Origin: Sphyrna mokarran
Taxonomy: Eukaryota
NCBI GenBank assembly: GCA_024679065.1
Contig: JAGIQG010000048.1
Coordinates: 62,001 to 126,000, forward strand
Reading direction: 5' to 3'
DNA: 64,000 bases
Both the position numbers and the translations under genes were made by a program. The notes under the pieces are model-generated. The model worked only from the letters and a program-made list of their open reading frames with translations, had not been told where the DNA came from and made no database searches. This document shows, piece by piece, positions 1-64,000 of this stretch (positions within the stretch are counted from its first letter, which is position 1; every line of letters starts with the position of its first letter).

Positions 1-31
1 CACATTCCCTGGGCTGTGTCATACAATAACC
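1..31 (-). other. JH recombination signal of the minus-strand cluster (nonamer plus 22 of 23 spacer bases; heptamer and JH lie outside the window)
   Basis: 1-31 is the exact reverse complement of 39382-39412 (GGTTATTGT plus spacer of the + cluster JH RSS); nonamer ACAATAACC at 23-31. Confidence 0.92.
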
Positions 32-384
32 GTCTCTGCACTAAATAGACACGCAAGCACCATTATTTTAAATATCCACAAACCCAAGGAAAAACAAAGT
101 CATTTAATGTTCAGTAAATTATAATTTTGGATTTCTGGATACCATTTGATATTTATAAATGACCCTAATGTTTTATATTTCACAGTAATTCATGAACGTG
201 TTATCGAAAACACCAATTAATAATTGAGTAATTATCAAGATTTTCCATGTTTATTTTTCTCAGGTGGTCTGTGCTGGATATAAATAATACTGTCCTGTGA
301 TTAAAGCTGGAATTTAAAAGTGACACTGATCCAGCTTCAATCAATCAGTGCTGAGGGGGTTTTGTATTGACAGTAACTGCTGTG

Positions 385-397
385 CTATTCCAGCTAT
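385..397 (-). other. IGHD: IgH diversity segment D2 of the minus cluster (ATAGCTGGAATAG), flanked by two 12-spacer RSS (357-384 and 398-425)
   Basis: CACAGTG 398-404 + 12 nt + ACAAATACT 417-425; other side TGCTGTG 378-384 + 12 nt + GGGTTTTGT 357-365. Confidence 0.93.
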
Positions 398-755
398 CAC
401 AGTGAGACACAGCATGACAAATACTGAGACAGACTGTTCACTGTAAAATGCAGATAATTAATTTCACTGCAATTTCAAAAGCCTGTTTCCAGCTCGGTAA
501 GAGTGAGATATTTCAATTTTTACTGGTCATGATATTGATAAAGGGGAATTAGAAACTTTTACAGTATCTGTGCACATTCAGCGTGCAAAACAACAACAAT
601 AAGATTGAAGCATTTTACATCTTAAAACAAAAAACAATGCTGTTTCTACCCATTATTTTGTTGAACCCTCATTTAGTCTGGCATTCGGCAGTGGCATTGT
701 AAGCAATGTCCTTCTGAGGTTTTTGTATGAGGATGTCGTTTTTCACAGCACAGTG

Positions 756-772
756 ACCCACTGCTGTAGTAT
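756..772 (-). other. IGHD: IgH diversity segment D1 of the minus cluster (ATACTACAGCAGTGGGT), 5' 12-RSS (773-800) and 3' 22-RSS (718-755)
   Basis: CACAGTG 773-779 + 12 nt + ACAAAAACT 792-800; GGTTTTTGT 718-726 + 22 nt + CACAGTG 749-755. Confidence 0.94.
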
Positions 773-1126
773 CACAGTGACACACAGCCATACAAAAACT
801 GCATTCAGTCCTACTGTTCAATATTCACTTCAAATGGACCATTAGTTTTGCTCTAATGCGAAATGTTTCTATAACACAATCTCTCAGAAATATTAAGAAG
901 ACGAACATATTGGAGTGTCGTTCCTGCTGACACTCCAATGAATATAAAGTCGGTGAAAAGCTCACCAGTTATATCCGTGAGTTTGTGAAGTTTTACTGTG
1001 AAACGTTTTGTGTTACTTTATTTAAAGGCGATTATAGTTTGGTTCTGACCACAGTCGATCATATTGCATTTGAAGCAGACGATGACCTTCAGGTTACGGA
1101 GGAAGATGCTGAATTCCCTCTGCAGT

Positions 1127-1165
1127 TGTCCTTGTACAGTTCCAGCCCTGGTTCCTCTCGCTGTG
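1127..1165 (-). other. VH 23-spacer RSS (minus cluster)
   Basis: Reads CACAGCG-23 nt-ACAAGGACA on the minus strand directly after the YYCARD codons. Confidence 0.92.
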
Positions 1166-1470
1166 GTCTCTTGCACAGTAATAGATGGCGGTGTCTTCAA
1201 TACTTAGACGCGCCATCTCCAAAGAGAAGATGTTGTTTGAAGTGTCTTTGGACGCCGTAAATCGGCCCTGAATTACGGGGGCGTACGCGTTACTGGATGA
1301 ACTTTTGTAGCTAACCAGCCACTCCAGTCCCTGTCCGGGAACCTGCCGGATCCAGCCCATCCAATAGCTGCCAAGGTTAAAGCCGCTGGTTTTACAGGTC
1401 AGTTTCAGGGAGGCTCCGGGACGGCCGGTCTCTGCCTCTTTCTGGGTCAACACAACCTCCGACTGGACAC
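1166..1470 (-). CDS. IGHV: Ig heavy-chain variable exon (VH), minus cluster, germline and open
   Basis: [53 protein letters not shown]...[11 protein letters not shown] with canonical V-domain Cys/Trp/YYC; AG acceptor at 1472-1471. Confidence 0.97.
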
Positions 1471-1595
1471 CTGTAAATAAAAAATCAAAAATTCTAAGGG
1501 TTAATCCTGGTGGAATGATTCTGGAGCATTCCAGAGATAGACTAACATTGAGACAGTAAAATGAGAGTCTTGGACAATGAAAATAAACTACTCAC

Positions 1596-1641
1596 CGGAT
1601 AAGAAAGTCAGCAACAAACTGAGACAAATCGCCGACCTCAT
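1596..1641 (-). CDS. IGHV: VH leader exon, minus cluster (MRSAICLSLLLTFLS)
   Basis: ATG at 1641, hydrophobic signal peptide, phase-1 GTGAGT donor, 125-bp intron to the V exon. Confidence 0.93.
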
Positions 1642-1730
1642 CTTTCTGGTGATTTGGGGGAAATGGTTGTGTCAGGAACTCAGTGAACAAACCAGCTCCC
1701 GGGCTGTTGGATTGCGGTGCCGGTGAGCGG

Positions 1731-1740
1731 TATTTAAATA
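1731..1740 (-). promoter_or_regulatory. TATA-like box of the minus VH promoter
   Basis: TATTTAAATA about 90 bp upstream of the leader ATG, preceded by a GC-rich block. Confidence 0.65.
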
Positions 1741-2647
1741 GCCGGTAGAAGGGGACGGCTTTCCGGGCACCGCCTGTTGATTCCCGGCTGGAGGCGGCGC
1801 CTGGATCCACCTTCCACACCCCCAGATAGAATGGACTCCCCAGATTGACAAGAATTCATACTCAAATGGACATTTGATCTGTGTCGGGCTATTTGTTTGG
1901 CTGAATCTGTTCATGGATTATTCCTGATGGTGATATTACAATTCATCATTTATTTATTAAAATGACCAATTCCGTTGTAAATACGGTGATTTTATTACCC
2001 CGCCCACAACAAGAAAACAAATCGAAAAATGATGGAATCACATTTGGGGAAATTAGACAATTTTGCAACAATTCCGTGCCTCTGCCACATTGGGATAATA
2101 AAACACAATTTATCCGAAGAAATAGCGTCGATTTCTGGAACTAAATGTGTGGAATATACAAAGTGATTGTATTTCCAGTGTGGATTCGGGTTTGAAGATG
2201 AGAAACAGCTCACACAGTATTTTCCTTGTATTTTTTTTCAAACTGTCCCAATCTGGAAGACAGCCCTCTGAAAATAATATGAATTCCTGAGAATTATATA
2301 ATTAATTGACAGAGAAACATAACATTAAATTGATTTTTGACTGAGAAGTGAATGAATTGGAATGCACACGAAGATCATTAAAGTTCTCCTTCAGCATCCA
2401 AATCATTGCAGCTCATTCTTTTGGCCACCGGCTGTCTAACATTCGCTGGTATCAGGAACACACATTGTACATTGCACAATGTCACAAGAATAAATGTTTT
2501 ATCTTCCATTCAAGCAGCTTATGAAATGATCATTTCTCCACTCATTGGCAACTACGAGAGGAACTCTTTAATAACAGAAATCAGCTTATACTGTACAATA
2601 AAACACGGTGCAAATCAGCTACAGGAGATGCTGCTGTTTTAATAGGG

Positions 2648-2929
2648 GTCATGATGTAAAGATGCCAGCGTTGGATTGGGGTAGTAAGAACTCAGTAAGA
2701 ATTTAGCAACACCAATTATTAATCCAACCGATTTATTTGATACTAAATCCGCGAGCTTTCAACACTCTTGTGTCTTCCTCAGGCAAGTGCAGTGTTCTGG
2801 TGTGTTCTGCAGTGTTCTGACCAGAACACTGCACTTGCCTGAGGAAGACACAAGAGTGTTGAAAGCTCGCGGATTTACTATCAAATAAATTGGTTGGATT
2901 AATAATTGGTGTTGCTAAATTCTTACTGA
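2648..2929. mobile_element. Penelope-like terminal-repeat insertion forming a hairpin (arms 2689-2801 / 2820-2932), with a 12-bp flanking direct repeat
   Basis: 113-bp inverted arms with 2 mismatches; GTTTTAATAGGG at 2636-2647 and 2930-2941; each arm carries CTGAGGA-stem-GAAAGCTC followed by AATAAA. Confidence 0.7.
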
Positions 2930-5900
2930 GTTTTAATAGGGTGCAGAACTTTCACAATATTACAGGAATCGCCGTTGTTCATGTCAGTTTTATGTTGCTG
3001 GTTTAATATTTCAATTCACTGGGGAACTGTTACCATCAACATCTCTCTCTCTCTCATTTCATGATGTGGTTAATACACATTAATTAATAGAATGAAATTT
3101 ACTTGGAAACTATACAATTGGAAAAAAAAGGTGACTTTATTGTTTTGTAATACTATTTACTCACATAACGAACAGGGCATTGAATGAAAATGCTTGATTA
3201 GAATGATTACCATTTTCTTGAGGGAATGAAACATTTATTATTAAAATGTCTGAATCCGGTTTTGTCCATTCAGGTTCACGCTAATCTGTGCCACGCAGTA
3301 TTTGGCAGCAATCCAGGCTGCTTTCAGATACTCAGTTATTGACAGGAAGCATCTGGGAGGGTTTGTGCAGTAGATCAAAGATCTGTTTCCTCAGTACTGA
3401 CCGCTTGGCTGCAAGTCAACTTGAAACTCTTCACGTTGTCAGTGTGGACTATTTATAAACAAATCTACCCAGCAACAGTGCGGGGGGGCACTTGAATTTT
3501 TGGAAGTTATAAATCTAGATGATGTGTTGCCATCTCTAAAGAAGGGATTAATATACACCTTCTTTGGCACCTTATTAATAACAGTGATGATTTATACATG
3601 AGGAGATTGTGATGGACGGATAGAAAGAATCACAGGCAGATGGAAAAGTGGCTCACAGAGAGCTTATATGTTGTTATATTTGAGCATGCACATTTATATT
3701 TTATTTCCTTTTATCTTTCCCTCGGATGTTTGGTTGGAAAGACCGACACTTTTTGCCTTTCCCAAATTCCCCTAAATTGATTGTTTTTCTGGGACACTTT
3801 CGAAGATATTAAAGAGTTAGCTATTTCACTCTCAGCCTGGATTTACATCCTTGTGAGGGAATGTAAGCAATGGCAGATTTCCTCCATTGGGGAATAAGGG
3901 GGAGGTTCTAGTCCACATTTATCAATAGAATTCAAAATCTACCTGCGGGAATGGCCCGACTTAAATCCCTGTCCTCACATCATTGGCCTGGGCCTCTGGA
4001 TCACCGGATCAATTAAATTAATATCATGTCACCGTCGACACAGACAATATATGTGTGACTGTGTTGACGCAGGAAGGAATGATATTTGAATGCCCCATGG
4101 ATAAATGCCTGTTGGATGCCTGAATATTTTGATTGAGGAAATATTGATCGATGGTACTGAATGATGCTGTTCTACATTTCCATGTTTGTGTTTGACTGCT
4201 TCATAAATTGAAAGAACTCCTTCATTCAATTTGTGTCCGTCTAATGCTTTCACTCCTTCCAGAGTGTCTGGGTGAAATCCATCCCGAGTTTCTCGGGAGT
4301 TTGCAAGCTGATCCTCACGAAGAGAAGGAGGAGATGGTCCTGGGGCTCAGATGGTTCATTTCTCTGCTGATGTTGAATCTTCGTATCCAAGACAGGAAGA
4401 AGGAGCATCATGTAGTTGAGGAGGGATGACTGTACTGTACAAAATACTGACTCTTTCATCGAATCAATCAACATACCCTCACCCAAATTAGTGAAGGCAA
4501 CAGGGCGAAAAGTAAATACGGCAACAACGGAAATATTTGTGAAACTCACTGGCCAACTACAGGTGTGACATTACTTCCCAAAACAGTGAAATAATGAATC
4601 GGAATTTAAAGATTCGGTAACTTCACATGAGGTACAGGTGACTCCATTTATATCATCACTTTGAAACCCACCCAGCTTTGTATCAGTACTTTCTGTGTGA
4701 TGATGAGGTGCTGACTTGTCAATGAAGTGCAGAGGCTGCTGGTTCATTCTCCTCCATCTGAATTAATTCCATTCCCCACTGAATTCTGGGACGGATTTTA
4801 TTCCTTGGTGGCAAAAAAGCCAATATATTGTCTATAAGTTTTAATACCAATAAATGATACGAAGCAAAGTGCAATTATACAGAAGGAAATACTGAAAATG
4901 AACAGAAAATACTGGATTATCTCAATAACATCTGTGGAGGCAGAACAGATCCTTTGTTTCAAATCTGGATGACGCTTCGGCAGAGAATTCCTGATGCTTT
5001 GGAGACACAATCATTGTGTCAGAAAAGCCAGATAAATTTCTGTGAGATGGGAATAACAGAAATAGTAGATACTATTTCAGACAAACACAAGCTGCATCAA
5101 TTCACAGAGTGATCCCAAATATCAGAACAAATTTCTTCATCCTAACCTAATCAACAACTCAATCACGAACTATATCCTTAAAAAAATCCTAATCCCTATC
5201 CACTCACATCATTTCTCAATTTCATTACTCTCTTCAATTTCCTCCAAATAAAAAAAATCTCACTGACTGGAAACTTTGGTTCTATTCTCTCTCCACAGAT
5301 GCTATCAGACCCGTTGAGATTTTCCAACATTCATTATTTTTGTTTGAGTTTCCAGAATCTGCAGTATTTTGCTTTGATCAAACTGATGAACATAATTGGT
5401 GATCTAATTGTATGAATTGATGATAACTGGAGAATTGGAACAACCTCGCTTATAAATTCCTCTCCAAGATACTCACAAGCCCCACTTGGACCAATCCTTT
5501 ACTAACGCTGCCTCGGAATCCGGGGGAATCCTCCCTAAGAGCACTGTCGGTGTACCTACACTGCAGGTTCTGCAGCAATTGAATAAGGCGGCTCCCCACC
5601 AGCTTGCCGAATGCAGCTGGCAATGGGGAATAAGTGGGGGCCTCGACAACATCGCCTTCCGACTTTAAAGTCATTTTAAATATACTCCTCTTTGTGTATG
5701 AATGAGAGCTGATGAATGAAATGATTAAATTGCAAACAGATTGTAATTGGTGAAAAGAATTACTCTCTTTCTGAACTTTATTTTGACATTCTCCTTATTT
5801 GCTCCAGGATCATTAATTACTCGGCGCTGTCTCAGTTCATGCTAAGAAGTTCCTATATCAGTAAAACTGTGTGTGTGAGACACTGTCTCAGTTTTATTCC

Positions 5901-8061
5901 CCTTGGCATTGTCATTTTTCAATATGTTTCATTCACGGGATCTGGGTGTCATTGGGATTTGACATTTGACCACCCCCCACTCGGCACTAACTCACTTCTA
6001 TTTTCTTGTATCAGGCCCCCGTTTATATTAAAATAAGTCTGGCTCTGTTAATACTCTGCTGGACCAGAGCTCAGTTTACATTGCACACGGCATTCTCTCT
6101 GGTTATGTATACTTGATACTGACCCTGTATTTCTCTCACTAGACGGGGTCAATTTAGTTCCTGCACTTAACTACGCCTCTCTTTGAATTATGTTGGTTTT
6201 ACTCCACTGTTTTGTGAGAAAAACAAATCATATGTTGGGATAAAAAAGATTGCTATCAGGCAAGATGCAGAACCAGGCATATTGGTTCACCAGTATTTTA
6301 TTGTGCTGTATTTTGCTTTTCTTTTGTTTTTCATTGACAGTGCACAAGACTTGATATCCATTTTCAATGCAGTCAGCAGAAGTAGATTTCAGATATCGCT
6401 TCTTCTTTTCCCCTGTTCAAAACCTGATAGAGTTTGCATTTGTAGAAGGATGCAGAGATTTGTGTTCTGCCAGCTAGTTTCATCATTACTGCCCTTGACC
6501 AGTGCAATAAAAACTGAGCCCATGTCCCAATGCAATAAAAACATGGAGACGGTCAATTACAGAAGTAAAACTGCATCTAGTTTGATACAAACAGAGACAG
6601 ATCTAAAATAATATAAACACAATTAACATCTAGTTTAATATAAACAGAAACATAAACCAGAACAGTGTCTAATTTAGTACAGATAATACATCCAATTTAC
6701 TGTGTGTAGAGACTTAAAATTCTACGTGCAAGATAAAAAGGGTCTAGTGGATGTGGCTTATCATATAAGCTGACACAGGCTACATTTACTGTAATATAAA
6801 GAGACTGGTTCAATCCCCATGAAATTTGTAGAGACAGTTGACTGTCCCATTGAAAACTTACAGGACAGGAGTAACACGGGGTTAGCTGCGGAATTTCCCC
6901 TCTGCTCTGGCAAATGAATAACTCCCAAAGCAGGAATAGCATGATTTGGATGCAAAGTGAATCGCCTTCAATTCAAACATTCCAAGAACAGTCTACTGTC
7001 TATAAACAGAGTGAAACTCCGTCTACAAATCTGTTCAAACAATATTAAGGCAGAAAGGGCATGGACGCTCTTCTATGTAAAAACTCTCCTGCTCTCTCCC
7101 TTCAGAGATTCAGGAGGCAGGTTTCAATTAGCGTTAGGAATAGGGGAAAGAGCCGCCTGCACAGTTCCACAAAACACACCCAGGCCAGGTACGGCAGAGA
7201 TTAGATACGGATTAAATCTTCCTTGACAAAGATGCATCAAACGTCCATAAGCCAAATACAATGAGTTGAGATGCAGAGTAAATATTCCTCGACTCTGTCC
7301 GGTCAAATACTCCAAGGACAGGGACAGCACTGGCTAAATATAGGGAAAAGTTCCACATTGAATCCTTACCACCAGGTTAGACGCAGAAGAAAATGTATCA
7401 AGTATTTCAAGATCATGGATTTCTCAAGAGATCTGTTTGAGTAATTCTCAGTCATAGATTGCAATTTATTGAATTACATTATTTTAGAAGCCTGTAACTC
7501 TGGCTGAGAGAGGACATTGGGCTGACATGGACTTTATGCTGTGGAGTTAAGACAATGAACCATTTTGGAGAGACAGGACACAGACAGGAGAAAGACAGAG
7601 ATAGAGATGAAACACGGGGAGATTTACAGGAACACATTTGCTGTGTCATTACATTTAGGATCAGAGGGATTATTCCTTAATTCTGAACATAGGTATCATC
7701 ATGATGTTTTTTTCCTCACATAACTGATGAAGAAATGATGTTGAAAACAATCCTCACTGGAATCCGTTGATTGATTTGCATGGTTGTCTCTATTTCTGGG
7801 CTGTGTTGGTGGGGAAATATTTGCTGTGTTTTTATCAGTCAACAATCTAATTCGGAATTTCTATTTCTGTATTTATTTACATAAATACCTCAGTGTTTAC
7901 AATGAAATGTCCGTGACAACAAAACCAGATAAACCGTCACTTATTGATCAGTTTCAATTCAAAATTGTGGTTTATTTTAAGAATTTTAACGGTTGGTTCA
8001 AAATGAATCGAAACTTTTTGAACATTTATAACACCAGTTCTGATGTCACAATTAATTCATT

Positions 8062-8690
8062 TACCAGGCAACATCCTGGTAAACCTCCTCTGCACCCTCT
8101 CCAATGCCTCCACATCTTTCTTATAATGCGGGGACCAGAACTGCACACAATACTCCAAGTGCGGCCGCACTAGAGTTTTGTAGAGTTGCAACATGACATT
8201 GCGGCTCCGAAATTCAATCCCCCTACCAATAAAAGCTAAGACTCCATATGCCTTCTTAACAACCTTATCGACTTGACTGCCTTCTTTCAGGGATCTATGC
8301 ACATATACACCAAGATCCCTCTGTTCATCAACACTATTAAGAATCCACCATTAGCCCTATACTCTACACATTTATTATTCCTGCCAAAGTGCATTACCTC
8401 ACACTTTTCCACATTAAGCTCCATTTGCCACCTCTCGGCCCAGCTCTGCAACTTGTCCAAGTCACTCTGTAAACTAAAACACACCTCTTCACTATCTACC
8501 ACACCACCAACTTTAGTATCATCTGCAAATTTACTGATCCATCCCTCAATACCCTCATCCAGATCATTTATAAAAATTACAACAGCAGGGGCCCCAAAAC
8601 AGACCCCTGAGGCACACCACTTGTCACCGAACTCCACGATGAATATCTCCCATCAACCACCACCCTCTGTCTTCTATCTGCTAGCCAAAA
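8062..8690 (-). mobile_element. CR1 LINE reverse-transcriptase fragment (part of the fold-back duplicate)
   Basis: ORF fragments with [25 protein letters not shown] and [19 protein letters not shown]. Confidence 0.92.
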
Positions 8691-9339
8691 TTTGCCCGTA
8701 ATTATTTCCCATCCCAGTGTTGTATTGGGTTGGGGAAATCATCATTGTTACTAACAAGGTGCCAGAGAATCGGGATACCTTTCTTTTCCCAAGGAAATGG
8801 AAAGCATGCATCAGCTTTCCAGATTTAAAAAAAATCATTAAGTTAGCTCCAGTACTGTTACTAGGCAGATTTGTTCAGAAATAGGCTCCATTGACAATGC
8901 TGAGAGTTTGAAGTTGGATTGCAGCCAATCGCTCAGCACTGAGGAAACAGATTGTCGACTTACTGAACAAACAGCGTCGGATGCTTCCTGTAAATATCTT
9001 GGCGTATTTGGGAGCAAATTGGACTGGAGCCAAGTACTGCGTAGGACGGATTAACGTGGACATGTAGGGATAAAATGGGACTTAACCAGTCCCACAATAA
9101 ATACTTGATTCCCACAATAAAGACACGTTTTAAATGGTATTCACTCCAAGCAATATTTTCAGGGACTGTACTGTGATTAAACAGTAACAGAAATGGGTAA
9201 ATTGGATCGATCCATTTGTGTAGATCCATTTGGTGATCTAATTGAGGCGTATAAGATGATCAGAGGGTTAGATAGGGTGGATAGTGAGAGCATTTTTCCT
9301 CAGATGGAGAAAGCTAACACGAGGGGACATAGCTTTAAA

Positions 9340-9630
9340 TCATGTCACACTATCTGTAACCCCCACGACTTGCCTGGGTTAGCAAAAAACCTCACTTACT
9401 GTGCTGTCTGGAGACAGTACACATCTCTCTAATCTGTGCTCAGTGCTCCTTCCACTCACATTGTCAGCCACTTTAAGACTTGAATAGCAGGTGAGGTGTA
9501 AGGATTCACATTCTAATCAGCAATCTGTAACTGTCTATGCTGATATGTGTGCTATTGCAGACCAGAACACCTCATTCGCCTGATGAAGGCACAAACACCG
9601 AAAGCTAGCAAGTTTACTATGAAATAAATC
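9340..9630 (+). mobile_element. Penelope-like element 3' end with a hammerhead-like motif (9580-9607)
   Basis: Begins MSHYL* (mirror copy reads DLSFMSHYL*, like the C-terminus of vertebrate Penelope ORFs); CTGATGA...CCGAAAGCTA followed by AATAAA. Confidence 0.65.
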
Positions 9631-9649
9631 AGAATGACATTTATTTGGA

Positions 9650-10008
9650 AGTTAGAACATAGAACATTACAGCGCAGTACAGGCCCTTCGGCCCTCGATG
9701 TTGCGCCGACCAATGGAACCAATTTTATGACCCTCTATCCTAAAGTATTCCAATGCTATCCATCTGCCTATCCACTGACCATTTGAACGCCCTTAAACTT
9801 GGTGAGTCCACAACTGCTGTAGGCAGGGCATTCCATGCCCTTACCACCCTCTGAGTAAAGAACCCACCTGTAACATCTGTCCTAGAACTACCACCCCTTA
9901 ATTTAAAGCTATGTCCCCTCGTGTTAGCTTTCTCCATCCGAGGAAAAATGCTCTCACTATCCACCCTATCTAACCCTCTGATCATCTTATACACCTCAAT
10001 TAGATCAC
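9650..10008 (-). mobile_element. CR1 LINE 3' end
   Basis: GDLIEVYKMIRGLDRVD...TRGHSFKL...FFTQRVVRAWNALP; TTCTATG-type tail at about 9652-9667. Confidence 0.92.
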
Positions 10009-10549
10009 CAAATGGATCTACACAAATGGATCGATCCAATTTACCCATTTCTGTTACTGTTTAATCACAATACAGTCCCTGAAAATATTGCTTGGAGTGA
10101 ATACCATTTAAAACGTGTCTTTATTGTGGGAATCAAGTATTTATTGTGGGACTGGTTAAGTCCCATTTTATCCCTACATGTCCACGTTAATCCGTCCTAC
10201 GCAGTATTTGGCTCCAGTCCAATTTGCTCCCAAATACGCCAAGATATTTACAGGAAGCATCCGATGCTGTTTGTTCAGTAAGTCGAAAATCTGTTTCCTC
10301 AGTGCTGAGCGATTGGCTGCAATCCAACTTCAAACTCTCAGCATTGTCAATGGAGCCTATTTCTGAACAAATCTGCCTAGTAACAGTACTGGAGCTAACT
10401 TAATGATTTTTTTAAATCTGGAAAGCTGATGCATGCTTTCCATTTCCTTGGGAAAAGAAAGGTATCTCGATTCTCTGGCACCTTGTTAGTAACAATGATG
10501 ATTTCCCCAACCCAATACAACACTGGGATGGGAAATAATTACCGGCAAA

Positions 10550-11611
10550 TTTTGGCTAGCAGATAGAAGACAGAGGGTGGTGGTTGATGGGAGATATTCA
10601 TCGTGGAGTTCGGTGACAAGTGGTGTACCTCAGGGGTCTGTTTTGGGGCCCCTGCTGTTTGTAATTTTTTTAAATGATCTGGATGAGGGTATTGAAGGAT
10701 GGATTAGTAAATTTGCGGATGACACTAAAGTCGGAGGAGTGGTAGATAGTGAAGAGGGGTGTTATAGTTTGCAGAGAGACTTGGACAAGTTGCAGAGCTG
10801 GGCCGAGAGTTGGCAAATGGAGTTTAATGTGGAAAAGTGTGAGGTAATGCACTATGGCAGGAATAATAAATGTGTAGAGTATAGGACTAATGGTAGGATT
10901 CTTAGTAGTGTTGATGAACAGAGGGATTTTGGTGTGTATGTGCATAGATCCCTGAAAGTAAGCAGTCAAGTCGAGAAGGTTGTTAAGAAGGCATATGGAG
11001 TCTTAGCTTTTATTGGTAGGGGGACTGAATTTCGGAGCCGCAACGTCATGTTGCAACTGTACAAAACTCTAGTGCGGCCGCACTTGAGTATTGTGTGCAG
11101 TTCTGGTCCCCGCATTATAAGAAAGATGTGGAGGCATTGGAGAAGGTACAGAGGAGGTTTACCAGGATGTTGCCTGGTATGGAGGGCAGGTCTTATGAAG
11201 AGAGGCTGAGAGATTTGAGGTTGTTTCGTTAGAAAGAAGGCGGCTAAGAGGAGACCTTATTGAAACATATAAGATGATTAGAGGTTTAGATAGGGTGGAC
11301 AGTGATAGCATTTTCCCTAGGATGGAGAAAGCTAGCACGAGGGGACACAGCTTTAAATTAAGGGGTGATAGTTATAGGACGGATATCAGAGGTAGGTTCT
11401 TTACCCAAAGGGTGGTTCGGGAGTGGAATGCCCTGCCTGCCGCAGTTGTAGATGCGCCAAGTTTGGTGGCGTTTAAGAGGTTAGTTGATAAGTATATGGA
11501 AGAGAAGGGATTGGTTCAGTTTGGAGGGTCATTGCTTTTTATATTGGTCGGCGCAACATCGAAGGCTGAAGGGCCTGTTCTGTGCTGTAATGTTCTATGT
11601 TCTATGTTCTA
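10550..11611 (+). mobile_element. 5'-truncated CR1 LINE (RT C-terminal half, 3' UTR and tail), frameshifted
   Basis: [22 protein letters not shown], later FFTQRVVREWNALP; (TGTTCTA)3 tail at 11591-11611. Confidence 0.95.
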
Positions 11612-11865
11612 AATTGTGAGAGTTGATTCAGAGAGGTGATATATCTTATACTGTATAAACATTGTTGTGTTTTATTTCATTTTATTCTTCCAGGGGACGC
11701 GGGAGTCACTGGAAAGAACACCATTTGTTTCCTGTGCTAAATTCCTTTTCAGCTGAGTGGTGTGTGAGGGCATCTTAGAAGGCATTGTCTAGTTATGTAC
11801 ATGGCGGCCCATCTTGAGTTACAGCCCGCTGAGACATGTAGGGATGGCAGATTTCCTTCACTGGG

Positions 11866-12587
11866 GAATCAGGAGGTGGAGAGGGACCTGGGGATCCTTG
11901 TGCACAAATCACAAAAACCCAGTCTGCAGCTACAGCAGGTGATCAAGAAGGTGAATGGGATGGTGGCCTTTATTGCGAGGGGGATAGAATATAAAAGCAG
12001 GGAGGTCTTGCTGTAACTGTACAGGGCACTGGTGAGGCAGCAACTGGAGAACTGCGTGCAGTTTTGGTCCCCGCGTTTGTGTAAGGATATATTGGCCTTG
12101 GAGGGAGTACAGAGAACATTCACCAGGCTGATATCGGAGATGAGGGGGTTAGTTTATGAGGGGAGATTGAATAGACTGGGTCTGTACTCATTAGAGAAGG
12201 TTGAGGGGGGATCTTATAGAGACTTACAAGATAATGAAGGGGATGGATAGGGTAGAGGTAGAGAGATTCTTCCTGCTTAGAAAGGAAACCAGAATTCGAG
12301 GGCACAGCCTCAAAATAAGGGGGGGTGGTTTAGATCAGAGTTGAGGAAGGAACTTCTTCACTCAGAGGATGGTGAATCTGGAATTCTCTGCCTGCTAAAG
12401 TGGCAGAGGCTCCCTCGCTGAATATATTTAAGTCACGGGTAGATAGGTTTCTGATAGACAAGGGAATTACGGGGAGAAAGCAGGAAAGTGGAACTGATCC
12501 ACTTCAGATCAGCCATGATCTTATTGAATGGTGGGACAGGCTCGAGGGGCTGGATGGCCGACTCCTGCTCCTATTTCTGATGTTCTA
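11866..12587 (+). mobile_element. CR1 LINE 3' fragment (second subfamily)
   Basis: [32 protein letters not shown]; 3' UTR ending ACTCCTGCTCCTATTTC. Confidence 0.9.
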
Positions 12588-13074
12588 ATGTCGCCTTTCT
12601 AGAGTAACAAAATCGCTCGACAGAACGTTACACAAATCAGTGAAGAATGAATCAATAAACAATATGGCAACTCAAATATTGTGAAAGTCACTGGACAATT
12701 TGAAGCTTTAAATTATTTGTCAGAACCGTGTAAAAATCAATCTGGATTTTGAAGCTTCTATAAATTTATATTAGATAGAGATTGTTTCAGTCATACAGCC
12801 ATTTTTAAAATGGTCACATACTCGTTATATATCAAGAGTTTCTGTGTGATGATGAGGTGATTACTTGTCAATAAAGTTCAGAGGCTGCTGGGTAGCTACT
12901 ACTATTTTGTCCTGATTTCATTCAATCTCCCGCTGAATTCTGGGGCAGAAAAGCCAATGCATTTGAATCCTAATATCTTATGTTAAATATACTGCAATTA
13001 AATTGGCATCAGATAAAATATTGATAATAATTGGTGAAATATTAATTTATTTTTGTGAATTGAAGATTATTGGT

Positions 13075-13770
13075 AATATTGGCACCAGGCAATGACCATT
13101 TGCAAAAATGAAAAGTCTACTCCTTGTCATATAATGATATTGTGACACTGAATCACAGACTACAAACATCGCTGGGATACCATTGGCTGGCATTAGTTCG
13201 GTATGTGAATACTCCGGCTGCAATATCAGGTCAACATGCTGTGGGTAACTCACCTCCTGACTCCTCAAATCTCTGCACCACCTACATGACACATATCAGG
13301 AGACTGAAATGGTTCTCTCCGCTTGTTTGAGTAAGTGCAGTTCGAACAACATTCAAAAATCTTCATTCCATTCAGGACAAAGCAACCGGTATAACATTTG
13401 CAAATATTCTCTCCCTCCACCAGAGAGAATCATTATCTACAAGTTTCACTTCCGAACCTCATCAAGATTCCTCAGTCAGCACCTTCCAACCACGTGACAG
13501 TTACCATCTAGAAGGAACATGGTCACAGTTACTAGGGAATATCACCTATAAATTCCCCTCCCAGTCAGTTATATACCTGATGTGGAACTATATCATCCTT
13601 CCTTCATTGTCTTTGGATCAAATCCTAGAACTCCCTCTTAACAGGACGGTATGGGTGCCTACACCGCAGGATCGGCAGCATCTCAAGAAGGCAGCTTACC
13701 ACCAGCTTACTAAACACAATTAGGGATAGGCAACAAATACTGACTTGGCCGGAAACACCCATATCCCTTC
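13075..13770 (+). mobile_element. Old, decayed CR1/L2-type LINE 3' fragment
   Basis: Degenerate RT-tail residues (QAMTI, VTHLLTPQ, IQDKA) and 3' end AAGAAGGCAGCTTACCACCAGCTT; related pieces at about 5450-5665, 33750-33965 and 43500-43900; family assigned from recall. Confidence 0.55.
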
Positions 13771-14013
13771 AATTAAAACGTCAATATATCAATGTTTATG
13801 AATGGATGATGACTAAAATTATGCATCTTTGAGAATGGATGGCAATTGATGGAAATAAATACCAACTTTCTGAACATTTATGACCTTCGCACTTGTAGTT
13901 CTCCTTTCGCTCTGGACTCGGATCAATATCAGTTGTTCCTCGATGAGACCAGGACCCTATTTAAACTGTACTTTCTGAGTTATAACTGTGCTGAACTATA
14001 TTTCAGTTAATAT

Positions 14014-14300
14014 GGGTGGCACGTTGGCACAATGATTATCCCTGCTGTTTGACATCACCAGGGACCTGGCTTCACTTCCCAGCTATGGTGACTGTCTGTG
14101 TGGAGTCTGCCTGTTCTCCCTGTGGCTGCTGGTTCTATCCCCGTCCCCCGGTTTCCTCCCACAGTCCGAAGGACGTGCTGTTTAGGTGAATTTCGGCCAT
14201 GCTACACTCTCGCTTAAATACTACCCCAGCAGCTGAGTAGGGGATTTTTACAGTAACTTAATTACAGTGTTAATGTCGGCCTAATGACACTGATAAATAA
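14014..14300 (+). mobile_element. tRNA-derived HE1/V-type SINE (mirror at about 27363-27649, minus)
   Basis: GGGTGGCACGTTGGCACAATG head; central TGTGTGGAGT...CCGGTTTCCTCCCACAGTCC domain. Confidence 0.75.
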
Positions 14301-14469
14301 GCTTCAAAATTTCAATCTGACTGCGTCTCCATTCCAACTGCATCAAAACATTTATGTGCGTGTGTACTAAACTGAAACAAAATTCTTGCATTACAAGTGT
14401 TTCGGTAACAGTATTGCTTGAACAGTTCATGAAATCAAATGCTCTCGATCTTGTTTTAGTTGGAGTTTG

Positions 14470-14900
14470 CTGTATGAGGAACGGGTTGAGGATTCTGGTT
14501 CTGTACTCGTTGGGAGTTTAGAAGGATGGCGGGGGGATCTTATTGAAACTTCCAGGATCCTGCGAGGCCCTGGATAGAGCGGACACAGAGAGGATGTTTC
14601 CACTAGTAGGAACAACTCGAACCAGAGAGGGAACAACCTCAGGCTAAAGGGACGATCCTTTAAAACAGAGATGGGGAGGAATTTGTTCAGCCAGAGAGTG
14701 GGGAATGTGTGGAACTCTTTGCTGCAGAGGAGGCCGGGTCACTGAGTGTCTTTAAGACAGAGATAGATAGGTTCCTGATTAATAAGGGGATCAGGGAAAA
14801 GGCAGGAGAATGGGGGATGAGAAAAATATCAGCCATGATTGAATGGGGGAGCAGACTCGATTGGCCGAGTGGCCTCATTCTGCTCCTATGTCTTATGGTA
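14470..14900 (+). mobile_element. CR1 LINE 3' fragment (mirror at about 26762-27190, minus)
   Basis: GDLIET...FSQRVGNVWNSL...FKTEIDRFL and CR1-type 3' UTR. Confidence 0.85.
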
Positions 14901-15280
14901 TGATCTTAAAGCTCCATCAGTCCATGTATGTGTTTATTTGACCCTGACTCTGCCCACATTTCATGCGACCAGGTCACTGTTATTAATGCACTGGATTTTG
15001 CATTTGTTTGAATTCTAGGCACATTAATCTACGGTTCTGTGAGAATAAGTTACTATGTTGTGCTAAAAACAATTGTATTCAGCAGGATCCTGAAACAGAA
15101 ACTATTGCATCGACAGTGCAGCCAGCGCAGAATTGGATTTCTAGAGATCACTTGCTCCAGTGCCCAAGACCAGTCTCCATCCGAGAGAGTGGTGTCTGTA
15201 GGAGATCACAGAGAAATGTGTTCCCCAGCCATTTTTCACATTACTGCGCCTTGTCTAGAGCAGTAATAACTGAGTCGTAA

Positions 15281-15748
15281 GAACATAAGAAATAGGAGCA
15301 GGAGTCAGCCATCCAGCCCCTCGAGCCTGCCCCGCCATTCAATAAGATCATGGCTGATCTGAAGTGGATCAGTTCCACTTTCCCGCTTTCTCCCCGTAAT
15401 TCCCTTGTCTATCAGAAAACTATCCACTCTCGACTTGAACATATTCAGTGAGGAAGCCTCCACCACCTCATCAGGCAGCGAATTCCAAAGATTCACCCCC
15501 CTTTGCGTGAAGAAACCCCTCCGCAACTCCAAATTGAACTGCTCCCTGCCCCCCTAATCTTGAGGCTGTGCCCTCTAGTCCTGCTATCTTTGCTAAGCGG
15601 GAAGAGTCTCTCAGCCTCTACCCTATCCATCCCCTTCATTATCTTATACGTCTCTATAAGATCCTCTCTCAGCCTTCTAAACTCCAAAGAGTACGAACCT
15701 AGCCTATTCAGTCTCTCCTCATAATCCAACGCCCTCATCTCCGGTATC
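15281..15748 (-). mobile_element. CR1 LINE 3' fragment (mirror at about 25890-26359, plus)
   Basis: YEERLNRLG.YSLEFRRLREDLIETYKIMKG...FFTQR.VNLWNSLP. Confidence 0.9.
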
Positions 15749-18700
15749 CGTGTTCAATATGAAATAAACGTGGACGTAGTCAAGTGCAGACCTAAGACCG
15801 CATCCACTTTAGTAGAGAGACAGGTCTACATTAATAAAAGCAGAGTGTCTGTCGAGCTTAATAGAAACAGATAAATGGTGGTGTGTCATATAAACAAAGA
15901 CAGCATCTAATTTTGTATAAACAGAGAGCATATCTAGTGTAATATGAACAGAGAAATATCTTCATTTAATATAAACTGGCATACTGATTAGTTAATTTAA
16001 CATCAGCAGAGCAGTGTCACGGAGGAGTGTTATATAGAAACTGGGCCTAGTGTCCCATCAAACATTCCAAGCTCAGGCACAGCATGTGTTTAGGTGCTGA
16101 GTGTTAAGCTCCCTCCACATTGCAATATTAAACGTTCCCGAGGCACGGGATAGATACGAAGTGAATCTCCATCCCCACCGTCTCAATCTAATATTGGCTG
16201 TTGAGAAATAATCAAACTCTCCATTCAAACAGGCGGGTGGCCAGGACAGGACGGGTTAGATTTCCAGGGAATGTCCAATATACACTTTGGAGAAAAGCTG
16301 CCCTGATATATTCCAATTAATTGAATTAGATCCATTTAGTTAGAAGCCTATTGATTTGGCTGAGGGAATACAATAACTGGAGCTTGACCTGATGTTGTTG
16401 AAAATGATCTATCGTGAGAGACAAGACAGAGAATCAGATAGGAGAAAAACACAGGGACATAAAACACAAGAAATCTCCACAAGTATATTTGCGGTGGCGT
16501 TGTATTTCGAGATTACAGGGAATCTTTCCCACAGAGATGATCATAGTCCTTTTTGTGTAAAATAACACATGAAGAAAAATGTCCAAGGAACGATCAGGAT
16601 TGGAATCCGTTGATTTATATCCACGTTTGCCTATTTCTGTACTGTGTTGATGGAGAAATTTTTCTTGTGATTTTTCTCAGTCAATAAATGTATTCTGGGA
16701 TTGCTATTTCTCTGTTTATTTACACAAACGTCTCACTGGTTGGGATGAAGTTTCACGACCGCAAAACCAGATAAAGAGTCACTTTTCGATTCGTTTTAAC
16801 TCAGAATAACGGTTTGATGTAAGTACATTGACAGTTGATTCAAAATGAAGAGAATCTTCCTGAATACCCATTAGAGCAGGTGCTGTTTAATTCAAATAAA
16901 GAGATCCTTTCTAAATAAACATTTGTTCTGATGTCAAAATAAATAAAACGTATTTGAACAGGTTGGTATTCCACTGAATGTCTAATTTGATTGACGATTT
17001 GATCTACTTAAATTGGACAAGTTAAAGCATCAGCCGCCGAGTGAGTACAATCTCAGGGCTTTCAACATATCAAATATTGTATTGTGTATTGGCAACATAT
17101 GGAAAGAGCTTGCATTTAGTTCATGGAAATATAGAAACCATACATTGCAGAAGGAGGCCATGCAATCCGTCATGTTTGTATTGATAACAATCTCACCCAG
17201 GTTCTATCCCTTTAACCCAATTCACCCTGTCAATCTCACTAACCTGTACATTCTAAGGCACTAAGGGACAATTTAGCAATCGGCCTAACCCATTACATCT
17301 TTGCACTGTGGGATGTGGATTAGCCTGGTTGAAAATTATGTGTGGTGGCTCACCGGGAGAGAAGGCCTGGCTTGGTGGGATACAAACTCGTAACTAGATG
17401 GCCTTTTTTCCGACTGTAGAATGCTATGGTTCTCTGTATACCACATATCAAAACCATTTCCGTGCTAATTTATTTTAAATATCCTATTTTCAATAAGCCC
17501 CCTTTTGGTGAAATGATCTCCTTTATCAATTCCCCCCTTTCAGTTTTCCCCATTGCTAACCTTCAGCCCATCCTGCCTTCCACAGTGCGTGAAAACACCA
17601 AACGTTTTCAACATTTAACATTAAATATTTATTGACACCCTTCTGCTGGTGCGCTCTTGTGTACAAATGCCCCACTGTTTTGTCCCGCCGTTGACTTCTC
17701 TGCGCTAGAAATCTGTTGGAAAATGAATAAATCACATTTCCAATGACGGAAATTGATCTGCTCAGTGTTTTACTAAACTTCCTGATGTACGACTCAGTTG
17801 TGTGCTGATTTGTGAACACAATGGCGAAAAGGGACCCTGGAGATATTGCCGACAGCACAAAATTACATCTGTAATTCTCAGACTTCTTATTTCTGTAGAT
17901 GCAAAGAGTTGAAACATCTGCTACTCTCCAGAGAAGGAGCAATATTTCTGTTTAACCGTTACCTTCCCCAGTTCCATGGTAACCATCCTAAATATTTTCT
18001 ACTGTGTGTAGGTTGTACAATCTCTGTAATACGATCAATCAGGATCAGGTGTATCATGAGGTTGGCCAGACCTTGTGTGATATAAACAGTGACATTGCCT
18101 CGTGGACATGGACCGCAGCGATTCAAGATAGCAGCTCAGGGGCAATTAGAGAAGGGCAAGAGATTCAGTGCTACCCACATCCTATAAATGATTAAAAATT
18201 ATTTCTAACTACAGAGACAGAATCTAATCCAATATAAACAGAGATTCTAACACAACGATAACATTAACTGACTGGGAGAGTCCTGTAAACCAGTGTGTGA
18301 GATTTCCAAGAGAGAGAACGTGGTAGAACATTTAAATTAATATTTTTTGTGCGTGTGATAATTCTAGAAAAAGTAATTTGTCCAATAATAACCGGCAGGT
18401 GTGGAATGAAGCAAGATGAGGTACAGGTTCTAATTCACAACGGATTGGGTAAGGTGTCCAAAATAATCATAGAGAATGAGAACATTATAATTTGAATAAC
18501 CGGCTCCATTGTATCACTAAGAGCTGGATTCGGGGTCAGACTGGGATCTGATATAAAGAAACAATCGTTTCTAGGGCTTTGGGGAAGGTTTCTTTGTCAT
18601 GATGAGGGACGCAGGGATCTGTGTAGCAAACAGGGATTGGAAATCCTATGATTGACTCCACCTGACTAAGAGCCTGTTATTCCCAAGGAGGGGGAACAGA

Positions 18701-19003
18701 CATGGCAGAATCCATAAAGTTCTGTTCCCTGGGGTAACAATAGTGAATCTTTCAGAGGAAAAGAAATTTTCATTATTACAAACAGTTCCACATTTACAGA
18801 TAGAATTCAGACACGTGAGGATTGAAAGGACTAAGTTGGAGAATATCATCAGAGGGAAAAAAGAACAGTGTAATAAACGTTAAGAGTAATGTGATTTTCC
18901 TAAACCAGTTCAATCCAGTGCTAATTCGTTCAAAGTGATGGTTTATAAATAGAATTGGATAATTGGGAATTCAGAATAGTCCACTCCCCACCCCAACCGC
19001 CTC

Positions 19004-19170
19004 NNNNNNNNNNNNNNNNNNNNNNNNNNNNNNNNNNNNNNNNNNNNNNNNNNNNNNNNNNNNNNNNNNNNNNNNNNNNNNNNNNNNNNNNNNNNNNNNN
19101 NNNNNNNNNNNNNNNNNNNNNNNNNNNNNNNNNNNNNNNNNNNNNNNNNNNNNNNNNNNNNNNNNNNNNN
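19004..19170. other. Assembly gap inside the spacer of the inverted duplication
   Basis: Run of N. Confidence 1.
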
Positions 19171-20174
19171 TAAGTAACAGAAGAATTATACAATTGTATA
19201 AATACTGCATTTTATTCAGTCTCAATGAAGGACAGGGGAGACACAGACACGTTGCCAGGGCAATGATAGATAAGAACCATTAAAATGGACCTATTCTCAA
19301 AAATCCTTCACATTTTAACTCCATGAAGGATAAGTTACTGTGAAATCTGATTCCATCCGCCTTCCAAGCTCTTTATTCCTGTTCATGCCAACTCTTGGGT
19401 CAAGGTGAAAAATTAAAATTCTGTCTCCCTGTTCGGTAAAATAAAATACTTTATTTTTTGCCCATTGTTTACCGACCGTCCTTGGAGTTGTTCTCTCTTT
19501 AATCACCCCTCTCCCAACCTCATGATTTTGAAGACTAATAAAAGTGTTCAAAAGCTTGACAAGGAGATAGACAGGGACAGCGGGAGGGTTAGGAGGGAAA
19601 AAGAGTGCTGATAGATATAAAAACTGAGAAACAAAAAGAAAATAGATGGGGAGAAAATGATCAACAAATACAAGATAACAGCTATCATTCCCTTCCTACA
19701 TGGAATCTGGGAGAGCTCAGTGACTGATCCACTGCCCATTCAGTTCTGGAAACTCTGAACAGATCACATCAGACCCATTTGTAAATGTCACCGCAGTGTG
19801 ACCTGTGTGACTCTGTGGACAGATATAGGCTGCACTGACAGATGTTCTCACCAGATTGTGGTCCCTGGGTTTATTTTCTGCTCAGAAGCGAGATGTGCGG
19901 TTTGGAAGCGGCAGCAAGAAACAGGAGAATGAACCAACCGGGCCCAGTTTGACGTTATCACCGTGAACAGTCTTCCTGCCTGTGAGGGTGAACTCACTCT
20001 GAAAACATCAAGAACAACCACACAGATATTGCTGTCGGTCTCAGCATTATATTCACCTCCATTCCCATTTTAATGTAGCAAGTAAAATGATCATATTTGT
20101 GTTTAATTGAAGGGAACACTATCACTGAGACACAAGAGGGAAATTTAAAACATTTTCTATGGATTAAAAACCAA

Positions 20175-20310
20175 ATTTGAGACAATTTAGGGAGAATTTG
20201 TTTTGCCAATTAGCCTAAGAGCACATCTTTGGGATGTGGGAGGAAACCGGAGCACCCGGAGAAAACCCACGCAAGCACGGGGAGAATGCGCAAACTCCCA
20301 CAGACACAGG
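20175..20310 (-). mobile_element. HE1/V-type SINE fragment
   Basis: TGTGGGAGGAAACCGGAGCACCCGGAGAAAACCCAC core. Confidence 0.8.
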
Positions 20311-22914
20311 CCCAAATCCATGTATCTGCACAGCACAGCGATAGTCACTGAGCTGTCGTGTTGCCCATCAAATGGTCCAGGTCAAGCGTACACTAACGAC
20401 GTGAAGCACTAGGATACTCTCGAAAAAAATCCAAGAGCAGCCCTCTCACGACCCATCGCGTGTATGCCCCTTGTTAGACAACAAGGTGAACCAAAGCACC
20501 TGTAGGATAAAAACAAGTACATCAATATCATCATCTATTTACACACTTCCCAGGGACTCCCAAGGCTCATGATCCCTATTTTAAATCAGTTTTCTATACC
20601 CCTCCATTCCCATCACTTTAAGAACATTCAAGACATTCAGTAAATTTCGACATCGACTGGCAAAAAAATGTGCAGGTAAATACTGAATAAATGAACTTGA
20701 AAGTAACAGCAGTTATTTACACAGTGATTAGCACTGGTACCTCACACTGTGACGGACACAGAGTCCATTTCCACCTTGTGTAACTGTGTGCACATTCACC
20801 CCATGTGGGTTTCATCCAGATTTACCGTTTTTCCCCTACAGTCCAAAGATGTCCAGGTTTGTAGGAATGGCAGACCAAACTGCTCCTTAGTGTCCATTTG
20901 CAGTGCAACGTGGCACACCTTTATTGTGTTCCTCAATCGCTTTTGAACAAGAGGATGTTACACATTGGATTCCAAACTCTGTACAAGATATTGCAGGCAA
21001 TACGAGAGCAATTAGATATTCTAGCCAACTGCTAGTAGTTATTAACAACACATTCCTCGAACCCCATTCATCGACACAAATATATTTTGAAGCTAATATC
21101 CATTTGTTCATCTCGCTGGCTCCTTCTTTCTTTTAGCATTTTATAGAAAAACAATTGCTGAGACAGTGTTGGATTTATGATCAGGGCCCAGTATAATACG
21201 AAGGAGAGTCAAATAAGCCAAGCACAATTACATCTGAAGTGGAGCTTAATGTAACAGAAATGACATTTTGAATGAACAGAAGTTCAAAAGTGATGATTTG
21301 TAGCATTTCCCACAGCGTGCCATCATATAATAATAAATAAAACGGCATATTATAAAACCTATTGCAATAATGATTCAAATGAGTAATTAAAGAGGCATAG
21401 CCGAATGCATTGTTGGATATAACTGTTACAAATGTGTGTGTGAGAGAGAGAGAGAGAGAAAGGAGGCAAGAGAGATAGAGGCAGGCACAGAGAAAGAGAG
21501 AGGGAGAGAGATGCACACGAGTACCATTCCACTTAACAATGAATAATCTGCTGAGTGTTTCTGGCATTTTATTTTTCCCAGGTCTCATTTATCCACAGCA
21601 CCTTGTTTTTGAACAACGGGATATTTGATCAGGATATTGACCGGATGACCGATAAAGGGACAATTTTACAGTTTGATTTAGACGAAGGAAGTGAGATCAG
21701 GAGATTTAGGGAGGGAATGACAAAGATTAGGGTCCAGGCAGATGAAGATATCCCAAACTGAAAAATCATTTCGAAGAAAACAATTCAAATTGCAGAAAAT
21801 ATATATTTTAAATTGTATTCAGGAAAAAAAGAAAGGCCTTCTTTCTTGTCCTGTGGCCATTTCATTCCATTTCTCTCTGAAACAGATGAACAATTAATGA
21901 TTGGATAGACATTTAGCCTATGAGAGTCCATTTGGCGATATTGCGAGTACACAATTCTGTCTCACACTGTCCATGAACGGTATAAACGAAACAGGAGAAG
22001 CGAAACAACCTTTGTCGCCAAAATCTGTCGCAAGTTGACACACAGTGCGACACTGTTCAACTAATGAAATGTATCACAACAGATGCTGCTTGAAGGTCTT
22101 GCAAGGAGCACTGCACGATTGTTCAGAGATTGACCTGTCTCCCAGTTAATCGCTGAGAAATTATTATAACGTTCAAGCTACATATTACCCACACCATAAC
22201 AGAGTAACTAGAAGTTTCTCACAGCTACTTATAGAAATTAGCACAAAAAAAATGAAATCTACACTTTCAAACAGGAATGATTGGTGTTCCACAGGCACAC
22301 CCATATTATATCATGATTGATAATATTCGGCAGGCAACATTCTCATCGTTGTATGTTGGATTAACAGCTACAGGTTCTGATCTAATGTAAAGAGAGAAAT
22401 ATTATGTAATATATAAAGAGATGAGATTCTATGGGATATCATCAAACACATGGCTTACTCTTGAGAGGACTTAATGTAGCATAACTAGAGAGATGGCCCA
22501 GTGTAGCATAAGGAGAGAAAGGAGCGAATGTAGTGTGAAAAGAGACAAGGTTTGCTGTCATACAATGAAAGCTTGGTCTGGTACAACACAAATAGAAAGA
22601 TGGTCTTGTGTAATGCAATCAAGCAGTCTCTACCGTAGGCCTCCCCTTTTGCCAGAGGGTAACAGTTTCTTTCCAACGAGTAAAACATTCCCATTAATAA
22701 CTTTGAAAGTCTGTACTAAACCTCCCAATAAACTGCTCCGTTCGAAGGGAACCAGACCAAGCACCCAGCTGTTCTGATAGTGCACCTCATGTATGGTTAA
22801 CGTCAAGCTCCATAAAGACCTCTTACCTCGCGTGTTTCTCCATGATGGAACTTTGACGTGGATTCCCATTAGTCAGTGTCATTGTGTCAAAATAATATTG
22901 AAGGGTGGGAGAAG

Positions 22915-23710
22915 TTCTAGGACATAGAACACTACAGCACAAACAGGCCCTTCGGCCCACAAGTTGTGCCTATCATAGCTATACCTACCAGGTCATAGAA
23001 CTATCTGTAACTCCCAATCCCATTAAATCCCATGTACTCATCCAGAAGTCTCTTAAAAGACCCCAGCGAGTTCGCTTCTCCCACCACTGACGGCAGCCGA
23101 TTCCATTCACTCACCACCCTCTGATATGTTGGCCTTTATAGCGAGGGGGATCGAATATAAAAGTAGGGAGGTTCTGTTGCAGGTGTATAGGGTACTGGTG
23201 AGGCTGCAGCTGGAGTACTGTGTGCAGTTTTGGTCGCCACATTCGAGGAAGGATATATTGGCCTTGGAGGAGGTGCAGAGAAGGTTTACTCGGCTGATAC
23301 CGGAGATGAGAGTTTAGAAGGCTGAGAGAGGATCTTATAGAGACGTATAAGATAATGAAGGGGATGGATAGGGTAGAGGCTGAGACACTCTTCCCGCTTA
23401 GCAAAGATAGCAGGACTAGAGGGCACAGCCTCAAGATTAGGGGGGCAGGGATCAGTTCAAATTGGAGTTGCGGAGGGGTTTCTTCACGCAAAGGGTGGTG
23501 AATCTTTGGAATTCTCTGCCTGATAAGGTGGTGGAGGCTTCCTCACTGAATATGTTCAAGTCGAGAGTGGATAGGTTTCTGATAGACAAGGGAATTACGG
23601 GGAGAAAGCGGGAAAGTGGAACTGATCCACTTCAGAACAGCCATGATCTTATTGAATGGCGGGGCAGGCTCGAGGGGCTGGATGGCCAACTCCTGCTCCT
23701 ATTTCTTATG
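22915..23710. mobile_element. Two adjoining CR1 3' fragments (about 22915-23125 minus, 23126-23710 plus)
   Basis: CATAGAAC tail on the left piece; LAFIARGIEYKSREV...[10 protein letters not shown] and FFTQRVVNLWNSLP on the right piece. Confidence 0.88.
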
Positions 23711-24177
23711 AAGAGCAATTATGAAGACCTTCGTTTGCAAGAAGATTTGAGATCGGAGTTAGGTAGGTGTACCTGTGGGTGTGCGGGAGAACCCGGAAGA
23801 AAGCCTTATAGACACGGGGTGAAGGTGCAGACTCCATAACATGAGGGCGGGACATGTGGCTAGCACTGCTGCCTCCATTCCCAGCTTGGGCCACTGCCTG
23901 TCCACAGTTTGTGTAGGTTTCCTTCCGGTTTCTTCCCACCGTCTGGAAAGATGTGCTGGTTAGGTGCATTGTCCATGCTAAACTCTCCGTGGGCCATTCA
24001 TTCTTCAACCAAAATCACAAAATTGCTGTTTGTTTATCAAACTTGGGAGGCTGTTGTTCCACCAACACTTCCTGCATTCCCAATATTACAGCAACGCATA
24101 AATTCCACAAAAATACACCAGAGAGTTTTAAATGCTTTGGCGCGACCTGAGTTCGGGGAAAGCGTTATATAACCGTG

Positions 24178-24400
24178 GACGGCGCGGTGGCACAGTGAGA
24201 TGGCATGGTGACACACTGCTATCTTAGAGCTCCAGAGCCCTGGGTTCGATTCCCAGCGTGGGGTCCCCTGTCTGTGCAGAGTTCACACATTCGACACAAG
24301 TTGGCAAGGTTTCCTCCAGATGCTCCGGTTTCCTCCCACAGTGCAAAGATGTAACGGCCGATTGCTAAATTGTTCCTTAGTGCCTTAGAATGTACAGGTC
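24178..24400 (+). mobile_element. tRNA-derived HE1/V-type SINE spanning the inner end of the right arm
   Basis: A-box-like TGGCACAGTG, B-box GGTTCGATTCC, core GCTCCGGTTTCCTCCCACAG. Confidence 0.82.
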
Positions 24401-27400
24401 AGTGAGATTGACAGGGTGAATTGGGTTAAAGGGATAGAACCTGGATGTGATTGTTATCAATACAAACATGACGGATTGCATGGCCTCCTTCTGCAATGTA
24501 TGGTTTCTATATTTCCATGAACTAAATGCAAGCTCTTTCCATATGTTGCCAATACACAATACAATATTTGATATGTTGAAAGCTCTGAGATTGTACTCAC
24601 TCGGCGGCTGATGCTTTAACTTGTCCAATTTAAGTAGATCAAATCGTCAATCAAATTAGACATTCAGTGGAATAACAACCTGTTCAAATATGTTTTATTT
24701 ATTTTGACATCAGAACAAATGTTTATTTAGAAAGGATCTCTTTATTTGAATTAAACAGCACCTGCTCTAATGGGTATTCAGGAAGATTCTCTTCATTTTG
24801 AATCAACTGTCAATGTACTTAAATCAAACCATTAGTCTGAGTTAAAACGAATCGAAAAGTGACTCTTTATCTGGTTTTGCGGTCGTGAAACTTCATCCCA
24901 ACCAGTGAGGCGTTTGTGTAAATAAACAGAGAAATAGCAATCCCAGAATACATTTATTGACTGAGAAAAATCACAAGAAAAATTTCTCCATCAACACAGT
25001 ACAGAAATAGGCAAACGTGGATATAAATCAACGGATTCCAATCCTGATCGTTTCTTGGACATTTTTTTTCATGTGTTATTTTACACAAAAAGGACTATGA
25101 TCATCTCTGTGGGAAAGATTCCCTGTAATCTCGAAATAGAACGCCACCGCAAATATACTTGTGGAGATTTCTTGTGTTTTATGTCCCTGTGTTTTTCTCC
25201 TATCTGATTCTCTGTCTTGTCTCTCACGATAGATCATTTTCAACAACATCAGGTCAAGCTCCAGTTATTGTATTCCCTCAGCCAAATCAATAGGCTTCTA
25301 ACTAAATGGATCTAATTCAATTAATTGGAATATATCAGGGCGGCTTTTGTCCAAAGTGTATATTGGACATTCCCTGGAAATCTAACCCATCCTGTCCCGG
25401 CCACCCGCCTGTTTGAATGGAGAGTTTGATTATTTCTCAACACCCAATATTAGATTGAGACAGTGGGGATGGAGATTCACTTCTATCGATCCCATGCCTC
25501 GGGAACATTTAATATTGCAATGTGGAGGGAGCTTAACACTCAGCACCTAAACACATGCTGCGCCTGAGCTTGGAATGTTTGATGGGACACTAGGCCCAGT
25601 CTCTATACAACACTCCTCTGTGACCCTGCTCTGCTGATGTTAAATTAACTAATCAGTATGCCAGTTTATATTAAATGAAGATATTTCTCTGTTCATATTA
25701 CACTAGATATGCTCTCTGTTTATACAAAATTAGATGCTGTCTTTGTTTATATGACACACCACCACTTATCTGTTTCTATTAAGCTCGACAGACACTCTGC
25801 TTTTATTAATGTAGACCTGTCTCTCTACTAAAGTGGATGCGGTCTTAGGTCTGCACTTGACTATGTCCACGTTTATTTCATATTGAACACGGATACCGGA
25901 GATGAGGGCGTTGGATTATGAGGAGAGACTGAATAGGCTAGGTTTGTACTCTTTGGAGTTTAGAAGGCTGAGAGAGGATCTTATAGAGACGTATAAGATA
26001 ATGAAGGGGATGGATAGGGTAGAGGTTGAGAGACTCTTCCCGCTTAGCAAAGATAGCAGGACGAGAGGGCACAGCCTCAAGATTAGGGGGAGGGGAGCGG
26101 TTCAAATCGGAGTTGAGGAGGAGTTTCTTCACGCAAAGGGTGGTTATTTGGAATTCTCTGCCTGATGAGGTGGTGGAGGCTTCCTCACTGAATATGTTTA
26201 AGAGTGGATAGGTTTTTGATTGACAAGTGAATTAAGGGTTACGGGGAGAAAGCGGGAAAGTGGAACTGAACCATTACAGATCAGCCCTGATCTCATTGAA
26301 TGACGGGGCAGGCTTGAGGGGCTGGATGGCCGACTCCTGCTCCTATTTCTTATGTTCTTACGACTCAGTTATTACTGCTCTAGACAAGGCGCAGTAATGT
26401 GAAAAATGGCTGGGGAACACATTTCTCTGTGATCTCCTACAGACACCACTCTCTCGGATGGAGACTGGTCTTGGGCACTGGAGCAAGGGATCTCTAGAAA
26501 TCCAATTCTGCATTGCAAGTGGATATCAAACCCTGCGCTGGCTGCACTGTCGATGCAATAGTTTCTGTTTCAGGATCCTGCTGAATACAATTGTTTTTAG
26601 CACAACATAGCAACTTATTCTCACAGAACCGTAGATTAATGTGCCTATAATTCAAACAAATGCAAAATCCAGTGCATTAATAACAGTGACCTGGTCGCAT
26701 GAAATGTGGGCAGAGTCAGGGTCAAATAAACTCATACATGGACTGATGGAGCTTTAAGATCATACCATAAGACATAGGAGCAGAATGAGGCCACTCGGCC
26801 CATCGAGTCTGCTCCCCCATTCAATCATGGCTGATATTTTTCTCATCCCCCATTCTCCTGCCTTTTCCCTGATCCCCTTATTAACCAGGAACCTATCTAT
26901 CTCTGTCTTAACGACACTCAGTGACCCGGCCTCCTCTGCAGCAAAGAGTTCCACACATTCCCCACTCTCTGGCTGAACAAACTCCTCCCCATCTCTGTTT
27001 TAAAGGATTGTCCCTTTAGCCTGAGGTTGTTCCCTCTCTGGTTCGAGTTTTTCCTACTAGTGGAAACATCCTCTCCGTGTCCGCTCCATCCAGGGCCTCG
27101 CAGGATCCTGGAAGTTTCAATAAGATCCCCCCGCCATCCTTCTAAACTCCCAACGAGTACAGACCCAGAATCCTCAACCCGTTCCTCATACAGCAAACTC
27201 CAACTAAAACAAGATCGAGAGCATTTGATTTCATGAACTGTTCAAGCAATACTGTTACCGAAACACTTGTAATGCAAGAATTTTGTTTCAGTTTAGTACA
27301 CACGCACATAAATGTTTTGATGCAGTCGGAATTCAGTCGCAGTCAGATTGAAGTTTTGAAGCTTATTTATCAGTGTCATTAGGCCGACATTAACACTGTA

Positions 27401-28356
27401 ATTAAGTTACTGTAAAAATCCCCTACTCGGCTGTTGGGGTAGAATTTAAGCGAGAGTGTAGCATGGCCGAAATTCACCTAAACAGCACGTCCTTCGGACT
27501 GTGGGAGGAAACCGGGGGACGGGGATAGAACCAGCAGCCACAGGGAGAACAGGCAGACTCCACACAGACAGTCACCATAGCTGGGAAGTGAAGCCAGGTC
27601 CCTGGTGATGTCAAACAGCAGTGATAATCATTGTGCCAACGTGCCACCCATATTAACTGAAATATAGTTCAGCACATTTATACCTCAGAAAGTACGGTTT
27701 AAATAGGGTCCTGGTCTCATCGAGGAACAACTGATATTGAGCCGAGTCCAGAGCGAAAGGAGAACTACAAGTGCAAAGGTCATATATGTTCAGAAAGTTG
27801 GTGTTTATTTCCATCAATTGCCATCCATTCTCAAAGATGCATAATTTTAGTCATCATCCACTCCCTCCAAGGCCAATATATCCTTACACAAACGCGGGGA
27901 CCAAAACTGCACACAGTTCTCCAGTTGCTGCCTCACCAGTGCCCTGTACAGTTACAGCAAGACCTCCCTGCTTTTATATTCTATCCCCCTCGCCATAAAG
28001 GCCACCATCCCATTCACCTTCTTGATCACCTGCTGTAGCTGCAGACTGGGTTTTTGTGATTTGTGCACAAGGATCCCCAGGTCCCTCTCCACCTCCTGAT
28101 TCCCCAGTGAAGGAAATCTGCCGTCCCTACATGTCTCAGCGGGCTGTAACTCAAGATGGGTCACCATGTACATAACTAGACAATGCCTTCTAAGATGCCC
28201 TCACACACCACTCAGCTGAAAAGGAATTTAGCACAGGAAACAAATGGTGTTCTTTCCAGTGACTCCCGCGTCCCCTGGAAGAATAAAGTGAAATAAAACA
28301 CAACAATGTTTATACAGTATAAGATATATCACCTCTCTGAATCAACTCTCACAATT

Positions 28357-29420
28357 TAGAACATAGAACATAGAACATTACAGCACAGAACAGGCCCTTC
28401 AGCCTTCGATGTTGCGCCGACCAATATGAAAAGCAATGACCCTCCAAACTAAACCAATCCCTTCTCTTCCATTTACTTATCAACTAACCTCTTAAACGCC
28501 ACCAAACTTGGCGCATCTACAACTGCGGCAGGCAGGGCATTCCACTCCCGAACCACCCTTTGGGTAAAGTACCTACCTCTGATATCCGTCCTATAACTAT
28601 CACCCCTTAATTTAAAGCTGTGTCCCCTTGTGCTAGCTTTCTCCATCCTAGGAAAAATGCTATCACTGTCCACCCTATCTAAACCTCTAATCATCTTATA
28701 TGTTTCGATTAGGTCCCCTCTTAGCCGCCTCCTTTCTAACGAAAACAACCTCAAATCCCTCAACCTCTCTTCATAAGACCTGCCCCTCCATACCAGGCAA
28801 CATCCTGGTAAACCTCCTCTGTACCCTCTCCAATGCCTCCACATCTTTCTTATAATGTGGGGACCAGAACTGCACACAATACTCCAAGTGCGGCCGCACT
28901 AGAGTTTTGTACGTTGCAACATGACGTTGCGGCTCCGAAATTCAATCCCCCTACCAATAAAAGCTAAGACTCCATATGCCTTCTTAACAACCTTATCGAC
29001 TTGACCGCCTACTTTCAGGGATCTATGCACATATACACCAAAATCCCTCTGTTCATCAACACTATTAAGAGTCCTACCATTAGCCCTATACTCTACACAT
29101 TTGTTATTCCTGCCAAAGTGAATTACCTCACACTTTTCCACATTAAACTCCATTTGCCACCTCTCGCCCAGCTCTGCAACTTGTCCAAGTCTCTCTGCAA
29201 ACTATAACACCCCTCTTCACTATCTACCACTCCTCCGACTTTGGTGTCATCCGCAAATTTACTAATCCATCCTTCAATACCTCATCCAGATCATTTATAA
29301 AAATTACAAACAGCAGGGGCCCCAAAACAGACCCCTGATGTACACCACTTGTCACCGAACTCCACGATGAATATCTCCCATCAACCACCACCCTCTGTCT
29401 TCTATCTGCTAGCCAAAATT
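28357..29420 (-). mobile_element. 5'-truncated CR1 LINE (mirror of 10550-11611)
   Basis: [14 protein letters not shown] and [20 protein letters not shown]; (TAGAACA)n tail at 28357. Confidence 0.93.
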
Positions 29421-29951
29421 TGCCCGTAATTATTTCCCATCCCAGTGTTGTATTGGGTTGGGGAAATCATCATTGTTACTAACAAGGTGCCAGAGAATCG
29501 GGATACCTTTCTTTTCCCAAGGAAATGGAAAGCATGCATCAGCTTTCCAGATTTAAAAAAATCATTAAGTTAGCTCCAGTACTAGGCAGATTTGTTCAGA
29601 AATAGGCTCCATTGACAATGCTGAGAGTTTGAAGTTGGATTGCAGCCAATCGCTCAGCACTGAGGAAACAGATTTTCGACTTACTGAACAAACAGCATCG
29701 GATGCTTCTTGTAAATATCTTGGCGTATTTGGGAGCAAATTGGACTGGAGCCAAATACTGCGTAGGACGGATTAACGTGGACATGTAGGGATAAAATGGG
29801 ACTTAACCAGTCCCACAATAAATACTTGATTCCCACAATAAAGACACGTTTTAAATGGTATTCACTCCAAGCAATATTTTCAGGGACTGTACTGTGATTA
29901 AACAGTAACAGAAATGGGTAAATTGGATCGATCCATTTGTGTAGATCCATT

Positions 29952-30310
29952 TGGTGATCTAATTGAGGTGTATAAGATGATCAGAGGGTTCGGTAGGGTG
30001 GATAGTGAGAGCATTTTTCCTCGGATGGAGAAAGCTAGCACGAGGGGGCATAGCTTTAAATTAAGGGGTGGTAGTTATAGGACAGATGTTAGAGGTGGGT
30101 TCTTTACTCAGAGGGTGGTAAGGGCATGGAATGCCCTGCCTACAGCAGTTGTGGACTCACCAAGTTTAAGGGCGTTCAAATGGTCAGTGGATAGGCAGAT
30201 GGATAGCATGGGAATACTTTAGGATAGAGGGTCATAAAATTGGTTCCATTGGTCGGCGCAACATCGAGGGCCGAAGGGCCTGTACTGCGCTGTAATGTTC
30301 TATGTTCTAA
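29952..30310 (+). mobile_element. CR1 LINE 3' end (mirror of 9650-10008)
   Basis: ORF 29914-30222 GDLIEVYKMIRG...WNALP; tail TGTTCTATGTTCTA. Confidence 0.92.
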
Positions 30311-30329
30311 CTTCCAAATAAATGTCATT

Positions 30330-30632
30330 CTGATTTATTTCATAGTAAACTTGCTAGCTTTCGGTGTTTGTGCCTTCGTCAGGTGAATGAGGTGTTCTGG
30401 TCTGCAATAGCACACATATCAGCATAGACAGTTACAGATTGCTGATTAGAATGTGAATCCTTACATCTAACCTGCTATTCAAGTCTTAAAGTGGCTGACA
30501 ATGTGAGTGGAAGGAGCACTGCGCACAGATTAGAGAGATGTGTATTGTCTCCAGACAGCACAGTAAGTGAGGTTTTTTGCTAACCCAGGCAAGTCGTGGG
30601 GGTTACAGATAGTGTGACATGAAGCTAAGATC
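30330..30632 (-). mobile_element. Penelope-like element 3' end with a hammerhead-like motif (mirror of 9340-9630)
   Basis: Minus strand reads DLSFMSHYL*, then CTGACGA...CCGAAAGCTA and AATAAA. Confidence 0.65.
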
Positions 30633-33600
30633 GTAATAACATGGAATCATAGAATCCCTACAGTCAACAGGGAGGTCATTCACTGCAATAATCCTGCAGC
30701 GGGCTTTCCAGCAGAGCATCCCACCGAGGCAAATCTTCATTAGATCCAGACAACCACACATATTCATAGGCTAATCCACCGAACCTACACATTATTGGAC
30801 ACTAACAGGAAATTTAGCAAAGACAACTTACACTGGATCTGGGAAGGATGCTCTGCTGGGTAACTGGTGCAGGCTTGATGAATGTTCTCCTTCTGCACTG
30901 TAGGGATTCTATGATTCTACTTTGCGCATCATTGGAAGCTAAGGGGCAATTTATCACAGCCAATCCACCTAAACTGCAAATCCTGGGACTGTGAAAGGAA
31001 ACTGGAGCACTCGGAGGATCCCACATGGATATGGATAGAATTTGAAAACCATACACAGTCACCCAGTGTTGGAATCGATCCCGCTTCCCTGTCGCCTGTG
31101 AGGCAGCAAAGCTAATTGCATCTCTTAGTGATAACCACATTAGATTTTTTTACTCTTCCTTCCCGTGAGTTTGATCAATATTTGTGACAGAAATACTTCA
31201 GACATCAGATTTTTTTAAAATTTAACTTGTCTAATTTAAACAGATCAAATCCTCAATCAAATTAACATTTAGTGGAATATCTGGCTGTTCACAAATGCTT
31301 TATTAATTGTGACATCAGAACTTTCAGAACTAATTCTGAAATGGAATGTATCATTTTCTTTGAATTAAATGCAACTGGTGTTATAAATGTTCAAAAAGTT
31401 TCGATTCATTTTGAACCAACCGTTAAAATTCTTAAAATAAACCACAATTTTGAATTGAAACTGATCAATAAGTAATGGTTTATCTGGTTTTGTTGTCACG
31501 GACATTTCATTGTAAACACTGAGGTATTTATGTAAATAAATATGAAAATAGAAATTCCGAATTAGATTGTTGACTGATAAAAACACAGCAAATATTTCCC
31601 CACCAACACAGCCCAGAAATAGAGACAACCATGCAAATCAATCAACGGATTCCAGTGAGGATTGTTTTCAACATTATTTCTTCATCAGTTATGTGAGGAA
31701 AAAAACATCATGATGATATCTATGTTCAGAATTAAGGAATAATCCCTCTGATCCTAAATGTAATGACACAGCAAATGTGTTCCTGTAAATCTCCCTGTGT
31801 TTCATCTCTATCTCTGTCTTTCTCCTGTCTGTGTCCTGTCTCTCCAAGATGGTTCATTGTCTTAACTCCACAGCATAAAGTCCATGTCAGCCCAATGTCT
31901 TCTCTCAGCCAGAGTTACAGGCTTCTAAAATAATGTAATTCAATAAATTGCAATCTGTGACTGAGAATTACTCAAACAGATCTCTTGAGAAATCCATGAT
32001 CTTGAAATACTTGATACATTTTCTTCTGCGTCTAACCTGGTGGTAAGGATTCAATGTGGAACTTTTCCCTATATTTAGCCGGTGCTGTCCCTGTCCTTGG
32101 AGTATTTGACCGGACAGAGTAGAGGAATATTTACTCTGCGTCTCAACTCATTGTATTTGGCTTATGGACGTTTGATGCATCTTTGTCAAGGAAGATTTAA
32201 TCCGTATCTAATCTCTGCCGTACCTGGCCTGGGTGTGTTTTGTGGAACTGTGCAGGCGGCTCTTTCCCCTATTCCTAACGCTAATTGAAACCTGCCTCCT
32301 GAATCTCTGAAGGGAGAGAGCAGGAGAGTTTTTACATAGAAGAACGTCCATGCCCTTTCTGCCTTAGTATTGTTTGAACAGATTTGTAGACGGAGTTTCA
32401 CTCTGTTTCTAGACAGTAGACTGTTCTTGGAATGTTTGAATCGAAGGCGATTCACTTTGCATCCAAATCATGCTATTCTGCTTTGGGAGTTATTCATTTG
32501 CCAGAGCAGAGGGGAAATTCCGCAGCTAACCCCGTGTTACTCCTGTCCTGTAAGTTTTTGATGGGACAGTAAACTGTCTCTACAAATTTCATGGGGATTG
32601 AACCAGTCTCTTTATATTACAGTAAATGTAGCCTGTGTCAGCTTATATGATAAGCCACATCCACTAGACCCTTTTTATCTTGCACGTAGAATTTTAAGTC
32701 TCTACACATAGTAAATTGGATGTATTATCTGTACTAAATTAGACACTGTTCCGGTTTATTTTTCTGTTTATATTAAACTAGATGTTAATTGTGTTTATAT
32801 TATTTTAGATCTGTCTCTGTTTGTATCAAACTAGATGCAGTTTTACTTCTGTAATTGACCGTCTCCATGTTTTTATTGCATTGGGACATGGGCTCAGTGT
32901 TTATTGCACTGGTCAAGGGCAGTAATGATGAAACTAGCTGGCAGAACACAAATCTCTGCATCCTTCTACAAATGCAAACTCTATCAGGTTTTGAACAGTG
33001 GAAAAGAAGAAGCGATATCTGAAATCTACTTCTGCTGACTGCATTGAAAATGGATATCAAGTCTTGTGCACTGTCAATGAAAAACAAAAGAAAAGCAAAT
33101 TACAGCACAATAAAATACTGGTGAACCAATATGCCTGGTTCTGCATCTTGCCTGATAGCAATCTTTTTTATCCCAACATATGATTTGTTTTTCTCACAAA
33201 ACAGTGGAATAAAACCAACATAATTCAAAGAGAGGCGTAGTTAAGTGCAGGAACTAAATTGACCCCGTCTAGTGAGAGAAATACAGGGTCAGTATCAAGT
33301 ATACATAACCAGAGAGAATGCCGTGTGCAATGTAAACTGAGCTCTGGTCCAGCAGAGTATTAACAGAGCCAGACTTATTTTAATATAAACGGGGGCCTGA
33401 TACAAGAAAATAGAAGTGAGTTAGTGCCGAGTCGGGGGGTGGTCAAATGTCAAATCCCAATGACACCCAGATCCCGTGAATGAAACATATTGAAAAATGA
33501 CAATGCCAAGGGAAATAAAACTGAGACAGTGTCTCACACACACAGTTTTACTGATATAGGAACTTCTTAGCATGAACTGAGACAACGCCGAGTAATTAAT

Positions 33601-36485
33601 GATCCTGGAGCAAATAAGGAGAATGTCAAAATAAAGTTCAGAAAGAGAGTAATTCTTTTCACCAATTACAATCTGTTTGCAATTTAATCATTTCATTCAT
33701 CAGCTCTCATTCATACATAAAGAGGAGTATATTTAAAATGACTTTAAAGTCGGAAGGCGATGTTGTCGAGGCCCCCACTTATTCCCCATTGCCAGCTGCA
33801 TTCGGCAAGCTGGTGGGGAGCCGCCTTATTCAATTGCTGCAGAACCTGCAGTGTAGGTACACCGACAGTGCTCTTAGGGAGGATTCCCCCCGGATTCCGA
33901 GGCAGCGTAAGTAAAGGATTGGTCCAAGTCGGGCTTGTGAGTATCTTGGAGAGGAATTTATAAGCGAGGTTGTTCCAATTCTCCAGTTATCATCAACTCA
34001 TACAATTAGATCACCAATTATGTTCATCAGTTTGATCAAAGCAAAATACTGCAGATTCTGGAAACTCAAACAAAAATAATGAATGTTGGAAAATCTCAAC
34101 GGGTCTGATAGCATCTGTGGAGAGAGAATAGAACCAAAGTTTCCAGTCAGTGAGATTTTTTTTTATTTGCAGGAAATTGAAGAGAGTAATGAAATTGAGA
34201 AATGATGTGAGTGGATAGGGATTAGGATTTTTTTAAGGATATAGTTCGTGATTGAGTTGTTGATTAGGTTAGGATGAAGAAATTTGTTCTGATATTTGGG
34301 ATCACTCTGTGAATTGATGCAGCTTGTGTTTGTCTGAAATAGTATCTACTATTTCTGTTATTCCCATCTCACAGGAAATTTATCTGGCTTTTCTGACACA
34401 ATGATTATGTCTCCAAAGCATCAAGAATTCTCTGCCGAAGCGTCATCCAGATTTGAAACAAAGGATCTGTTCTGCCTCCACAGATGTTACTGAGATAATG
34501 CAGTATTTTCTGTTCATTTTCGGTATTTCCTTCTGTATAATTGTACTTTGCTTCGTATCATTTATTGGTATTAAAACTTATAGACAATATATTGGCTTTT
34601 TTGTCACCAAGGAATAAAATCCGTCCCAGAATTCAGTGGGGAATGGAATTAATTCAGATGGAGGAGAATGAACCAGCAGCCTCTGCACTTCATTGACAAG
34701 TCAGCACCTCATCATCACACAGAAAGTACTGATACAAAGCTGGGTGGGTTTCAAAGTGATGATATAAATGGAGTCACCTGTACCTCATGTGAAGTTACCG
34801 AATCTTTAAATTCCGATTCATTATTTCACTGTTTTGGGAAGTAATGTCACACCTGTAGTTGGCCAGTGAGTTTCACAAATATTTCTGTTGTTGCCGTATT
34901 TACTTTTCGCCCTGTTGCCTTCACTAATTTGGGTGAGGCCATGTTGATTGATTCGATGAAAGAGTCAGTATTTTGTACAGTACAATCATCCCTCCTCAAC
35001 TACATGATGCTCCTTCTTCCTGTCTTGGATACGAAGATTCAACATCAGCAGAGAAATGAACCATCTGAGCCCCAGGACCATCTCCTCCTTCTCTTCGTGA
35101 GGATCAGCTTGCAAACTCCCGAGAAACTCGGGATGGATTTCACCCAGACACTCTGGAAGGAGTGAAAGCATTAGACAGACACAAATTGAATGAAGGAGTT
35201 CTTTCAATTTATGAAGCAGTCAAACACAAACATGGAAATGTAGAACAGCATCATTCAGTACCATCGATCAATATTTCCTCAATCAAAATATTCAGGCATC
35301 CAACAGGCATTTATCCATGGGGCATTCAAATATCATTCCTTCCTGCGTCAACACAGTCACATATATACTGTTTGTGTCGACGGTGACATGATATTAATTT
35401 AATTGATCCGGTGATCCAGAGGCCCAGGCCAATGATGTGAGGACAGGGATTTAAGTCGGGCCATGCCCGCAGGTAGATTTTGAATTCTATTGATAAATGT
35501 GGACTAGAACCTCCCCCTTATTCCCCAATGGAGGAAATCTGCCATTGCTTACATTCCCTCACAAGGATGTAAATCCAGGCTGAGAGTGAAATAGCTAACT
35601 CTTTAATATCTTCGAAAGTGTCCCAGAAAAACAATCAATTTAGGGGAATTTGGGAAAGGCAAAAAGTGTCGGTCTTTCCAACCAAACATCCCAGGGAAAG
35701 ATAAAAGGAAATATAATATAAATGTGCATGCTCAAATATAACAACATATAAGCTCTCTGTGAGCCACTTTTCCATCTGCCTGTGATTCTTTCTATCCTTC
35801 CATCACAATCTCCTCATGTATAAATCATCACTGTTATTAATAAGGTGCCAAAGAATGTGTATATTAATCCCTTCTTTAGAGATGGCAACACATCATCTCG
35901 ATTTATAACTTCCAAAAATTCAAGTGCCCCCCCGCACTGTTGCTGGGTAGATTTGTTTATAAATAGTCCACACTGACAACGTGAAGAGTTTCAAGTTGAC
36001 TTGCAGCCAAGCGGTCAGTACTGAGGAAACAAATCTTTGATCTACTGCACAAACCCGCCCAGATGCTTCCTGTCAATAACTGAGTATCTGACAGCAGCCT
36101 GGATTGCTGCCAAATACTGCGTGGCACAGATTAGCGTGAACCTGAATGGACAAAACCGGATTCAGACATTTTAATAATAAATGTTTCATTCCCTCAAGAA
36201 AATGGTAATCATTCTAATCAAGTATTTTCATTCAATGCCCTGTTCGTTATGTGAGTAAATAGTATCACTAAACAATAAAGTCACCTTTTTTTTCCAATTG
36301 TATAGTCTCCAGGTAAATTTCGTTCTATTAATTAATGTGTATTAACCACATCATGAAATGAGAGAGAGAGAGATGTTGATGGTAACAGTTCCCCAGTGAA
36401 TTGAAATATTAAACCAGCAACATAAAACTGACATGAACAACGGCGATTCCTGTAATATTGTGAAAGTTCTGCACCCTATTAAAAC

Positions 36486-36767
36486 TCAGTAAGAATTTAG
36501 CAACACCGATTATTAATGCAACCGATTTATTTGATAGTAAATCCGCGAGCTTTCAACACTCGTGTGTCTTCCTCAGGCAAGTGCAGTGTTCTGGTCAGAA
36601 CACTGCAGAACACACCAGAACACTGCACTTGCCTGAGGAAGACACAAGAGTGTTGAAAGCTCGCGGATTTAGTATCAAATAAATCGGTTGGATTAATAAT
36701 TGGTGTTGCTAAATTCTTACTGAGTTCTTACTACCCCAATCCAACGCTGGCATCTTTACATCATGAC
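36486..36767. mobile_element. Mirror copy of the Penelope-like hairpin insertion
   Basis: Reverse complement of 2648-2929; CCCTATTAAAAC repeats at 36474-36485 and 36768-36779. Confidence 0.7.
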
Positions 36768-37674
36768 CCCTATTAAAACAGCAGCATCTCCTGTAGCTGA
36801 TTTGCACCGTGTTTTATTGTACAGTATAAGCTGATTTCTGTTATTAAAGAGTTCCTCTCGTAGTTGCCAATGAGGGGAGAAATGATCATTTCATAAGCTG
36901 CTTGAATGGAAGATAAAACATTTATTCTTGTGACATTGTGCAATGTACAATGTGTGTTCCTGATACCAGCGAATGTTAGACAGCCGGTGGCCAATAGAAT
37001 GAGCTGCAATGATTTGGATGCTGACGGAGAACTTTAATGATCTTCGTGTGCATTCCAATTCATTCACTTCTCAGTCAAAAATCAATTTAATGTTATGTTT
37101 CTCTGTCAATTAATTATATAATTCTCAGGAATTCATATTATTTTCAGAGGGCTGTCTTCCAGATTGGGACAGTTTGAAAAAAAATACAAGGAAAATACTG
37201 TGTGAGCTGTTTCTCATCTTCAAACCTTAATCCACACTGGAAATACAATCACTTTGTATATTCCACACATTTAGTTCCAGAAATCGACGCTATTTCTTCG
37301 GATAAATTGTGTTTTATTATCCCAATGTGGCAGAGGCACGGAATTGTTGCAAAATTGTCTAATTTCCCCAAATGTGATTCCATCATTTTTCGATTTGTTT
37401 TCTTGTTGTGGGCGGGGTAATAAAATCCCCGTATTTACAACGGAATTGGTCATTTTAATAAATAAATGATGAATTGTAATATCACCATCAGGAATAATCC
37501 ATGAACAGATTCAGCCAAACAAATAGCCCGACACAGATCAAATGTCCATTTGAGTATGAATTCTTGTCAATCTGGGGAGTCCATTCTATCTGGGGGTGTG
37601 GAAGGTGGATCCAGGCGCCGCCTCCAGCAGGGAATCAACAGGCGGTGCCCGGAAAGCCGTCCCCTTCTACTGGC

Positions 37675-37684
37675 TATTTAAATA
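37675..37684 (+). promoter_or_regulatory. TATA-like box of the plus VH promoter
   Basis: TATTTAAATA about 90 bp upstream of ATG 37774. Confidence 0.65.
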
Positions 37685-37773
37685 CCGCTCACCGGCACCG
37701 CAATCCAACAGCCCGGGAGCTGGTTTGTTCACTGAGTTCCTGACACAACCATTTCCCCCAAATCACCAGAAAG

Positions 37774-37819
37774 ATGAGGTCGGCGATTTGTCTCAGTTTA
37801 TTGCTGACTTTCTTATCCG
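37774..37819 (+). CDS. IGHV: VH leader exon (MRSAICLSLLLTFLS)
   Basis: ATG 37774, signal-peptide character, phase-1 donor GTGAGT at 37820. Confidence 0.93.
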
Positions 37820-37944
37820 GTGAGTAGTTTATTTTCATTGTCCAAGACTCTCATTTTACTGTCTCAATGTTAGTCTATCTCTGGAATGCTCCAGAATCAT
37901 TCCACCAGGATTAACCCTTAGAATTTTTGATTTTTTATTTACAG

Positions 37945-38249
37945 GTGTCCAGTCGGAGGTTGTGTTGACCCAGAAAGAGGCAGAGACCGTCCGTCCCGGA
38001 GCATCCCTGAAACTGACCTGTAAAACCAGCGGCTTTAACCTTGGCGACTATTACATGGCTTGGATCCGGCAGGTTCCCGGACAGGGACTGGAGTGGCTGG
38101 TTAGCTACTATAGTTCATCCAGCAACGATTACGCCCCCGGAATTGAGGGCCGATTTACGGCGTCCAAAGACACTTCAAACAACATCTTCTCTTTGGAGAT
38201 GTTGCGTCTAAGGATTGAAGACACCGCCATCTATTACTGTGCAAGAGAC
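37945..38249 (+). CDS. IGHV: Ig heavy-chain variable exon (VH), germline and open
   Basis: TTTACAG acceptor; [49 protein letters not shown]...[11 protein letters not shown]. Confidence 0.97.
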
Positions 38250-38288
38250 CACAGCGAGAGGAACCAGGGCTGGAACTGTACAAGGACA
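38250..38288 (+). other. VH 23-spacer RSS
   Basis: CACAGCG 38250-38256, 23 nt, ACAAGGACA 38280-38288. Confidence 0.92.
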
Positions 38289-38642
38289 ACTGCAGAGGGA
38301 ATTCAGCATCTTCCTCCGTAACCTGAAGGTCATCGTCTGCTTCAAATGCAATATGATCGACTGTGGTCAGAACCAAACTATAATCGCCTTTAAATAAAGT
38401 AACACAAAGCATTTCACAGTAAAACTTCACAAACTCACGGATATACCTGGTGAGCTTTTCACCGACTTTATATTCATTGGAGTGTCAGCAGGAACGACAC
38501 TCCAATATGTTAGTCTTCTTAATATTTCTGACAGACTGTGTTATAGAAACATTTCGCATTAGAGCAAAACTAATGGTCCATTTGAAGTGAATATTGAACA
38601 GTAGGACTGAATGCAGTTTTTGTATGGCTTTGTGTCACTGTG

Positions 38643-38658
38643 ATACTATATAGTGGGT
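38643..38658 (+). other. IGHD: IgH diversity segment D1 (ATACTATATAGTGGGT), 5' 12-RSS 38615-38642 and 3' 22-RSS 38659-38696
   Basis: AGTTTTTGT-12-CACTGTG; CACTGTG-22-ACAAAAACC. Confidence 0.94.
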
Positions 38659-39015
38659 CACTGTGCTGTGAAAAACGACATCCTCATACAAAAACCTCAG
38701 AGGGACATTGCTTACAATGCCACTGCCGAATGCCAGACTAAATGAGGGTTCAACAAAATAATAGGTAGAAACAGCATTGTTTTTTGTTTTAAGATGTAAA
38801 ATGCTTCAATTTTATTGTTGTTGTTGTTTTGCACGCTGAATGTGCACAGTGTAAAAGTTTCTAATTCCCCTTTATCAATATCATGACCAGTAAAAATTGA
38901 AATATCTCACTCTTACCGAGCTGGAAACAGGCTTTTGAAATTGCAGTGAAATTAATTATCTGCATTTTACAGTTAACAGTCTGTCTCAGTATTTGTCATG
39001 CTGTGTCTCACTGTG

Positions 39016-39028
39016 ATAGCTGGTATAG
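39016..39028 (+). other. IGHD: IgH diversity segment D2 (ATAGCTGGTATAG), 12-RSS on both sides (38988-39015, 39029-39056)
   Basis: AGTATTTGT-12-CACTGTG; CACAGCA-12-ACAAAAACC. Confidence 0.93.
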
Positions 39029-39381
39029 CACAGCAGTTAGTGTCAATACAAAAACCCCTCAGCACTGATTGATTGAAGCTGGATCAGTGTCACTTTTAAA
39101 TTCCAGCTTTAATCACAGGACAGTATTATTTATATCCAGCACAGACCACCTGAGAAAAATAAACATGGAAAATCTTGATAATTTCTCAATTATTAATTGG
39201 TGTTTTCGATAACACGTTCATGAATTACTCTGAAATATAAAACATTAGGGTCATTTATAAATATCAAATGGTAGCCAGAAATCCCAAATTATAATTTACT
39301 GAACATTAAATGACTTTGTTTTTCCTTGGGTTTGTGGATATTTAAAATAATGGTGCTTGCGTGTCTATTTAGTGCAGAGAC

Positions 39382-39420
39382 GGTTATTGTATGACACAGC
39401 CCAGGGAATGTGACACTGTG
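39382..39420 (+). other. JH 23-spacer RSS
   Basis: GGTTATTGT-23-CACTGTG. Confidence 0.94.
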
Positions 39421-39468
39421 ACTACTTCGATTACTGGGGACAAGGGACCATGGTGACGGTGACTTCAG
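39421..39468 (+). CDS. IGHJ: JH segment (YFDYWGQGTMVTVTS)
   Basis: WGxG motif, upstream RSS, GTAAG donor at 39469. Confidence 0.97.
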
Positions 39469-42400
39469 GTAAGAACCATCACTTATTGAATAACTGGTTT
39501 AAATGTGTCTTTGTTTTATAATTTTTATCCGTACTAATAATCCATTTGGTAACATAAATATGCGTTCGGTGGATTCTCCGTTGAGAATTTTTACAACGTT
39601 TTCTATGATTCTGCTGCAAAGGGGTTTTAGAATTCCGCTCTTCCTTGACAGTGGGTGCTGCTGAGGGCTTCAATCCCAAATTGTTGTGATTTTGTGTTTG
39701 TCTGTTGAGGTTACTGTGTGGCTGGGTGACTTTACAAGCCGAACATCTGTTAAACAATTCAGCGTTTCTGCAATGTTTAATCTTGGTGACATCTGGTGGC
39801 TACGGGTTGTACAAGTGTTTGAAATTTAAACCTAAACTTAAAACCAAAATCTCATTTCTAAATTGATCCAGTGAAAATGTTCCCCTCTCTCTCAATGCTG
39901 TCCAATATTTCTGCTTATTGGAAACATTGATTAGTTTGGTGGTGGGCGAATTGGCTGGAATTTACAGTAAACATTTCTGTAAATGTTACATTTCTTTCTG
40001 CTGGAAGTGTTTGCAGAACTGTGCTGCTTCTGCATGAAGCGGGGTTCAGTCTCTCAGTGGTGAGTTTGTGCCTGAGTGACTTTAAATACGTAAAAATTGT
40101 GACTTAATTTGGTGTTTCTGCGTCGTTTGAGCTCAGTGAGACTGAATTGTGACACGTTTTGTGATTGAGTACAAACATACTGCTGTTTGCCACTGCTTGA
40201 CGCAGAACTGCAGACAGAAATGAAGCAGGCTTTATTGTATGCCTAGTTTTAAAAATCTTTAGTGATAATGGCTTACACCACTCGTTCAGAACATAGTTTG
40301 TCACAGTTTGGGGTATCTGCAATGTTTAATCTCGGTGGCATTTGATGGCTGGAACTTCTACCATCCAAATGTTTAAATATGTTTGAAATATGACCCAATA
40401 GGAATAAAATGTGATAAAATTTCAGCACTAATTTGTTGGGTGTATTCTCGCAATGCTATTGCTATTATTCCAGATTTCTGTTTGATTTAATAATTAAGAG
40501 CTGGTTTGCTAGATTCGATATTGAGATTTTTATTTTGCAATGTTACATTTGATTGTGTTGAATAGATAATTGAGCTGCTTTTCTATGAGACGGATTCATT
40601 GTGTTTTGTGTTTCTGTGGAGGAGATTCTGTGGGTGGGTCACTGTGAATGTTTAAAATGTGTGAAATGGTTTAGTTTTGTGGCACTATTGCTGCTGCGTT
40701 GTTTAAATAGTGTTTTAACGGTGCCGTTGGGAGCTTAGATGTTTTCTGGTTGAACACAAACAATCTTTGAGTTTGAAAATCCCTGTCGGGAGAAAACAAG
40801 CAAGTTTGGGGGAAAAAACCCGGAAGAGATCACAGCGTTTTTATAAAGTTTAACAAATTCAAGTAAATCATGACTTATTCGCTCATTCGGAGACTAAATC
40901 GTTGCTGCAAATACCAACTTTTCATTAACAAGTTTAATAGTAAAATTAATATAAATCAGAGAATCATTAATTGGTAATATAACTCCATATTCATCACAGA
41001 TTATTTTACATTGAATTAGCAAGAATCCCCTTTAATAGCTTTGCTGTGTTCATGCAATTAACATGATCAGAACATTTTCCAGACAGGAAATATTTTGGGA
41101 CAATTCCAGAAGCTATTTGAATGATAACACGCTGTTTTCACAGCAGCGCTCAGTTGAACAAGATACTTTGCATTAATGGTTATATCCCAGATTAAATTCG
41201 CATTCACTGGAATACGAGTTTTGCAGAATAATTTCCTTTTTGGAAAATTTTTCTATCCGATTATAATTTTTTCTATGCAATTGCAGCCAGACGATTCGTT
41301 CTCGGTATTTTTTAATTAGATACCGAGATAATTAATTACTTATCTCATCTCAATTTGTGAATTGGTTTGGCTTCCCTCAATTGTTTTTGCATTGTATCAA
41401 CTCACTGAGCACTTCGGACTAAATGAAAATAAAATTGCGTTTGAATATTCTTGTAGGGAAAAAGCAGAAAAGTATTGGAAAATAAATATGTTAGGGCATT
41501 TTATTCATGTTAACTGATGTTACATATTAAACTAAAACATGAATTACAATTCACTGTATCTCTGTTAGGGACATTACACTACCCTGAATCTCTTATATTT
41601 GAAGTGCTCATTTTAGAGGAAAAAAATTGCCCAGTTTTTGGGATTTGAGACAGTCGGGGAGAGAGTTAAAAGGCAAAGGGAATTTTAAAATGAACATTGG
41701 GTTAATTTAAAATGTTTATTGATGATTTTTTTCTTTGTTGCAATTTGACCTTTTGATCAGATAGAATCAAACAGTTCATAAAAAATTGACAGACTGAACA
41801 GTTTTCTGACAGACGGAATTCGCTGACACAAGCAAATTTGTTACATGATTGTGTTTGAATTGTAGTAAAATGTCAACAGAAACTGGCTACAGTGACAATT
41901 AAATGGTTGAAATTCAAGAAGATGATTTTATATAAAAATAGTATGATATTATAAATACCATAAAAATAATATTAGCTCTGCACTTAACAAGTCTCCCATT
42001 AATGCTAAACACAGAATAGAATTACAGCAAGAATAAATGACAGAATGGAAGAATTCATACTAACTGAAGCTTATGTTTAATTCTTATTAAATATTATAAT
42101 GAAAAAAGGTCCAGACTTATATTCTGCATCGTGTTTTTAGCATTAGAGGATTTGAATCAGTTGTTCTCTGTGTTTGCAATGTTTAATTCAGATCCTCTTT
42201 AATTAATGTGTTCCTCAATTTAATAATTTAGACCATCCATATAACATAACAGAACTATATGGATGATCTAAATTATTAAATCTGGGAAGCAGTATTATTG
42301 ATTTCAAACGGCCAGACTGTTACAGTCTATACAAACTCAGAAGTATGTGTTTTTAACACCTTTAAGACATATCTAGTAAAAGTGTAATATTCCATTTTCA

Positions 42401-44104
42401 ATGTGATTAGATTTAAGTAAATGAATGTTTCTGTTCAGTAATTTTAAATCTCAATTTTCAACTATAATTTCATGTAACCTAATTATTTAACAATGTTGGG
42501 GGCAGAAGCAGGTTTTTGAATGATTGAAAACTCATTTTATTACAGAGTACAAAACAGCTGGCAGGAAAACTAATTGACAATTAATGATAACTTAAAATGT
42601 AATATTGATGCTGATTAATTCAAAACAAAAGACCTTGAATATTGCAATAGCGTGCAAAATATCATCAGTTTTAGAGAATATTTAATTGTACCAAAATGAA
42701 TTCAAAAACAAACCATTTCTTTACTCGGCTGTGCTCGGCTTGATAAAGTGTTTTGCCTTGATTAATTTGTTGATTGGATCTAATTTCTTAATGTAATGTA
42801 AATGTTTCCCAGTTTGTTTAATTCTTACTGTGTTGGGGGACATTGAACGGAGTTGAATCTGTTATTTTGGCTCATTTTCAGCAAAATTACATTTTTACAT
42901 GAAGTTTTTGAGAAGTGACAAAGGCAGAGAGAAATAATTAAAGGTCGAGAGGAGTTCTGAAATGAATATCAGTTTAATTTAAAATAGGTTAATGATTTTC
43001 GGTTGTTGTAAGTTGACCATTGATCAATTCGAATCCAACAGTTTGAAGGATATTTACAGATTGAAGAGATCTTTCTGAACCGTCGGTGTTTGTTCTGTTT
43101 CTCTGAGCTTGGGTCACTGTGTTGGGACCAGGAATGTGTCTGACTGGTTAAAAAATCTTATGGTTCCTTCTGCTGTATTTCAGGAAGTGAAATTCTATTT
43201 ATTTCTTCAATAGACTTGTATTTGTGAGAAATGTGCCTGCAAGACTCAGCAAGTCAGAAATTAGATCCCTGAAGCATATTGTGATTGTCAGAGGGAGCAG
43301 AAACTTCAGATTGTAGAGGGAGAATTGGATGATTTTTAAGCAGTAGTGTACCAGCCTTGGGAATGTTCGATGACCAAGTTGAAAGTGAGATTTCCTATGT
43401 TGTGCTCAGTACTACTGCAGTCCCTGAACTGTTTAGGGATAGTTGAAGGGTCAAATTCATTTGTATCTTATTTTTAACCTTCTAAAGGCATTTTCGAGCC
43501 ATTTGCTCGGCCAGAATTTTTAACCTTCCCTAATTTTTCCTTCACAAAGTGAAGCATCCTTGAATAACTGCAGTCCATATGTCGCAGGCATCCGCCCTGC
43601 TGTTAGACAGGAAGTTCCAGGATTTTGCCCCAGCGATTGTGAAGGAACTGAGATCTTGTTCCAACTCAGGAAGGTGTGTTATGGAGGGGAGTTTGCAGGT
43701 AGTAGTGTTCATATGTAGCTGCTGCCCTGGTCCTATTGGGATGTAAAGGCAGCGGGTTTAGACAGTGTATTGTATGGAGCCTTGGTGAGTTGCTGCAGTG
43801 CATGTTGTGTATAATACACCCCGCTTGTTAGTGATGGAGAGAGCAAATAGGATGAATGGGGGCCGGGCGGGGAGAGGGTAAACTTGTGGGTGGCTTTACC
43901 CTGGATTGTGTCAAATTTCTTGAGGATTTTACAAGTTTATCCCCTTGAGAAGAGAGGAATGTATTCAATTGTGACTGACTGGTAAAAAATGTTTTTCCAA
44001 CTCTTGCCCTGCAATCCATACTGTGCTCGCTTGACAACCTCACTTACTGGATGAGTGTGTGTGGAGTGAGGGTGCTTTTCCAGACTGAATCAGCCAGATA
44101 GAGA

Positions 44105-45845
44105 TTTACACACTCTCCCACACGTAAATAGCCACATACACACACTCATATTCTCTCACACACACATACTCACACTTGTTGTCTCTCTCACACACAACTA
44201 TACACATTCTCTCTCTCTCTCGTTCTACACACACTCTCAAATCTGAATACATACTTACACTCGGTCGCTCATTCACCGTCTTATGCTCAACACACAAAAC
44301 GTACAAACAACCACACGCGTTCTGCCTTACACACAGACACTCTCTCACAAACAGTCCCTCACATTTTCGCTCTCTCTCTGTGTCCCACACTCTCTTATGT
44401 ATGTTCAAGCTGTCTCTCATTTTTTTCACACACGCTCTTTCACAATTCCTCTTGCACACACATGTCTCTCTCTTTCATACACAAACACCCATGCATATAA
44501 TTTATCTCTCTTGCACACACTCTCTCACACATTCTTGCCCTCGCACACTGGCTCTCTTACAAACACTCTCTCTCAAACACACACTCTAACACACCCTCTT
44601 AAACGCAGACACTGGCTCTCACAGAAGCAGATGCGTGCACGCATTCTCCCTCTCTCTCACACACACACACACACTATCTCTTTCACATTCCCCCTTCTGT
44701 ATTCTCACTTCCTCTCTCACTCATTCACATGCTCGCTCTCTCATACAAACACACACATTCTCTCTCTGTCAAGATAGATTTCTTTCTTACGCTCACTCCC
44801 TTAAACATTACCTCACACATGCACAATCTTGCTCTCAAACACTGTCTCCCACAAACAGCCTCTCTCACACATGCACACACTCTCTCCGTCTCACACACGG
44901 ACACAAATGTGAACACAAACACTCCACCTATCACAGACACATGTTCTCACAACAGTTACTTCACTCACACATCCACTCTGTTTAATTTTCACACTTTCTC
45001 TCTCACACACATTCTCCCTGCCTTTACACACACACACACTGAAGAACACAGACACACTCTCTCACACATAAAGAATAACTCATTAAACACACACTCTCTT
45101 TCTCACATATCACATTCTCACATATCCTGTCTCTCTTCTTGGACACACAGACCACTGTCTCCTACACACATTTACAAAAACACTCATATGCCTGACACAC
45201 ACACATATAAACCACACACAACCTCTCTCTCTCACACCTAATAAACATCTCTCTCTGCCTCACACACAATCAACCACATTGCACACATCTTTCTCACTCG
45301 GGTGCAATCCCTTGCACACTTTCAGACACTCATCAAACTATTATTTTGTTTCCCAATAGGTACTCCCTGTCTCTCATGAACACAACAGTCTCTTCAACAC
45401 ACACATACCCTTCCTCTCAAGCACACACACCCTGTTTCACAGACAGACTTTATCTCCTATAGACACATTTCATTTCACATTAACACACACTCAATCACAC
45501 ACTGAAGAACTATCTCTCTCAAACCCCACCCCATACACTCTTCCCACCTCCTCACACACACATGCACACTTTCTCCACCTCTACACACACACTCTCTCAC
45601 ACACACTTTCAAGAAGGGACACCCTGACATAAACAACTGTTCAAACACATATTAATTCTCACACACATTATCATTTCACACACACTTGCTCTCATGTACA
45701 CTCTCCCCTCTTGCACACACAGCCCACTGTCTCTTGCGTGTGCCAACATGGTCTATCACACACAGGCACTATAACAGGCACATTATCTCTCTCTCACACA
45801 CTTACACCCACACACCCTCTCTCACACTTTCCATCTCACATACGT
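44105..45845. repeat. Degenerate (CA)/(CT) low-complexity tract in the J-C intron
   Basis: About 1.7 kb of imperfect ACAC/TCTC runs with very few G on the + strand. Confidence 0.9.
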
Positions 45846-45864
45846 CAGTGACAATTTTTGATAA

Positions 45865-46150
45865 CATAGAATAGAATCATAGGATCCTAGAGCAGAAGGG
45901 GGCCATTCGGCCCATCGACTCTGCACCAACAGCAATCCCACCGAAGCCCTATCCCCGTAACGTAAAGTATTTACAATTCCCTCTGACACCAAGGGGCAAC
46001 TTAACGCGGCCAATCAACTAAACCCCGCACTGTGGGAGGAAACAGGAGCACCCGGAGGAAACCCAAACAGACACAGAGTGAACTTGCAAACTCCACACAG
46101 ACGGTGACCCAAGTCAGGATTTGAACTGTGAAGCAGCAGTGCTGTGCCTC
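45865..46150 (-). mobile_element. HE1/V-type SINE
   Basis: TGTGGGAGGAAACAGGAGCACCCGGAGGAAACCC core; ATAGA-type tail at the left end. Confidence 0.78.
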
Positions 46151-46389
46151 CCCACCCCCTCCCGTAACATTTGAATGAAGTGGGATCGAGGAGTCTGATT
46201 AATATTCAAGTAGATAATTTTCAGCGGGAAATTCTTCGGTTTGGAGTCATTCTTAGCACAAAGCAAGATGGTAATGGTTGTTGGAGGTCAAACATCTCAG
46301 CTGAGATATCACTGCAGGAGTTTGGCCAGGGACTGTTCTGGGACCAACAATCTTCTATCGCTTCATCAATGGGACATTCCATCCAATAT

Positions 46390-46737
46390 TAGATTTACAA
46401 GGATGTTGCCTGGATTGGGGGACATGCCTTAGGTTGAGAGAGCTGGGTCTCTTCTCCCTGGAGAGACGAAGGTTGAGAGGCAACCTGATAGAGGTTTATA
46501 ACATGTTGAGAGGAATAGATAGAGTGGATTCTCAGAGGCTATTTCCCAGGGCTGAAATGGTCGCTGCCGTCAGTGGTGGTAGAGGCGCACTCGCTGGGGT
46601 CTTTTAAGAGACTTCTGGATGAGTACATGGGATGTAATGGGATTGGGAGTTACAGATAGGTCTATGACCTGATAAATATAGATATGATTGGCACAACTTT
46701 TGGGCTGAAGGGCCTGTTTGTGCTGTAATGTTCTATG
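46390..46737 (+). mobile_element. CR1 LINE 3' fragment
   Basis: [25 protein letters not shown] codons; TGTTCTATG tail. Confidence 0.85.
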
Positions 46738-46944
46738 TAACATCATGCACCCTAACTCAAGATCCTCAATCATTCATCCTCACTCAAACACCTTCCCTCA
46801 CTCACCGTCACTTACCCACCTTCTGTCATTCACACACCACCACTCATCCACTCTCTCGCATTCAATCACTCACTCCCCCGCACTGACATTCCCTCACTCA
46901 GACTCACTGAATCTGTGTGGGGAGGTCGACAACGAGGCCAAAGA

Positions 46945-47510
46945 AAGAGCTCAAGTAGCAGTTTGGGGATCAAATGTTAGAGCTGCCCTGGGAGAGTAGA
47001 GAGCTGGAGGGAATCGCTGGGAGCTCAAGGGCCAGGGGATAATGGCAAAGAGCCAGGCAAGGACAGGTGCTGAGGGGAAGGGGAACAGAGAGCGGGGGGA
47101 AAGGCCACACAGCCGGAGGAAAGGGCAGAGAGTAAGGGGAAAGAGTAGAGAGACCAGGGAAAGGGGAGAGAACAAGGGGGAAAAATGGGGGCACGATAAA
47201 GGGGCAGGGAGGCAGAAGAAAAGGCAGAGAGCTGAGGGAAAGGGCAGGAGAGTCAGGGGGAGAAGGTCAGAGTTGTGGGGGGGGAAAGGAGACAGAGGGT
47301 CAGGAGCAAGGACAGAGAGCTGAGGGAAAGCATAGGGGACTGAGGGAAATGGCAGAGAGCCGGGGGAGAGGGCACAGGGCAGTAGGGAAGTGTAGAGAAC
47401 CAGGTGGAAGTAAAGAAAGCCAGATGGGAGAAAAAAGAGGCACCACGAGAGGCAGAGAGCCGGGGAAAATGGGCAGAGAGCGGGTGATGGATGGGCGGAG
47501 TGTGGGGGGT
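46945..47510 (+). repeat. G/A-rich low-complexity tract with GAGCT pentamers
   Basis: Strongly purine-skewed; GAGCT at 46947, 46980, 47001, 47021, 47229 and 47317; many G runs. Confidence 0.85.
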
Positions 47511-47796
47511 TTCAAAATAGAGCAAATACCACAATCAGCTCATGTGTAATCTCAGTGAATGATGGAGGAGGCTTCAGGGCCTGAATGGCCAACTCTTGCT
47601 ATTAATGTGTGATCCTTCAATGTTGCATTTATTTGAATCTGTAATCGTGTTTAGAATTTCCTGATCATTCAGTAAGTATTCATTCCAAAGGTATTTTTGA
47701 AGCAAAGTCACTAATCTTTCTGTGGAGTGAGAGGCAGTGAGTTGGAGAGAGGGAGGGACATCAATCAGTTTGAACACAGGCAATTTCCAAAACTAG

Positions 47797-47906
47797 TGTG
47801 GAGATGCCGGTGATAGGTTGGTGTGGCCACAGTAAGGAATCTCCCAACACCGGGTTAAAGTTTATTTGGAATCACGAGCTTTTGGAGCTCCTTCATCAGG
47901 TGAGTG
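47797..47906 (-). mobile_element. Penelope-like terminal fragment with a degenerate hammerhead-like motif
   Basis: Minus strand CCTGATGAAGGAGCTCCAAAAGCTCGTG...AATAAA; similar to 2648-2790. Confidence 0.55.
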
Positions 47907-48451
47907 GATGATCTGAATGAAGAGAACTTCTTCATCACAAAGTGCTGTTGTTTGAGAAACAAATGGTTACAAATAATAGAGAGAATCTTCCTGTTCTCTA
48001 TTAATCCAATGAATGAGACGTCATTTAGAGACTATTAGAATGTTTATTTCCTTCTGAATTTGATGGAGGCGGAGACAGGGATTTGAGTTCCTACAGAGAT
48101 GACGATTCCCAAATGAAAGAAGTAACATAATCTCAAAGGTGGATGGAAGTTTCAATGGAGAAATGTTGGGATAAGTTCAGAATGGAACATAGAACATTGC
48201 AGTGCAGTACAGGCCCTTCGGCCCTCTAATTCCAATCAACGTTCAAGATAGAAGCAGGAGTAGGCCATTCGGCACTTTGAGCTTACGCTGCCATTCACAG
48301 AGCTCATCAATATCCTGATCATGCCTATTTCCCATATCCCTTTCTCACCAAGAGCTATATCTACTATAGAAACCTACTTGTAACAAGTTTGTTGACTGAA
48401 TAAACACAAATAAGAGTCTAACTTGTTCAATTGGCTATTTTTTTTTCCTAG

Positions 48452-48751
48452 CAACACCATCTTCACCCACTGTCTACAGCCTGATCTCCTCCTGCGGGCA
48501 ACAGAGCTCCGACGGCTCCATCACCTACGGCTGTTTGGCGATGGATTACAATCCAGATGTCTCCAAACTGACCTGGAAGAAAGATGGGCAGACCATCAAC
48601 TCTGGGTTTAAGACTTTCCCATCAGTGAGAAACACTAAGGGAACCTACACCCTGAGCAGCCAGTTCACCATCAGCGACTCATCGGGAAAATGCCCCAATA
48701 TTGGCTGTGAGGTTCGACATCTTGACTTTTCCAAGACCGTTCGAATTCCAT
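48452..48751 (+). CDS. IGHM: IgM constant exon Cmu1
   Basis: ATPSSPTVYSLISSC...YGCLAMDYNP...TWKK...YTLSSQF...GCEVRH...VRIP; phase-1 acceptor TTCCTAG, donor GTAAGT. Confidence 0.95.
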
Positions 48752-48963
48752 GTAAGTGTTGTGCAGCTTGTGTAAAAGAGAAACACTGTGGTTAACATGT
48801 CGGGCTTTGGTTATAACTCATTTAAATCGATGTGCATAATCAGGCCCTCTGGATTGGTCCGGTTAGTGTCTATTGACTGCAAATGCGTTAGTAATATAGA
48901 CAAAAGTTGAATTGATCCACATCATCTGCAGGAAATGACTAATATGTTTTGTTTTTCCTGAAG

Positions 48964-49278
48964 GCCCTCCGCCTCCTATCCATCCAACCGTTATCCTCAC
49001 CGTGAGTTCCAGTGAACAAATCTCAAGCAGCAAATTAGCAACCATGGTCTGTTCAATCTTCGATTTCCAGCCAGGATCAATGACGGTGAAGTGGCTGAAG
49101 AATGGACAACACGTGGATTCAGGAATTGTCACTGTTGCCCCCTGTGAAGTGAACGGGAACTTCTCGGCCAGCAGTCGGTTGACAGTCTTCGCTGGGGAAT
49201 GGTACAGCAAAGCGGTCTATACCTGCCAGGTCACTCATGACGGAGTCACCCAGAGTCAGAACATCAGCGCATCTCAGG
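48964..49278 (+). CDS. IGHM: IgM constant exon Cmu2
   Basis: [13 protein letters not shown]...VCSIFDFQP...KWLKNG...YTCQVTH...ASQ; AG/GT in phase 1. Confidence 0.95.
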
Positions 49279-50127
49279 GTAAGAGACTCAAACAGAGGAC
49301 AAAAATCGATCATTCTGATGTTAATTGGAATTAGGGATCTATTAAAGTCGATACGACACATAGAACAACTTCATGCCGTTTTCTGCATTAGGACAATGCC
49401 TCCTTCAGAGTTTAATTAGGAAAAACAATTCCTTGTTATTCCTTCATGAGATGTGCATTTACTCCCCAAACCCGGGGGCACATAAATGTCAACCAGGTTG
49501 CTGTGAATCTGGAGTCACATGCATGCCAGGCCAGATAAAAACAGCAGGTTTATTTTGCTAAAGAGCATTTGTGAACTTGGAGGGGTTTGACAGCAATGGC
49601 TTCATGATAACCATTTCCATTTCGAATTATAGATGTTTATAAAATTCAAATTTCACATTTGCAATGATCAGATTTGAATCTGTGCCTCCAAAGTCTTGCC
49701 CAAGGTTACAAGTTCATTGACAACGCCATATATCACTGCCTCCCCTTGAAAGAGAGCCCCCTTCCGGTTTGAACTAATATAGTGAGCGAGGTGGCCTTGA
49801 TGTCAGCTTCTCCTGAGACAGCTGGTAAGGTTTGGAGAGACAGTAGGGGTCAGACTGTTTCACAGCTCAGAGCACAGGGGTAAAATATTGGAAAGTTTAT
49901 CCAATATTTTACCACCCTGTTTATAAACCAATGGTCGGTGTTTTTTCCCTGAGTTCAGGATGGTGTATTTGTTTGGGAATTCTGCAATGCTGATTCGTGG
50001 AAATGGTACCGCTGCTACAATATTTAATACAGGGAATCATTTCATAGAGCAAGCTGGTTTTCCATTCGCCATGGAAGTTGAAAGGCGATAGTTAGAGATC
50101 GATATATTGAAGGCAATCTCTCCTCGT

Positions 50128-50615
50128 AAGAACATAAGAAATAGGGCTGGACGGCCGACTCCTGCTCCTTCGAGCCTGCCCCACCATTCAATAAGATCAT
50201 GACTGAACTGAAGTGGATCAGTTCCACTTTCTCCCCAGAACCCTCAATTCCCTTGTCTATCAGAACCCCATCTACCCGTGAGTTAAATACATTCAGCGAG
50301 GGAGTCTCCACCACTTCAATGAGAATTCCAAAGATTCACCATCCTTTGAGTGAAGAAGTTCCTCCTCAACTCTGTTCTAAACAGCGGCCCCTCCTTATTT
50401 TGAGGCTGTGCCCCCTCTGGTTCTGGTTTCCTTTCTAAGTAGGAAGAATCTCTCTCCCTCTGCCCTATCCATCCCCTTCATTATCTTATGTCTCTATAAG
50501 ATTCCCCCCCCTCAACCTTCTGAACTCTAACAAGTACAGACCCAGTCTATTCAATCTCTCCCCATAGGCTAACCCCCCCCTTCATCTCCGGTATCAGCCT
50601 GCTCAACCTTCTCCT
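50128..50615 (-). mobile_element. CR1 LINE 3' fragment in the Cmu2-Cmu3 intron
   Basis: TAAGAACATAAGAAATAGG tail; same family as 11866-12587. Confidence 0.87.
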
Positions 50616-50683
50616 TCAGGATGAAGATTACTGTCCTGCTTCTGAAGAGGGAACTGGGGTTCATTTTCATTTCTCATTCACAG

Positions 50684-50992
50684 GTCCTGATCCGTGCCCT
50701 GATTCCACAGTGAAGATCCAGCCACCCCGAGTAGAGCAGGTCTTACTGGAGGCGACCGTGACTTTAACCTGCATCATTTCCAATGCTCCTTATGGAGTTA
50801 ACGTGTCCTGGATCCAAGAGGGGAAGTATGTGAAATCAGAGATTGCCGAAAAGCCAGGAACGAATCCTGACAGTGTGATCAGCAAATTAAACGCCTCGAC
50901 ACAAGCCTGGCTGAGCGCGGTTGTGTTTGAGTGCGTGGTGAGCCATCAGGACCTGCCGACTCCTTTAAGAACATCCATCCACAAGGAAACAG
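50684..50992 (+). CDS. IGHM: IgM constant exon Cmu3
   Basis: [15 protein letters not shown]...[10 protein letters not shown]...VSW...[13 protein letters not shown]...HKET; CACAG acceptor, GTGAG donor. Confidence 0.95.
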
Positions 50993-51009
50993 GTGAGCTG
51001 AGAGATTGA

Positions 51010-51605
51010 GACAATAATGTAGGGTCAATGGCAGCGTTCTGGGGAATGTGGAGGAACAGAGATCTTGGGGTTCATACCCACAGATCTCTGAAGGTTGCCA
51101 CTCAAGTGGATAGAGCCATGAAGAAGCTTCTAGTGTTAGTGTTTATTAACAGGGGGTTTGAGTTTCAGAGCCGTGGGGTTATGCTGCAACTGTACCAGAC
51201 CTTGGTGAGACCACATTTGGAATATTATGTTCAGTTCTGGTCACTGTGACCAGATAGAGGTTTATAGGATGATGAGGGGGATTGATAGAGTGGACGGGCA
51301 GAGACTATTTCCCCGGGTGGATGTAGCTGTTACTAGGGGGCATTAATTATTAGGTTCATGGTGGGAGATATAGGAGGGATGTCCGAGGTAGATTCTTCAC
51401 TCAGTGGTTGGGGTGTGGAATGCACTGCCTGCTGTGATAATGGAGTCGGACACTTTAGGAACTTTCAAGCGGTTATCGGATAGACACATGGAGCACACCG
51501 GAATGATAGGGAGTGGGATAGCTTGATCTTAAGTTGGGACATAGCTCGGTACAACATCGAGGGGCCGAAGGGCCTGTGCTATGCTGTCCTGGTCTATGTT
51601 TCTAT
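51010..51605 (+). mobile_element. CR1 LINE 3' fragment in the Cmu3-Cmu4 intron
   Basis: RDLGVH.HRSLKVATQVD...[17 protein letters not shown]. Confidence 0.88.
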
Positions 51606-52040
51606 ATAATTGCATCACTGTGTCTATCTCCAGTGGAAGTTTGCTGGTCAATAGTTAATATTCAGTGCATGAATGGTCTCGCCCCCAACTGGGCTGATGG
51701 ATATTTTTACGGGGAAGTTTGATGAATGAAAAAGTGAACTGAAGGCGATGTTATTGGGTTTAGATCGCAAAAGAAGTGAGGAGCCTGATGTGGAGCATAA
51801 AAACCAAAAACTAAAATGTGGACCAGTTGGGCTGAGTGGCCTGATTCTGGGCTGTAAACTTTCCAATCCGCTCCCCGCTCTGGGTTATTTGAGAAAACAA
51901 TTGTGCTCACCTCTCCTCCAAGCTGGAATTCAAAAATGGAAATAGTTAAAATCAACAGCCAAACACGTTTTCCTGATATCTAACCAGCATTCATTGTCTC
52001 CAGAATTCTCCAGTTTATTGACATTGTACATTTTCTGCAG

Positions 52041-52432
52041 ATCCAAACCCACGGGAACCGTTGGTCTCTGTCCTCCTGCCCTCGGCAGAAGAAGTCTCCG
52101 CTCACAGATTCGTCTCCCCCAGCTGCTTAGTGAGACGTTTCTCCCCCCGAGAGATCTTCGTCAAGTGGACCGTCAACGACAAGCCGGTGAATCCCGGGAA
52201 CTACAGGAACACCGAGGTGGTGGCGGAGAACGGCAATAACTCCTTCTTCATGTACAGCCTGTTATCCATCGCAGCAGAGGAATGGTCCAGCGGTGCTTCT
52301 TACTCCTGTGTGGTGGGACATGAAGCCATCCCCTTGAAGATCATCAACAGAACAGTTGACAAATCCAGCGGTAAACCCAGTTTTGTGAACATTTCTCTTG
52401 CACTGATGGACACTGTTAATTCCTGTCAATGA
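52041..52432 (+). CDS. IGHM: IgM constant exon Cmu4 plus secretory tailpiece (internal donor for the membrane form at 52371)
   Basis: DPNPREP...SCLV..FSP...KW...[11 protein letters not shown]...VDKSS|[20 protein letters not shown]; tailpiece N-x-S sequon and penultimate Cys; G|GTAAA donor. Confidence 0.96.
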
Positions 52433-52459
52433 GAATCACTCACTTCCATTAAAAACTTC

Positions 52460-52474
52460 AATAAAAATAATAAA
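52460..52474 (+). terminator. Polyadenylation signals for secreted mu mRNA
   Basis: AATAAA at 52460 and 52469, about 30 nt after the stop. Confidence 0.8.
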
Positions 52475-53469
52475 AACATTTTCCTCTAACGAGAAATGAA
52501 ATACCCAATTGTTTAATTGGTTTTTTTTCAGTTCCATTAAGTATCTTTGATTTGAGTCAAATATTCTCAGGTCTTGGACCTAAAATTGCTGAACCAGGGC
52601 TCCCAACGGGTTAGGGTTAGAGTAGAGCACGTTCATTGCAAAATATCTTCACTGACTTTCCTCCAGCTGAGGAAAAGATAATTTCAACATTTCTGACAAA
52701 CACATTTTGACCTCTGTGTGTCCCTGCTTCTCTCATTGTCCATGTCTTTAATTTAGATGTCAGCTTTAAACTGCTGCACCAAACCCACTGGGAACTGAAG
52801 TGAGGGTCACACACAAAGACATGGAGAAATCATCACCCTCCCCATCGGATTGAGGGAGAGTGAAATTGTTAACATCCTAGATTCCCACTAACCCAGCAAA
52901 GAGAGGGGAGGAGCAGCAGCTAACCCATGCACCACAACTTCCTCAATGAAAAGGGGGGGAATGTCATTATTTAATTCACTCTCCCTCCACCTCCTCAATG
53001 GTTAGAACCATCAGAGAGAAGTAAACTCTGAGCTCTCTCTCCCGTGTTTGGAAGGGAACGACTGTCTGCTACAAGGACCCAGTTGCCAACAGTACAAATT
53101 CGTTAATTTCTTACAGATGTTGAAGTATCATTATCTTAACCATTGTAATACATACATATGCAACATAATTCAAAACTATTTCAACACTGTTCCTGCTAAT
53201 CATGTGCTGGCATTGATTTTCCCGTAATACAAATTTAAACAGGTAATAGAATCCTCCCCGGTTTTCACTGTTCTGTCCCTGACATCCATCAATGAATTAT
53301 TTCATTCACTCTCCTGACAACACCCTCACACAGTACATTTATAGAGTACATTATAAAGTACATTTATACAGCACAACTCTGAAAATATGCTCCATTATTC
53401 AGGTTCTCTGGATCACATTCATTTAACGATTGTTGGTAAAACTTGGTGCAACAGTTTAAAAAATACACA

Positions 53470-55560
53470 CACTGCTAATGCTGCAGAAAACTGTCAGAAT
53501 TATAAATACACACATGGGCGTGCTGACACACTCACAAACACACTCGCATACAGACACACGCATACTCACACTGACACACACACACACACATACAGACACA
53601 TGGACACAATTGCACAAATATACACACAAATACACATGCACACAAATATAGGACATAAATATACACACAAACCCATACACATAGCCTCACACACAGAAAT
53701 ATGGACAGGCACATTCAAATACAGACACATTTACACAAATACACAACACACACGAATACGTACGCAAAAAGCACAGATAAATTCATAAATACAAATGCAC
53801 ATTCACGGACCATAAGTACACACAATTTCTGTACAAACACTCACGGTACCACAAATACACTAATGGACCACATCTACAAACAAAAATACATCCATACACA
53901 AATACTCTCTCTTTCTCTCGCTCTCGGTCTCTCTCTGTCCCACACGCACCATGTACACACACCCACACATATACAGAACACACAGGCATACACCCACACA
54001 GATAGAACATTACAGCGCAGGAGAGGCTGTTCGCCCTTCGATGTTGCTCCAACCAATTAGAAAAAAGCAGTGACCCTCTAACCTAAACCATTCCCTTTTC
54101 ATCCATCAACTTATCCACTAACCTCTTAAACGCCACCAAACTTGGCGCATCTACAACTGCAGCAGGCAGGGCATTCCATACCCTTAACACCCTCTGGGTA
54201 AAGAACCTACCTCTGACATCCGTCCTATAACTACCACCCCTTAATTTAAAGCAATGTCCCCTCGTGCTAGCTTTCTCCATCCTAGGAAAAAGGCTATCAC
54301 TGTCCACCCTATCTAACCCTCTAATCATCTTATATGCTTCAATAAGATCCCCTCTTAGCCGCCTCCTTTCTAACGAAAACAAACTCAAATCCTTCAACCT
54401 CTCTTCATAGGACCTGCCCTCCATACCAGGCAACATCCTGGTAAACCTCCTCTGTAACCTCTCCAATGCCTCCACATCTTTCTTATAATGTGGGGACCAG
54501 AACTGCACACAATACTCCAAGTGCGGCCACACTAGAGTTTTGTACAGTTGCAACATGACTTTGCGGCTCCGAAATTCAATCCCCCTACCAATAAAAGCTA
54601 AGACTCTGTATGCCTTCTTAACAACCTTATCGACTTGATTGCCAACTTTCATGGATCTATGCACATATACACCAAGATCCCTCTGTTCATCAACACTATT
54701 AAGAGTCCTACCATTAGCCCTATACTCTACACATTTTAGACAGGTACTTGTACAAGAAAGCACAAAAAAATGCACACAAATTATCAAATATGTACAAACA
54801 CATGCAGAAACACATACAAACACACAAGTACACACACACCTGAACATATGTGACAGGGTACACAGACCTGAACGCAAACACATGTATGCACACGTGCTAT
54901 ACGAACAGATAACATTGATGCAGATCCAAAACATACAAACACATGCATGCACTCAAACAAATACATATTCTCACACGTTCACGCTGAAATGATATGAATA
55001 GAGACCCACAATGTTATACATATTATCACTTATACGGGGAGATACAGATAACAATATTAACACACTGCAAATAGATGAACAGAGAGCATATAGATGAACA
55101 AACGCAAACACGTGGATGCAAACATTCACATGCTCATACAGAACACCACAGCACACAATACTACACATGGAAACATATACATACACTGACACATCGCTAT
55201 AAATAACTAACAACATGGCTATACATGCAGTAACATGTTAACAGATACACGAAGGAACAAACACACAGAAAGGGACGGAAACGTTACTCGACTGACAGAA
55301 ATTAACACGTTGAAAAAGGCAGAGACACGTGCACACATTAAGAGAGACGTTAATAAATGCACAGAGACTTCACACAGTAATAATCATTTTTATCCACAAT
55401 ATCTGGAGAACAAAACATACAACCAAAAACAGCAACTACACAAATCAACAAACACAGGCAAATGAACAATTTCATTAACACTCACACACACATTTAACTC
55501 AGGACCAAAGATTAATGTAGCTCAGAAAGTGTTCTCACACACACACACACACACACAAAC
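53470..55560. repeat. Degenerate (CA)n-rich tract interrupted by a CR1 insertion
   Basis: Imperfect ACAC runs on either side of 54001-54735. Confidence 0.85.
54001..54735 (-). mobile_element. 5'-truncated CR1 LINE with an uninterrupted ORF2 C-terminus
   Basis: KCVEYRANG...[15 protein letters not shown]...WNALPAAVV...DEKGMV*, over 200 codons open; same subfamily as 10550-11611. Confidence 0.95.
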
Positions 55561-56120
55561 AATCTTAAATACAAGCGGCAGGCAAATGATGAAAGTAACA
55601 TTTAAATGTGAATTTTAATGGTCATATCCACCCACAACTATCCTGATGCACAACGCACCGCCAAACACGTTGAGAAACTGAATTGAGCTCATGATTTACT
55701 AAACAAACCCACCGTAAATAAACAAAGATCGGAAATTATATCCCAACTCTTAAACAGCAGCATTCACAGTTACAGATCTGACACCGTCTGTGAGAACAAT
55801 CATCAGTTTCTCCATATCAATCATAACATTCTTCAATAAGGGATACTGGCAAATAGTTCAAAATGAACTGATTCTCAAGGGAACATCTTCAGTGCTTCCT
55901 GACACAAACAGTCCCAGGAATGTACATAAGGATCAGGCATGAAAATATTTACAGAGATCGGTTACTCAGTGTCCTGAACTTAATGGTAAACATACATTGA
56001 AAACTATACAAGAGACCGAATGAACGGTTTATGAAGGAGAACAGGGAACAGAAAAATAACAATAACATTCCCGGGATAAATAAAGTAATCTAATTTCAAT
56101 TTCTGGTCTCCGTCCCCTAG

Positions 56121-56248
56121 ACCCCACCGACCGCACCTGGATTGAAGACAATGAGGACGATAACAGCAACCTCTGGACAACCGCTTCCACATTCATTGTC
56201 CTGTTCTTCCTGAGCATTTTCTACAGCACCGCAGTCACTCTGGTGAAG
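56121..56248 (+). CDS. IGHM: IgM transmembrane exon TM1
   Basis: DPTDRTWIEDNEDDNSNLWTTASTFIVLFFLSIFYSTAVTLVK (acidic spacer plus CART motif); CCCCTAG acceptor, GTGAG donor. Confidence 0.96.
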
Positions 56249-56388
56249 GTGAGATGGTTCAGTTCACTCACATTTCAAACTGGCAGAACGGATTTGACAG
56301 ATCTCTCAATGTTTCACTAATTAAAAACTGTAACATTAATGTCCCGCATCACAAACATCTTCTTCATTATTGTCTCTTTATTTTACAG

Positions 56389-56397
56389 ATCAAATGA
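56389..56397 (+). CDS. IGHM: IgM exon TM2 (IK*), giving a KIK cytoplasmic tail
   Basis: TTTTACAG|ATC AAA TGA, 140 bp after TM1. Confidence 0.9.
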   Translation: MK

Positions 56398-56841
56398 TGG
56401 GTTGAATTTTGGAAACTGCAGATTTCCCTCAGCTGATGATCAACACCTCTGTATGGCTCATATACAATATCTGCTCTTGGTGAATCTATCAGTAAAATTC
56501 TCTCAGTTTATCATTCTGAATCTGAGGCAATCATAGAGCTTATTTCAGTTTTATTTGTGAAATATACCAGTTTTTTTTGTTATAATGTAATTGTGGTTAA
56601 TAGTTTCCCTCTAGTTTAAAGATCATGTATAAATAAGAAACTTTTCTCATTCCTTATTCATGTTTGTTAATTCCTCTTTCTATTACGGTCCTGTTTTCTC
56701 TTTCTGGTGTATGTAACAGATGTACAAATATTGATGGATTCCCTGGACGTGTTCTGTTCTTAGTGTGAAGCTCGATCGCTCTGTTCACTTTTCTAACTTT
56801 AAAAAAAATAATTTCGCTGTAAAATATTCTCTGAATTTTTA

Positions 56842-56858
56842 AATAAATTTTGAATAAA
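56842..56858 (+). terminator. Probable polyadenylation signals for membrane mu mRNA
   Basis: AATAAA at 56842 and 56853 after an AT-rich 3' UTR. Confidence 0.6.
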
Positions 56859-58179
56859 AATTTAACTATCTCTGGTTTGCCTTAATTCCGTTCTGCTAAA
56901 CCCATCCACTCCGTTCCATTTCCCTATTATATGGTTTTCCCCCCCTTTCCCAGACAGGAATATTCCCCCCAGTTATGTGTGGGATGTGATTGAACTCAAA
57001 ACCCTTTAGCCACTGCGCCGTCCAGTGACTCATCGGTGTAAAGACACCTTCATCTCTGCCTTTTTAATAAGAAAATGCAGGGACGGAATGAATTAAGAAT
57101 GAGGAGAACCTCAGTCATTTCACTCATAAACTGGTCTGTCACTGACAGAGTTTCAGGTAATTCTAAACAGCAAAAGGCTCTGCTTCCTCAGAGGTCGATG
57201 CAGGAGAGTGTGCGGCAGAAGATAATTTCCTTCACACTGCCCCAGTAAAACACCAGCAGTGTCGCTGCAGCGTGGGTTAACAGAATTTCTCAATATATCC
57301 TCCGATTGAATACTTCCAAGGCAGTCATAACATCTAACATCTACAATCTAACATCTACAATCAAAAACTAATCAATTACAGTCAAAAACTAATCAATTAT
57401 CGATTTCCATACCGATCATTCCCGCCTCATATTAGTTTAAAATCAATTACACTCCACCATTCAATCGTGATGGGTTTCTCATTCCTATTTTCCTGCCCTC
57501 TCTACATAACCCAAGATCACTTTCTTGACCAAGAACCTATTTAACTCTGTCTGAAAGACACCCAGTGACCTGACTCCCCCACAGGTCTCTGCGGCGATGA
57601 GTTCCACAGATTCAGCACCACCCCCTCCTCCCCCCCACCCCCACGTGAAGGAATTCCGCCTCAGCTCATAGAATTCCTACAGTCCAGAAGGAGGATATTC
57701 AGCCCATCAACAGCGAGGAGGAATATTCCCACAAGATGCTGGAAGTGATTGCAGTAAACAAAATTGAAAAGTGTAAATGTAGACAATTTTTTTGTATGCA
57801 CAATCAAGAGTTGCATATCAAATGTATAGCTTGAAGAGATGGTAGATTTAAATCAGAGATGAGGAGCATCTCTGCTTCTCACAGAGGATGGTGAATTTGT
57901 AGAATGCATTGCCCCATAGCGCTGTGGAGTTTCAATCATTAAATGATTTTTGAAGAAGGAGACGTATATATTCCTGAGAGTAAGAGGGACGAGGTGATAT
58001 TGGAACAGGTGGGGAGATGGATTTGAGACCTGGGAGAGATCAGTCATGAACTGATTACAAAGAACAACACAGCACGGGAAACAGGCCCTTCAGCCCAACG
58101 AGCCCACGCTGCCACCCCGATGTTCCCACCTCTACCCGTGATCCCTGTCTATGTTTATAGATCTATTGATTACAAACCA

Positions 58180-58320
58180 AATTTGAGACAATTTAGGGAG
58201 AATTTGTTTTGCCCATTAGCCTAAGAGCACATCTTTGGGATGTGGGAGGAAACCGGAGCACCCGGAGAAAACCCACACAAGCACGGGGAGAATGTGCAAA
58301 CTCCCACAGACACAGGGCCC
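58180..58320 (-). mobile_element. HE1/V-type SINE fragment
   Basis: TGTGGGAGGAAACCGGAGCACCCGGAGAAAACCCAC core. Confidence 0.8.
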
Positions 58321-59642
58321 AAATCCATGTATCTGCACAGCACAGCGATAGTCACTGAGCTGTTGTGTTGCCCATCAAACGGTCCAGGTCAAGCAATTTG
58401 CAGTGTTTGTTTTGTAGATCAGAGTGAGTTAGGGGCTGGAAATGCGCTGAAGTCACAAATTATAAGAAGGAGCTGTATTTAAATGTACAGAGAACATAAC
58501 AGAGAGACTGGGTTCAGCTGGATTTCTGAAGGGACTGAGGAAAAAGATGTGAGTTTAAAAAAAAATGGAAAATTCAGCGTAAACGAGATTTGTGTCCCAT
58601 TATACTGAACAATTATTTAATAAATCTGGATGAGAAAATAGAGAAATCTTTCAAACAATACAAGGTAAGCTTATAAAATAATTAGTTGGCAATCGACATA
58701 TTTACTGGTGGGAAGAGGAATATGAATGCAAGTACATTTTCCCTGTGAATATTACTGACAGAGAGATTAATGCAGTTGCTTTACTAATTGTTTGCTTTCT
58801 GGGGAAAGAGGGAAATAAAATTTCCCCCAAATCCCTCCTCAAACCTGCTTCACTATCTTGTGATTAGACTGGTACAGCACCACCATCTGGTGGCGGCCCA
58901 CTGTAACTGCAGGCGCTGCTGTTCGTGGGTCTCAGAGAAGGTCAGTCACTCGCTGGGAACATCTGCAAAACCTGGGGCTAAAATGGGAATATTGAACGAT
59001 ATTGTCCGGGATTGGAGTTTCCAGGAGGAGGAGGAGGAATTCGCCCTTTGTTTTATAACCAGACACCGCACATAAATCGTGTTCTTCATTCCCCACAGGG
59101 GGATATTGTCTGGAGATTGCAGTTGGGATTATTTCAGACTGCAAATTGTACATTCCATGCAGTTCTCAAATGTTCATCAGCTTCAGAATATTAGTGGGGA
59201 AACTTTTCTGTCCTCTGTACTTCGTTTGTCAGACGTTTTCAAGGACTTCTCTTACAAGGGCACAAAAGCAGAGACATTTACAAGGGACACACAAACACAC
59301 ACACACACATATATAAACACACACCACACACACACACATACGTACACACTACACACATATATACCCACTCACTCACTCTCTCTCACACACACACACAGAC
59401 ACAGATACACATACATATAAACACACACACACTTACAGTTCGGTACACACAGGTCCTGGAACACTCAGAGTTAGCGGACACACAAATACATAAGCACACA
59501 CACACACACACACACAGGTACAGGGGTATACAGAGCTACAGGGGGCATATACTGATTCAGGGCTACATGTCAATGCAGGGGCACACAAAGATTCAGGCGA
59601 GCACACACACAGATACTGGAAATTACAAAGTTAGAAGGGCAC

Positions 59643-61512
59643 ACACAGAATCAGGGGTATACAAACAGTGAAACTGGAGTGTACACAGATACAAAGGTAC
59701 ACAGAATCAGGGGTATACAAACAGTGAAACTGGAGCATATACAGATACAAAGGTACACAGAATCAGGGGTATACAAACAGTGAAACTGGGGCATATACAG
59801 ATACAAAGGTACACAGAATCAGGGTATACAAACAGTGAAACTGGAGTATACACAGATACAAAGGTACACACAGAATCAGGGGTATACAAACAGTGAAACT
59901 GGAGTGTACACAGATACAAAGGAACACAGAATCAGGGGTATACAAACAGTGAAACTGGGGCATACACAGATACAAAGGTACACAGAATCAGGGGTATACA
60001 AACAGTGAAACTGGGGCATACACAGATACAAAGGTACACAGAATCAGGGTATACAAACAGTGAAACTGGAGTATACACAGATACAAAGGTACACACAGAA
60101 TCAGGGGTATACAAACAGTGAAACTGGAGTGTACACAGATACAAAGGTACACAGAATCAGGGGTATACAATCAGTGAAACTGGAGCGTACACAGATACAA
60201 AGGTACACAGAATCAGGGTATACAAACAGTGAAACTGGAGTATACACAGATACAAAGGTACACACAGAATCAGGGGTATACAATCAGTGAAACTGGAGCG
60301 TACACAGATACAAAGGGTACACAGAATCAGGGGTATACAAACAGTGAAACTGGAGCGTACACAGATACAAATGTACACAGAATCAGGGGTATACAAACAG
60401 TGAAACTGGGGCGTACACAGATACAAAGGTACACAGAATCAGGGGTATACAAACAGTGAAACTGGAGTATACACAGATACAAAGGTACACAGAATCAGGG
60501 GTATACAAACAGTGAAACTGGAGTATACATAGATACAAGGGTACACACAGAATCCGGGGTATACAAACAGTGAAACTGGAGTGTACACATATACAAAGGT
60601 ACACAGAATCCGGGGTATACAAACAGTGAAACTGGAGTATACGCTGATACAAAGGTACACAGAATCAGGGGTATACAAACAGTGAAACTGGAGTATACAC
60701 AGATACAAAGGGTACACAGAATCAGGGGTATACAAACAGTGAAACTGGAGCATACACATATACAAAGGTACACAGAATCAGGGGTATACAAACAGTGAAA
60801 CTGGGGCATACACAGATACAAAGGTACACAGAATCCGGGGTATACAAACAGTGAAACTGGAGCGTACACAGATACAAATGTACACAGAATCAGGGGTATA
60901 CAAACAGTGAAACTGGGGCGTACACAGATACAAAGGTACACAGAATCAGGGGTATACAAACAGTGAAACTGGAGTATACACAGATACAAGGGTACACACA
61001 GAATCCGGGGTATACAAACAGTGAAACTGGAGTATACACATATACAAAGGTACACAGAATCCGGGGTATACAAACAGTGAAACTGGAGTATACACAGATA
61101 CAAAGGTACACAGAATCAGGGGTATACAAACAGTGAAACTGGAGTATACACAGATACAAAGGTACACAGAATCGGGGGTATACAAACACTGAAACTGGAG
61201 TGTACACAGATACAAAGGTACACAGAATCAGGGGTATACAAACAGTGAAACTGGTGTGTACACAGGTACAAAGGTACACAGAATCAGGGGTATACAAACA
61301 GTGAAACTGGGGCATACACAGATACAAAGGTACACAGAATCAGGGATATACAAACAGTGAAACTGGAGCATACACAGATACAAAGGTACACAGAATCAGG
61401 GGTATACAAACAGTGAAACTGGAGTATACACAGATACAAAGGTACACAGAATGAGGGGTATACAAACAGTGAAACTGGGGCATACACAGATACAAGGGTA
61501 CACACAGAATCA
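59643..61512 (+). repeat. 56-bp minisatellite array, about 33 units
   Basis: Unit CACAGAATCAGGGGTATACAAACAGTGAAACTGGAGTATACACAGATACAAAGGTA with 55-58 bp variants. Confidence 0.95.
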
Positions 61513-62401
61513 GGAGCATATACAATCTCTCAGCTTGTACACTGCCAAACTCTCCCTCGTAGTTCCAGACTTTTCAATGAGATCCCATCTCATTATTCCA
61601 AACCCCAGAGAGAACCGTGTCATGGTATTAAATCCCTTTTCCGAGGGTAACTGCCTCGCACAGTAATCAATCCAGTGAACCTTGGTTACACAGACAGTGA
61701 GAGCTTAGAGGGAAATAAGAGGAAAATTGGGAAAGGAGATCTAGGCACAGAGAGAGTGAAATAGACTGAGGCTGATACACAGAAGCAAGGAGAGACAGGT
61801 ATAGACAGGGAATGGAGCAGTCAGCCATATCACGTGAATGAAACACAGCAGACATACAACCAGGGGCTGGATCCCACAGGCACTGGCTCCTCTGAATTGT
61901 CAATTAGGGGTAAAGAGAATGTGAACGAGCAGAGCCAACTTCTACAAACACCTTAAATTAATTGTGTTGATGGATTCTCTGCATTGTCAGGTTCTCAAAC
62001 TAAAGCCTAATTAAACTCACCCTGAGGAGCCAGTGCCTGTGGGATCCAGCCCCTGGTTGTATGTCTGCTGTGTTTCATTCACGTGATATGGCTGACTGCT
62101 CCATTCCCTGTCTATACCTGTCTCTCCTTGCTTCTGTGTATCAGCCTCAGTCTATTTCACTCTCTCTGTGCCTAGATCTCCTTTCCCAATTTTCCTCTTA
62201 TTTCCCTCTAAGCTCTCACTGTCTGTGTAACCAAGGTTCACTGGATTGATTACTGTGCGAGGCAGTTACCCTCGGAAAAGGGATTTAATACCATGACACG
62301 GTTCTCTCTGGGGTTTGGAATAATGAGATGGGATCTCATTGAAAAGTCTGGAACTACGAGGGAGAGTTTGGCAGTGTGCAAGCTGAGAGATTGTATATGC
62401 T

Positions 62402-62750
62402 CCTGATTCTGTGTGTACCCTTGTATCTGTGTACACTCCAGTTTCACTGTTTGTATACCCCTGATTCTGTGTACCTTTGTATCTGTGTACACTCCAGTTT
62501 CACTGTTTGTATACCCCTGATTCTGTGTACCTTTGTACCTGTGTACGCTCCAGTTTCACTGTTTGTATACCCCGGATTCTGTGTACCTTTGTACCTGTAT
62601 ATGCCCCAGTTTCACTGTTTGTATACCCCTGATTCTGTGTACCTTTGTACCTGTGTACACTCCAGTTTCACTGTTTGTATACCCCTGATTCTGTGTACCT
62701 TTGTATCTGTATGTGCCCCAGTTTCACTGTCTGTATACCGCGATTCTGCG
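62402..62750 (-). repeat. Inverted copy of the 56-bp minisatellite, about 6 units
   Basis: Reverse-complement units CTGATTCTGTGTACCTTTGTATCTGTGTACACTCCAGTTTCACTGTTTGTATACCC. Confidence 0.93.
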
Positions 62751-62947
62751 TGTGCCCTTCTAACTTTGTAATTTCCAGTATCTGTGTGTGTGCTCGCCTG
62801 AATCTTTGTGTGCCCCTGCATTGACATGTAGCCCTGAATCAGTATATGCCCCCTGTAGCTCTGTATACCCCTGTACCTGTGTGTGTGTGTGTGTGCTTAT
62901 GTATTTGTGTGTGTCCGCTATCTCTGAGTGCTCCAGGACCTGTGTGT

Positions 62948-63991
62948 NNNNNNNNNNNNNNNNNNNNNNNNNNNNNNNNNNNNNNNNNNNNNNNNNNNNN
63001 NNNNNNNNNNNNNNNNNNNNNNNNNNNNNNNNNNNNNNNNNNNNNNNNNNNNNNNNNNNNNNNNNNNNNNNNNNNNNNNNNNNNNNNNNNNNNNNNNNNN
63101 NNNNNNNNNNNNNNNNNNNNNNNNNNNNNNNNNNNNNNNNNNNNNNNNNNNNNNNNNNNNNNNNNNNNNNNNNNNNNNNNNNNNNNNNNNNNNNNNNNNN
63201 NNNNNNNNNNNNNNNNNNNNNNNNNNNNNNNNNNNNNNNNNNNNNNNNNNNNNNNNNNNNNNNNNNNNNNNNNNNNNNNNNNNNNNNNNNNNNNNNNNNN
63301 NNNNNNNNNNNNNNNNNNNNNNNNNNNNNNNNNNNNNNNNNNNNNNNNNNNNNNNNNNNNNNNNNNNNNNNNNNNNNNNNNNNNNNNNNNNNNNGGTGTG
63401 GGGGGGTGTGTTTATGTGGTGTGNNNNNNNNNNNNNNNNNNNNNNNNNNNNNNNNNNNNNNNNNNNNNNNNNNNNNNNNNNNNNNNNNNNNNNNNNNNNN
63501 NNNNNNNNNNNNNNNNNNNNNNNNNNNNNNNNNNNNNNNNNNNNNNNNNNNNNNNNNNNNNNNNNNNNNNNNNNNNNNNNNNNNNNNNNNNNNNNNNNNN
63601 NNNNNNNNNNNNNNNNNNNNNNNNNNNNNNNNNNNNNNNNNNNNNNNNNNNNNNNNNNNNNNNNNNNNNNNNNNNNNNNNNNNNNNNNNNNNNNNNNNNN
63701 NNNNNNNNNNNNNNNNNNNNNNNNNNNNNNNNNNNNNNNNNNNNNNNNNNNNNNNNNNNNNNNNNNNNNNNNNNNNNNNNNNNNNNNNNNNNNNNNNNNN
63801 NNNNNNNNNNNNNNNNNNNNNNNNNNNNNNNNNNNNNNNNNNNNNNNNNNNNNNNNNNNNNNNNNNNNNNNNNNNNNNNNNNNNNNNNNNNNNNNNNNNN
63901 NNNNNNNNNNNNNNNNNNNNNNNNNNNNNNNNNNNNNNNNNNNNNNNNNNNNNNNNNNNNNNNNNNNNNNNNNNNNNNNNNNNNNNNNNNN
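62948..63991. other. Assembly gaps with a short (GT)-rich island near 63396-63423
   Basis: Runs of N. Confidence 1.
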
Positions 63992-64000
63992 GTTGGGTGT

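Follow-up and report, generated by a model that had tools for sequence, protein, structure and literature searches.

A mirrored pair of IgM units in Sphyrna mokarran, probably linked paralogues from an old inverted duplication

Two IgH units of Sphyrna mokarran lie head-to-head in the DNA described here, and the question is whether they form a real pair of linked genes or were brought together by the assembly. The window, which is the whole stretch of 64,000 nucleotides analysed, was compared with itself by BLAST, and three collinear inverted blocks were observed, far beyond chance. They define two arms around a spacer:

1 to 8039 with 39412 to 31373, inverted block 1, 98.4%, 13,905 bits
9340 to 12108 with 30622 to 27860, inverted block 2, 97.7%
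13800 to 17313 with 27863 to 24334, inverted block 3, 96.2% gaps included
1 to 17313, minus strand, left arm of the inverted duplication (17,313 bp), running off the left end of the window
24334 to 39412, plus strand, right arm of the inverted duplication (15,079 bp)
17314 to 24333, spacer of 7,020 bp, containing a 167-N gap
19004 to 19170, assembly gap of 167 N, its left flank ending in a C-rich run

Between the arms 255 substitutions were counted in 14,291 aligned columns (98.2% identity). The start codons, at 1641 (minus strand) in the left unit and 37774 (plus strand) in the right, are 36,133 bp apart, in agreement with the figure of about 36 kb in the first-pass annotation. That annotation also described 15-17 kb of duplicated flank around a spacer of about 7 kb interrupted by the gap; these sizes and the gap are borne out, but the arms are not continuous copies of each other. 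The mirror ends at 39412 because the window begins at position 1, and the length of about 39 kb is therefore that of the part inside the window.

Judged from its sequence, the right unit is a complete shark IgM gene, V-D-D-J-Cmu1-4-TM, with the following features:

37774 to 37819, plus strand, leader exon
37945 to 38249, plus strand, VH exon, an open frame with a Pfam V-set match
38250 to 38288, plus strand, V RSS with a 23-bp spacer
38615 to 38696, plus strand, D1 (38643-38658, 16 nt) with a 12-RSS and a 22-RSS
38988 to 39056, plus strand, D2 (39016-39028) with a 12-RSS on each side
39382 to 39420, plus strand, J RSS with a 23-bp spacer
39421 to 39468, plus strand, JH with a GT donor
48452 to 48751, plus strand, Cmu1 exon
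48964 to 49278, plus strand, Cmu2 exon
50684 to 50992, plus strand, Cmu3 exon
52041 to 52432, plus strand, Cmu4 exon with a secretory tailpiece ending in CQ and a stop
after 52370, plus strand, internal donor for the membrane form of Cmu4
52460 and 52469, AATAAA signals 3' of Cmu4
56121 to 56248, plus strand, TM1 exon
56389 to 56397, plus strand, TM2 exon, two residues and a stop

The split leader, single VH, two D segments and single JH span 1.7 kb from the ATG at 37774 to the end of J at 39468, and the order of the RSSs, whose motifs were scored against the RSS consensus, is 12/23-compatible (V-23, 12-D1-22, 12-D2-12, 23-J). The four Cmu exons, the secretory tail with its penultimate cysteine and the TM exons have AG/GT splice sites and open frames. 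Cmu4 is 95% identical to IgM of Triakis scyllium and all exons match shark IgM; a PDB sequence search returned generic antibody domains only, and the V-length protein search gave three hits among 18 candidates (72-78% identity). Assignments to IgW, IgNAR or IgM1gj were rejected, since the best matches are to IgM, the C exons are four and V is unrearranged, whereas IgW and IgNAR have C domains of their own type and IgM1gj has a germline-joined V and lacks Cmu2. The first-pass annotation missed this constant region and the concentration of V-exon differences in the CDRs, and it proposed a search for Cmu to the left of the window; Cmu exons are already present in the window on the right (48452-56397). 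In Cmu4 we noticed a proline where 34 of 35 aligned homologues have leucine and, at another position, an arginine found in none of 36 matches. Given these two unusual residues, the right gene may perhaps be impaired.

The left unit was found on the minus strand:

1596 to 1641, minus strand, leader exon
1166 to 1470, minus strand, VH exon, an open frame with a Pfam V-set match, 79% identical to Triakis scyllium IgM V
1127 to 1165, minus strand, V RSS with a 23-bp spacer, identical to the right V RSS
718 to 800, minus strand, D1 (756-772, 17 nt) with a 12-RSS (773-800) and a 22-RSS (718-755)
357 to 425, minus strand, D2 (385-397) with a 12-RSS on each side, the 3' nonamer with one extra mismatch
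1 to 31, minus strand, J-RSS nonamer (31-23) and 22 of the 23 spacer bases

It mirrors the plus cluster as had been claimed, with V, D1 and D2 RSSs present in both units, and has the leader, VH, D1 and D2 of a minilocus with intact RSSs. The description of both as V-D-D-J units holds in full for the right one, while the J-RSS heptamer of the left and any J and C exons belonging to it lie outside the window. The best reading is still that an IgH minilocus of a cartilaginous fish was duplicated in inverted orientation, and the two IgM units are probably linked paralogues derived from an old event of this kind. We also consider it likely that they are truly adjacent across the gap in this orientation.

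Around the gap, no repeat or reading frame was found to cross it, and the two spacer halves flanking it show no homology to each other by BLASTN or TBLASTX (best E 0.31). A six-frame Pfam scan of 16000-24999 gave no families in any of the six frames, the spacer showed no V domain, and Rfam gave no matches in the whole 64 kb. A V-like stretch near 19800-20000 was rejected as neither similarity nor Pfam scans confirmed it. AT skew across the gap (0.03 vs 0.10) was uninformative. A LINE fragment of the left arm (15284-15684) matches a spacer LINE (23310-23710) at 97.5% and looked like cross-gap conversion; it is no evidence of proximity because the alignment shows the right-arm copy to be the changed one. 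Two real paralogous IgM clusters, farther apart or otherwise oriented, might have been mis-joined here by the scaffolder, a case in which all the evidence for paralogy holds equally and no feature would be seen crossing the gap. Both gap flanks are single-copy within the window, which argues against a mis-join, as does the small, odd gap size, which together with the C-rich flank suggests a local coverage drop-out; an odd length such as 167 points to a size that was derived from spanning pairs, as is scaffolder practice. With 15-200 IgH loci in sharks (partial text of PMC2435157), upstream flanks may nevertheless be multi-copy, and the gap flanks could also occur beside further IgM clusters and so draw in spurious links. 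Reported spacings are also wide, at least 120 kb in the publications found and at least 171 kb for head-to-head pairs in the white shark. On balance we regard a mis-join as unlikely.

The arms also differ in structure, in ways that bear on their origin:

8040 to 9339, segment present only in the left arm
12109 to 13799, segment present only in the left arm, 1.7 kb
30623 to 31372, segment present only in the right arm, 750 bp
24170 to 24520, plus strand, SINE-like repeat, unbroken across the inner boundary of the right arm (24334)

At 8040-9339 a 54-bp microhomology skip is followed by 17 bases templated by the right-only segment (the insert and a 4-bp microhomology lie at 8036-8056), after which the segment continues as an inverted copy (8062-9340) of 9901-11179. 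The 1.7-kb segment was likely deleted on the right, because part of it (12668-12944) matches an old paralogous segment at 4525-4790 with 69% identity, and the 750-bp segment was likely deleted on the left, because an alignment of old paralogues continues past its boundary. At the main junction, 17313, the left copy of the SINE-like repeat is cut, and no clear inverted microhomology is seen there. As the repeat is cut on the left and whole on the right, and given the skip, the templated insert and the nested inversion, we infer that the left arm is the copy and that it may have been made by replication template switching. When the nested copy was compared with both arms in 1,268 columns, unique sites numbered 23 in the copy, 13 in the left arm and 12 in the right. 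A single 82-bp cluster accounts for 11 of the 23, and when it is set aside all three sequences are equally far apart, which is what formation of the copy at the arm split would predict. An older nested copy with a subsequent, old left-right exchange fits this three-way pattern too, so that it does not decide between the two.

These changes also bear on whether the arms are two divergent alleles of a single IgM locus that were assembled separately and then placed head-to-head by the scaffolding. This caveat of the first-pass annotation was apt: the gap sits in the spacer, the same gene ends both arms, and CDR-focused differences also fit balancing selection. Immune loci can, moreover, far exceed genome-average polymorphism. 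V alleles exist in the nurse shark (partial text of PMC2435157). We favour paralogues because non-repeat divergence between the arms is 1.44% (172 of 11,911 columns), against a mean diversity of 0.2% in the epaulette shark (PMC10587355), a yardstick that comes from another shark order; diversity differs widely between sharks (partial text of PMC9826928). The excess is about sevenfold over 14 kb of mostly non-coding sequence. In addition, the three arm-specific structural changes are derived in both directions, and with the inner junction four rearrangements would need to segregate. Homology stops inside the SINE-like repeat, and none reappears over the 1.7 kb of spacer on the left or the 5.2 kb on the right, two halves that share no homology with each other. 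From the geometry, a simple deletion allele would pair-link 17314, not 19003, to 19171. We therefore judge alleles improbable and paralogues the better reading.

The duplication had been called recent, which is doubtful in view of the 1.44% non-repeat divergence and the three arm-specific structural changes. At the rate of the epaulette shark, a member of another shark order, the arms would have split about 10 million generations ago (5-51). Arm-to-arm conversion had also been proposed; no recent tract was found, as the longest substitution-free run measures 312 bp where permutations give a median of 360 (P=0.79), and older conversion may have occurred. Palindromes maintained by conversion, of the Y-chromosome type, have arm identities above 99.9%, and this type was rejected here, where identity is 98.2% and no long identical tract is present. 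A special case of real adjacency would be a young palindrome homogenised by ongoing conversion, with its genes co-regulated from the spacer. It would account for the lower divergence near the genes (78/6,568) than in the inner and middle blocks (117/6,010; P=0.0007), for the mild overdispersion of binned counts (P=0.027) and for the nested copy being further from both arms than these are from each other. However, the identical run is no longer than stated above, the three structural differences were left unrepaired, the V exons are the most diverged part, and the sole clear conversion-like tract raises the difference between the arms:

26080 to 26330, plus strand, LINE-fragment tract, 22 of 244 columns differing, in which the right copy is the odd one out

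Shared upstream control is not required either, because 13-16 kb of upstream DNA is present separately at each gene, and such a young palindrome is highly improbable. A technical fold-back from a chimeric read or an amplification artefact, which a second, nearly perfect palindrome adjoining a gap (59445-62947) might favour, has a negligible probability and was rejected as the origin of the 39-kb structure, since it predicts identical arms whereas the arms show 146 transitions, 109 transversions, 22 small indels, large indels and codon-level V changes around a long unique spacer.

The V exons were observed to be about fivefold more diverged than their flanks, with 18 substitutions in 305 bases vs 98 in 7,728 in the rest of the same block (P=3e-7), and the differences fall mostly in the CDRs. 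Ten amino acids differ between left and right; changed codons make up 7/27 of the CDR and 3/74 of the framework codons (P=0.003), the CDR limits being set from motifs by us. The leader intron shows no difference in 125 bases. Selection is not separable from patchwork conversion by other V genes, because pS is also raised and dN/dS is only 1.34, on 14.5 and 3.5 differences. WRCY/RGYW motifs are hotspots of somatic hypermutation, and eight of the 18 differences lie at such motifs, which cover 79 of the 305 sites (P=0.06, not significant). Five adjacent-base doublets were noticed among the 18 substitutions. The V, D1 and D2 segments all carry bases that distinguish the two units.

Returning to linked paralogues, an old inverted duplication of the right-hand gene with 13 kb of upstream DNA would have produced the pair. 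The arms appear to have evolved largely independently since, without recent conversion, and the coding parts of V and D1 seem to have diverged faster than the flanks, which would give two related specificities. Each unit is predicted to be transcribed outwards from its own promoter and to rearrange mainly within itself by deletion, as in the nurse shark; V and D1 of a unit are 393 bp apart. A join from one unit to the other would require 37.5 kb to be inverted and is expected to be rare.

Palindromic structures are known from other IgH loci. In mammals, the palindrome at the IgH 3' regulatory region surrounds enhancers that lie downstream of C-alpha and contains no rearranging genes; it resembles the present structure as a long inverted repeat at an IgH locus. 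Avian IgH loci contain palindromes whose arms enclose a non-palindromic spacer; they are ascribed to FoSTeS/MMBIR template switching in a preprint whose available text calls the architecture unique to birds and does not contain the word 'shark' (bioRxiv 10.64898/2026.09.05.749481). The same text describes these palindromes as copying V genes inside a single translocon and proposes that they supply gene conversion. In the present pair an entire rearranging unit has been mirrored, once, and there is no sign of recent conversion. In teleost IgL, opposed segments in close clusters permit inversional joining within and between clusters (partial text of PMC5192425). There, V is inverted relative to its own J, whereas the clusters here are internally collinear and only cross-cluster joins would invert.

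Among sharks, nurse shark IgM miniloci lie at least 120 kb apart (partial texts of PMC2435157 and PMC5192425), in contrast to the 36 kb between ATGs, the head-to-head order and the 98% identical flanks found here. On white shark chromosome 27, four of eight neighbouring IgM pairs are head-to-head by our own count from the coordinates of Table S1 (PMC12227049), and these minus-then-plus neighbours are divergent as in the present pair. In the closest of these pairs the neighbours are separated by 171 and 172 kb, with intervening TCR V genes, and the part of that text available to us reports no arm identity. The spacing here is about one fifth of theirs, and the spacer yielded no V domain. A closely spaced inverted IgM pair in sharks was not found by title or abstract start; supplements may hold such coordinates. 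The spacing of 36 kb is thus closer than the published spacings found, all at least 120 kb, and head-to-head orientation itself is already known.

What the pair means depends on the join. If it is false, an ordinary IgM locus is left, with a caution about Ig assemblies. If the adjacency is real, the arrangement of the RSSs would permit V genes to be swapped between clusters by inversion, as the left V 23-RSS and the right D1 12-RSS have the same orientation. Shark IgH clusters are considered to rearrange almost exclusively internally, wide spacing being part of the explanation for this and for heavy-chain exclusion, and one apparent interlocus join was reported among 58 thymic VDD-J clones (partial text of PMC2435157). 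A broader scheme, in which shark IgM clusters are born head-to-head, RAG inversion swaps their V genes and AID-type mutation reaches the germline, seems rather unlikely. Were it true, a left V/right D1 join would be a 37.5-kb inversion that exchanges V genes with nothing deleted, V swapping would open a minicluster system to combinatorial diversity and receptor editing and bring it a step closer to a translocon, and the five doublets would be the signature of shark somatic hypermutation, that is, of AID-type mutation in the germline. If real, the pair would record the birth of a cluster by inverted duplication and the pace of CDR divergence, and, as a close pair with distinguishable V, D1 and D2 segments, would offer a natural test of cross-cluster joining and joint opening.

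Self-comparison of the window bore out the coordinates and strands of the first-pass annotation, which had placed two IgH units head-to-head in a ~39 kb palindrome. Three inverted collinear blocks (1-8039/39412-31373, 9340-12108/30622-27860 and 13800-17313/27863-24334) pair a left arm of 17,313 bp with a right arm of 15,079 bp around a spacer of 7,020 bp, and the mirror's end at 39412 is set solely by the window start at position 1. Global alignment of the arms gave 255 substitutions in 14,291 columns (1.78%; 146 transitions and 109 transversions) and 22 small indels.

Features of the two units and arms
1641-1596, minus strand, left leader
1470-1166, minus strand, left V exon (open frame, Pfam V-set match)
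37774-37819, plus strand, right leader
37945-38249, plus strand, right V exon (open frame, Pfam V-set match)
39421-39468, plus strand, JH of the right unit
19004-19170, assembly gap of 167 N inside the spacer
8040-9339, left-only segment: 54 bp are skipped at a microhomology of 4 bp, 17 bases have the right-only segment as their template, and 1.28 kb is an inverted duplicate of 9901-11179
30623-31372, right-only segment, with an old paralogous alignment (69%) running through it
12109-13799, left-only segment containing an old paralogous match

The two ATGs lie 36,133 bp apart and both units carry the signals V-23, 12-D1-22 and 12-D2-12, as scored against the RSS consensus. The 23-J signal is complete in the right unit; at the window edge the left unit retains the nonamer of its J signal together with 22 bases of the spacer. 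The right JH is followed by an 8,983-bp intron and then by Cmu1-4 with a secretory tail, TM1 and TM2, with AG/GT sites at all exons and both secretory and membrane forms in open frame. In a protein search (36 hits of 161 candidates) its Cmu4 shared 95% identity with Triakis scyllium IgM, 90% with Scyliorhinus torazame and 84% with nurse shark, which points to a carcharhiniform shark as the likely source. In its organization the unit is a typical elasmobranch IgM minilocus. Right before the first Cys, this Cmu4 (52041-52432) carries Pro, against Leu in 34 of 35 aligned homologues, and four residues past that Cys it carries Arg, against Gly, Asp, Asn or Lys in the 36 hits; given these two residues, the right gene may be impaired, possibly a hypomorph. 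A protein labelled Aeromonas veronii (P0006) is 94% identical to the right Cmu4 and probably represents host contamination. In the J-Cmu1 intron, minus-strand RSS-like sites at 40609-40646 and 43085-43121 (spacers of 22 and 21 bp) may be due to chance. The same intron holds long, strongly skewed CA/CT-rich and purine-rich tracts (44100-45850 and 46950-47500); switch regions are said to be absent from sharks (PMC4279169).

We consider it probable that the two arms are truly adjacent as assembled. The gap is small and odd-sized with a C-rich flank, both its flanks are single-copy within the window, and if one arm were a deletion allele, scaffolding would be expected to attach the left spacer piece by its opposite end. 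No feature spans the gap; no homology was found between the two spacer halves, and no Pfam domain in the spacer around it. Real clusters could have been linked falsely at the gap as mis-joined paralogues, since multi-copy IgM flanks could produce false links, and we regard this as unlikely. Slightly less likely still is that the arms are alleles: unusual polymorphism is possible at Ig loci, but the arm divergence is ~7x the 0.2% epaulette diversity, derived rearrangements occur on both arms and the duplication junction is sharp.

Three segments in total are arm-specific. The paralogous alignment crossing 30623-31372 indicates probable deletion from the left arm, and the match within 12109-13799 probable deletion from the right. 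A SINE-like repeat (our own label, from copies inside the window) runs unbroken over the inner boundary at 24334 on the right and is truncated at 17313 on the left; we infer that the right arm and spacer are the original and the left arm probably the duplicate. A SINE-like repeat is also shared, at 96.6% identity and in the same orientation, between 20156-20387 in the spacer and 58162-58394 past TM2. A three-way comparison over 1,268 columns gave 23 private sites for the nested copy (the inverted duplicate in 8040-9339), 11 of them within one 82-bp cluster, with 13 for the left and 12 for the right. This pattern fits formation of the nested copy at the arm split in a single template-switching event, and also an older nested copy followed by an old left-right arm exchange.

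With the V exon and a single LINE tract of 244 columns set aside, 215 of 13,738 columns differ between the arms; outside a repeat mask, which is incomplete as it was made from six in-window repeats, 172 of 11,911 do (1.44%). At the epaulette-shark rate, from another order, of 7e-10 per generation (CI 1.4-14.1e-10; PMC10587355), the split dates to about 10 million generations ago (5-51). The first-pass interpretation, an inverted duplication open to arm-to-arm conversion, is supported in part. Recent conversion between the arms left no sign: the longest substitution-free run was 312 columns, where permutation gave a median of 360 (P=0.79). On the other side, divergence beside the genes is 1.19%, below the 1.95% nearer the spacer (P=0.0007), and shows mild overdispersion (P=0.027); older conversion, constraint or repeat content may account for this. 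A tract of the right-arm LINE fragment 26080-26330 is 9% diverged from its left mirror, probably because a different LINE copy converted it; the left copy and the spacer LINE at 23310-23710 share 97.5% identity.

The V exons (37945-38249 and 1166-1470) differ at 18 of 305 bases versus 98 of 7,728 in the remaining block (P=3e-7), while the leader intron (125 bp) and V RSS are identical; D1 measures 16 and 17 nt in the two units. Ten V codons change the amino acid, seven of 27 in CDRs and three of 74 in framework (P=0.003, with CDR limits set by us). Since dN/dS (1.34) rests on small counts and pS is raised too, these figures do not tell diversifying selection apart from patchwork conversion by other V genes. 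Five adjacent-base doublets occur among the 18 germline differences (P=0.0013 against uniform placement; P=0.027 once CDR clustering is allowed for), compared with six among 215 in the flanks (P=0.12). These are reminiscent of the tandem substitutions that mark shark somatic hypermutation (PMC4279169), and are only a lead because none of the five straddles a codon boundary and the V differences were not significantly enriched at hotspots (P=0.06).

Control elements shared between the two units, as the first-pass annotation suggests, are hypothetical, and a separate upstream copy belongs to each gene. Within this copy, a near-perfect 244-bp hairpin (2689-2932 and 36483-36726; DNA fold -133 kcal/mol, z -33) precedes each leader ATG by ~1.05 kb; being in both arms, it predates the duplication, and it may be MITE-like or a small template-switch product. 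Exact copies of the octamer motif occur in the window only at 7774 and 31631, ~6.1 kb upstream of each ATG, with none at the promoters. Each arm's upstream region also contains an old tandem duplication of ~6.5 kb (24615-30402 versus 31221-36596, mirrored on the left), preserved in pieces at 69-77% identity and without a second V. Furthermore, 3 kb beyond TM2, a second palindrome (59445-62947; spacer 131 bp) has unique arms matching at 392 of 393 bases. It is flanked by a 56-bp satellite (~33 units on one side, 6 on the other), terminates at an N gap and could be a foldback-type element or an assembly fold-back.

Transcription of each unit is predicted to start at its own promoter and run outwards, and rearrangement to proceed by deletion inside the unit, over a V-to-D1 distance of 393 bp. 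The left V 23-RSS (1165-1127) and the right D1 12-RSS (38642-38615) both point leftward, so that the 12/23 rule and this geometry would permit an inversional V swap. Such joining would invert 37.5 kb without any deletion, putting the left V ahead of the D-D-J-C of the right unit and, reciprocally, the right V ahead of the left D1. In nurse shark, joining is kept inside the minilocus, with one of 58 thymic VDD-J clones seemingly interlocus (PMC2435157).

Published IgM miniloci are spaced 120 to over 200 kb apart (PMC5192425 and PMC2435157). White shark chromosome 27 has nine IgM models (PMC12227049, Table S1); by our count from that table, four of eight neighbouring pairs are head-to-head, the closest at 171 and 172 kb. 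The head-to-head orientation is therefore already known; the short spacing and whole-unit palindrome were not found in the open-licence literature searched. According to a 2026 preprint (bioRxiv 10.64898/2026.09.05.749481), the template-switch palindromes of bird IGH are found in birds alone. The structure described here would be a single shark parallel to them, involving an entire cluster.

Follow-up and report, generated by a model that had tools for sequence, protein, structure and literature searches.

Does the opposite orientation of two neighboring IgM clusters in Sphyrna mokarran allow V segments to be swapped between them by inversion, with nothing lost? The initial annotation of this locus proposed that it does, and that the swap would give combinatorial use of V and a second chance at rearrangement. 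We consider another account probable: the two clusters belong to eight alternating IgM miniclusters, each of which likely rearranges within itself by short deletions; inversion across clusters, though allowed by the signals, is likely to be rare; and gene conversion in the germline has likely mixed V, D and C segments.

An alternating array of IgM miniclusters

The window, that is, the whole stretch of 64,000 nucleotides analyzed here, covers positions 62001–126000 of a 436-kb contig (C1082) and holds the second and third units of that contig, hereafter left and right. Its features, in window positions, are as follows.

1–31 (+): left J 23-RSS, nonamer and spacer; the J match is at C1082:61938-62032, with the heptamer and J coding sequence just left of the window
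357–425 (−): left D2 (385–397), with 3' 12-RSS at 357–384 and 5' 12-RSS at 398–425, heptamer 398–404 (+); RSS scan
718–800 (−): left D1 (756–772), with 3' 22-RSS at 718–755 and 5' 12-RSS at 773–800, heptamer 773–779 (+); RSS scan
1127–1165 (−): left VH 23-RSS, heptamer CACAGCG at 1159–1165 and nonamer ACAAGGACA to its left; RSS scan
1166–1469 (−): left VH exon, open V-set, unique among the eight units, with a cryptic heptamer inside at 1174–1180
1596–1641 (−): left leader exon
1–8039 (−): left inverted-duplication arm, matching 31373–39412 at 98.4% identity
9340–12108/27860–30622 and 13803–17313/24334–27860: further paired arm blocks
31373–39412 (+): right arm of the inverted duplication
37774–37819 (+): right leader exon
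37946–38249 (+): right VH exon, open V-set, identical in units 3, 6 and 7, with a cryptic heptamer at 38235–38241
38250–38288 (+): right VH 23-RSS, heptamer 38250–38256, the same in all eight units
38615–38696 (+): right D1 (38643–38658), with 5' 12-RSS at 38615–38642, heptamer 38636–38642 (−), and 3' 22-RSS at 38659–38696
38988–39056 (+): right D2 (39016–39028) with two 12-RSSs, the 5' one at 38988–39015, heptamer 39009–39015 (−)
39382–39468 (+): right J (39421–39468) with its 23-RSS (39382–39420)
37858–38811 (+): difference-free tract in units 3, 6 and 7 (37827–39039 for units 3 and 6), likely a gene-conversion tract
48452–48751 (+): C-mu CH1 exon, open
48964–49278 (+): C-mu CH2 exon, open
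50684–50992 (+): C-mu CH3 exon, open
52041–52432 (+): C-mu CH4 exon, including the secretory tail; identity to Triakis scyllium IgM 95%
56121–56248 (+): first transmembrane (TM) exon, open

The V, D1, D2 and J of each unit lie within about 2 kb in one orientation, their signals (V23, 12-D1-22, 12-D2-12, 23-J) are 12/23-compatible, and each unit has a C-mu of its own with four C1-set exons, a secretory tail and a TM exon; a second TM exon was not located. These units are ordinary shark IgM miniclusters. Scoring against the RSS consensus yielded five 12-RSS matches at two or fewer mismatches, where chance predicts 0.06 and none of 100 shuffles did as well. The V 23-RSSs carry four mismatches to the consensus and so were missed at the three-mismatch threshold; they were identified by their position at the V end, not by consensus score.

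Eight complete units follow one another along the contig in the order + − + − + − + −, each with the structure L-V-D1-D2-J-CH1-4-TM and with open C and first TM exon frames in 8/8. Their pairwise divergence is 0.91–1.83% over 26,066 shared columns, and the average is almost the same for opposite-strand (1.59%) and same-strand (1.65%) pairs. We rejected the idea that the left and right units are a recent private duplication, as their difference of 1.47% ranks only fourth of 28 pairs and units 6 and 7 are the closest (0.91%). The J coding sequence is identical between the left and right units.

Beyond this array, 27 more VH-bearing units of mixed orientation, including one that is germline-joined, are listed on a second contig (C994); CH4-like matches number 36 in the genome. 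Three head-to-head pairs occur on C1082, with a common spacer sequence and V-V spacings of 37–54 kb, and eight on C994, among divergent clusters; the 37 kb between the V segments of the window is the shortest such distance among the 11 head-to-head pairs listed. A genome-wide bias toward opposite orientation was considered and rejected: 18 of 24 neighbors within 130 kb face opposite ways (p 0.011; V-bearing units only, with two CH4 matches that have no V match excluded), but the excess is driven by the 7/7 on C1082, which are non-independent, and C994 alone gives 11 of 17 close neighbors (p 0.17, not significant). Neither an alternating shark IgM array nor inversional heavy-chain joining between clusters was found in the literature searched, which included few subscription papers; the coordinates listed in table S1 of PMC12227049 may come with strands.

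Possible inversional joining between opposite-facing units

The geometry proposed for the swap is sound. According to the RSS scan, the left V 23-RSS has the same orientation as the 5' 12-RSSs of the right D1 and D2 (all heptamers on the − strand), and the right V stands in the mirror relation to the left D1 and D2 (all on the + strand). When all 12/23 pairs were enumerated, the join of left V to right D1 came out as an inversion of 1166–38642, both V-to-opposite-D1 pairings being inversional and spanning 37,477 bp each. The right V would indeed be brought round to the left D1, with its 23-RSS heptamer at 1552–1558 after the flip and facing that segment. The 12/23 reasoning behind the inversion is correct; the joining itself is a prediction from the signals. 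The common RSS orientation follows necessarily from the 98.4% inverted duplication and is no chance-beating design. The option is also generic, being open to every pair of opposite units, whether head-to-head or tail-to-tail. With 32 opposite-strand V-to-D1 options in the eight-unit array, the 2×2 combinatorics that had been envisaged for the pair do not describe the locus.

What such a join would preserve and gain is more limited than proposed. A lossless exchange holds for the 10 of 18 cross-pair 12/23 pairings between the two units that invert, and fails for the eight that delete. After inversion, the right D1 12-RSS would lie in the signal joint at 1166–1172, nearer to the moved V than the left D1 is, and may compete with the left D1 for it. 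The combinatorial gain would be small because the J is the same, D ends are trimmed and the D differences are few (one base in D2 and about three in D1, about four in all).

The pair had also been described as self-marking in V, D1, D2 and RSS spacers. The quoted left V protein motif and D tags match the sequence, and neither the left V nor the left D1 recurs in any of the seven other units. The other markers are shared: the right V and the right D1 tag each occur in 3/8 units (both identical in units 3, 6 and 7), the right D2 tag in 5/8 and the left D2 tag in 2/8. Diagnostic RSS differences are absent from V, its RSSs being identical in 8/8 units, with ACAAGGACA as every V nonamer. None of the D tags occurs in the 29 other loci compared. 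A left V on a right-type D1 would still signify inversion (with unit 3 or 7). The reverse combination, a right-type V on the left D1, is ambiguous, since a deletion from unit 6 could give the same join. The predicted signal joint would itself match that of the ordinary V-D1 excision circle.

How often the inversion would be used depends on the competing local join. RAG would overwhelmingly pair signals 360–400 bp apart in preference to those separated by 37.5 kb, so that fewer than about 5% of joins would be expected to cross clusters; the local V-D1 distance is 393 bp against 37,477 bp across clusters, that is, 95-fold closer. In excerpts of the nurse shark study (PMC2435157), 97 partial rearrangements lay within the minilocus with one possible exception (95% interval for 1/97, 0.03–5.6%, a rate borrowed here from a screen that registers joins outside one subfamily, not between near-identical neighbors). 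The same excerpts report that 1 of 58 VDD-J clones from thymus looked cross-locus, that one or few loci are rearranged per B cell and taken to completion, and that a minimum of 120 kb separates the loci, whose linkage and orientation had not yet been established. The relevant parts of two reviews likewise place shark Ig rearrangement only within the cluster (PMC5192425, PMC4279169) and suggest distance and same-direction layout as reasons. Both reasons fall away here, because the neighbors are close and opposite.

The array may also be read as a proto-translocon, in which any V would reach, by inversion and without gene loss, the D segments of an opposite-facing unit or the cryptic heptamer of its used V. 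Combinatorial V use and V editing would follow, and alternation would be selected as same-facing neighbors would delete each other. We regard this as unlikely. Somewhat harder still to credit is that V segments regularly join D across clusters by inversion, in more than 5% of joins, which would make the array a small combinatorial locus. The valid RSS geometry would permit it, and the V-V distance, besides being the shortest of the 11 listed, is one-third of that between nurse shark loci; the two promoters, being divergent, could open together, and the nurse shark thymus clone that looked cross-locus may be a precedent. Long joins are possible in principle, because a between-cluster inversion over 81 kb is described for zebrafish IgL (PMC3014032, in excerpt) and, according to part of a review, shark IgH V segments join TCR-delta D (PMC6795676). 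Apart from the far closer local partner, this frequency is opposed by the eight deletional pairings, by the small payoff and by the V nonamer itself. The A-tract of ACAAGGACA is broken, and such breaks lessen paired-complex formation and synapsis (PMC7337519, in excerpt); the purine-A/T-purine nonamer motif described in the available part of PMC12711392 is absent from it as well, with the caveat that these effects come from mouse RAG and may not hold for shark RAG. No rearranged chain of S. mokarran was present among 18 longer and 11 near-length protein matches, none of which exceeded 81% identity to the left V. Judged from the germline sequence, swapping of V in somatic cells is unproven and would probably be minor, and self-contained rearrangement of each minicluster is the reading that we retain.

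The layout, a close, opposite-facing and probably conversion-shuffled array, is an unusual one in which the within-cluster rule could be tested. The test would be clean here, given a unique left V and left D1 and D tags confined to this array among the loci compared. Absence of cross-cluster joins would point to chromatin-limited activation of one cluster; their presence, if true, would link the cluster and translocon layouts.

Likely exchange among units in the germline

The eight units are mosaics. Across 535 informative sites, incompatibility affected 18% of pairs lying within 100 bp and rose with distance to 57% of those more than 3 kb apart; for close site pairs it was 0.33 versus 0.55 when permuted (0/1000 permutations). 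Substitution-free runs of 1160–1343 bp were never reached in 2000 simulations each; these run lengths skip insertions relative to unit 3, and the identity of units 3 and 7 truly ends near 38814–38847. The nearest-neighbor groups change from segment to segment, being 3/6/7 for V, then 1/3/6, 2/8 and 4/7 for D2, 1/6 for CH1, 2/8 for CH2, 1/6/7 for CH3 and 3/5 for CH4. Units 3, 6 and 7 have a V-D1 block in common, yet two D2 types and three CH1 types occur there; units 2 and 8 have D2 and CH2 in common, but not V. The tracts begin and end within the leader intron and the D spacers rather than at coding ends.

This V/D/C mosaic likely stems from homologous gene conversion in the germline, as read from the units themselves, and RAG does not fit. 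A germline RAG swap was rejected: the predicted signal joint has 0 matches in the assembly, tract edges lie away from coding ends, and no pre-joined V-D or D-J occurs among the eight units. The initial annotation had also suggested that a crossover between the arms in the V-D spacer would give the same swap. Homologous exchange does find support in the conversion tracts, which involve all eight units; a single V-D spacer crossover was rejected because the tract of units 3, 6 and 7 reverts on both sides. The mosaic would arise by homologous exchange between inverted repeats. Given the opposite orientation, such exchange, or a stray V-to-D join, would invert DNA rather than delete clusters, which may aid the persistence of the array. 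A practical consequence is that assigning transcripts to clusters requires the individual's own germline, as inherited conversions would otherwise mimic switching or cross-cluster joins.

The V exon differs between the two arms 4.5-fold more than the rest (18/294 bases), and 10 of the 12 changed codons alter the protein. These differences are consistent with functional genes under diversifying selection.

Could the head-to-head layout or the mosaic be produced by the assembly, through fold-back reads or mixed haplotypes? The contig, of a size typical of unplaced ones, consists almost wholly of 97–98.6% repeats; a palindrome of 49 kb surrounds a center of 1.1 kb, and an N stretch lies between the arms. 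The arms differ, however, at 129 of about 8,046 columns and carry independent insertions; fold-back reads are unlikely because they would give identical arms, and the enriched, mostly amino-acid-changing V differences do not resemble their product. Sequences flanking the central N stretch are collinear and 134–167 bp apart in four other copies, the head-to-head spacing recurs (three times on C1082 with the common spacer sequence, eight times on C994), and all eight units differ pairwise by 0.9–1.8%. The layout does not look like an artifact, and we consider such an origin very unlikely; assembly haplotype switching could contribute part of the mosaic.

Least probable is a real second chance through inversional VH replacement, in which an unrearranged opposite V joins the cryptic heptamer of the used V after a failed VDJ. 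The second-chance rearrangement originally put forward does not hold up: two clusters would provide two tries even with no inversion, and a failed VDJ would have no D 12-RSS, and therefore no D acceptor for the new V. A true second chance would be only replacement at the embedded heptamer (1174–1180, 38235–38241). Its substrate is there, since a TACTGTG heptamer is embedded at the 3' end of 8/8 V exons and an unrearranged donor V with a 23-RSS lies in cis, in an orientation that would make the join inversional. Mammalian VH replacement is attributed to this TACTGTG signal (PMC3585286, PMC3918983, in excerpt), and the alternating array removes the gene-layout objection for which cartilaginous fish were deemed unsuited to it in the accessible part of PMC3526766. 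The heptamer overlaps conserved Tyr-Cys codons, though, which would account for its presence without any part in recombination; no nonamer stands at 12 or 23 spacing, and a fresh cluster would be an easier rescue.

Comparison with known systems

The closest relatives of these units are the nurse shark IgM miniclusters, which, in excerpts of PMC2435157, pack one V, two D and one J into 2 kb at intervals of about 400 bp and have the same 23 / 12-22 / 12-12 / 23 signals and four C exons with secretory tail and TM. The present array differs from those loci in its eight copies of less than 2% divergence, its strict alternation and its V-V distances of 37–54 kb against at least 120 kb. Inter-cluster inversion as such is already known from zebrafish light chains (PMC3014032, in excerpt), where opposite polarity of V and target lets the cross-cluster join invert, with the intervening DNA kept, as it would here. 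In zebrafish IgL, many V segments are inverted relative to the rest of their cluster, so that inversion is the normal route, and the join is proven by transcripts. No V in the array is inverted relative to the J of its own cluster; every V can join a D1 only 393 bp away by deletion, the locus is a heavy-chain one with two D segments, and its cross-cluster product is a predicted one.

Inter-cluster isotype switching in sharks (Zhu et al. 2012, as cited in reviews) combines V and C from different clusters, as a V swap would, but acts after VDJ joining and moves the whole VDJ. Mismatches of V and C cannot prove RAG inversion for this reason; only mismatches of V with D or spacer can. At Igk, inverted V segments join over long distances by inversion, as proposed here, with many V per single J-C rather than a D-D-J-C of its own for every V; human IGK has an inverted distal copy. 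The palindromes of the Y chromosome are amplicons homogenized by arm-to-arm gene conversion. The array resembles them in its long inverted arms, high identity and conversion tracts, and differs in that exchange involves all eight units, not mainly facing arms, opposite-strand and same-strand pairs being about equally divergent (1.59% versus 1.65%).

Nonamer of the V recombination signal

The eight near-identical IgM miniclusters (units 1–8) of the 436-kb contig G000:C1082 all carry ACAAGGACA as the nonamer of the V 23-RSS (window:38250-38288, + strand, in the right unit), a sequence that departs from the consensus at three positions. In most units of a second contig with VH-bearing units, G000:C994, the V nonamer is ACAAGAACA.

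Repeats and inverted structures

Three repeat features were recorded in the window:

window:2685-2938 and window:36477-36733, a self-inverted element of 254 bp that lies ~1 kb upstream of the leader in both units
window:8290-8652 (- strand), a reading frame that by eye resembles reverse transcriptase and belongs to a LINE-type repeat
window:59445-62947, a tandem repeat of ~56 bp that includes an inverted block, close to the tail-to-tail centre of units 3/4

The self-inverted element is predicted to be able to form a hairpin, and more copies of the LINE-type repeat occur in the spacer separating the two window arms. Elsewhere on the contig, units 6 and 7 make a 49-kb palindrome of 98.6% identity around a 1.1-kb centre (G000:C1082:231987-331779), and units 7 and 8 lie tail to tail across a ~74-kb gap (G000:C1082:327700-401900) that is filled with nested inverted repeats without relation to the IgM unit.

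Joined, possibly V-less and V-sharing units on G000:C994

Locus L066 (G000:C994:7404999-7405400) has a germline-joined VDJ, in which V runs straight into J with no RSS in between. Locus L063 (G000:C994:9417661-9418409) has an in-frame TAG inside V and a J RSS only ~410 bp past V, with no clear D signals; it is possibly a partly joined pseudogene. The VH search of the genome gave no V match near two CH4 matches (96–97%) at G000:C994:9130122 and 10861000, which are candidate V-less or divergent units. Three far-apart units (G000:C994:9063722, 9366643 and 10205826) encode an identical V protein, which suggests exchange or recent duplication on this contig also.

Substitutions in CH4

Residue changes in CH4 may affect folding. 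Two residues ahead of the first Cys, Pro replaces Leu in units 2, 3 and 5 (the CH4 of unit 3 is window:52041-52432), and all eight G000:C1082 units have Arg where Triakis scyllium IgM has Gly.
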